The notes under the pieces were generated by a model. It had not been told where the DNA came from and did not search any database. It was given only the letters and a program-made list of their open reading frames with translations. Position numbers and translations under genes: made by a program. Below are positions 1 to 53,026 of a DNA stretch of 53,026 nt, piece after piece. Origin of the DNA: Perkinsus olseni (lineage: Eukaryota); contig JABANN010000208.1 of NCBI GenBank assembly GCA_013115125.1, forward strand, positions 1 to 53,026. The letters are read 5' to 3'. Numbering within the stretch: the first letter of the stretch is position 1; every line of letters begins with the position of its first letter.

Positions 1-91
1 TGCCCAGGCTCGCTGATGTGTCGCTTGCGCGACAGTTTATGGTTTTTGGCAAACCCGGCGCCTTACCACCGAGTCTATACTATGGAGTACA

Positions 92-556
92 GTGTACTCA
101 GTACACGAAATAAAATTCCTCGTGTCTGTCTCAGCCGAATTGGCAGCGCGAGGAGAGCGCACTGACATTTACCTCCAGCAAGCAGGCATGCCCTCCCTCT
201 CTGCCTCTCGAGTGAGTGAAGAACTTCGCCGTGGAGGCCGGCGTGCGAAAGCTCACTCTCGCGAGAAAAAAAGACTCGTCCAGAAGCTTCAGAAGGTATC
301 CAAGGCCGTTAATGCACATATGGACATAGTAGAAATGGGGCTACTACAAATGGTTAGCAATTCACACTGCTGTGAAGTGCTGAGGCGCTGGATAGCGTTG
401 ATAGAAAGAGGGTTGCAGAGATCTCCTCCTTACGGACTTGCCGTGAGGGCCTCTGGACTCTCTGTCGTCGAGCAAGTTGCGAAGGTGATGGCTCCCGAGT
501 ACGAGGAGTGGTTCAGAAAACATGGGAGAGTATGCCGATCATCAGTAAGCCAGTGA
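92..556 (+). CDS. Hypothetical ORF (possibly an exon or a repeat-derived fragment)
   Basis: 154-codon open frame with protein-like composition. GTG start and no recognisable motif. Confidence 0.3.
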   Translation: MYSVHEIKFLVSVSAELAARGERTDIYLQQAGMPSLSASRVSEELRRGGRRAKAHSREKKRLVQKLQKVSKAVNAHMDIVEMGLLQMVSNSHCCEVLRRWIALIERGLQRSPPYGLAVRASGLSVVEQVAKVMAPEYEEWFRKHGRVCRSSVSQ

Positions 557-750
557 ATGTGGCCAGCAGATTCGCAGATGGCTTAGATTTGCATGATCAG
601 AACTCCAAGCTTTTAACGAGTTGCGTTGCACAGATAGGGAAGTCTCCGTGTTCAACACATGATCACTCATCGGCTAGGATGCACAGTCCGCCTCACTCAT
701 CGCCTAAGCGAAGTTCCGCAGACTACTGGCGAGCTCGAATAGGAATAGAA

Positions 751-1001
751 ACCTCCAGCCACGCTAGCCGTACAGTGGCTCCTGTCGGTAGTGAGGTACG
801 GGCAAACTCTCGCTGGGTTCACAGTCCGTCTCACTTGTCGCCCAACCCAAGGCCAGAACAGTATTGCCGAGCTCGGATTGGACCCGCAACGCCGTTGCTC
901 GCTCCCTTTGACCCAGGGACCTGGGACACGTAGCCGCTTCTGACACCTCTAGCCACGCTAGCCGTACAGTGGGTCCTGTCGGTAGTGAGGTACGGGCAAA
1001 C
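751..1001 (+). repeat. 57-bp direct repeat (751-807 and 945-1001)
   Basis: ACCTCYAGCCACGCTAGCCGTACAGTGGSTCCTGTCGGTAGTGAGGTACGGGCAAAC occurs twice with 2 mismatches. Confidence 0.9.
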
Positions 1002-1495
1002 GCAGTCCTGTAGTGAGCCCTGTGCTGGGGTGTCGAAGGGGTGTGTCGACAGGGAGGAGCAGGGAAAGTAGCGCTAACTGGGACAGGCAGACCCCCGACA
1101 CACCCCGGATGTCCCAGAGCAGGCGGAAGCTTCCACTGTAGGCTGTAGCGCGAATGGGAGGGCGAGATAGCGCTCGGCACTTATTCTGGAGGAATTGGCC
1201 AGAAAAGGGAAATTAGTGGCCTGAAAAATGGGTTTGGCCAGGCGCGCGAGAAAGAGAAAAGCGGGAAAGGGAGAAAGGGGGCAGAAAACGAATCTTGACA
1301 AGGGAGAGTAAAATTTTGAGGGAGAGGAGGAAAAAGTTGACAAGGAAGAGAAAAATGTTGACGAGCTGAAGCATATGCCTCGCACGTCGCGGGTTCGAAT
1401 CCCACGACGTCTGTTTCTAAGTAGGTGATAATTGGCGTCAACTAGGCAACTTCTGACCTGTTTTAGCGCAGCTTACGGTGCCACTAGCCGCCTGT

Positions 1496-1651
1496 GTTAT
1501 GGGAAGGCCGCGAAAAAGTGAAAAAACGCATTTTTTGGGTGAAAAGCGGTAAATTTCAATTTTTCTTGAAATTTCGGCTGGCCGCCGAAATTTCATGAAA
1601 TTTTCGAAATTGAAATGTCTGAAACGTGAAATTTCACAGGGCCTACATAAC
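1496..1651. mobile_element. Possible non-autonomous DNA transposon remnant rich in GAAATTTC palindromes
   Basis: Perfect 12-bp inverted repeat TGAAATTTCGGC/GCCGAAATTTCA at 1567-1595, several GAAATT motifs, and imperfect inverted ends GTTATG..AGGCC / GGCCTACATAAC. Confidence 0.35.
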
Positions 1652-2844
1652 CCTGCTGTAGACCATAGGCTAAGTAACGTGGCAGGCGGACAAACTCTTC
1701 TCTCCCGTAAATACTTTCTCCCCAACTTACTATGCCAAAACAGTACTGTTCCGCCAAATGGTGTCGTACCGGCGTGGAAAAATAACCCCACCACTGACTC
1801 TATGGCCGTGGCCACCTCTCGGAGCTGCAGTGCTAGGCTGTGCCGAGACCAACGCTGACGGAGGGAAGATAGCGGCCAGCGCTTCCTTCCAAGAAGGACA
1901 GAATTGCGATGGACTTGCGCTGTGATGATTAGTAGAATAACAACTGGGACAGATACGAGTTGGGCAAGCGTGCTGCTATGACTTGCGAATGAGGCTTTAG
2001 CTCGACGATGGATGATAATAACGTGGTACGAAAGAGAATGGCAACGGGGGAAATCAAAGGCTCGAAATGTCGAAGTCAAGAAATTGAAGTAGAATGACCG
2101 GTCTCGAGGGTTGAACCTCCGCGGGAAACATATGCATCGGTTGTGAAAGTCCGAAAATCCAGAACCGATTCTGTCGGCGATTGAGCTGCTTAGTCGAGCT
2201 GTTGATGATAGACGCCTCACTTGTATAGCCTACCTCCCATAGGTTTAGGTAATTGGTAATAGGCGTTGCGTTGTAAAGCCTACTATCTCCGACTTGCGTA
2301 TTCTCGTTTCCATTCGACAAATGATCTTGAACTGGGGCCTTACTCACATGGCCGCCACTAACCCTGAGTAGCCACTTAAGGGCTGTTTCAAGTGTTAGTG
2401 AGTTTCACATGACCTCCCTTAAGTGGCGATGAGTGACCTCCCTTTGGAAAATCCGTCCCTAAGTGCTAGTAGCGGCCATGTGAAATACGCCCCTGTATTT
2501 AATTGGCGAAGAGCAGTTCTAGAACTCATTCTGATATTGAGGTTAAGTTTTTGGAACTGAGGGACTATTGTAATTGGGAACTCAATACCCAAGGATACCC
2601 ACAGGTACAAGTATATAAGAAGATAAGTGGTAATGGAACAGTGTAGTACGCTTTACGTGAGCTAAGCTAAGATATCTGTATCATCACAGCTGACACAAGA
2701 GTATTACACTACGGGGCGGTTCAATTGACTAATTCTGACGGTCAGAGTCGATTCTGGAACTGAATTTCACGTTTAGCAGAATCCATTCCAGGACCGATTC
2801 TTTCTTGGACGGGGACACTTCTTCGTTCAACAGTTCCCTTACCA

Positions 2845-5800
2845 ATGAAGACATGCTACTACGAGATCCTCGGAGTTGATCGCAGCTGCTCGGCCGATGA
2901 CATCAAGAAAGCGTAAGACCACTGCCAACACGTCTTAAGTCTTTGCTTGGAGGACCGCAGTAGCTCGCGGCTGGGAGAGTTATTGAAGACCTCTATTGTG
3001 TATTATTGGCGTGATGACAGCAGCCAGAAGCGGCCTTTGTGCTGAAGAGACGTGGCGATTATACCATGTACAGCACGATGTATGAGGAAAGCTTCTATCG
3101 AGAAAAAATCTGAAATATATTATCGTCGAATTGACGCAGAATTTTCACCTGAATACGACGGTGGAATTATGAGGTTCGTTCTCATCAGGTACCGGAAACT
3201 GGCGCTGAAGTGGCACCCGGATAAGAACCAGAATTCGGATGACGCTAAGGAAGTAGTTATTCCTCGTCGCATGTTACTTGTTTTAACCTGTGGTCTGAGG
3301 AAATATTCTCTGGCGCTGGAAGCTCTCTGGTGGAGAGCGGACACATGCCGGCTCCCCGCCATTCAAATTCACTCCAATCGGTTATACAGATCGACTGAAG
3401 GTGTCACCACAGTGGCACCCCGCACGATCATCGACGGTCTCAGCTCCTTTTCCCGTGGTTTTTAGATGTTCCAGCTGATCACGGAAGCTAATGAAGTCCT
3501 CAGCGACCCACAGGAGCGTGCATGGTATGACGATCATCGAGACCAGATCTTGAGAGGGGACGACGCCCTTGATACGGACGAGGAATCGAAGGAAGAGGCT
3601 GGTAGTGAATTTCGTTCGGGAGTGGAGTGCATTTAATACTGATAACAATAAATATAAGATACTAATAATAAATAATATCTGAGGTATGGTATTTAGTATA
3701 CTATATGAATCTAGTAATAGTAGTAATTTGATAGGCTAGAATATAATGGAGTTCCACCCGCGATGTGAAAAACACATCGCGAAATCCACGCTCGACAAGT
3801 GAAAAACGCGTAAGACACCCGAGGTGTTTCACTCGCGGTGATCGTGAAATTTCCAAATTTTACTTAACTCAATTCCAGCAGATGAGAGCAAAAGGTTTAG
3901 TTGGCTACGCCTGTGCCTGTCTGCTGATGATACAGGAAGTCAAAATAATAATATTGCATGGCACAGTGGAGTCCACTGAGTGGACTTATCGGTGCAATTA
4001 GACAGAGCCGTATGGCGATTCGGATCAAGAATGGGTCGTTTCACTGACATGGTGTCTGAGATTCATAACTGCCAGTGTAGTTTGGAGGAGTTATCAACAG
4101 TGTTAAGAAAATCTGTTGACTTGACAGTCCTACCGTGAGTAGGTCACTTAGTTAACGTATGGAAGTACTTCAACAAGAGCTGCTTCAATGGCCAGTACGA
4201 CGACTCCCAAGACGGCTTTTTCTCGGTGTAAGTACCTTTTCCTAATCCCATGCCCTTTTGGACTGGTGTGAGATTGCAGGTACAGATCCGTCTTTGGGGA
4301 CATCGCCCATCGGGAGTGCGAGGGCTTCGATACCCGTTTTGATTTGGAGGATTTTCCCACTTTTGGGTATTCTGATTCGCCTTGGGACCCCACTGTCAAG
4401 CTATTCTACAGGTAGTTAGGGATGTAGTACATATACCACACGCTTTTCACTGGGAATACTACTGTCGCCCGGTGGTGATATAGATGAGAAGAAGAGTTTA
4501 AGGCTCGTAGAAGGAGCGCAGGATGGTTCTCGGGAACAACTGAACGATCAAAACGACACTAATATCGACGCCTGTGATGCACTGAGAAGGATAGGGCGGT
4601 GGCGCTGGCGACGACACCGTGGCTACGACCGAGCGTAAGGAGCGTCAGTTGGACCACTAGTGCTACCCGCCGGTCATAAACAGCCCTCTGTGCACCCTCT
4701 ATGTGACACTGAAGAATAATAATGAGGCTACTATGCCGCATCCAATCATGAGGCCACTCGACGAAGATGCGGTATCGGTCGGTGCGGTTTGTGAGGAACT
4801 GGGATTGAGCGTACCGCTGTACTCTCCTGGTCAGCTTTCGGAGGCCTGTCTATAGCCGGGACAAGTTGAGCAGTGAGCGTTCAAAGATGCGTCGAACCGA
4901 TCGATCTGAGATTCTTAGTTGGAGTTAAAATCTGTCTTTACACGTTTGTATCCGGTGGATGAACTCCGTGTCTTGGTGCCATCTTCTGAAGTTGGAAATT
5001 TGCACTCGAGTTTCGCGTATACGACTGTGATATCTTTTCGCATGCCGGGTGGTGCCAGAGTGAGCTTTTGTGTCTGCAGTTTCTGGTCTGCATTTTCATC
5101 TGGATTGTCGTTTGGTTGGTATGATAAATGGGACGTACGTCAAGCAGAGGGGCGGCGGATGAGGCGAGCCATGGAGCAGGAGAATGCTCGAGAGAGGAAA
5201 AGTAAAAAGAAGGATTATAATGATAAGGTAATGACAGTCTTACCCAGGCTGACGGATCGCCTATGGTTTCTGATTACCCCGAAAAATTGAAGAAAATTTT
5301 CTCAACTTCGGCTATCGCCTTTAAAGCATGCCCTGTCGCCTCCTTTAAAGCATGCTCTGTCGCCTCCTTTAAAGCATGCCCTGTCGTATACTCGCGAGTG
5401 GCTGCTCGAGAAATCTTGTAACTCGTGTAAGCTCGTGAAGGTAGAAATTGAGAGACGTTAAAGAAGAAGAGGGGGGAGACGGCCTCGCCGGACGCGTTGA
5501 GTTTCGCCAGTAGTAACTTCAACGCTCGTCGTTTCGTTGAGGACAGGCTGGCTTGAGTTATGGATTGACTCTCCTCTTGTGACTGTCTAATAGTTATCCT
5601 GGCGATGATCGATCTGTAGGTCCGCCACTTGGTGGAGTATGTCCGAAACCGAGATCCGAGAGTGGCCGAGCAAAAGAAAGTGGAACAAATGGAAGCGGAC
5701 AGAGTGTAATAGGACGATTAGTGTTATGCTGTGTGAGGGTGGGTCGTGGCAGTGCTGAGCAACGTCAGGCGGAGCGAAAGCGGAAGGAAGAGTTGAAAAA

Positions 5801-8422
5801 GGAGAGAAGGGCGCGGGCCAGGTCATAGGGGAGAGTGCTCGCTGTCAGTACCCTCCTGGGTCTGATGATCACATGGTTTGGGTCCTTTCTCATTTTGGGT
5901 AGTCCGCGAATTTTCGCTGGTTGAGCGTGGTGTGGTATGACTGTCCACTCGGTGGTATCGTCTCCTATGTGATGTTGTTGTTAGGGAGGTTCAAGAGAAG
6001 CGATGGGCTGAGAATGAGGCTGAGGTTGCTGCCATGGCTAAGCGGTATGGCGGGCCTGGCTCAGAGGACTCGGGAGAGGACCAGACGCAGCAGGAGGTAG
6101 TAGTGGTAGTCGGCAGGAGGGATTGATACAGCTCAAAATGCTTCCCTAAGAAACGAGTGCTTCTTGTGGAAGAGATCTCGCTCGCCCTCGTCATTTTCCT
6201 AGGTAGGGTTTGTACTTTTCTAAGGTAGGCGAGCCATCGGGTTACTAGGTGCCTTAGGTAACGGCCAGACCTTTTATAACAGCCTTCGTGTTTTTGTCGA
6301 GATTTCTCCGGTAGATGGAACGCTGTCTCCCCGGAAGATTGCCGTTGGTCGATTGATGTCTGTGGTAGGAAGTCCAAGACGTATACGAGTGTGCGGCATG
6401 CAAGAAGGTTTTCAAGAGTCACAAGGCTTACGCGAACCACGAGAACTCTAAAAAGCACAAGGCAAGTTAATCTCAGATGCTGGGCGGGATGTTTTTCAAC
6501 TCAGTGAGGCTTAGTGTTGTGGAAAGAGTGATCTTCGATGGGTAGCACGGGGATGGAAATATCGCGTTTCGAGCGTCTCGCGCATGGGGGTGGTCACCGC
6601 GTTGTTCGTTTAGTCTGAATGCATGAGCATTCGCATACGGGGAATTCATATTGGCTGTGAATGGCCTATTGAATGATTCATGTTAGTGATCTACCAGCGG
6701 TAGATCGACGCTAGCGAAATTCACCGAGCAGAGGTTCAATCCCTGGTAAAGAGATCGGATATGCGTACCACTAGGTGATGCGAATAAGTGGTGCGAGCTA
6801 CGTAGGCTAGCATAAGTTAGTGAACCTGCCGTGACATTTAGTATTGGTTTATTGGGGCAGAGCCCCATAAGATGATTTGCTCAACCCAACCACTCCCTGG
6901 ATGCGGAGGTAGGCCACAGAAATCCATCCAGCCATCCACAGATTGTAGATGTGGTGGGGCTAGCTTTCAGTGACCTACTGGATAACCTCTTGCAACAACT
7001 GCATGTTGTTGTCGGGCATCCACATCCCCCAACCTCTGCATCATGGGAATTTCGGTTTCTGGACACAATTCGAGCATACACTCTGAATCGCCGTGCTTTG
7101 TTGCGTACTTCTATTTGAGAATCTATTCGCCGGAGTTTTCCCCCACTACTTTTTACCGAATTGAAATTCGTGGTCTCTTTTTTCAGGATGCTGTAGAGAA
7201 GCTCCGCAGGACTTTGATAGAGGACGACGCTTTTCTCGAGAGTCTGGCGGCGTCAAGTGAAGAGAGCTCGCCTGTTCTGGAGGAGACGCAGAAAGTTGAG
7301 GTTGAAAAAGAGGCGGAGCGAAGCGATTCGGGTTCTGATAGTGAGGGTTCGGTGACGGTCGAGGCTGCGACTGAAAAGAAGCTAGAGGTGTCAGCAAGCG
7401 ACTTGTTAGACGGCTACGTTGACGCGGAGAAGAGCGAACAGGGGTCGTCGTCCTGGGAGAAAATTGAACGGGCTGACGGGTCTTCGGAGTCGAGCGATGA
7501 GAGCGAAATTGAATTTGAAGTTTTTGGTAGAAATAAGGATGCCCTGGGAGGGGATGAGGAAGAGGATGAGGAAGAGGTGGCGAGCCCGAAGAAGTCCAAG
7601 GCTAGCTCGATTGGGGTAGGGCGCGATTTTTGGGATTTATGGTATCGGGTTTATCGTTGCTGTGTGCTAAGTCTCGACCTAGACCATTTTTCCAGCTCTT
7701 TTCTGGCCTCGCCTTTCTTGAACCTCGAGTTTTACGCTTCATCTCAGGTACCAGCAGGTGGTGATGATGAACCAAAATCTAGCGGAGCGAAGCAGCATCG
7801 GCGACGACGAAAAGACAAGTCTGCTGAGGATGGAGCAGAGGCTAAAGAAACGGCTACGAAGCGGTGTGATGTCTGCGGAGAAAGGTAGTGGACGATGCGC
7901 TAGTGCCCCTCATCACCGAGCCTTTATCGTCTACAAACACGACTCTGAGTTCGCCGTAGCGAGAGTTGCTAGTTTCAGTCTGATAGGAGCGGTTTCTGAG
8001 TGGTCGATGGGATTTGCTTCACCGCGTTGTACGGCGTTGTCTTCTGTGGAAAAGTCTGGACTTTGACTTCTTTCCTGACGTGGGTCGATAAATTTTGTAC
8101 ACAGCTCCAACAGAGGTTGGAGATGGTGTGGTATGGCGATCGCTTTATTGTAGTAAAATAATCATGTTATCATCATTATTTTACGCTCTAACAATCACCT
8201 TTTCGGTCAATTAAAAAAGTCAGAAATTTAGATTCCTACACAATCTAAGGTTCAGAATTGGATTGTTGAATATATACAGAGAGGGGTGGTGAGTGAATTG
8301 GTTGTGGTAGCTTCTCGAGTCGGACAAAGCTCTTCGCGCACATCAAGGAGATGGGCCATGCAGCGGCGAAGGAGGTCTCGCGGAGCAAGTCTAAGAAGGG
8401 CGGCAAGAGGCGTGCTAAGTAG
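2845..8422 (+). CDS. DNAJC21: DnaJ subfamily C member 21 / Jjj1-like J-domain and C2H2 zinc-finger protein (60S biogenesis co-chaperone), multi-exon
   Basis: Spliced exons give [36 protein letters not shown] (HPD motif) and [25 protein letters not shown]. They continue [25 protein letters not shown], zinc finger [26 protein letters not shown], and terminal finger [23 protein letters not shown]. Stop TAG at 8420-8422. Confidence 0.92.
2983..3100 (+). repeat. 118-nt intronic dispersed element, copy 1 (DNAJC21 intron 1)
   Basis: Matches the reverse complement of 27898-28015 with 3 mismatches. Confidence 0.9.
5318..5386 (+). repeat. 24-bp minisatellite, about 3 copies, intronic
   Basis: Unit CCTTTAAAGCATGCYCTGTCGCCT starts at 5318, 5342 and 5366. 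Confidence 0.9.
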
Positions 8423-8977
8423 CAATCTCATTGTTCCATTGGTGAAACTGATTCAACCTGTTTCTCATGGGGTGGGGTAGTTGGATTTGCGGGCGGTTGG
8501 GCGTGGAGTGGTATTATCGAGAGAAGTTGCTGCTTCACTCTGTCAGCGCGGAGTTACGAAGAGGTTTTCCGGAGGCGTACTCAAATGCTTCTCCCTTAAG
8601 GGGCTCGGCCCGACGGTCGCGGGCAAGCTGTAGTGGTTCGCTCAGTGCGTCATCGTCGTTTATCTTCTCTTGTGTATCGTCAACTGCTTCTTTTTCTTAG
8701 GATTGGGACTGGAATGTATTATACGAGTTGAACCGAGCCTAGGGATTGTATAGGGGCGATGGGTGTCACGGTGTTTCCGCTGTAGGCGGCGGTGTAGGAG
8801 ATCATTGATAGGCTTTTTGATTGAAAAACCGCAAAATGGCATGGCGAAGGGCAAAAATTGTATCAGTTAGGACCAGTTGTATCATGTGGGACCGACTCTA
8901 GATGGGTTGGGGATTGCATGGCAGAGTGTGTATTGCCTTTTTAGCAGTTTTGATAGCTCAGCTGGTTCTCCCGTTGT

Positions 8978-10486
8978 TTGCCAATGATTGACGACTTCCT
9001 CGAGTCACTGCAGCCAGTGGTGAGCGACAGTGAGAGCAGCGACACTGAAGATAGACAGGTGGAATTACCTTGGGCGTATGCAAGGTTGAAAGATACTTTT
9101 TCTAGGTTGAAGACAAGCCCGTATCTGCTCGGGTGTATGGGCGAGAGGAGTTGGAGTCTGTAGAGAGGCTCCTTGTGTGCACTTCTTTGGCGTCTTCCTT
9201 GAGGTGTGGTATTGAGGGGTTGCCGAGCAAAGGTAGTAGTCCGAGGGTGGACGGGATTAGTTTCTGTCGCTCGAAAATAGGAAGTTCGGGAAGATGACTT
9301 TTCGTCGTTCCTTTTTTCCTCCTCAAAGTTTCATTTTAACGGAGTTATTTCATCTCGGTGGGATTAATATTTCCGAGAGCAGCTCATTCAGCTGAACGCT
9401 AAATCTGAGATTGATCGCAGTGTCACTATACCTAAACTGATTGGGATAGGGACTCTTCTGACCGGATAAGCATAGGGCCTGATGTATGTAATCGCCATAG
9501 TCGTCGTCTGTGGTCAGGTCGAATAGATGTGCCGAGAGTCGACTACGTGCCCACTACGTCCGATGCAGTGTTGACTGTTCCGACTCGATACAACGGCCCG
9601 AGCTTGAAGGGTTTGGTATGGGGTAAATTGAGACCGAAGGAAGTTGTTGTGGCGATTACAAAGGAAGTCAGCAGCACGAGAGGGGAGGATGGCATAGTGT
9701 AATGCGAGAGGTGTCTGGTTCGATCCTTGGCAGGGCTATTTTTCTAGGTATACTCTCGGTGACCATGATAGTGGTGATCAGAGTTACCAGCCATTGCCCT
9801 TAGGGGAGGCAGTAGACGGACCAGTAGCAGGCATCATCACGGGGTGAGGTGGGGGAGGGGTGGTAGGGCACTGAAGTAAACAGTCCGCGATCGATGTTGT
9901 TCTCAAGAGGCAACAATTGCGGAATAGCTCACTTTTGGCAGAGGTCGTGTGCGCATGATAATTCCACCTATCGGATGACCCTGGCCGCGCTCCTGAATCA
10001 GGAGTCCTGATAGCGCTAGCAGAGGCATAGCTTGATGATAAGCGAGGCGCTCGATGATATCGTCTTGCTGTCCTCCTGTGGGTTAGCTGACCAGCCGGAC
10101 TAGTCTGTAGTGGGTATTTGAACTGCGTTGGGGGTGGCGAATTTCTACCTGATGAGTGAATCGCTCTATGATACCGTCTCTCTGTGGATCAGCGGACCAG
10201 ATAGATTAGGCTGGAAATGGGAAGGGGCCGTTGATTATGTGCTTTTAAACACCTTTGGGGGAGGCGAATTCCATGCTTACCTCTTCTCACTCGAACCTTT
10301 ATGGCTCTGTTCAGTGCGGTGGCGAGGAAGATCCCGGTCGCAGCCTACATACTCTACCACGGGCCTCATCCGGGCTCCTCCGCCATACTCAAATTGGCAG
10401 CCGCGGTGTCGTCGCATGGTGAGAAACATCTACCAACTGGATTGGAGATCCATTGCGGACTTTTTTTCAGGAAAATGGAATCTTAG
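8978..10486 (+). pseudogene. Possible decayed hypothetical gene
   Basis: Short protein-like frames (MIDDFLESLQPVVSDSESSDTED, EELESVERLLVC, VPRVDYVPTTSDAVLTVP, ALFSAVARKIPVAAY) separated by stops and frame changes. No family recognised. Confidence 0.25.
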
Positions 10487-10839
10487 CTTGAAGAAGGTTC
10501 ATGACGGGTTTATAAAGCTTAGCCCGTCGCTCGATAACAGAGTTTCCGTGTATATGTGAGTACGAGTATACCAGTTTCAGTATCTTTTTCGATTGCGTTG
10601 AAGCCGTACCATCCATCCGGCTTCTCTCAATCTGGCCGTGCCAGGTCGGTAAAAGGTTGTAAGCTTCCGGTGGATACGAAAAAGATTTTGTTGTTTTTCT
10701 TTCTCGAATGTACTGCTGATTTTTGCGGGCTGTGTGGCGACTCTGGCCGGTGCCGGGCGGAAATCTTCTCTGTGCGGGTAGAAGATGATACCTGCTCTAG
10801 TGTGTTGGTTTCTCTTTTGCTGCTGCTGCTGCTGTTGCC

Positions 10840-13800
10840 ATGCCGCGAATGCGTCCAGACCATCTCATCGTGCAGCGGCAGAAGCAGGAGAGGCTGTAAG
10901 CAGGACGAGTTGGATCATGGCGGTTCACTACATTAACTCTCCCCTCCCTTCACTGTCTTCATTTTTTTGAACGGAGGTTGCCTGCCATGGCCCTGAGCTT
11001 ATCGTTAATGCTAGGCGGCAAGGAAACGGCCGACGAAACGGTTAATCGATATATCATTGACTTTCTCTCGTGAGAATACATAAGCGGTCGGATTTTGGTG
11101 TGAAATAACTTCGTGTTTGCGGAAAAACCTCAATTTTTCCGATTTGCTTGACGAGTTGGTCCACCCTGAACGTTTTGGCCTCCTGCGTTAGGTACGAGGA
11201 GCGTGTGTCTGCTGCGGTCGAGAGCTCCTCCTTGCAGAAGCTGGCTGAATGGGAGAATAAAGGGGGACAGGTAGTAGGGGATGATGATGGTCCTCACCGG
11301 GAGCGCCTCTAAGGTTCTTCTTCTCCTGTTAAGTCGTTCGGATATGGTCCATTTCATATGGGTGACTATTTCCACTGCGCTCCGGCGGTTCGAACAACCT
11401 CCCTCGTTGGGTTGGAACCCATTCAACAGCAGCATCACTAATCTAGCCCCGTTACAGTGCTCATGAACTTGATAATAACAGGATTCGACTCAATTGCGCT
11501 GCAATTTTACTTCTTTTCCCTTTGGCGCGGTTGAATCGCCGCACATTTACTTGCCGGATGCTGCTATCATCTATCATCATCATCATGCACTTATGTCAGT
11601 ATTAGTGTATTGCGGTTGATATCAGTAGTATTCTTAGCGTGTTGTCTATCGTGAGTCGTTGATGTACCGAACCGAACTGTAGTGGATTCTCAGAGGAATC
11701 TGTTATAAGTATTATAGAGCATTACGCTCTACTAGCGCGGCTTGTGTCCGATGGAAGATATTAAGGGACACATCCGCACAGACAATTGAGTGAGTGAATA
11801 CACCGGATCACCGCATTGTCAGTTGTATCGGAAGCAGAGGGTGAACGCTTGCATCGCGGACCTGCGCAAACGCCGACAGCTTTTCTTGCACCACAGAAGA
11901 GCTAAACTGTCGGAGCTGCTGAAGAGGGAAGAGTGAGGAGAACGATTACCTTCGTGTGGTTTTCTTCGGTTCACGAATTTCGTGGCGCGCGGGAAAAGCC
12001 GAATTTTCCGAACGAATTCGAATGGGATAACTTGCTTCTTGTGGTGAGGTTGCTCAGTTGTACGAAAAATATGGCGATGAACCGCGGGAAAAATATTTTT
12101 CCTCTTCCGATGGGAGAAGCCTTTACTGTCAGAGCGATGTACGCGCAAGAGCTGGAAGATCGTAGGGAGACGTCAGAGCAGCAGAATGAGAAACTGAGAG
12201 AACGGGCGTTGAAGTTGAAGGCGGAGAGGGAGGAGGAGAGGATGGCGATTGCCAAGGAGAAAGAGTGAGTGGTGAAAGAGAGGGCGACATGCTTTGTGTG
12301 GGGTGGTACAGCAGTAACAATTGGGCGAAATGTGGTACTAGAGATGGTGCGTTCATATTTTATTGAAATGACGCTACTTTTGGTCGAGGTAGCATATTGT
12401 GATAAAACTACACTAAGCTTTCCTGGAGGAGCAGTGGAGCGTCATTCTCGCGTGAAGTTGAGCATTCTCAGTAATTTTCGAATGTCGGACAAGGCCGGTA
12501 GAGCTCGTTCTTCCGCTACTGTCCTTCCGCGTTTCTCTCCTGATGATTCTGTTTCTGGGAGGTTTCGTTGCCAGCGACGACTTCAAGTATTATTATTGTT
12601 ATTCTCTGACACGTCACAGTATGACCAGTGTATGCATTTCCGAACGGCGCTGACGTATTTCGTGGCGCGCGGTCAGGTATCAACGGTGGAGAGCGAGCCT
12701 TGATGAACTGCGGCAGGCGGATCATGAGTTGTTCGCATTGGAGGTGACTACTTCGGGCTGTTCGATTCGGGCAATACTGGCGTCGGAAAATGTGGGACAT
12801 CATTCGGCAAATCTTTTTTGGTGGATTTACGGTACGTGAGTGAGCTCAGCAATTACGAATCTGTGTTTGTTGGTGGCGTGTCTATCATGAAAACCCGTGA
12901 AACGGTTTTTCGGGTTGTCTTTTGACTAGCGTAGATGGTGGGGGGCCTTTGTATAGCTGGAAATGTAACGAGCAACATTCGGCAGCAAAACTTGCTCGCG
13001 CCGGAGTGGTGAGTTCGAGTAATATCTTTTTAACATCGCTCGCTGCCCTCTGTGATCGCGGCACGTCAGGTGGTGGCGACTAGGGACCAGCAGCTGACGG
13101 AAAAGGAGGATGTTAAGAAAATGGAGAAAGAGGAAGAAGCTATTTATGATAGGCTGTGGCAGGAGGGGTGGGTATTTGGAGATGCCGTGCTGCTAGCGTC
13201 ACAGTAGCGGGAGGGATACAGGATTAACGTTTGGAGTGGTACGATTACCTGAGTTCTACGGGGAAATTATTCATGGGCCCTTAATCATGGCAGTGGGAGT
13301 TATTGTTAAGAAAGCCGGTACTCGGAATGGTGGCCTTTCCTACCACCACTAAGGATGGACTCGTTTCACCTGAGTAGACTGCAAATGTTATAATTTAGGG
13401 ATTTGGACCACTTGCTGCTGGCAGCAGCAGTAGCAGCAGCAGCACCGGATGTAGGTACAAGACGAAGGTTGTGCGGGAACTAGCGCAGGAGCAGATCAAA
13501 GCAGCTCGGACTGCCCTGGCCAAGGAGACGTTGGATGAGCAGATGAAGCTGAAGAAGGCTGAGGAAAAAGTAGGGCTCCTTTTACTGATGGAATTTACAA
13601 TGCTTTGTTCTATCTTTTCGCCATTCCACGAGCGCTGAGGGCAACCGGTCGTATGCTGATTGATGCCGACTGTTGTTGAATGATGAAGCGTCAACCTCGC
13701 TGGGGCTTTCAAAGTTCACGGGGCTTTAGATGGCAAGTACTGTATAGCTATCCCGGCAATTCTGTTTTAGTGATTTCCTCGATGACCATCGGCGCCGCGG

Positions 13801-16800
13801 TGCGGTGGTTTTCTTCCCTCTGCGATTTTGTCGTGATAAAACGATCTGTATTTCACAATGTGAAGTGCAGTCTCTCCTGATGTGAGCCTGATTCTGATGT
13901 CTATAAGTTACCGTCCGTGGGAGGGCTGATAAGATTTTTTTCGTACTGGTGTCGAAGTGGTACGAAATAGAGGAAAAATTCGGGCGAGTATATTCACGTC
14001 CAGAGGCCTGATTAAGGCACGTCGATTCCGAATGTGTCCTCGTGTCTGTCTGGATCCTTCCCTATTGTACTGTGCTCACCCACCTGCTTGAGGCTGTCGG
14101 AAGAGGGCGGCGGCCCTCATTGAAGTGGTGGTGCTTAGGATAAGTCCCGAGCGTTAGAGCAGGAGCGAGAGTATATGAAAAGTGTCTGGAAGGAGGTTGA
14201 GGATGATAAGAGAAGGACGGTCGAAGAGGCCGCAGCCAAGAATATTGAGGACAGACGGTATTGCGAAAGATGTCGAGCCTGGGATTTGAACCTGGGTCTT
14301 GTGGTTCTCAGTCGTATGGACGAGTACGCTCTGCAGACTAAGAGGGCTCGTGATGCGGAGAAGGAGAGGGAAAAGCAGCAAGACAGGCAATTTGTGAGTG
14401 CCGCGGTTCGGAGTGTCTTTCCTGTGTTTAGCCTGTTGCACGGCGTGACTTCAAATATAGGTATTCTAAAATCTGGCTGCCCTTGCTTCGGGAAAATCTG
14501 ATAGCTCCCCCGTTCGATGAAGTAGACTCAGGAGCTCAGAATCGATTTTGCAATTGATTCTTACCCGTAGAATGATACTGTCCCAGAATCGATTTTGAGT
14601 TTCGGAATCGGTGTATCGAAGGACCCTCTCATTTTCAGGGTCTTCACAAACATTTCACATTTTTTCATCGCGTCTTTTTCACCCCTATGGGAGTTTTACC
14701 CATAATACGCGAGTTCCCTATCGCGAATCACGCGAATCAGTTGTGCCGCATCTTGAACGTGAAGAGCGCCTCTTGCGGTTGATGCGTTTCCCAACTGCCA
14801 AATTTTGAACGATTCGAAATGAGGTCTTCTCATATCGCGGGTGAAACTTCATTGTCGTTGATACGAGGACGGATGGAATTCGAGACCGAGGCCGTTTCAG
14901 TTGTATACTTTTCTAAGTTGTGATGGCAGATTCTGAACGTACTCGCAAGTGAGAAGAAACTGGCTGAGAAGGAGGCGATGGAGAGGGCGTTGAGGATGAA
15001 GCAAGAGCATGAGGTAAGGTGGGTGTAGGTTGTGTTAGCGCAGTGCCATTGCGCTGAGTATTATCCCTGGGAGGCCATGATAGTGGGCAATGGCAAATTT
15101 TGCCTTCTTCGTCTCTCCACTACTCTCTGCTTGCGATGTGTTGCTCAGTTTAATGAAGCCCTGAAGGCGGAGATGGCGTTGCGGGCTAAGAGTGGTGAGG
15201 AGCTGGCGAGACTGGAGGATGAGGAGGCTGAACGACAGTGGCAAAAGAGGTCGGTGAAGCGCTCTCTAGGGTGAAGGGTTCTCTCGAGAAACTCGGGTGA
15301 GGACTGATCGACGTATGCTCCAGTCAATTGGTGGTATCTTTAGCCCCCTTTGTAAGTTGCGGAGCGAGCGAAGCATAACACGGTCACTTCGTTTTTGTGC
15401 GTTCCTTCGTTCAGATTATTTCTCATAGACTTTGGTGACTGAACTCGCGAGACACATACCGTTGGAAAGCCCGTGGTCTGCGTCTTCTACGAAAAACACG
15501 AAATCGCTTCCATTCTGATTTTGTCAGAGGCAATTGTAGTGCGTCATGGTAGACGTTGCAGAAAAATGCGGAAAAAGCCCGTGCCGGGATTGGAACCTGC
15601 GTTCGTCGAGGTTCCCTTTTTCGTCACTGAGGTCTAGTTTATCATGGGCCTTCTAGGTTCGCACAGTGGGAGGCTGAGAGAGAGGCGAGGTTGGAGCTCT
15701 TGAAAGAGGTCTATGAGGACAGGGAGAAGCAGGTGGAGCTGCATGATAGACTGAGGCAAAGGAGGAAGGAAGAGGTGAGCGTGTGTTCCATACCACAACT
15801 TGCCCGAATCATGGTATGTTGTAAGGTGGAGGGTGAGCGTCGGCAGATCGATGCTGATGTTGAGGAGTTCTACAAGCTTGCGGAGGAAAGAAAAGTTTTC
15901 GAGGAAGTAAGTTCTTCACCGGGTCAACCTGGAGTACGTTTCCGGATCAAATGGGTGGGAGGGGCCTTATGGCGACATCGACTGATGGGTAGACGTCGGG
16001 AAAGAGCACAGAGCGTTTGGAAGTAAAACGATGATGGGACTCATGGGGTGTGTTCAACAGACTGCTGTCTCCCCTAAAGCCCAGGAGGGCTCTCGGGATT
16101 GGATTCAACTCGTGAGAGAAGATCCTGCGAGCGCTCCTCTTGATGCTAGGGAGAGGCCGTCCATTGGACACTCGGATTGTTTGTTGGTCCCCCTACAGGA
16201 TGATGGGATGGAAAAAAAGATTTTAACTGGTCCCGGTCGTCCGGACCAGCTGTCTGATGTCAGATCTCTTCCGAGGGACGGACTAAGGTTCCGAAAAATT
16301 TCCTTCCTACACTTTTCGTCGGAGAGCAGTAGTGTCATAATACGAGAGTTTGTGGCTGTGAGAACTGACGGGGGGATGGGAACACCGCGAGAAGGATGAG
16401 AATTGCGATTAGCTGCAGTTAAGCTGAAGACACAAAATTTTGAGAATTCGTGACGGAATTTGATAGAATTCGAGTACTGCAGGGTGGTAGTGCTGTCGTG
16501 TCTCAGCGTGCAAGGAAGGAGCATGCCCAGACGTTGGCTAGGCAGATGCAGGAGGCTAGAGAGAAGGAGGTGGGGGAGGGTCTGGTTGGTGATTTGGGGA
16601 AGGTGTGGCATGGTAGGCGGAGGCTCAGAGAGAGATCGAGCGAGAGCTGGAAGAGCAGCGACGTCGTGATGAGGAGCTGGCTGCGGCCATCGCGGTGGAG
16701 AAGGAACGCCAGAAGGGCATCGAGAGGGAGATATTCAGGCATAGACAGCTGCGACGACAGGAGGCAAGCTCTAACAGAAGTAGGAAAAAGTATCGTGTGT

Positions 16801-16880
16801 GGGATTCGAACCCGAGACCACCGTGTTGGTGGATGTGCTCCTTGCAGATTCGAGCTGAGGTCGAACTCTCTTGTCCATGA
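10840..16880 (+). CDS. CFAP53: Cilia- and flagella-associated protein 53 (CCDC11)-like coiled-coil protein, about 16 exons, about 500 aa
   Basis: Phase-compatible exons: MPRMRPDHLIVQRQKQERL|YEERVS..KLAEWENKGGQ|LYRKQRVNACIADLRKRRQ..RRAKLSELLKREE|..ETSEQQNEKLRERALKLKAEREEER..|YQRWRASLDELRQAD..|..EEAERQWQKR|FAQWEAEREARLELLKEVYEDREKQV. This matches the CFAP53 pattern as I recall it. The 3' end is less certain. Confidence 0.8.
16048..16173. mobile_element. MITE-like element, copy A (CFAP53 intron)
   Basis: Left end GTGTTCAACAGACTGCTGTCTCCCCT and imperfect inverted right end AGGGAGAGGCCGTCCATTGGACAC. Similar to 28479-28610 and 29565-29677. Confidence 0.7.
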
Positions 16881-18688
16881 TTATGATATTAATTCACAAG
16901 TATGATACGATTTGCGTTCAGTGGATAAAATGATCTATCTGTCGGCGGAGGGAAGCTGGGAATACATCTCGGCATTCCTCAGTGATGAGTATTCTGCTTC
17001 TCGTGGCTTCTTAGCCACTCTTACTGGAAGGCATCCCTCAGCCCCTTGATAGTTCGGACCTTGTTGGAGCCTCCAACTTGGAGGGTTCCCACGACCGAAG
17101 GTCATCGATCGGTCCAAGGGTCGGTCGGTTTGCCTGGCGGCATTCCGAGGACCGTATCCTGGGCTCATACTTTCTCCGAGTCAGTTCAGGAAACGGGCGA
17201 GGAGTGGTATTGAATTTGGTCCGTTGAGCGCTCTGATTGGGCTGGGTCATGCCATTGTCGTCGGTGTTGAGGAATAGCTCAAGAGAGCAAGATAATGGCC
17301 GGAGTACTGCCGGAGTTATTTGATATCTTCATCCTCTGTGACCGGCATGCATCAACCTAAGATGCGTGTGTTCTTTATGACTCTCGCTCGCCGGCCATCA
17401 TGCAGAATGCGAGAAAGAGTGAGAAATCGTGCGATAAAAATTTCCAGGCCCAACTCTTGGCGTTCATCCTATCGAACTGGCATATTGTCGTTGTTCCCGA
17501 ACTCTCTTTTGGTGCGGCTAATCTCCGAGCTCAGGCGAGCTCCATATTTCCTCTTCATAAATGCGCGAGTTGAGGATAGGCCTGCTGGTCGTCGTGCTGT
17601 GGCAGGCGGAAGCTGGCGTTGATCTTCTGGTGAGCTGGTGCCCAGCGGAAGCTTTACGGTGCTATTTATCCGCATTGTGCTGATGATTTCTCGTTAGGAT
17701 GGAACGAGGCCTCGACTGCGACCGGAACGAAGGTGCGTTATGATGGCTGATGATCTGGAGGGAAAAGTGGAGTACCGACGCTCCGTTAAAAACGCGGGAA
17801 AAATCAAATCTTTTCCGGTAGATGAGGGGGACGACGAAATGGGTCGGCATTTTTTGTCGTCAGCATAGAGCGACAGTGGCTGCCAAATACGATCCGGAGA
17901 CCGAAAATCACTTTGTGGACTATGCTTCGCTCCGCCTGACGTGAGTGGGCTCGGAGGTTTTCTGCTCCTCGCACGGATGAAGAAAGATTCGTCTCAGATA
18001 GGATGAGGGTTTGAATTTTTTCCACTGTAGTTTTGTTTTTGCGCTGTCGATTACGGTGGAATTGGTCGTCGATCGGAGTCGAATGTCATAGTCGTGATAC
18101 ACTTCGGTCGAAGCACGTGTGAAGAGCATCTTTCGAGCATCTGGGCAGCGACAAACTCGGAAGCTCTACAAATTTGGGGTCTTACGGGTCCGGTATCGCG
18201 TTGATTTTCACAGATTCAATGATGGACAACTTTTTCCCACCGGACTTGACCGTCTTTTACACGTCAAATTTGAAACGGGTCCATTGAAGAGCTCCACAGT
18301 TTTCTGTGTACAAAATTTCAGTAAAATTTAGTTGAAAGTTTATATTTTCGAAATTTCGATCCCAGAGTCTGAAGACTGAATGCTTGAGCACCGTTGGAAG
18401 TTAGGAGCCCTTTAGATGACGAGAGAGCCACAAATGCAAGCGAGACATGAATATAAACCTAGCTCGTTGGCCGTATGAAAGCGATCCCCGGAGCGGTCGG
18501 CGGAACGGTTCTGTACCCAATTGCACGCCCAAGAATCAACTCCCGGGCGCACCGCTATTATACGCTACGCGCAACATGTTGCCCTACGCAGTAGATCGCA
18601 TCCATGCCATGTGTAAAGCCCCAGTCGGATAGGAGGGGGGTTATGAGAGTTGTTTCCTATTTGAGTGTCCTGCACGTCCTCATTCAGA

Positions 18689-19500
18689 GCCGACTGTGTC
18701 TCCGGAACGTGCCAAGTCGTGCGGCACTTTATTCGGCCAGGAGAGCTGGAGTATGAAAGTGAGGGAGGGTTCATACTGGGCAACAGTGGTGGGTGTAAGA
18801 ACAGCATCATCGAGGGTGCGAAGCGCTTGCTTGAGCGAAACCCGCCGGAGGCTCGCCAGAAGGTCCAGGCTGATCTGGAGGAAAAACCGGAAGTTCTTTC
18901 GCCGCTGATCATCGCTCATTACGCGGAGGAGAGAGTGGCGAAGGAGGAAGGGGCGTCGGATTCGCAGCTGCACAGAGTGTGTCCAGCGGAGGACGAGGTG
19001 AGTTTAATGGGGGTAATATTCCGTTTACGGACGAATTTACTCGACGTTTTAAGGGACGTTTGAGTGCTGGAAGTTCTGTCGTGTGGAGTAAGCAGCATAA
19101 CCAAGCGTTTCTGGACGGCATATCATTTATGGACACCCAATCGAGCACCCCTGCAAAGTGAGTGAAGAAAGGATTCCCTCATGTGTCGGTGATGATACCG
19201 TCGCTATTGGATCAGGATTGCCCTCTCCCCTGAGGGGCTCGATCTTGTGAGGTCAGCGTGGAGGAAGAAGAGTTACGGACCGTAACTTACGGTCGGCACC
19301 GAAAGTTCGCGCAAGATGACGGGGGCATGGTGATGGACGTGGGCAAAGAGCTGTTGGCTAACGTGAAGGTTAGAATGGAGGCTTCACAAAAGGACTGGGA
19401 TCTCGTCGATGAGGACACCCAAGAGCCATTCTCACCCGAAGCGCTGATCATAGCGGTCGCGGCGGGCTGGAGCGAAGAGCTGCGGCTTTATCTTCCCTAG
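18689..19500 (+). pseudogene. Hypothetical protein gene or pseudogene, structure unresolved
   Basis: Two coding-like blocks (..SIIEGAKRLLERNPPEARQKVQADLEEKPEVLSPLIIAHY.. and EEEELRTVTYGRHRKF..WSEELRLYLP) with intervening stops. They can be joined only through a weak GAG acceptor at 19251 or by accepting disruptions. Confidence 0.4.
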
Positions 19501-20500
19501 GGACCTTACCGCGGTCGTAGTGTCATGTCTTTGAAAACTGTTGTAGGGCGGTTGTTGGATGTAGTATGATTGGTTTGAGTTCATAGTAGGGGAAGATAAA
19601 TTTACGGCGCTGTCGTCTCCGGGGAGCGTTCTTAGTGGTATCGCTGGAAGAGTTCAGCTTGCTGGGCTCACACGCTCATGTATATATTCTATCTGATTCC
19701 AGCTGAATGATTCTGAGCGGTTGTAACGGCGGGGTTGAGTTTCTTGGTTGCCCAGCCCAGTAGAGGGTGATAAATTCACTCCCGGAAGCTGTTTTGGTGG
19801 TGGAACCTGGAGGTTTCAGTCTGGTGAGATGGCCCATACTTCATCGAAATGTTTATCCAACGCGAGGTTCCTCCCAGTTGCGGGCGATTGTGATGCTCTG
19901 AGCCGTCAGACGGCATCAAGCTTGTACGAAGCATGCGACATGGCACTGAGGCTAGCATGAACGAAATTGGAGATCTCCTGTGGCTTTGGACATGCAAATT
20001 TGTCGGTCTTCTCCTCGCCATTGAGATTCACGGTGTTACTATTGTGTTGAGTTCGAGTGATATCATCCGTGTGGGGTAGAGGCAAGTTCTTCTTCGACTG
20101 TGCACCTTCTCGCTAGAAAGATTCCCAAAACTTGATCTGCGGAAAATTTGGTACGCACTGCGAGCTTTCGTATTCTCCAGGGGATCCTGCGTCCGACGGT
20201 AGGCACGGATTTTGTTACAAATTAGGAAAAAGGGACATTCGTCTGGATCACCTGGTTACCGTCAGGTGTATACTCATTACAACTTGCAGCTGTAAAAATT
20301 CTGCATAATATTATCGTGTAGGACTTTAACGAAAATGCAAAAATTTACCAGAAAATTTTACGTTTCCCGCACGGTCGTTCCACACTACTGAAGTCTGCTT
20401 ATAGCTCAAGAGAGAAAACTCTAGTAGACCGGCGTGCCGATTCTGGTGAGAACAGATTGCATGCGTACAGGTTTTCTGGGTGGATCTGAGTGAGCATAAA

Positions 20501-23500
20501 ATGAATCCTCAAATCCAGCACGAGATTACGGCCCCGGTTCGAATCCCAGGGACGCCATTTGAAGTATCGGCCTTCACGAATATAGGAGGCCGCCGGACTC
20601 AGGAGGACCGCTTTACGATATGCCCGAGTTTGGGAACGATAGGGGCCTCTGGTTTTGCCTTATTTGACGGCACGGCAGGTATGAAGGGTGCGGGGATCGA
20701 ACCCGGGGTTGTGGGGTTGTGATCCGGCGGCGCTACTCGCTGCGTTGGTCAGGAGGTTAGGTCGGGAGTTGGGTTTTTCAGGTGACTTCGCGGCGGAGAA
20801 TGCAAAACGGCTCGTGTTTGGCTACTTAGTGCGCACGGCCGGTTGGAACGAGTTCGAGGCTCTTCAGAAGAACACCAAGGATCCTCGGGGCAGGGCGAAG
20901 TGGATGAAAGAGAAGGCCTGTTTGGATTCAGCGATGAACGATATGTACTGCCGAAGGGCGCAGGTTCGATCCCGGGCGAAGACGTTTTATGCGCTTGTAT
21001 TAGTGTGGTTTAATAGGGGATCTCATCGCGTCCTCTCGTCGCGTCGGATCAGGTTCGTGAGGTCGGACGTTGAGCTGATGCATTTGTGTGGAGCTGAAGG
21101 GATCCACTACGCGGCCAGTACTGGGGTATGCGCTGTCGTCACTCGAGAGCACCTGGCCGTTGGTCATTTGGTAGTAGGGGTTTGCCGTCATTCGCGAGGT
21201 CGCGGGTTCGATACCCTATTATGCCCTCCTGGGACCCGGTGATGCGTCGATGACTTTTTGTATGAAATTCCCTGCTTCAATGTTCTATCTGATCGATAGC
21301 AAGGTTTGGCCATGAGGATACCGTTGATTTGGCCAGGGCTTACCAGTGACCGCCTCGTAACCGTTTTCGCATCTTAGTGTTCGGCATAATGGCACGCGAT
21401 CCGTGTGCCGCGACGCAATCTGAGCCGATGGTAGTCGGCGGCGGGTCTGACCAAGTGTTGTTAGTGTTTCGCGACTGAATCGCTGAGCGATCTTCTGATT
21501 TGTATTTTCCTGTTTTAATACGATTCATAAAATTTTGGTCGTCAGTGGAACGGGGCGCAGGAGCCTGTCATCATTCGCCGAAGGAAGGCAACGGGTCGCA
21601 CGGTATTTTCGTCTATGAATCCTCACGATGCGTATCCTCGACGCAACCACTAGCTCCCGCTGAGAAAATCCGGGTGCATTTGGTAGCAGCTGGGCGAAGC
21701 TCCTCATCTTCTTTTCAGGGTGACAGCCGGATCTGCCTCCTGACCCAGGACTGCGGGCTGGTCGACCAAAGCAGGATGTCGACGAGTAACATCTCAGGGG
21801 AGTTCCTAACCATCGACCATAAACCCGATCAATGTAATAATAATGGTGCTCACCATTACGGACTTGTGATCGTAATGTGTGCTTCTATGAAGTCTTCCGT
21901 GTCTGCTGAATGTAGTGACCGATAACAGGGCACTTGAGTAGAGACGGCTGAGGAATCTTATTACTTGAGAGGGGGGGGGATGATACGAGAAGTGCAGGAT
22001 GCGTAAACATTAGGATTTGCTGAGTTTGTGGTACGCAAGCACGCTGAATTATTATGCGTACTCAACGGCAAGTTCATTGCTCTAGTAAATACGTCGCAAT
22101 CCGTATGGTGGTCTGCATACCACACTTTTCTGAAATCATGCCAGTTTTTGTTGCATTTCGTCCGTCGTAGCTCGGCCTGTGGTCTATGCGTACAGGCTAC
22201 ATCACCCAGCACTGCTGCTGCTTCTCAATGGGCTTCTCACATCACCCCAATGTTGCTCATCTTCGTCGCCTTGCCCCATCCCCTTCTGCGTTATCTCCGC
22301 TCTGAGAGATCCTTCGAAATCTGGTGATTCTCGAAAAAGCCTCATGATCTCATCTTAAAAATTACCGTGGAAATTAACACCGTACTTGAGATATCATTTC
22401 ACGGGATCCTCGACGCGAGTACGCTGTGCGCTTTCTCTTCAGTACCCGAGCGGAGACGTATCGAGCGCTGTGGAGGGTCTGTCGAGTAGGCGGGAGATGT
22501 AGGCGGGAGATGTCTCCTTTAAGACGTGTAACCAATAGGTACCTGCATAATCACAACAACAAGCCTTTCATAAGAGGAGGGGACTTCGCCGTCCGTAAGG
22601 CCATGCAGGAGCAACCCATGCAGCTGCAGTACAGCCGGGCATTTGGGGTGATAGTGAGGGGAGGAGTTGGGCTTGAGATGGTACTGGGCTGATACAGTAG
22701 GACGGTATTTTTGTAACGGTTGAGGACTTATGATGCCACGTTGTGTGTGGGGAAGCTTCATTCTTCGCGGAATCCCGTGGAGGGTACGTTCGGAGAACTG
22801 CAAAGCTCGATGGGGATATCATTCACGAGACTCTCGGATTTTTGTATTAGTCTATGATCGACCTAAGATATCCAGTTTATCTATTGGTACTCGCTGAATG
22901 ATATGAGAATAGGTTGTTTCATAGTGTGTGGGCGCTGAGGAACGAACCCGCGTCCTCACAGATTCACAGTTAGTCGGGTGCTCTCCCTCTATACCATGTG
23001 TCCTTATGCTATTGTTATGTAGGGCAAGGATCTGAAGATGTACGGCCTGTCCAATGTCCCTGATGTAACCGTTCTTCCGTTTGAAAGCAACTTCCGAGCC
23101 ATCATTCTGGTAAGGGCCTCCCGTCACTCGGCCAATCACAGTCGGGCCCTCTCAGGCGTCCGATGGTCTGTGGGATGTGTACTCGGCACAGGAGGCAGCT
23201 GTCATAGCGCAGGCGGCGAGAGCTGCAGGTACTCAATCGGTCCCCAGGGGTGGCGATTTTTTTTGCAGAAACCTATTCATCCCATCTGTTCTTACTCCTG
23301 CAGGATGGTTCTTTTTTTGCAGTGTATCTGCGATGATCGCTGAGTCGCTTCCACGCGTAGCTCCACCACATGATTTCAAAATCTCTCATTCACTACCACG
23401 GCCCGCATCTCCAGCGTTCGACAGTCGAGGGCATTTGCCATGCTCAGGTGAAAGCCCGGCGAAGGCCCTCGTAAAAGCTGCTATAATAGAGCAGGACAAT

Positions 23501-23563
23501 CGTCGAGTCAGCAGCGACAACGTAACGGTTATATGTGTTTACTTCCTGGACGACCAGACATAA
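20501..23563 (+). CDS. Protein phosphatase 2C (PPM family), similar to Toxoplasma PP2C, about 9 exons
   Basis: Motifs IGGRRTQEDRF, FDGTAGDFAAE, ASTGVCAV, VGHLGDSR, LTIDHKPD, YLHNHNNKPFIRGGDF, MQLQYSRAFGGKDLKMYGLSNVPDV, ASDGLWDV and SSDNVTV. Stop TAA ends at 23563. Confidence 0.95.
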
Positions 23564-23773
23564 CTCGCACCACCGGGGGGACTCAATTTTGTTAATGCTC
23601 TGCAGGACGCGTGTTCCCTGGAGGTTCATTGTGGGGCTGCCGTTCTCTTGTACGATTTTTCATAGCGTCTGATAGCGCTTAATGTGGGTGTTTCGTTGAG
23701 CTCAATTGCCCGTCCGGTAGGCCGGTAGTCGGCGTCCCGAGCCACGTATCATTGGAGGTTTTGGCTTACCGTT

Positions 23774-25288
23774 ATGGCGTCCTCCCGGCTGCCGGTGTCA
23801 CTGAATGGGGAGACAGTGCTCCGGTGCAGCTCAGACTTATCGCGGGTCAAGAGCCTGGCTGGGGCGCTGTTTAGCTGCTACAAGGCGAAAAACGTGACCA
23901 GAAGACGGGTTGAGGCGGTCGGTACTTTGGCGCATTGGAACGCATGCAAGGTGATCTACAGGGAAAGTACTGCTCTCATCTGGTTGAACAAGGTCCTATC
24001 GGGATTTGAACCCGAGTCGCTGGATTCAAAGTCCAGAGTGCTAACCACTACACTATAGGACCATGAAAATTACAGAAGTGGAGCAGGGGTCTCCGCGGCT
24101 TTAGTTCTTAGCTTCTGTTCTTGGCTCGCTCTCCTGTTGCTCCTTCTGTATTCGAGCATTCCCTGTTCTACGCACGAGCCGTACTGCACGTGCATTTTGA
24201 GAGCGTCGGGGTTGGGTCGCGTCTCTTATTCACCCACCTCAGGCAATTGGCCTGTGCAATAAATTCCTTCTCGAGCGCTTTCAAGATAAACAGGGAGAAG
24301 AGGCATTCCCGAGGACTGCTCTCGCCTTCACTCCCCTTACGGTCGATGAGGTAGGCTCGTCGTGTTGAGCGGTACTTCTTTGCTCGTCTCCCCAGATGAC
24401 TGATGCAGAGACCGCGCCCAGTGATGTGAATCCGGTGGAGCTACGGCAGCGTACTTACCAGTTCGAGTTGTATGACGTTGCCAAGCTGTACTGCATGGAG
24501 GATGCCGCTATTAGGCAGGTAATCACACGTTCTTTCAAAGCTCATAGAGGTTAGCACGTTTGGCAATTCTATGGTACCCAGAGGCGACAAGAATTTGACT
24601 ACTTGCATAATTGCAATCGTGAAGCGTCTGTTAATTCTGCTGTTCTTGCCGGAGGTCAAATGCTTGAAGTTGATCGTTGGACAACAGGCACTATGGGTTG
24701 CACCAGATGACGATGTTCTCTATATATCGGGGAAAACGAAGGTCGACAAGTTCGCAGAGGTACTTCGGTACCGGATCGAAGAGTCTCTCCAGGTGAACTC
24801 CGGGCTGTTATCATTCTGTGCATCATTCTGTCTCTTGACGCCTTTACAATATACTATAGCGATCGTCCTTTTTGTTACTCAGTCTAGCGTCCATTCAGAG
24901 ATCCCTCGCGTTAACAGAGTATCGGTTCCCGATGCTCAGGTTCATACCCACGTTGCTGGAGCTTATCCCATGGATCGGTTCCTAAAAGCTGCGCTTCGAA
25001 TAGAGAAGGACAAGGAAGAAAACAGACTAGCTCAGGAGAGGTGAGGAGACGCTCACGTGTTGTCGGCGTATGTGCAGTAGGGGCGAGCCCGTTACTGTAG
25101 CTTTCCGTGGTAGGAGGAACCGTCGTTTCCGTCGAACGGAGTCCCGCGGAGTGATCGCCTACATGCCCTGTCCCATCCGTGTGAATGCGGATATGGGAAT
25201 CATGCAGTTAGTGGCGATGACACTGCCACTTGATGAGATCATGCGAGGGGAACCTGCTGCTGACCGCACCCCTCCACAGAGGGCTTGA
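23774..25288 (+). CDS. Hypothetical protein, about 5 exons
   Basis: ATG at 23774. Phase-compatible GT-AG exons MASSRLPVSLNG..HWNACK|MTDAETAP..AAIRQ|ALWVAPDDDVLY..EESLQ|SSVHSEIP..LAQER|RNRRFRR..PPQRA. No recognisable domain. Confidence 0.7.
23991..24062 (-). tRNA. tRNA-Gln(TTG)
   Basis: Reverse complement GGTCCTATAGTGTAGTGGTTAGCACTCTGGACTTTGAATCCAGCGACTCGGGTTCAAATCCCGATAGGACCT forms a full cloverleaf with anticodon TTG. Confidence 0.96.
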
Positions 25289-25516
25289 CGTGTCGTTTCC
25301 GCTACAACTAGCCTGTCGTGTCAAGTCATGGTGTTGATGTACGTATCTTCTGCATGCAAAATACTACTTCCAACGAGTTATGACGGGAGAGCGATGCAGT
25401 CAGGGATGTCACTATGATGAATAAGATATACCGAGGGAGATTAAGGGGAACATCAAACTGACTACCAGTATGATTCTTTCGATGTTGCCGGGGGTAAGAA
25501 ATTACTGAAGTAAAAT

Positions 25517-25589
25517 TGGAGAACCCGGGCATCGATCCCGGTGCCTCTCGCTTGCTAAGCGAGCGCTCTACCATTTGAGCTAGTCCCCC
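25517..25589 (-). tRNA. tRNA-Ala(AGC)
   Basis: Reverse complement GGGGGACTAGCTCAAATGGTAGAGCGCTCGCTTAGCAAGCGAGAGGCACCGGGATCGATGCCCGGGTTCTCCA. Anticodon AGC and G3:U70 pair. Confidence 0.96.
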
Positions 25590-25830
25590 ACACGAGATTT
25601 ACGAAGTTTAGCCTGTACGATAGGTGTACGGAATCTGCCCTTCCACACAAAACGTAGGCGGGGACCTCGAGCGAGAATCATTTGCACTCTCCCTCCCTGC
25701 CTTGACGACGTTCATGAATGGAGCCTGACTCAACTTCACAACGCGAAACAAGCAGTAGCCGAAGAAACGTTAGGAAAGGTGGCAGTGGAGGTCCGTAGTG
25801 AACATAGAAATTGTACAGACTCCTCATCGA

Positions 25831-28800
25831 TCAAAGCTTTACACGGGAGATGCCGTCCCGAATATCCGCGGTGTTACCCTTACGCTGGCAGTTCTGAGAG
25901 AAAGACGTCGGAAGATTCGGCGGAATAGTTAACGTCCCATCAAGCCACTCACCAGCTTCTCATTCTTGAAGGTTGCCTTCATCTCCTTTTTGGCCTTCCT
26001 CGCCTCTCGTTGCAGCTGCTTCACAGCAGCCTTGCGCGCACGTCGCTCTTCAGGAGTCTCATCTCGTGGTCGGTATGTTGATACCTGAACCGTTCAAGGA
26101 GAAGCTGAGCAAGCGTGGCCTAGCACGCCCTTGGAATGAAAGTAACAATTCAATATTCAAGTATCATAAATATAGCGGGAAATACCACCCCTGCGGCTCA
26201 TGCCACAATTGCTCGCGAGAATACAACCGCAACAAAGTATTTGAACGTTTTTTTCTCACTTGACCCAAAAGAGCGTCCAGAGCCACACCGAGAGGTGTGC
26301 ATACGAGATAGCTGGTGGCCGCTCTCACGAGACAAGCTCTCAACCCCTACCTCCACGAGCTCCTCCTCCTCCTCGTCCTCCGATAGCTCCTCCACCCCTG
26401 CATCCTCTTCCTCCTGGACGGTCGCTAAGGCCGGGGCCGGAATCATAGCCGGTTTACGAATTCGGGCGGGCCGATTCTGAGAAGATCGTTTCAACTGAGT
26501 TCAACCCGAACTTGAACGTCCTCTTTGTTCTACCGCCGAAAAGAGAACGAAGCCAAAACTGTCATTATTTGTCACGACCGCCTTTTAGGAACTCGTTCCC
26601 GTCGTACTCGGAAGTGACGCGACTCCAAATAAGCGTACCCTTCGTCGACCAATTATTACGATTTTTCCGGGATGGTTAGTATTGTTGGTCAGAGTGGTGA
26701 GAACAGACTCGCAGTCCCAATCGTCGCTCTTCCGTCGCTCCTTCACCGGCACCAGCACGGACTTCTCCTCCTCTTCCGGTCGACTTATCATCTCCCGTGT
26801 AACCTGACCAGACCACTACCGGCCTAGCACAGCGACCACTCCTACTAACCTCGAGTGCTCCTTGCCTGTCGTCCTTAGTAGAGGCCGCGGGCTTCTCATC
26901 GTACTGTTTATAGAGGATGCCGTCCTCCTTCGTCTTAATGTAACTACAGCGTACGGGGTGGAAGGCCGTGCTCCGAATAATACCATATTTTCCGTAATTA
27001 AATTCCAGCCACTACGACATGGCGAGTAAAATGGGTCAGCTCGCGTGGTTACCCTGTGAATCCCTACCAATGTAAGCATAAAAGAACAAAAGTTTTTTTG
27101 CGCAATCGACAGCGGAGCGAAGCAGATCACAGAGTCCTTCTCCCCTACTACTCGTCAATAATATCCTGGCATTCGTTGATGTCGAGGTTCTGCTTGTCAC
27201 GTTTCAAGAAAGCCATGCTGCTCTGTCCCCCAATGGTAGTGGCCCGCTCGAGAGGCATATCAAATCGGGAGAAGTGGTCCTCAAGGTCGCCAATCTCATC
27301 TTCGGCATATCTAAAAATCTTCGCTGTGCGCATCAGACAAAAGACCGCTCTTACTCCTCCTCTAGGAGCCTATCGAACTCGTCGTCCTGCGGTGTGGTGG
27401 TTCCACCCCGCAGCCCCATCATCAGGTCCATTCGATCGTCCTGAATAGGGATGGATACTTCAACGAAACAGGGCCGCCACCGCATGCAAGAAGAGGCTAA
27501 CAGAACCGCCGATACCACACCAACCGCAACTACCGCTGATCATCGCAGGTGATCAGTTGGCGAGACACGCAGAACTGAGTTTATTACTACCTCGGTTTCT
27601 CTGAGTGCCGGAACGCCCCAGAGGAGTTTGGAGTCATCGACGGTGCCATCACCACCTGAAACCGGGAAAAAAGTTGTGCCTCGACACAGAGAGTATCTTA
27701 TTTTCTGCATCGAGCCAGGAAACCACAAAAGGACTTTATACAGGCCAAAACGTGTACTCAAAAGCTGATGAGACTTCGTGACCGATTTCTCGAAATTCCT
27801 CGCGACGTTCCACTTGAGTCCGCCTAAAAACTTCTGACTGGTGGGAGGCCATTAATGACCACCAATCAAGCCCCCTTAGCCTCACCACCACTACTGCCGA
27901 TAGAAGCTTTCCTCATACATCGTGCTGTACATGATATAATCGCCACGTCTCTTCAGCACAAAGGCCGCTTCTGGCTGCTGTCATCACCCCAATAATACAC
28001 AATAGCGGTCTTCAAAACTACTGCCCCTAAAAGTCCCTCCGCCCGCCCTACCATGCAACAGACTGTCGAAGAAGATCTCATCACTCGACCCGTCGTCGAT
28101 GCACTCGTCCTCGTCCATCGCTAGGAACACTGCTCGCTCTTCCGGTGTCATTTTCCTGAATCAATAATAGGTATCCACAATCACTGTGAAAAGCAAGCTC
28201 GACCTCCAAGATGCCGAAAGATACTCAAAAGTTACTTCATCTCAGCTTTCTGCTGCTCCTCCGGGTTGGTCGACGTATCTTTCTCCTCCGCCTCAACCTC
28301 AACCTCCGCATGAGGGCCGACGAAAAGATTCCTCTCATCAATCTTCCGAAGATGCTGATCGTAGTCGTAGCCGTCCGGAGGGAAGTAGCAATCGCCGTCT
28401 GAGAATTGCAAACCGAGGTGAGCCTTACCATTCTCAGCCCCCGAAGGTCGGTGCGTATCAGAAAGAACAGGGCAGGGGGAGTGTTTAATAGACTGCTGTC
28501 TCCCCTCAGTTTCAAGAGCTCCCAAGATCGTCTTATACCCGTTAAACTGAATCCTAGGAGCCCTCCAGTAGTTGAGGAGAGGCAGCAGCCACAGTCTATT
28601 GAGCACACTCTGAGCTTCAATGACACAGGGTGTACACTCAAAAATCTTCCTCATAATTTCTGGTAGGCTGCAAGCGAAAGCTTTTATCGCGAAATGAAAG
28701 ATGGTGACACCGCACTTATCTCTCCTTAATGAACCACCCGTCCAGAGGACAAAAAAAATTTAAATTTTCCCGCGAAAATTCTCAAAAATTTTAGACGTTT

Positions 28801-29270
28801 GTTCGTTCGTCGTCATAAATTCATCTATTATCCGTTCAGGATTCAGAATACGCTCACTTTATTCCCCCCGAGAATAATTTCCCCCCATAACCGACACCAT
28901 CTGAGTCACCTTCACGCGCCACGAAATTGCTGGTGCGGTCAGGACGGGTGGGAACGGACAGCATACCCCCCTGTGATGGTAGTACCTAGGCCGGCGTTGA
29001 CGGCTCGAGGCGTGGCGTCGGAGTACTCGGAGTCGGTGTCGCTGTTGAGAAGGTCATGCTCAGGAAGTTGGGTGCCCTTCTTGACTGAAGAGAGAATCTT
29101 AGGTTGAAGCTGGCAGATACCGAATTACGTTGGTTAGGTGGCACGTAGGGCATGAGGACCTTGTCCTGCGTATCGTTGACGCCGTCGAAGGCCTTGTTGA
29201 CTAGGGCGTAGCGGATGGTGTTGTCATTGCGGAATACCCGCTTCTGGTTGGGCCGGCTGCCCTTCACCAT
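25831..29270 (-). CDS. LTV1: LTV1 (40S ribosome biogenesis factor), multi-exon
   Basis: N-terminus MVKGSRPNQKRVFRNDNTIRYALVNK, then CYFPPDGYDYDQHLRKI, DDWDCESVLTTLTNNTNHPGKI, a basic C-terminus ..RARKAAVKQLQREARKAKKEMKATFKNEKL, and ..GISRVKL-stop. Confidence 0.88.
27898..28015 (-). repeat. 118-nt intronic dispersed element, copy 2 (LTV1 intron)
   Basis: Reverse complement matches 2983-3100 at 115/118. It lies in the LTV1 intron spanning about 27657-28052. Confidence 0.9.
28479..28610. mobile_element. MITE-like element, copy B (LTV1 intron)
   Basis: Inverted ends GTGTTTAATAGACTGCTGTCTCCCCTCA ... TGAGGAGAGGCAGCAGCCACAGTCTATTGAGCAC. Confidence 0.75.
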
Positions 29271-29564
29271 TATAATGGAATTAGTAAGACTTGACTGTCG
29301 GACAGTCGGCCAGGAAAAAATGACAGAAAAAAGCAGCCACCGGGGCTCGAACCTGGTACCTTTGGTGTGGGGGTTGTATTGAAACGCTTTATTTGTGAGC
29401 ACGTATCGAAGTAACTGTCCCTTGCCATTCTCGGGCCCTTCGATCCCCATCGGCCGTCCTTGAGTGGTGCATTGGACTGCATGGAGGTCCTCTCACAGCA
29501 GCCGCTGTAATTTCGTGGCGCCGCGGTCATGGTAGGGTACCCTATCCCCTGTCAAAAGAACTGG

Positions 29565-29677
29565 GGGTGTTCAACAGACTGATGCCTCTGCAGACTTTCG
29601 GGAGCGCTCCCAGGATCGGATTTAACGTATTAAAGTGCTTCACGGGTGCCCTTCTCTTGAGAGTCAGGGGAGATAGC
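29565..29677. mobile_element. MITE-like element, copy C (LTV1/PFDN2 divergent intergenic region)
   Basis: GGGTGTTCAACAGACTGATGCCTCT ... TCAGGGGAGATAGC. The interior aligns with copy A and with the reverse complement of copy B. Confidence 0.7.
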
Positions 29678-29803
29678 CTACCAAAAGCGCGGACGATTTC
29701 TTCCATTCGAGATCGATTCTGGACTTTATTTTCACACCTGGCATTAGTCGGTTCAGAGTAGTCAAGGATCATGGAGCTCAGAGTGAGGATTGTTGCTTTT
29801 GCC

Positions 29804-30706
29804 ATGGCCAACCCCGCAGCCGTCCCCGAAGATTCTTCTTCCAGCAGCAAGTCTGACGCCTTGACGCCTCAGGAGGTGCAGGCGAAGGTGCAGCAGCTGG
29901 AGAGGGAGCGCAGCGCCATCGTCAGCAAAATCGCCGAACTGGAGCAGGAGTCGAAGGAACATGGGTAGTAGTAATTGTGCTGGTAGGAGACTTCTCAATG
30001 GTTGAAGTTGGTTAAGGAAAATTTTGAGGAGTGTGGTGGTCTATGGAGGCTCGGAAGTTTGGTGTAAATAGAGCGCAATGGCATACTGCTTTTCGAGGCA
30101 CGCACGTCCCCTAGATAGATATAAGCGCTTGCTGAGTGACCAACCGGAGTAGTGATAGTGACAGGTGTAGTAGGGGTAGTAGCAGCAAGGGTAGTCCTTA
30201 CGTCCCGTGATGGATATAGACCCTTCATTGGCTGATTGAGAAGTAGTGGGGATGGGCGGTGGTGGTCAGGTTGGTGCTGGGAGCCTTCGACAAGGTGCCG
30301 GAGGACCGTCGCTGCTATCGATTAGTCGGAGGAGTTCTCGTGGAGCGGACAGTGAAGGACTTCCGGCCAGTTGTAGAGGACAACAAAGCTAGGGTAGCAC
30401 GGAGTCTCAGAGCTAGTTTGGTGCAGTGGTGTTAGCGGCTGTTGGTATGCTGATGGTCGTGAGTTCTACTCCCTCAGATGGAAGAGGCTTTGAAGAGTCT
30501 GAGTGATATGCTTTCTGAGAAGACAAAAACCATGGACGAGCTCATCAAAAAGTACTACCGAAAGGGTAGTCGTTTACACCGTCATTTTTCGGGCAAGGTA
30601 CGGTACTACGCCGGGCCTCCCCGCCGCCGCCAACGACAAGGCGAAAAAGGAGGACAAGGTGGAAGACGCGAACTCCGCGGCCCCTTCCGCGGGAGTACTA
30701 GTATGA
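29804..30706 (+). CDS. PFDN2: Prefoldin subunit 2, 4 exons
   Basis: QQLERERSAIVSKIAELEQESKEH|LVLGAFDKVPEDRRCYRLVGGVLVERTVKD, with the C-terminus ending SAGVLV-stop. These are typical PFDN2 motifs. Confidence 0.95.
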
Positions 30707-30821
30707 GTTGTAGTTTCAAGTGACATACTCCGTGAAGCTCCTAGCGTGTTGCGCACAGCGAAGATTCTAGCGTATCTTTGCAGTTGAGTTCTTCATTTTC
30801 CTCCTTCGTCGCCATCCCTCT

Positions 30822-33154
30822 ATGTCAGAGGTGGACAAGCGGCTGAGCCCCTTGGTCAAGAAGGTGGACCAACTCATCTCCAAGGTAATGTCTGTTGCAC
30901 GGCTCAACCTAAGGTTCTTCCCTGTGCGCAAAGATACTCTTCTGTCTCCAGATTACCTCCTCTGGCCAGCATGCGTCTTCGAATCTGATTAATGAGGTCG
31001 GGCAGGTGTGCGTAGATCTGACGCCCTCAAGGGACCAATCTTGGCGGGCAGCCAAGAGAGTCCTTGCCGTCGGCTCCATAGAGAATAAGGGCTATCTAGG
31101 TCGGTTGAAGCTTGCTTGTCGCAGAAAAAAAGATACTAGCTTCAGCTATGTGCCTGGTGGACTCCATCGTTCGACACGAGACCAAGCACAAGAGTCCGGA
31201 CGCCCAATGCTCCTTTGCGAACCTCTTCGCTGACCATGTTTGCCGACTAACCCGGAGGGTAAGGCGCTGGTGATGGGCGCGCAGCGGGAAGAATATCTTT
31301 GTTTTTCTGCTGGTAGGCCTTGTCGGTGCATGCAACAGACAGCGAGTTGGGCAGGATGGGGAAGATGCTGCAGGGCTGGGTTTCGAAGAAGCGCTTCGAT
31401 GCAGCGGTGAGGGAGGAGCTTGAGGGATCTTCGACTGTGGCTTGTGCAAATTTTTGGGGCCACTTTCGTCTGGGGTGCATCTCTACGAGGAAGGGTATGG
31501 CAGGTCGACCTTCTCCGTGCGAGATTAGAATAATAGAAAGATACGCATGTGATGATTGTTGCAACAGTGAGAAATGAATGGTGCCGGCGGCTGGATTGCT
31601 CATAGACCTCGGCTGCGCTTGGAACATCCGTGCCCCTGGTGATTCTGTCTATCGCTATGTGGTGGCGCTCAGGTTACGAAAAAACTGAAGGCCCTCATTC
31701 CAGATGCCACTGATGTTGTTAACAACGGCCTTCGCCGACGACGACAGTCCAAGCGGAAACGGAGGAGCCGAGATTTGGACGACGGCGCATCACCAACCGT
31801 GTCACCATCTAGGGCAGGCACAGGGACGACGGTGCTGCATCATGGGCTGATGGTTGACCAGTTCTTGCGGGATGAGGAGGATGATGATGACCACCATCCA
31901 GCGGAAAGGGGGTCTCCGCGGGAGGAGGAGGAAGAGTTGGTAACGAGGCCGCCGTCGCCGTTGCTGCCGCCAGCAGTTGATCCGAGACCGGTGCCCTCGG
32001 GCGAGCAGGTCGGTGAGAAGGAGGCGCGCCCGTCGTCTCCAGGTGGAGGGTTTACAAAGCCTCCTGAGGCAGGCGATGCATGGACAAGCTCGCCGCCTGC
32101 TGGGGGCGTTAGGGAAATGCGAGGGAGTGCAAGAAGCTCAAGAAACGAGGAGAGAGACCGGGACAGTGGGAGTCACCGTAGGAGGGAGTCACGGCGAGGG
32201 TCGAGGAGAAGCCAATCACGCGAGCGAGGGCATCGGGGGAGGAGCCGGTCTGCCGAGAGGGGTAGTAGAAGTGGTAGAAGCCGCAGTCGAGATCGCCACG
32301 CTTCATCGTCCAGTCGCCGGCATCAGTCGAGGCAGCCAGAGCAGCGTTCTCGTTCGCCCAGGGATGGTTGTGGTAGCAGTCGTCATCGGAGCTCCTCTCA
32401 TGGCCGACGGTCGTTTGGCCGCCACGCGGAAGGCGACGTGAGCGTGGATTTGCCGAAGAGAGCGTCGCAGCACAGCGGGTGGGATGTGGTCCCAACAGGA
32501 GCAGCAGCAGGGCCGGTTACACCGGTGGAGGCCTCCCCGGCGGCACCGCCTCCGCCGCCCTACTCCGCCCAGGGCTTCAACAACCCTATTGGTTTTCCTC
32601 CTATACCGGGCCCTGGTGCCCCGCCTCCGGCTGCCTTCGTGCCCCCTCAGTTCCCTGGCATGATCGGCATGCCCCCTCAAGGGCCCCTCGGAGGAGCCTT
32701 CGCTGGGGCTAGGCCACAGCCGATGTATCCGATGCCGTCCGCTTCGCCCCCGCCGCCCCCGCCGCCTGCATTTGGACAGGGGATGAACGCTCCCTTTGCT
32801 CCGCCGCCGATACCCCAGCCAGCCCACCCTGCTCGGACGAAGGCCCCGGCGTTTCCGTGGCGACCGGCGACGGTCCAGCGGCCCCAAGGGGTGAGCGCGG
32901 AAGCGAAGACAGGCGAGAAGGACGATGATGATGAGTCGAGCGAGATGGATATCGACAGTCCTCGGGTGGTTGAGGAAAAAGAGGTGGTGGTGATTGAGAA
33001 AGAGGAGGTTGCGGGGGTCGAACCTGCGAAGGGCGAGAGTAGTCCAACTGCGGCAGAGGAGGCTGACGCGCTCGACAGTTTAGGCGAGGTTTCCAATCAA
33101 GAAGAGAAGGGAGGTGATAAAGGAGAAGAAGAGGATGAATTCAATTGGGACTGA
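30822..33154 (+). CDS. CTD-interacting domain (CID) protein with RS-rich, Pro-rich and acidic regions (SCAF4/8- or Nrd1-like)
   Basis: Spliced N-terminus contains KGYLAMCLVDSIVRHE..FANLF..LGRMGKMLQGWVSKKRF, resembling CID helices (LYVIDSIVR..KIVRVLNLW). A long last exon carries RSRSRDR repeats, SGWDVVP and poly-Pro. Confidence 0.7.
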
Positions 33155-33477
33155 GATCGGCCCATCTTGGTGGTGGTTGGAGCAGTAGTGTCAGTGCCCT
33201 ATGTATCATTGTAGGAGGATTCGGCAAGGAGTGGTATGGATGGCGGCCAAGTCGTACGCAGTTACATTACCCTATCACGCCGCTGCTGCCAAGCAGCATT
33301 ACGTTGATTATTATTATTGTCGATTTGGCTCAGCCGCCTGCCGGCGAAATTGTATCTTATTCGTGAACTCATGGCAGTGTTGGGTTGTTGTTCAATGTGG
33401 GTAATCGAAAGGTCCCTGGTTCGATCCCGGCTCAGTGCTTTGATGATGGACCATGGCCTTGAGGGACTGCGTTTCAG

Positions 33478-36400
33478 GATGGGAGACGATTTTGGCATGC
33501 CGCCTTTAGTCGCTTCGGTAAGTTTCGACTGCGAGATGAACCGATAAATCATTAATCTCTAATCACTCGACGGATTGCTCATGTGAATTACAGAAAGAAC
33601 GATCCTCGCTGAAGCGACGCAAAACTTTTGCGGCTGAAGCTGGTTTGGTATTACTCATGATCTCGTGCTCTCGCTATCCCCACGTCATCCGAATGAACTC
33701 TTCTCTACCTACTGTAGAAGAATCTCCGTGGCTGTTGTCCAGGCGCGGTCTCCTCCTACTTGATCACGCGTTGTCGGCGGTGTTGGTTCGTCTTTTCTGC
33801 TGGCCGAGAGGGGCTGGAGGGAGTTCTACCAATGCGCCTTTCGGCATCATGCTCTTGAGGAGGCCGGTTAGGTTCTGGAGCAGCGAGGCATGGTAGAAGC
33901 CGACCCAGACCCATCGAGGGAGGCGAGTTTGGGTGGCAGTGGTGGACGGAGAAGCGCCAAGTTGGATAAGTACGGGCATGCCGGTGGTGGTGTGGACGGT
34001 GCGCTCCGAAATCTGTCTGCATGGGCGGACCATTGGTCAGCGTGATAGCTGCAGTGCTATCAGTTCGCTGGGCAGTTTCTTAGTCGATGTCATGTTGATT
34101 AATAGGGCCTCAGTCATGTGGGGGCCGAGAGTGAATGAAAGAAGGCTTTCTCTCTGCTGCTCATGCTAAGCATAAACATTCTCTCTGACGGATCTGAATG
34201 GCTTTGGTATTGTAACGAGGAGATGTCCAGCTGTCCAGCCTTCGCTCAGTTTCCTTCAGCAGCGAGGCGATTGGAACCTATACTGGAAGAGCGGACGGTT
34301 CAGACCATCGGAGTATGCTGGTGTCAAACCGTAATAGTGCTGATGGCGATGGTGGATGGGGACAGGGGGTTGCGTCGATAGTTACCAGAAGATGAATCAT
34401 TTTCCGAGATTGGGTTGCATCACTAGAAAGGACAGCTTGGTTCGGATTATGAGGAGGATGGCAGCGGTGCATGGCTCCCAGGTAGAACAATTGTATTCGT
34501 TAAATGACGGATAACATATCTTATCCAGTCGATGCGATCGACTACTCACTCGTGGTCGCCAACACTCCGAAAGATCTTGCTAACTTTTGCGCTGCCCTCC
34601 AACATTAGATTCGGGCGGCCTCTAGACCCTCCGCGTCGAATGGTCTTTATCGCCGATTGAGAATGCAATTCTCCAGCGTGTAATCTGTCAGGTCTATGGT
34701 TTCGTACCGGAGGCCTATATTCTTCCGAATGAGTACACTAAGTTCGTAGAGACTTACTCGGAGCAAGACGAATGCTCTCGAGCGGTAAACTAGAAGGGCT
34801 TACGCTGGGCAGAAGATTGCAGGGATGGATTTTTGGACGTCCCTTGATTTGCTTGGTGTGGGTGTTGAACCTGTGCCCCTCCTCTAGGGCCTGGAATCCT
34901 ATTGCGAGGAGCTACAGTTCCGCTCTAGATTGCCTACGCTGGAGGGCAGTGTTGCTAATGTGTCGGAGCATATGAGAGCTTGGCAATCTATCGATGACAT
35001 CAGTCGTTTCTGATCCCAGCTTAGCGGAGCGAAGCGCGGAATGTTTTGCATTTTTCCGGTATGTAGGTGTGGATCTGCAAACCGGCTGATAGCTCTCGAG
35101 GGAGGAACATATTTTTGTTGCGAAATTTGGAAGACCTTCGATACGACTCTCAGTTCGTTATCCAGAGGTGAGCTCACCAGTTTCTCCATGGATCGCCGGA
35201 GGACTCCTCTGTTCTCTCAGCTCGTGAATTAGTAATGGAGTGGTATGCACGCATGCGCAAGGTACATAGAGAGGCCCTTCCTCGTTGGTGGATATAAGTG
35301 CGACCTGCGTGTGTATGTATTGGTGGTCAGCGTTCATCCCCTGAAGGCCTACATTTATCGGGATGGTCTTGTGAGGTAAGCACCCCGAGGTCAAAACGTT
35401 TGTGAGTAATTCCAATTCCGCTCGCCACCTGGATCAAGGCCTCCCGCCTAGATTTACGCGGCACAGACGGGCTGCAGGGCGAGACGCGGATGTATATCCG
35501 ATCTTTCCAAATTTCACTTATCCCTCCCGAAGTCGCTCGCCATTGGACTTGGCAAACGGCCAGTGGTGCGAGAAATGGATCTTTTCCGGCTATGAATTCG
35601 GGATATTCTTTCATGGGAATTAACGCGTAGAATTCTCCACTGATTTCCGGAAATTCTCAGAAGCATTCAGGAGAGCTGGAAAAGCATTATCCTTCGATGG
35701 CCCCTCGTGTGAAAGGACGCTCGGCTTATGGCCTACGCGGAAAGTTTTGTTGGGCGTATCTTTTGGTCGACGCGTGCCCCCACCAGTCGAGCGCCGAAGC
35801 CCTCTGGGTCCTGGTGCACACGCTCGTGTATACCGGTTGCAGTTGGGGTTTATAATGAGGGGCTGCGTGTCATGTCGAGTAATCAACGCAGCCTCACACC
35901 ATTGGAGGACTCTTAGCTTCGCAACTGGTCGAGAAGTGTAGGGCTCGTTCTCTAGCTCAAGATTCGGATCGAATATTCTTCATACTGAGATCATTCGGTA
36001 ATTCTGATCCATTAAAAGGTCGGATCCCGGTGGTAGACTTCTTACCCGAAAGCTAAAGGGTGTACTGCAGATGGGTGAAGGCAACAAGAACCCTCCAGTG
36101 GATAACACATGGATCGCACAAGGGTTATTCATTTCCCTGAAACATCTTTGTCTAAACTTCCGAACACCACGTCAGAGTGTCCGTTCGGCATTGAGCGCGA
36201 CCCTAAGGGTCGCCTCTCCGCACGTCGGTAGTGGTTCCTTCTTCCGTTTACGATTTGCTCCAGGTGTGGTATTCCGACGCTAGCCCGGCGGCGTAGTAGA
36301 CTAATGATGTACCGGCTCCATGTATGACAGCCGTTGAGCAACTTGGAAGTCGTGCGTGTCGTGCCTGACGATAACGATGGAGTGTACAGCACGTGGTTCC

Positions 36401-39400
36401 TCACTGCCAGCAAAATGATCACTGGTGCCGAAAAGGACGAAGATAACGCCGAGAAAGAACTACGAAATCGCTCATAGCGCCGGCACTGACCCCAGGGAAA
36501 CGGCAGCTGCGCGGTCTCAGGGCGGAGTTCGGGCGGCCTATGCTAGTCTGCGGAGGACTACCAATTGTAGCCCGAGCCCTCAACCTCTTGAGCCATGCCA
36601 TGCCTGTTATGCCCAGCTGGGTTGAGCGCGCAACCCAATCTCGTGTACAGGTATCGGCATAACCGATAACTCGTTTTCATGATAGTTCTGAGTTCCGTCT
36701 ATATTATCGAGTTCACTGAACGTTATCCAACCTACAGCTTTGAGTTCATGCCATGAACTTCATGACTCGTGATTCCGTATCGGTGGTATTCGCATGTTTG
36801 CCTCACGAGGGGGCGGAAGTAGACATGCTGCCAACCTCGTATAGAATTCGTGTTGTGAGCGGCTCTGGTGCACTATCAAAGTTGTCAGTCTCGCAACTGT
36901 GAATCAGAGTGCTTCCTAACGGCTGCATCGCATCATCAGAGTGTCTGATAATGCGTTGCAGCCGCTACGCAGCACTCGCCATGAGGCTCAGCATGTCAGT
37001 CCACGGCTCAGGTTCGGGACGAGCGAGTATGACCTGGGGTCCCTATCGAACAAGTTCTCGCATCTCACCAACAGCTCGATCAACAAACTATCTCCCACGC
37101 TCGAATCGGATAAATGCGGAATAGGTAGTTGAACGGGTTTCGGTGGGGTACTATAGCCACTGCGTCTAGTAATAGAGGTAAAAGTTTCCTAGAGCTCATC
37201 GTCGCATAGCGTAGCATATACCAATATGAGTCAGATGACTGCATCAGGCTTGCCCGTACTGAACATCCATAATGTTCTCCGCGGACAGCGCCTACGCGGC
37301 GGTAGCCGGGTGGCCCGGAAGAGGGCCCGGCACTACCCGGCACTTGTCGGTTGGCCCAGCGACCTACCCGGTGTTACCTGGCAAGTCTGTAGGGCCTAGT
37401 ATTCATCATTTTCACGTAACGAATAGTTAGTGAAAGACGGTGCCTGTTCCAGAGAAGTGTTCCACATACAGACTGTATCCGTGATGGCAGCGATGTGGAG
37501 GTTTCTCGGGCGCCCGAACAGAGAGCGTGAGTCAGAGGTATATATAATATATACGGACTCCCACAATATACAACGCCCCGCTATATTATAGAGCGATTGC
37601 ATCGGCACGCATGCAGCCCGAGTTTTGCCCGGCACTTCGCCACCGGCGGGAGATGGGCCCCAAGCACGACTTACCGGGCGGCCCAGTACTACTGGGCCAG
37701 TACTACTGGGCCAGTAGCCTACTCCATGAAAATACGACACCTATGCGTACAATCCTCGGGCAGTCTGTGCTTCTCCTCAATCGCCCGTTTCGTACCGAAA
37801 TTTGCCTGGTGGCATCATTTCTCCTCAACGCACAGCATTCGAGTCCAATACAATTTTCCGGGTGTCCTGCAACGTAATGGCTTCGACTCGAAGCTTTCGA
37901 GGTTGTTGCTGAACCGCATCATAGTACGGCATTCCGGCCCAGGATACCGGCCCTGGGACCCGGGGTAGGACGGATTCTCGCAATTTTTGTTCCTCTCACC
38001 TCTCAGTTTGTGAGTGACAAGTATTCCGGCAATTCTCCGACCACCTCTATCTTTGCCGTCATTTTCCGCTCATCCACTGGTCAATTTTCTGTCGTTTCCC
38101 AAAAATTGGGGAAATACTTCCGTGAATGGCGGAAATTCTCTGCATGAGAGTGGTGATGCGGTGCGGACGATTTGCTGAGCAGGTCCAGGGTGTAAATGGA
38201 CCTTTAAACAGCTAGAAGCGCATTTCGTGGCTGGCAGATTAGATGACAAGTTGCTGTGGAGTCGGATTATTAATCTAGTTAATGCTACACTTCTCAACTT
38301 GGTAGGCTCTTTGTAGGCCGAGCGTCGTTGGGCCTCGTGGTGGAGATATACAGTATTTCTTACAGCTTGAGGTGGTAGGTTCGATTACCGGTCCGGATGT
38401 TTTATAAGCCACCACTCATCGCTTCTGCCGTTACCGTGTACTTTGCGGTTGACTATCCTTCCGTGCAGATTCTCGCGGTCCCTCGGAATCCAGGAGTGTC
38501 GGGACAGCAGAACTACTTTGAGCTCTTCGGGTTCGATGTTGTTATCGATGAGAAGATGCGTCCGTGGTTGGTAGAGGCAGGCTGGACACTTTGATGGATT
38601 TTGTGGCGCAGTGACGCGGACCAGGTGAATTGCTCGCCAGCTCTGCAAGTTGACTGCCCGGTTGACGAAAGTGTGAAGAAGCCTTTGGTAGAGGATCTCC
38701 TAGACGTCATCTATCATCCCAATGTGAGTTTTCGGGTTAACGCAAGGAAGGGTGTCAGCGTGCACATGGACAGGTGCATGACCTAGTGTTTCCCTCGCCG
38801 GTTCGGTCTTCCTGTGAGGAGCCATTTTCCGCTTGTCCCCGAACCATCGGTGAGTTCCTGACCTGGCATCAGGCGGCGTGGGATGATAGGCCATTCTAGT
38901 GTGGTGCTGGTGGTCTCTTTGAACAACTCAACACGCGGATAAGCGTTGGCTATCCAGGCGGGCGGGTTTCTCCCTCCATTGTGTAACTATCACAGCACGA
39001 TTCGTGGGATTTATGGTATATCTTTGCTGCTGACCTTCAGGCCAGTTCTCGCTCATATTCCCATTCAATGCGGAGGTCGAGGCCTTGGCGCTTCAGGGCA
39101 AGCCGATAGCCTCTGGTGAGCAACCCGGTGAGAATTCCCGCTAATGATACCGCTAATCCGCCAATTCATACCGATTTTGACGGCAAGCGTTCAGGCGGGA
39201 AAGCCTCAGCGAGCCAGGCTGACGCTTTGATGCGCTCCATCGTGTCCCACCTGCGGAGGGTTGATAAGAACATACGGCAGTACGCTGCGGAGAGCCAGCG
39301 GTATCGTCAAGATGTAGGCGGCGGCTGGTCGTAAAAAGTCGCAGATGTGGTAGCGATTACGAGGTCAGTCATATGCACACACGACAGGATCCGTCGTATA

Positions 39401-39903
39401 TCGAGCTGCATTGGAATCGAGTCCAAAGAAAGGGGATCATGAAGTTTCGATGGGGGGGAAGAGAAGGGAAGCCTCTTTTGTTCCCTCTGGTTCACAACAC
39501 AACACCCGACTTTTTCCGTTTGGAGTTTCAGTCTTTCATCTGCTATCTTCTTGTCGTCCGTCACTTCCCAGCGTAGCTTTTTTGCCCTCGGAACAAGATC
39601 GGATGAGCTGAAAAATTTTCAACACTTTCTCGCTCTCCCGTCTGGGTGGTCCGTGCGGCACAGGTTGTTCAGGTACAGGGCCCTTCGGAGGGTACTGTGA
39701 ACCAGGCCTCCCTCCGGCGAGATATCTTCTCGGTAGAGCTGTACCTCCACTTCGCGGCCTCTGACCAGCCCGTCACCCAGCGTACCGATGGCACTCACTG
39801 TCGTCGCAAAAATGACGTGTCGCAAGGATCTGCACGCATGCGCAAATCTGCTGTGGCTCACGGCCAGGCCTCACCTGAGGCAGTTAACCGGTCTCCGCAA
39901 TAG
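33478..39903 (+). CDS. TTLL2: Tubulin polyglutamylase TTLL2-like, multi-exon (both termini uncertain)
   Basis: Exons encode [126 protein letters not shown] and FSLIFPFN. The start may lie near 33240 and the stop may be near 39700. Confidence 0.88.
37683..37716. repeat. Tandem 14-bp quasi-palindrome CCAGTACTACTGGG (about 2.4 copies), intronic
   Basis: Directly visible in the sequence. Confidence 0.8.
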
Positions 39904-40901
39904 AGCTCCTTCTGTCATATTCCAATGATGCCATGATATCTTTCGAATGAGGCCTGTGTGTATACTCGAGTCGAGTTGCTAATTGGAAGATGATAGAAGC
40001 AGCGGAACAGGGGGGTGGGGATCGTTTTGTCGTTAGCTATGTTCGTCTTAGTGGTGACGGGATCGTTCCGGGAATCATTCGTTAATGGTTAGGCGTTCTG
40101 TAGTAGAGATGATGATTCACCAATGGATGGTTCAGGATAGGGTCGCAGTAGTAGTCGTGTGGTTAGCGAAGAATCTTTTGACGGGTTGGGCGTGAGAGCG
40201 GTGCCCGCCGAAAATATCTGTGAGGCGAGCCAGGTGGCCCGACTCAGGCTGTAACCGACGGGGTTTATCATTGCCAGCATTCCTCAACTGTTGGCAACCA
40301 CTTTGGATTCTTGATCGGGTTTGTGAAGGTCATTTCTTCGTGCGCAGAGAAGAGCCCGAATCAACTCGAAGACGGAATGCCGTGGCGGATGCAGCTCTAT
40401 CACAGTTTGAAGGGGCTCTTCAAACTCTTCATTCACGTGTGCGAGTTCATAGTCCAACGCCGGCGATTTCGGCTTGTTTGGGCTTCTGACGGTTAGCTCA
40501 GCTGGCGACCTTCTGTAGCGTTGGCATTCAGTGTAATCAGACAGATTCATGAAATTTTCCAAATTGCATACACAAATTCACAGGACCAGAACGGATATCG
40601 GACCGGGCTGGTGATTGGTGACAAGTCTGGCATCCACCAACCTCCTGATGGAGATTGTCCATTTGCGACCAGTTTATTCTTCATTTTCGAAGTTGAAATT
40701 CCCAAATTATTCTCTCCTTCATTCACGGTTCCTTTCTCGGACCATAAATCTTAACAGGGGCGAAATTTTCAGTGGATTCTTCGGTATGCGGATGACCTCG
40801 GTTGAGCAGAGAAGGCACGCGTTTCGTCGCTGAGTTGTACTCCTAGTAGTTTGGGCGGTTTTATCAACTGACCATCACCATACTACTACCCCCTCCACCT
40901 C

Positions 40902-42671
40902 ATGTCCCTTCGTCCCGCCGGCGGTCGCTACGGTTCCACTGGCGAGCCTTTGCTCGGCAGGAGTGCGTCCATGCCTGTGAACGCTCTCAGAGGCGACCCC
41001 CCTCTGGTGGACCGTCTCTTCTCCTCGCCGCTAGACCAGTACAAGCGCTTCGGCAAGCGACCGGTGGCCATGGCCATCAACGTCTTGCTGGCCTTGATCA
41101 CGCTGGCCGTTGCGGTCGAGTTTATTAATGTCAACGTTCGACACGCGTCCCAATCCTTGCGGCACTTCTACGGTGTGCTTGTAGCCAGCAGCGACAGTCC
41201 TAAGGAGAATGGTGGTTTGCATAACCGTCAAAAGCTGATCGACTCAGAGACGGATCTTGCCCACTCTCTTGTTCGTTTGGCTACATCTTCAGTGACACTT
41301 GCGGAGAGCGCGACCAATGATTATCAGTTCATCGGGTCACCCATGCAAGATGGCGCTTTGACTCTGATGGTCGTCGTGGGAGACTTGAACGAGCCCGTGC
41401 TGCTCACCTTGCCCAACGCCACCACCTTCGACAGCGTCCGGGCTTCCCTCGACGACGACCCCGAGTTTTCAATTCTAGGCCAGTATCATTTCTCTTCTTT
41501 GATGGTTCCCATGAAGGTTCATGATACTCAGTATAGGGATGAAAGATTCTGTCTAGAGTGGTCCTTGATGCCGACATTTGCCGAGAATGGTAGCGGTCAG
41601 CTCGCCCTGCAGCTCCCTTACCATGTCCGCAGCTGCGCCGGTGTGCATCTGCGTCTCTGGGCGGTCGTGGGTTTGTGGTCCATGCTCGCCTGCGGTATCG
41701 CCAGCGCGCTTGTAAGCCTGTGTAGTCTGCGGTACCGCTTGGGAGTCGTTCGGAAGTTCCTGAAGGACTCTAGTGTGCAGGACAAGGTTACTGTGATGAA
41801 CATGTGGTTGGTGTTCTCGCTGGTCGGCAATGCCGTGCAGATCGTCTCTGTCGTTTACGCCTTCCTGGTGGAGCGACCGGACATCTACACCCATCTCAAT
41901 CTGTTCGGCTTCAGCGCTGCCTTCGCGCTGGTCAGTCTAGTTCAGTACCTGGCCCACTTCCGATCGCTGTACATTCTCTACTCGACCCTCGCCCACGGAA
42001 TCCCGCAGATATTGAAATTCCTGGTGGGAGTGCTACCGGTGTATTTGTCTTTCGTGGTCTGCGCGGTGTGCTTGTTCGGCTTCCACAGCCACTGGTTCGT
42101 CAGCTTGGGTGACTCGAGTAACGCCCTGTTCTCACTTCTTAACGGAGATCAGATCCACGACACCTTCACCAACCTCAAGGACGTCTCGGTGCTTGGCAGC
42201 AGGCTCTTCCTGTACTCTTTCCTGGCACTATTTATCTACGTTGTTCTCAATATTTTCATCACCATCGCTGAGGATGCATTCTTCACGGTTAAGTTCATGC
42301 AGGAAGGGGCAGGTCCCATCACGAACCTTCCTCACTACAGGCATCGTGTGCCGGCTGCCAGCCTGCTGCATCAGAATAATGAGGAGATCAGTCGAATGCC
42401 AAAGTCGGTTACGCTGTATCGTCATCGGGCCAGCGACCCGCTGTTGAAGAAGCTCGTTGCCGTGGACGGTGAGGGAAGCAGCAGCGGCTGCCACGGCGTC
42501 ACGGCGTCGCATGACGAGGCGAGCACGTCTGCGGGCGGGGACGCTTCTCCCGTGCAGCAGTGTGATCTGCAAGCTCAAGTGGCTGTCCTGATGCGGCAAA
42601 GTGTGGAGATGCAAGATCAGATAAGAAAGCTTAGCGAGGCCTTATTGACTAGGAGGAACTGCCCTGTATGA
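40902..42671 (+). CDS. Mucolipin/TRPML-like cation channel, single exon, 589 aa
   Basis: N-terminal LFSSPLDQYKRFGKRP resembles the mucolipin FFMSPCDK..GRKP motif. One transmembrane segment, a long luminal loop and five more hydrophobic segments follow. Pore LFSLLNGDQIHDTF and S6 LFLYSFLALFIYVVLNIFITIAEDAF. Confidence 0.92.
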   Translation: MSLRPAGGRYGSTGEPLLGRSASMPVNALRGDPPLVDRLFSSPLDQYKRFGKRPVAMAINVLLALITLAVAVEFINVNVRHASQSLRHFYGVLVASSDSPKENGGLHNRQKLIDSETDLAHSLVRLATSSVTLAESATNDYQFIGSPMQDGALTLMVVVGDLNEPVLLTLPNATTFDSVRASLDDDPEFSILGQYHFSSLMVPMKVHDTQYRDERFCLEWSLMPTFAENGSGQLALQLPYHVRSCAGVHLRLWAVVGLWSMLACGIASALVSLCSLRYRLGVVRKFLKDSSVQDKVTVMNMWLVFSLVGNAVQIVSVVYAFLVERPDIYTHLNLFGFSAAFALVSLVQYLAHFRSLYILYSTLAHGIPQILKFLVGVLPVYLSFVVCAVCLFGFHSHWFVSLGDSSNALFSLLNGDQIHDTFTNLKDVSVLGSRLFLYSFLALFIYVVLNIFITIAEDAFFTVKFMQEGAGPITNLPHYRHRVPAASLLHQNNEEISRMPKSVTLYRHRASDPLLKKLVAVDGEGSSSGCHGVTASHDEASTSAGGDASPVQQCDLQAQVAVLMRQSVEMQDQIRKLSEALLTRRNCPV

Positions 42672-43300
42672 CTGAGACTGGCGTTGAGGAAATGCAAGAT
42701 TGTACAAGTAGGGTAAGTGGCGAGAGGACTGAGGTTCACTCGCGAGCCCTGTTATTTGTTTTTACCATTATACCGAATTTGGAACTTCAGTTGTTATTAT
42801 TATAGTTCTACTATCCGAGACCGGGCCCTGGCGGAGTCCAGAGCTTCATTACGGTCGGCCAGTGTATTCAGGGGGGCCTACATGTTATATTGGTGTCATA
42901 CCTCTCACCGGTCAGGTTGCCGTCGATTAACGTAGTGGAATCAACAGTCTCTCTCTGGTACTCGAGAGACTTTGTATCATTCCGAGCTCTTGTCCGTGCT
43001 GCATCGATTTGTCCTTCGTTGAAGTCCATAAAGAATAAAAAGACCGCGTGGTTGGCTGCCACTGGTAGTGTTCCGCCCGTTCTCTATGCGGCTGGTTGCG
43101 TTGTGGTTAGGGTTGGGATGCAGGGGGGGGGGGCTCGGGGTGCTGTTCTGTCCTCGGTCGGTGCAATTACAGCGCTGGTAGGAGGATGCGCTTTCGAGTT
43201 CGGTTGAGCATCAGCGTGCCCTCTGTGTGACTTGTAGAGTGTGTTTTTATGCCAGTGGCGCGACCACGGCCGGATCTTGATGAATCCTGCCCTGTATTTC

Positions 43301-43358
43301 ACGCGTTAAATTCGATTCAGGGGGCACTCCTGAAATTCAGGAGAGGTCTATTCAGCAC
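43301..43358. mobile_element. MITE-like element, partial copy D
   Basis: ACGCGTTAAATTCGATTCAGGGGGCACTCCTGAAATTCAGGAGAGGTCTATTCAGCAC aligns with the 3' half of copy B. Confidence 0.5.
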
Positions 43359-43846
43359 GAAATTCCCATGATGCAGAGGTTGGGAGTGTGAACAGTGAGG
43401 AGCCCTGCTCTGACCTCCGCGATATCCAGCAGTGTCAGAGCCAGCGACCAGGCAGTAGCCTGTGTCTGCTGCCAACTATCAGTTGGAGGCCACCACGGTT
43501 CAGTAGGACACGAGAGCTGCCAGACTCCATACCCGATCTGGGTCGAGTCAGCAGTCTCCAGTATCCTACTACCTCCACATCTAGGGAGCGGAGGGCTGCT
43601 CGGGTCAAGCTCGCATCCGCCATCATTACAGCCATAACTTCATGGCTGTATCTAGTGCTAGCGCTTTGCTAGCTTTAGCATTGAACCATACTGCACTACC
43701 ATAGGTCTCTTGCTAACTTTGGCGCGCACAAGCCCCTCTTGTGCGCATAGGCTCTGCGTGGTAATTTCGCTCACGCCGATCCTCCTGCGTAGGATTGCTA
43801 CCACGCCCACGGTTCTTGTGGGAGAATATAGGTTGTGTTCTGTATA

Positions 43847-43919
43847 AGCCTTCTGCCGGAGTTGAACCGACGACCTCCCGCTTACTAAGCGGGTGCTCTA
43901 CCAACTAAGCTAAGAAGGC
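43847..43919 (-). tRNA. tRNA-Thr(AGT)
   Basis: Reverse complement GCCTTCTTAGCTTAGTTGGTAGAGCACCCGCTTAGTAAGCGGGAGGTCGTCGGTTCAACTCCGGCAGAAGGCT forms a full cloverleaf. Confidence 0.96.
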
Positions 43920-44309
43920 TTGTTGAAGAGTTTCTTCGTACGCTAATGACAACCTGTTTATTTCAGCTTACCGTTGGACTGAGTACTCCTTTCGTCCTGG
44001 CTTGAAGAGAGTGTGCTATCCTTCCTCCTGGTAGCCTTATTATCGTGTGAATCCTTGGATTTTTAAAATGCAAGAAACAGTGCTCGTGTTTGGGTCAACA
44101 CTTCCCACAGAGTGGAAGGGCTCGATCGGCGCTCGACTGAATCTTACGGTCAAGGCGGGAAGAAACAAATAAGGTTCGGTGATATCATTTCGACCCACTC
44201 CTATGACAGCTGATAATGCGGACGTATCTTCTATCGTCCGCATGCTCGTGGCCGACGTTATGGGTATGCCTGATCAGCTCGGTGACGCAAGAGTGAATGA
44301 AAGACACTC

Positions 44310-47300
44310 ATGGTAATCGCCTCACATCTGCCGCGATGCTCCGGTGCGGAAAATCTTCGCTGTGCGCACCTCCTCAGGGCCCTCTCTCCCCTGGCTTGCA
44401 AGCAGGTGGATTTCGGCATCGCTGAGACACCGGAAAGCTCAGTCGTCACGAGTCTTATTCGAACGCTCGAGCGTCGGGAACAGACACGTGCTGGTGAGTT
44501 TGGACCGAGGAGAGACGCAAATTTCATTCTCGCTGAGCCTTCTCCCCGAGCCTGTTCCCGCCCTCCGACAGTCCCCTCGTTCGTCCACTCGCAACTTGGT
44601 AAATTTCTGATGTGTGTCGTTCCAGGAGAAGTTGGCAGCAGCAGCAGCAGCAGTAAGCTGCCTGCCTCGCTGCAATGCCAAACCTTGATCCGCCAATTAC
44701 AGAGCAGCAGCCCGGCGTTGAAGGAGAGGCCGGTGATTTTGCGATTCCTTGCCCTCATGGCCGGAAGTGATGACAAGGAGAATTACAGCGGAAATGTGGT
44801 AGGAAAAAGTGTCGTGAGAATCCAAGACACGTTTTGGATTATTCAAAGCAAATACTGATTTTTGACGCCAACTGAACCGAGTAGAGCGGCTCGTGACTAC
44901 TCCTAAATTTCCTGTTTAATGTTCGGAGCTGCAAAGGCCGTCCATCTGCTTTCTTCACGCACAAACTGTCTGAAATTCAACGCTTTGCACACGCGACGAT
45001 CAGATCTGCGAGTTTTTCCAACGACCCTCTCACGCTCCCTCAGGATGCACTGGCTCGGGTGACCACCAAGCCCGTGCCCAGTAGTGCTGGTGTGGCCTCT
45101 GATATGCTGAAGATGACCATGTCTGCGCCCTCGGACCAGCCGAAGACGATCGCACAGACTAAGGGTGGGCATATCGGAGTTCGAGTGTGTTCTTCGATTG
45201 TTGTTCCTTAGGAGTGACGGAGAAGGAACTCGTACGAGACTTGGTGTTTGTCTTGCAGGGAATCGATGGCAGTATATTCAGGTCGGCGTCTGAGAATCAT
45301 CCTCTCACGCCAACGGGGCTTCACTCGGACGTACCTTTCTGCACCCTAGGGACACTTTCCCGCACAGGTTCAATTCCCGCACCGAGCGTTATATATTCGG
45401 CGGCATCAGCAATGGCCGTGACATCGAGCTCCCGGCCAGGCATGCATCAGCCTGTCTCGACCTATGCCGTGTCGGGGGCACCTACAGGTCTGGGTGGCGG
45501 AGGGTGCACATCTCCCATGCCATTCCTTCAGGCGCTTGCTCGAGCGAGTTAACCGCCTACTAGACGACGACTCCCTCGAGGCGCCGACCTGCCCGTCACG
45601 GACGGCAGGGGCGTTCGCTAACCAGATCAGGGATCGTCTCATGGAGTACTACAGGTATTTATTGCGATTTAGGGCGGAGCGAAGCCCAGGTATTTTTCAT
45701 AGCCCTCGCCTCAGGTTAACGGTGACGTTAGAGTCCCGCGTAGCTGGATCAGGATGGACATTACAGCACCTGCAAGCCTGGGCCTACCAACCAGGCAGGC
45801 AGTTGGCAGCCCTTGAGAGGTAGCCGGGGAGACTCGCTGCAGCGGTTGGAATATTATCATTCACTTAACATATTGCCGTTATTTATATTTTCTGATGCCG
45901 CTTATGTGGTCGCCCAGAAAATAACGAAACTTACAGAAAGATCTCCGAATGCCGTGGGTGCGTCGATTGGCCGCTCAGCCCACATACGAGGTGAATATTG
46001 TTTCCACTACAACTCTACCAGTCACACGACTTAGCCGATCATGATATCGAAAGCTGGTCAACCTATTCCGTGAGGTACCCGGACTGCTCAGCTTGTTGAT
46101 ACCGGCCCGTGGCGGTTGAGGTCTGGTGGAAGTCTTCATTGAGAGTTCTCAGACCGTGTATGAACACTCGTCTGATTAGATTGACACAAGCCTGTCTCTC
46201 GGAGAAAAATGGCGGAGCGATGATTTCCGACATCATCACCCTTCGCGACTCTCGTGCTGACTTCGCGACCAGATGGTTACCCGCTCAAGGTGAGTGCCTT
46301 CTGTTTAGCGCGCGCCCTGATGATCGATTAGCCTCGAGATGAAATCAGTTGAGCATTTATGGCGGTCATCCGCTGCCGGATGGGCAGGTCGAAGCTCGCC
46401 TGATTCAGAGTCCGAAGATACCAGCCACGGCCCGCCGCGTTGTCAGGTAGCGCCCCGGCATGCACACTCAGAAGTGTCCTCGACGAGATCATCATCAGTC
46501 GGACCCTACAGCCTCTGGTCGCCATGATACACCTCTGGGTGGTAAGTCTGGTGATTTCCGTGAAGCGTATACCCGTGCTTTGTTGCTCGGCAGTGCTTTA
46601 GTGTAATGGAACAGGAAGGGGTGGTGTACGCGGCAATAGTTTTAATTTGATAATCTAGAAAAGATATTTTGTGGTCGACCAATTTTTCATTCATTTTGTA
46701 GTAATTTTTGTATATTGAAATCTTCTTGAACTGCTATAGTATCTTTGCCAAAAATGAGATCCAGCTTCGACGTAAGATTCATCACATACTTCATCAGGCT
46801 TCGCGACAATAAGTAATATCGGTTTACTAACAAAGTAGATCCGAAAATCTCATTTATATCAGAATTTGAAGAAGCCCGGCGAACTGGGTTCCCCTTAGCA
46901 GCGAGCGTCACCGTTCTGTGCTGCTGCCTTATTCAGAGCGAGGGTCGTCTGATGAAGGGGGGAGAGGCGGACTTCTTTATTGAAGAACACGCGGCTGTCT
47001 CCAACCGTACGACCTCCTGCTCCGATATTTGGACGGGGGCCTTTGTTCTTGACTTCGACAAAGTGCCTTCCATCATCACTGAAGATGTGGCTCTCAAGGT
47101 CCGTGGCGATTGCATCGCTCCGCTAAGGATTGGCATTTTTCGCATGTCTGCAGATTTTTGTGACGGGCAAGTCGATCAACTTCGTCCGTCAATGCTGTAG
47201 CGAGGGCGATTGGTTGGGCGATCAAGACGAGCCGCTCCCTCACACGGAAGGAGGCGAAGAGACCAGTGCTGAGAGCCTTACTAGGATGGTAAGATGTTCG

Positions 47301-49719
47301 TGCAGATCGCGCTCGCCCAGGTGATCGATTTAGATCGTCGGTTCGTAGGTTCAGGCGGCATACCGTCGCGAGACCTCCCTCGTGTTTCGATTGATGATGA
47401 ATAAGTACAGATTACAGGAGCACTTACTGGCCGTTAAAAAGTAGGTCGTCTGCTAGCTTCACCGTCACGTGCCACGAAATTATGCAGGTATCTTTTGCTG
47501 TCCCAGGGCGACTTTGTCGGCCATCTCCTCGATCTCATGACGGAGCATCTTTCTACCCGAGCTCAAGGTCTCCATTTCCCCCCTGGTTTGATCGGGAGTT
47601 GTTTTCCTTCAGCGTTGAGGGTGCACACTTTCCGAGACCTCACAGACCACGCCCTCCGTCTCCAGCGGGTGGGCAGCGCTGGGGCCGCTGCGAGTTGCGG
47701 CGATGACCAGCAGGAGGAGTTCGACAACAGGCTCACCGCGCGCCTCGAAAAGCCGGGCCTCAGCGACACTGGCAGGCCTCAGCAGGGATGAGCCGTCCCG
47801 ACCACCTCGCTTCAGGTTGGGAGATATTTTCCCTGGACTACATAGCCACTCAGCCAATATCTGTGATACTCAACGACGGAGCGATGCATCAGTATAGGAG
47901 GGTCTTCAGCATATCTTGGAGGTCGGTACGCGACCGCATCCGGAAGATTTTCGGCGGGATACTTGTCAGCAACCCCAAGGTCCCGAAAAAAGCAGAAGAT
48001 ATTTTAAAAAATATTTTTTCTGGAATCCTGGCACAGTAGCCGGACTAGTATCCTCGGAAATTTTCAGAAAAATTCTGTTTTTTCGGCGTATCCCTCGTTC
48101 AGGCTGCACAGGGCAGAGCGCCAACTATCCTCTGCGTGGAGCCAGCAAATGATCGCACATCGGACAGTACTGCGGGCTGTGCATCAGAAACGACAAAAAG
48201 GTGACGCGGGAAGACACTCGTCGATTTTGAGGTGAATTTCTCCCGAGTGCAGGTTCATCGGCGTCACCGAACGACAGTGCTATTCATTTGCTGCAAACGT
48301 GTAACGCCCTGCGGCACGAAATGTGGCACCTGGTGCAGCATCTGCGCTCCTTCTTCGCGTAGGAATCTTCGACATTTTTTGTCGCGGAGGCTGGTCGAGC
48401 TTAGATTCAACGTTATTGACACTGCATGGCAGAAGCTCCGCGATGCGCTGGACTCCCTTGCTAGTCAGCAGGAGGCAGACCTCGATCGAGTTCTACGATT
48501 GCACGAAGGTGTCACCTCGAGCTGAATTTCGTGGCGCGTGACGAATGCTAGTCTTATGATGTCCATTATTCGTCTTTTCGACAGGAATTTTCGTGCATTT
48601 TTGGGGAAAATTGCAAAATTCCGATCCGCCTCTGATTTTTCTCAGAATACTTGTCACGGCTGGCTGCTGGACACTTCCTCAACCACAGTGCTGATACAGC
48701 AGCTGGGAAGAAACAGATGAAAGTGTTCGATGTGTTGAACGAGCTGCTCAGTGGCATCTATCAGTACCGCTTCGCTCGAGCTGCTCTGCAGCAGCGTCAT
48801 GCAATGGCAGGTTCACCACTCTGCAGGAGCGGATATACGGCGACCTGTCCGGTGCGGCGTTGGGGTGTGAAGGAAGAGAAGACGAGTAGGTCGGGAGATG
48901 GCAACTGTTGCTGAGGCTGAGACAAGTCGTGGGCGTATTCTCTGGCGAGATCTCCTGTTCTCGGTAATAATCATATCGTCAACTCTATCGACTTTGCAAT
49001 CTATTTATCAGCGCAGGGAATCATCCCCCTGACTAAAGGTCACGTCGCTCGCATTTTTTAACCCTCAATCTCTACGCCCAATAGCCCGAAAAGTTAGTAA
49101 ATTTGATACACTTCCTTGCTAGTCCTCCGCACCCGTACTAGGCGGTCAGTTTGGAACGTCCTTCGTGCCGTACTTTCCTCGATCCCAGCACGGTTGCCCA
49201 GCTCTTAAGGGAATGTGAGATACAGTCCGGTTTCCATGCTTTGTAGAACGAAAACGACGTGGAAATAGGTGAAAGTGACAGTTCGATGATTCTACCGAGC
49301 TACGGTGTCTACACGCATCTAAAGCATCTATCACTAGAGCAATAAACTAGAAGGCCGACTTCGAACTCTGCGTAAAAAATGAGAAATTCCGGAAAAATAG
49401 TTCTCGCTTAGAATTAGTCTCGAAAACTACAATATCACAATTATTTATTTATTGTTTCATAATTCACCATTCGTAATATTCTCTTGCTGATGTTGAATAC
49501 ATTGAAGAGACTTGCTGTTCAGTTTCCGCATCACTTTTGTTGTTCTGTAGGATGCCGTTGATGGACGAGGCTACGGCGGTCGAGTTCAAGCGAGCCGTGA
49601 CAGAACGCAGAGAGGAGTTCCTGGGCAACTTGCAGAAGTTCTGTGCGGGAGCCATGGCCATGAAAACGGAATTAAAGCATCTAGTCAACCGGATAGACTT
49701 CAACTGTTTCTACTATTGA
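44310..49719 (+). CDS. TUBGCP3: Gamma-tubulin complex component 3 (Spc98), multi-exon
   Basis: Exons encode VTEKELVRDLVFVLQGIDG, IFVTGKSINFVRQCC, YRLQEHLLAVKKYLLLSQGDFVGHLLDLM, DTGWEIFSLDY, YRRVFSISWRLHRAE, LRHEMWHLVQHLRSF, and a terminal LKHLVNRIDFNCFYY-stop. Confidence 0.9.
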
Positions 49720-50354
49720 ATGCATCAAGAGGGTTTCCTCGTCAATCTTTGTTGTTTCGTTTTTGCTAGTAAGTCCTTACAAAACGAACGAGCAAACGAG
49801 TTTTTTAACACACCGAAGGTCCGCTAAACCTTCTCACCTGAGCCCCGCTCAAGTGCTCCCTTCTGAACTCAGCAAAAAATGTCCGATTCAGTATTGATAT
49901 TTTTCGATACTTTTCGGGTATTAAGTTCATCCTGTTCGCACTTGAACGAGCTTCCGCTCTGCGTGAGTCCGCAGCCCAACACCATTTCTGTCCGAGTTGA
50001 CCTCCTACGGATGTGGTCAGCTCGGGGCCTTGTGAGAGGATGGATAGACGCTGTGCTGCACAGAGCGAATCGATCCCGAGAGTCCTCCACGTCCCCGGAG
50101 GAGTGTTCTGCCCTACCTTGATGCTTCGGACCTCCCTAACTAAGATTCATTCGGTTGGTGAGGCATGAAGCGGGCAACTCGGACTGACTACGGAGAAAGT
50201 GATAGCTTTCTTTTAGCGGAGCCAGTCATGCTTGTGGGCGACGGTCTACAGCCCGATATGAGTCTTTTCAACTCCCAAAGCTCAGTATTTTGTGAGTGAC
50301 GCACTTCTCACTGGAAATCAGCAGCCTGCTGACAGTGATATCTAAGAGTGGCAT

Positions 50355-50561
50355 CTTTCGAGAAATCCCATAGACGCTGGGGATGGGAGAGGTATTGACC
50401 AAACCTCAAACCCGCGGCCCGAAAACCGGGGCCTGAGTTTGGCAATACAGACCAGAGGTTGAGCGTGACTGTAGTGGGATAGCTACTCGCCTGTTGACCA
50501 CACAGTCATCTCATCTCTAGTCCCCCAACATCAAGGGATTACTTTGAGAAAGAAAAAAAAA
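50355..50561. other. Nested inverted-repeat element followed by an A-run
   Basis: An outer imperfect stem encloses two hairpins (50392-50448 and 50454-50518). Confidence 0.5.
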
Positions 50562-52829
50562 TCAGTGCCGAAGGGCACCATTAGCTCAACAAGACGTTGC
50601 GAAGCCGTGCCTGGAGCTTCCGAAGGATTCCTACCTCCGCACCATTCATGCGTTTCATGCCCGAATCCAACTTAGCGCACGCCCGATATCCAACCAATTC
50701 GACGACAAGCCAGGGTTCTATCCCCAGCTAATCGATTTCTCCTCCAAGAAACCGTGCCGTATTTCTCTCTCCAATGGAAACCTCGGCTCTTTAGAATTTT
50801 GGAGGTCGGACTGCGAGCCTCACCCATGGGATTGAGCGTATGAACAAGTGCGGCGCGTAACAGAGATTGCTCACACGGCATGAGTCTCACCGCAATCGAT
50901 GTCACGGCGACCGTGAGAGCAGGAAGACACCTGGTTGTGGCCCGCTTGACCCACTGTGAGTGTATTTATACTAACCTTCCGGCAGGTTAGGCGTCATGGT
51001 TGAGTCGCGAAGAGCTCGCGCGTACAAGTTGACCCTGCGCGGCGCACGGGCCACGACGGCTACGGGGAGAACTCGATATGGAAAGGTAATCTACAGCGTA
51101 GACTTAACACGCATCAGGTGCAACTAGGCTCAGTCAGGTGCACTATAACTCAGTACAGTGTGGCTTCTAGAGACGGAGCTCAAAGGAAGGTAAGATTGGA
51201 CTGAAGAGAAGCTTAATGATGATGTACGCTACAGCTTACTACGCTAAGCTAAGGACAGCATGTATACTCATGCACGCGAGCGCAAAGCGCATAACAGGTC
51301 AGTTGGTTATCTGATACTAATGGGACGTAGTAGCAGTAAAGGTAAATGTAGCGATCACAGTCTAACAGCTGAGTAGTATTGAACCAGACCGTAGCTGTTA
51401 CATAGTGCACACTATAGGCGTCACTAGGTTGTCACTATAGTGCACGTATACGCATGCACGCGAGCACAAGGGCGGATAAGAGAGCAGATGTAAGAAGCCA
51501 ATCTGAGATTGGGGACCCGAGGCACCAGTGGAGTTGTGGCGACAGCCCAATAGTTGAGGAGTTGTGAGCTATTGAACAGCTCACTGTGTCGCACCATAAC
51601 CATGGCAATGCATCCTCACAAGGTGACGCGAACCCTGGACTTCGACACCGACGTCTTGTAATCGATCGTGTCACGCAATCGATAGTCGCAACGCTCAGCA
51701 GTTCTAAGTTAGGACTGTCTCTAGTGATACCTTCATTTTACGGCACAGCTACAGACTAACCTGCTTCTACTCAACCGGTGTACAATCCCTGCGGCATCGT
51801 TAGCCCGGGGCTAATAGCTCCGCCTTCACCGAGTGCGGCTTCCTCCCGCGCCTTGCACTCGCGTGCATAAGCATACGTACTACGTTCGGTGCAGATAAAG
51901 CTTCGGATCAATGGTGATTTTGCTTCTCTCCGAGCCCAGTTTGAGATAGCTGCACTGTACTGAGTTATAGGCTACTTGCTCTGCTTCACGCCGAGTTCAC
52001 CTTTATCGAACACTCTCCTCAGCAACTTCTGTTGCCATTAGCATGAGATTCAACCACCTATCGTCTGTTACCGTCTGACCATTATCTCTACCTACAGGTA
52101 GAGATTCCATGGGTAAAGAATGTATTCTTTCCCATGGATCCTCCCTGTGATACACTAGGGACAGCACGCCTGCACAAGTCTTTTGGGCTTGCGTGCCGTT
52201 TTGTTCATAATACTTCTTTATTTCGTCTCCTCCCCATGTGTCGTGTTACAGAGCAGTTTGGCAACGATAGGAACGGGCAACCTTCTACTAAAGCGTATGA
52301 GCCCCTTCACTACCCTACTCTACTTTCTCGTCTTTTACGTGGGTCTTGGTATTGAGGACGGCAAGCAGCGGGTGCTATTCCATGGGCCTTGTGCTACCGC
52401 TGCCACTTGGGTGTTATCCTACTGACAGGGCAAGCTGTAATCTTAAACCCGAGAGGTGTCAAATGGCAAAGGGATACTCTTGCCCTGGTATTGAGAACCA
52501 TCCGTGCAAGTAGAGAACCAGAGAGGTGTCACGATGTCTCACGCCGTGAAACCCCGCGAAGAGTATCCAGCTGCCAGTAGAGGTTTGCTCTCGCGCTTCT
52601 CACCAGTCTTGATATGCCATTGTTACCTTTTCATACCAACAGTTTTGAGGCCTCTTGTTCGACCTTCTGCTTGGCAGCATCTGCCATCACAGATCGCCGA
52701 CAGGCTGGCCGCCTCGCCAACTAATAGACGAGCAATCCATTGCCATCGGCAACGGTTCTCTAATTGCACTGTCGTGTTCCGTCAAGTGCCAGGAAGCCAA
52801 ACAACATAAATCATCTACACCTTTTCAAC

Positions 52830-53026
52830 ATCTATACCATTCAGAAGCCTATTTGAAGGATAAGGCCGTTGCCTATATGGGGGTAGAGGATATCTATACC
52901 ATTCAGAAGCCTATTTGGAGGATAAGGCCGTTGCCTATATGGGGGTAGAGGATATCTATACCATTCAGAAGCCTATTTGGAGGATAAGGCCGTTGCCTAT
53001 ATGGGGGTAGAGGATATCTATACCAT
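52830..53026 (+). repeat. 62-bp tandem repeat, at least 3.2 copies, running off the window end
   Basis: Unit ATCTATACCATTCAGAAGCCTATTTGGAGGATAAGGCCGTTGCCTATATGGGGGTAGAGGAT starts at 52830, 52892, 52954 and 53016. There is one mismatch in the first copy. Confidence 0.97.

Follow-up and report, generated by a model that had tools for sequence, protein, structure and literature searches.

The origin of introns is an old question, and transposon-like introners, duplications and break repair are known sources. Animal genomes carry tRNA pseudogenes and 5'-truncated or tailless tRNA retro-copies, and extra-TFIIIC (ETC) sites occur in yeasts and mammals. Perkinsus olseni is a parasite of shellfish. 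For P. marinus, the available text of PMC3706591 gives 349 tRNA-Leu-CTT and 116 tRNA-Gly-GGA genes that are >95% identical to the consensus, and describes Dada DNA transposons that target the tRNA genes and split them at TAGCTC in the A box. Introners are cited for Micromonas and Aureococcus, and reported for Amoebophrya, in the available text of PMC7789003.

In this study, a stretch of 53,026 nucleotides of P. olseni DNA (the window) was found to carry partial tRNA-like elements at a density of about 1 per 3 kb. The elements are of tRNA origin, are biased to the 3' side of the tRNA, have no tRNA function and do not form a single family; many of them are placed in introns, several with splice sites at the element ends. 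We believe that they are probably dead, 5'-truncated partial copies made from massively amplified tRNA genes, and that these copies were either tolerated or recruited to serve as introns. The genus is shared with the Dada targets, for which very high tRNA copy numbers are documented in the available text of PMC3706591. However, an A box split by Dada would leave tRNA positions 8-73, whereas most relics here begin at the anticodon or variable loop, and no Dada ends, 6-7 bp duplications or transposase were seen beside the fragments. Three cases here resemble the introners described in the available text of PMC7789003 in that a short insert makes up the complete intron and carries the splice sites at its two ends. 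The introners described there form near-identical families, often with terminal inverted or direct repeats, whereas the copies here all differ, are tRNA-derived and are repeat-free; near-identical copies with terminal repeats or target duplications were not found in the window. Like animal tRNA retro-copies, the fragments are dispersed, dead, apparently derived from many tRNA species and present in both orientations. They combine a common 3' end (the T-run, in 11/16) with variable 5' truncation, as do retro-copies made by target-primed reverse transcription. Unlike the animal copies, nearly all of them represent just the 3' side and finish in oligo-T instead of CCA, they have no target duplications, they are dense, and several are whole spliceosomal introns. 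Like ETC sites, they present a B-box with neither an A-box nor a transcribed tRNA, independent of orientation; unlike ETC sites, they keep a terminator and an acceptor strand and are mostly intronic rather than intergenic. The literature searched, which left out most subscription journals, described neither introns derived from tRNAs nor relics of B-boxes for Perkinsus.

The B-box motif GGTTCRANNCC had 15 exact matches on both strands of the window. The mean in 100 dinucleotide shuffles was 0.84 (sd 0.91, maximum 3), and in a second set of 200 shuffles it was 0.9 (maximum 5). The excess of exact matches over chance was approximately 17-fold, so the tRNA-like motif described in the initial annotation is not at the shuffle level. 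Two of the 15 belong to the intact tRNA-Gln and tRNA-Thr. That annotation had claimed three intact tRNAs, and all were confirmed: tRNA-Gln(TTG) at 23991-24062, tRNA-Ala(AGC) at 25516-25590 and tRNA-Thr(AGT) at 43846-43920, each on the - strand. All of its 13 listed degenerate segments were also found. Nine have an exact B-box, starting at 1392, 20963, 21205 and 33418 on the + strand and at 14282, 16802, 20693, 29343 and 34861 on the - strand; three have one mismatch (9717 and 38378 on +, 15587 on -), and only that at 22938 on the - strand has two. Four exact B-boxes were absent from the earlier list, at 6733, 20536 and 45367 on the + strand and at 33014 on the - strand. The fragments, referred to below by the start of the B-box, are split between the strands as 9 on + and 8 on -.

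No gene was mapped by protein-to-genome mapping at fragments 1392, 29343 and 33418. The first (1385-1412, +) is a 3' fragment with a T arm, an exact B-box at 1392-1402 and a T-run, and scores 13.5 bits over model positions 46-65. The second (29327-29375, -) has its B-box at 29343-29353 and a run of six T, and the third (33401-33441, +) has its B-box at 33418-33428, followed by TTT. The motif search gave a further exact B-box without a T-run at 6733-6743 (+), and a T arm with an exact B-box (33011-33029, -) lies inside a long open frame at 31643-33154 (+).

The tRNA likeness of the fragments does extend beyond the 11-mer, but only on the 3' side. It takes in the variable loop, the T arm, the 3' strand of the acceptor stem (11 nt) and the oligo-T of the terminator, and the consensus anchored on the B-box is agG.C.Ca-GGTTCGA..CC-Cgc......C.Tttt. 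A T-run, defined as TTT starting 9-16 nt after the B-box motif, stands at the terminator position in 11/16 fragments, compared with 9.7% of 20000 random positions (p = 2e-8), and in 8/13 of those with an exact B-box. Permuted or split tRNA genes were ruled out, as the T-run directly follows the 3' strand. Real tRNAs were used to derive position-specific scoring matrices of the T arm and the D arm, and the highest possible score was 31.5 bits for each. At ≥12 bits, the T-arm matrix gave 17 hits (null 1), leaving 14 relics, whereas the D-arm matrix gave three hits (null 0), all of them the real tRNAs, and no relics. A covariance model made from 23 E. coli tRNAs and the three of the window scored the fragments at 7-13.5 bits and the intact tRNAs at 69-81. 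This model was used because the E-value mode of Rfam was too strict, its E-values being multiplied by 4227 families; no sub-threshold tRNA match was among the nine Rfam matches at E up to 10 in the window, and only the three intact genes passed the gathering score of RF00005 (29 bits). The calls that ARAGORN made at lowered thresholds (44 and 201) consisted largely of noise and were set aside. No fragment is a functional tRNA: none has a cloverleaf above the gathering score, a D arm or an A box, and the T stem is incompletely paired.

By our reading, the 5' ends of the fragments fall near tRNA positions 1-9 for 20536 and 20693, in the D loop for 16802, in the anticodon loop for 9717, 14282 and 20963, and in the variable loop for 1392 and 29343. 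A 5'-profile test called the region upstream of 14282 tRNA-like; this region is actually a coding exon, so the test yields false positives.

The state of the B-box itself bears on a different reading, in which selection would keep the B-boxes as putative TFIIIC sites left by dead tRNA genes. Such sites might act in either orientation, for example as chromatin boundaries or as obstacles to polymerase II in long, rarely expressed genes. The motif is all-or-none in the window: exact matches are far above the 0.9 expected, and mismatched forms are at chance, with 24 one-mismatch forms against 21.9 expected and 210 two-mismatch forms against 240. The TFIIIC-binding sites suggested in the initial annotation would be compatible with this. 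Relics with a T-run are not in excess among the two-mismatch (24/210) or the three-mismatch forms (127/1275), compared with the random rate. The 13 exact fragments keep the loop and its GG/CC unchanged, while only 17/39 of the adjoining outer T-stem pairs are formed. The A-box and D arm are absent, as in B-box-only sites, and both orientations occur. However, the fragments have also kept two features that are dispensable for TFIIIC, the T-run and its fixed spacing of 11 nt, and fresh 5'-truncated copies would give an equal excess because every source tRNA carries the motif. Several elements lie in introns so short (49-68 nt) that splicing would constrain almost all of their bases anyway. We consider that selection for TFIIIC binding is unlikely to be the explanation. 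Among the 22 T-stem mismatches, 12 are A.C or C.A, one transition from G-C (p = 3e-4), as would suit former tRNA stems; general CpG decay as the cause of this G-to-A pattern was ruled out, since the CpG observed/expected ratio is 0.96.

Protein-to-genome mapping placed nine of the 13 listed segments in introns of CFAP53-like, PP2C-like and TTL-family genes, as had been claimed: 9717, 14282, 15587 and 16802 in the first, 20693, 20963 and 21205 in the second, and 34861 and 38378 in the third. The decayed segment at 22931-22984 (-) with the two-mismatch B-box lies between the mapped limits of the PP2C-like gene, which probably makes it the tenth intronic one. An entire mini-intron is one element in three of the 10 fragments in mapped introns (11 counting 22938).

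These three mini-introns are all in the CFAP53-like host gene (8984-16860, +), which has 21 mapped introns, seven of them of 47-68 nt. The intron of 49 nt at 9699-9747 is a sense tRNA 3' fragment (+) almost throughout: the variable loop is followed by the T arm (one-mismatch B-box at 9717-9727), the acceptor strand, five T and then CTAG. The 54-nt intron at 14258-14311 is the 3' part of a tRNA in reverse complement (-), from an anticodon-loop-like CTGAGAA to TCTTT, with its B-box at 14282-14292. The terminal intron of 68 nt at 16780-16847 is an antisense tRNA-like element (-), from the D-loop region to five T, with its B-box at 16802-16812. The gene models used as evidence for splicing are predictions from other assemblies. 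Splicing out 9699-9747 restores the P0009 protein across the junction (93/93 residues), and splicing out 16780-16847 gives the C-terminus ...SSNRNSS*, identical to P0008 and P0009. Removal of 14258-14311 restores the gene-model protein at 67/68 residues; the segment is absent from P0008, P0009 and P0010, and this absence is the whole evidence for its splicing because the intron is in frame and stop-free. The fourth fragment of this gene (15572-15615, -), a 3' fragment with a one-mismatch B-box at 15587 and five T, lies inside an intron of 407 nt (15250-15656).

In the partly mapped PP2C-like gene (20565-23260, +), the elements 20536, 20693, 20963 and 21205 each adjoin a splice site of four successive introns. 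A sense tRNA-like element at 20490-20564 (+), with its B-box at 20536-20546, precedes the exon 20565-20678; its T-run and GAAG close the intron, the 5' end of which is inferred. An antisense, near full-length element at 20679-20752 (-; B-box 20693-20703, model positions 9-65) forms the 5' end of the next intron, of 103 nt (20679-20781). The sense 3' fragment at 20945-20988 (+), with its B-box at 20963-20973 and four T, is the 5' end of an intron of 108 nt (20945-21052), and the donor GT sits 18 nt before the B-box. A first guess of 59 nt for this intron was ruled out, as P0011 gives 108 nt. At 21171-21220 (+), a sense element with its B-box at 21205-21215 and without a T-run is the 5' end of the intron that begins GTAGTAGG. 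In the TTL-family gene (34254-39301, +), a T-arm fragment without a T-run (34855-34890, -; B-box 34861-34871) lies in an intron of 282 nt (34785-35066), and a 3' fragment with a one-mismatch B-box at 38378 and four T (38369-38403, +) lies in an intron whose flanking exons end at 38304 and start at 38469.

The initial annotation had offered tRNA pieces as raw material for introns, and this has anatomical support in the three complete mini-introns and the four adjoining splice sites. It had also offered a rapid turnover of tRNA genes within introns, by birth and death; here the tRNA origin stood, whereas whole decayed genes did not, given 14 T-arm relics against no D-arm relics. Its interpretation as a whole is partly supported. 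If whole tRNA genes had entered old introns and decayed there, the mini-introns would be shrunken old introns and none would be new. The fragments 15587, 34861 and 38378 sit well inside larger introns, 20693 and 20536 are nearly full length, and intact tRNA genes are nearby, all of which would agree with decay in place. But approximately 44 of the 49 nt are element in the shortest of the three mini-introns, so that an older intron could not be accommodated there, and the D-arm relics to be expected were not found; nor was there an excess of the many B-boxes with one to three mismatches that decay should leave. We therefore hold such decay in place to be quite improbable.

The initial annotation had further stated that the copies are not one SINE family, and this agrees with the comparison within the window. 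The 24 flanking positions were identical between copies at a mean of 9.3 (null 6.0) and a maximum of 16, and at least three different T-stem types were present. The repeat search of the window grouped no families among the fragments. No common body, tail or terminal inverted repeats were found in the window, and a T-run 11 nt after the B-box leaves no place for a body. A B box is present, but the A box is absent and there are no families in the window, contrary to a SINE. A target-site duplication of ≥7 nt was found in 0/17 elements (chance rate 13%), and no A tails were seen in the fragment flanks, so classical retroposition left no direct mark. That the copies are one diverged family of mobile elements, whether a SINE of tRNA origin or an introner, is very improbable: the core and architecture common to the copies, the mean flank identity above the null and the introners reported in a related parasitic dinoflagellate (PMC7789003, available text) would suit it, but flank identity never exceeds 16/24 over 53 kb, the T stems are of several types, and common body or tail, terminal inverted repeats and target duplications are lacking.

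In the explanation that we favour, that of dead partial 3' tRNA copies, the sources would be tRNA genes or their primary transcripts, from many different tRNA species. The surviving part comprises the variable loop, the T arm and its intact B-box, the acceptor strand of the 3' side and an oligo-T terminator. Truncation at the 5' side may have occurred at copying, either from the 3' ends of Pol III transcripts or through gene pieces captured at breaks. Copies would be scattered in both orientations through non-coding DNA, and those within genes would survive only where splicing removes them, a part of them in larger introns. At least three copies are a whole intron, and four more supply one intron end. 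In sense copies, the T-run sits at the position of a polypyrimidine tract, and the donor is a GT close to what was the anticodon loop; in antisense copies, the reverse complement of the C32-U33 end gives the acceptor AG. We infer that the mini-introns are insertions and not fragments that replaced older intron sequence. Intron gain by tRNA fragments is what the anatomy of these elements suggests.

As for the age of the copies, the T stems of young copies should pair, and only 17/39 of the outer pairs do; old copies should show B-box mismatches, yet the one- and two-mismatch classes are at chance. Neither simple age model fits this combination.

A broader proposal, which we put forward tentatively and consider possible rather than probable, is that new spliceosomal mini-introns arise repeatedly in Perkinsus from pieces of tRNA genes. 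A tRNA 3' copy would enter an exon in either orientation, and the spliceosome would remove it with intron signals that are ready-made. The terminator would act as the polypyrimidine tract, the anticodon-loop GT or the reverse complement of C32-U33 as a splice site, and the T loop, a near-palindrome 22-24 nt before the acceptor (38 nt in a fourth case), would be located where the branch site is expected. An intact B-box would then mark a recent gain, or double as an intron signal or TFIIIC site. If true, fragments of ordinary tRNA genes that form complete introns of 49-68 nt, in both orientations and in several genes of a 53-kb stretch, would give introns an origin that does not depend on a specialised mobile element. 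Some of the very short introns of this parasite would be explained, and the extreme tRNA amplification of Perkinsus would be linked to the evolution of gene structure. If the B-boxes are conserved, an alveolate would for the first time be seen to carry TFIIIC-type sites densely within introns. Should neither be the case, the elements would be unusually abundant tRNA pseudogene fragments that annotators should mask, and odd sub-threshold tRNA calls would be explained.

The names of the host genes come mainly from Pfam. The CFAP53-like gene has a TPH-domain hit, and its source name reads 'Cilia- and flagella-associated prot...'; a protein search with the frame 16444-16902 gave no match, and two metagenome scans gave no relatives of the mucolipin and CFAP53-like proteins. 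For the PP2C-like gene, the Pfam hit of 17.7 bits is below the cut-off of 20.3, and its identity is also presumed from motifs that we recognised. The TTL-family gene has a Pfam TTL hit. Among the 453 open frames searched with Pfam, DnaJ/zuotin, TPH, prefoldin, gamma-tubulin complex and PKD channel were named, and PP2C appeared only sub-threshold. The exact B-box at 45367-45377 (+) lies close to the start of the gamma-tubulin-complex gene.

Three intact tRNA genes were found in the window, on which ARAGORN and Rfam were concordant. The tRNA T-arm motif (B-box) GGTTCRANNCC occurred exactly 15 times, compared with a mean of 0.84 (maximum 3) in 100 shuffles and a mean of 0.9 (maximum 5) in a second null of 200 dinucleotide shuffles. 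The T loops of tRNA-Gln and tRNA-Thr accounted for two of the 15 motifs; the other 13 lay outside any tRNA. The 13 degenerate tRNA segments listed in the initial annotation were all present (the motif was exact in nine, had one mismatch in three and two mismatches in one), and four further exact motifs were found at 6733+, 20536+, 33014- and 45367+ (named by B-box start and strand). The total was 17 fragments, nine on the + strand and eight on the - strand; 42733+ and 30462+ were weaker extra candidates.

The tRNA likeness of the fragments exceeds the motif, on one side only. Aligned at the motif, the 13 fragments with an exact B-box gave the consensus agG.C.Ca-GGTTCGA..CC-Cgc......C.Tttt, which comprises a variable loop, a T arm and, at the distance of a 3' acceptor strand, a T-run. 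TTT began 9-16 nt past the motif in 11/16 fragments; among 20000 random positions the rate was 9.7% (p = 2e-8). Among the mismatched pairs of the outer T stem, 12/22 were A.C or C.A, a single transition away from G-C (null 20%, p = 3e-4). This surplus indicates that the flanks were formerly T stems. The cleanest test is the comparison of two PSSMs, for the T arm and the D arm, made from real tRNAs (maximum 31.5 bits each) and used at a threshold of at least 12 bits with a reversed-sequence null. The T-arm PSSM had 17 matches (null 1), whereas the D-arm PSSM had three, all of them real tRNAs (null 0). The window therefore contains 14 T-arm relics and zero D-arm relics. Our own tRNA covariance model, built on 23 tRNAs of E. 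coli and the three of the window, gave 69-81 bits to real tRNA genes and 7-13.5 bits to the fragments, the majority of which aligned to model positions 44-65 only. The region upstream of the motif exceeded the 95th percentile of tRNA likeness in 7/16 fragments; since one of these seven (14282) proved to be coding exon, this test carries little weight.

Exact B-boxes were 17-fold over expectation, and no excess was found in the window for those with one mismatch (24 vs. 21.9 expected) or two (210 vs. 240 expected). T-runs, used as an independent mark, accompanied 8/15, 8/24, 24/210 and 127/1275 motifs with 0, 1, 2 and 3 mismatches, respectively (background 9.7%), so that their excess was limited to the first two classes. 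In the outer T stems, 17/39 pairs were still paired. The B-box classes and the stems are incompatible with uniform neutral decay of whole tRNA genes, and likewise with simple youth of the copies. The B-boxes may have been kept as putative TFIIIC-type sites, which is consistent with the all-or-none pattern of the motif, the lack of an A box and its occurrence in both orientations, but leaves the retained terminators unexplained. On the tRNA-sense strand, 12/22 outer T-stem mismatches of the 13 exact fragments were A for an expected G, in either orientation to the host gene and with only one or two T.G wobbles; the pattern is strand-asymmetric. General CpG loss does not explain it, because CpG o/e over the entire window was 0.96.

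Perkinsus olseni is a mollusc parasite related to dinoflagellates. All placeable genes of the window lie on the + strand: a DnaJ/zuotin gene (~3.0-5.3 kb), a CFAP53-like gene with a TPH domain (8984-16860), a PP2C-like gene (~20.5 to beyond 23.2 kb; Pfam 17.7 bits, below the cut-off of 20.3), a prefoldin gene (near 29.8-30.4 kb), a TTL-family gene (34254-39301), a mucolipin gene and a gamma-tubulin-complex gene (~45-49.7 kb). The mucolipin gene takes its name from the NCBI protein 'Mucolipin-2 [Perkinsus olseni]', to which its 599-codon frame (40872-42671) is 100% identical. Exons were mapped with predicted proteins from other assemblies (P0008 and P0009 of P. olseni, P0010 of P. chesapeaki, P0003, P0005 and the unnamed P0011), and GT-AG junctions were refined until the spliced translation agreed with them; the gene models serving as evidence are predictions. 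The TTL-family and mucolipin genes (34254-42671) are fused in the models of other assemblies (P0003, 945 aa; P0005, 918 aa), and on this contig the model covers mucolipin only (P0001, 592 aa). Directly past the mucolipin stop codon, 42712-42765 contains GTAAGT and then a decayed copy, which has a B-box with two mismatches at 42733 and a T-run; its first 25 nt resemble the 49-nt intron 9699-9747.

Of the 21 introns in the CFAP53-like gene, seven measure 47-68 nt, and three of these seven are single elements. Intron 9699-9747 (49 nt, sense) consists of GTAATG, CGA, variable loop, T arm, acceptor strand, T5 and CTAG. Splicing it out restores 93/93 residues of P0009, and it must be spliced because 49 is not divisible by three. 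With ~44 of its 49 nt belonging to the element, it has no space left for an older intron. The 54-nt intron 14258-14311 is, in reverse complement, an element from the anticodon-loop-like CTGAGAA to TCTTT, plus 8 nt, and its 18 codons are absent in 3/3 gene models. The third, 16780-16847 (68 nt), likewise corresponds to an element in reverse complement, spanning the D-loop region to T5, and the spliced frame across it ends SSNRNSS*, identical to P0008 and P0009. This anatomy suggests that the mini-introns were created by tRNA-fragment insertions. Fragment 15587- lies inside the 407-nt intron 15250-15656 of the same gene.

The C-terminus is ...RRQEAAGGTGRRQ in the P. chesapeaki model P0010 and ...RRQEASSNRNSS in the P. 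olseni models; the divergence coincides with the site of the terminal tRNA-derived mini-intron 16780-16847. Mini-introns 14258-14311 (54 nt) and 15775-15825 (51 nt) are divisible by three and stop-free; tblastn reads straight across both, and retention would add 18 or 17 residues with the frame kept. Four mini-introns of this gene without a B-box (9059-9105, 10419-10470, 15775-15825 and 16570-16616; 47-52 nt) show either a short hairpin and then ~10 nt, a T-run and YAG, or else pieces such as GGTTG or CGAATC ~20 nt before the acceptor, and may be older relics or just intron signals. A 34-nt repeat with a T-loop-like GTTCAAC core has three copies (16042-16075, 28473-28506 and 29559-29592; 74-100% identity), the first of which crosses the 3' splice site of intron 15907-16060 (…GTGTTCAACAG|ACTGCT…).

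Four consecutive introns of the PP2C-like gene each carry an element at one end. Fragment 20536+ lies at the end of the intron preceding exon 20565-20678, 20693- at the start of intron 20679-20781, 20963+ at the start of intron 20945-21052 and 21205+ at the start of the intron beginning at 21171. In 20945-21052 and in the 49-nt intron 9699-9747 alike, the donor GT precedes the B-box by 18 nt. Fragments 34861- and 38378+ are inside TTL-family introns, and 22938- is probably also intronic. The three genes hold 11/17 fragments in ~15.7 of 53 kb, and their exon mapping agrees with the earlier placement of nine of the 13 segments in introns. Whole tRNA genes may have decayed within old introns, in line with the birth and death of tRNA genes that the initial annotation gave as one possibility. 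Three fragments deep in larger introns fit this reading, but zero D-arm relics and the 49-nt intron are at odds with it.

Within the window, the fragments do not form one SINE family, as had been noted from the sequence: a repeat search grouped none of them, and their flanks shared a mean of 9.3/24 positions (null 6.0) and a maximum of 16. The copies in the window are too diverse for one SINE or introner family to be likely. Dispersed tRNA pseudogenes, tRNA-derived SINEs, introner elements and extra-TFIIIC sites are already known, and the fragments correspond in full to none of these. At least three T-stem types were visible, and this diversity is consistent with an origin from many tRNA species. 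Kojima and Jurka give counts of 349 tRNA-Leu-CTT, 116 tRNA-Gly-GGA and 46 tRNA-Ile-ATT genes in P. marinus scaffolds, at >95% identity to consensus (PMC3706591). By these counts, the tRNA gene stock of the genus is unusually large.

We believe that the fragments are most likely dead-on-arrival partial copies out of an amplified tRNA gene stock. Such copies would share the 3' end of the gene or transcript and vary in their 5' truncation points, as expected if copying began from the 3' end of polymerase III transcripts or if pieces of genes were captured. Within genes, copies were seen solely where the spliceosome removes them. Useful intron signals come with the element: the T-run occupies the place of the polypyrimidine tract, a GT close to the old anticodon loop is a possible donor, and the C32-U33 end of an antisense element reads AG. 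Four elements reach the intron 3' end; in three of them the near-palindromic T loop was 22-24 nt upstream of the acceptor, and in the remaining one 38 nt. Target-site duplications of at least 7 nt were found at 0/17 elements in the window (chance rate 13%) and no A tails at the fragments, which counts against classical retroposition. A full-text literature search covering few subscription journals returned no report of tRNA-derived introns or Perkinsus B-box relics.

A probable dispersed repeat is the 118-nt inverted repeat 2983-3100 and 27898-28015 (97% complementary, arms 24.8 kb apart), one arm of which lies where the DnaJ/zuotin gene region begins. A tandem repeat of 62-nt units (52830-53026; at least three copies, 99% identical) runs off the contig end. 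GC skew was strongly positive (0.09-0.24) and AT skew negative across the 20 kb of 4000-24000, where the mapped genes are all on the + strand, and GC skew became negative at 26-28 kb. The pattern of 4000-24000 resembles an excess of G+T that is linked to transcription in long introns.
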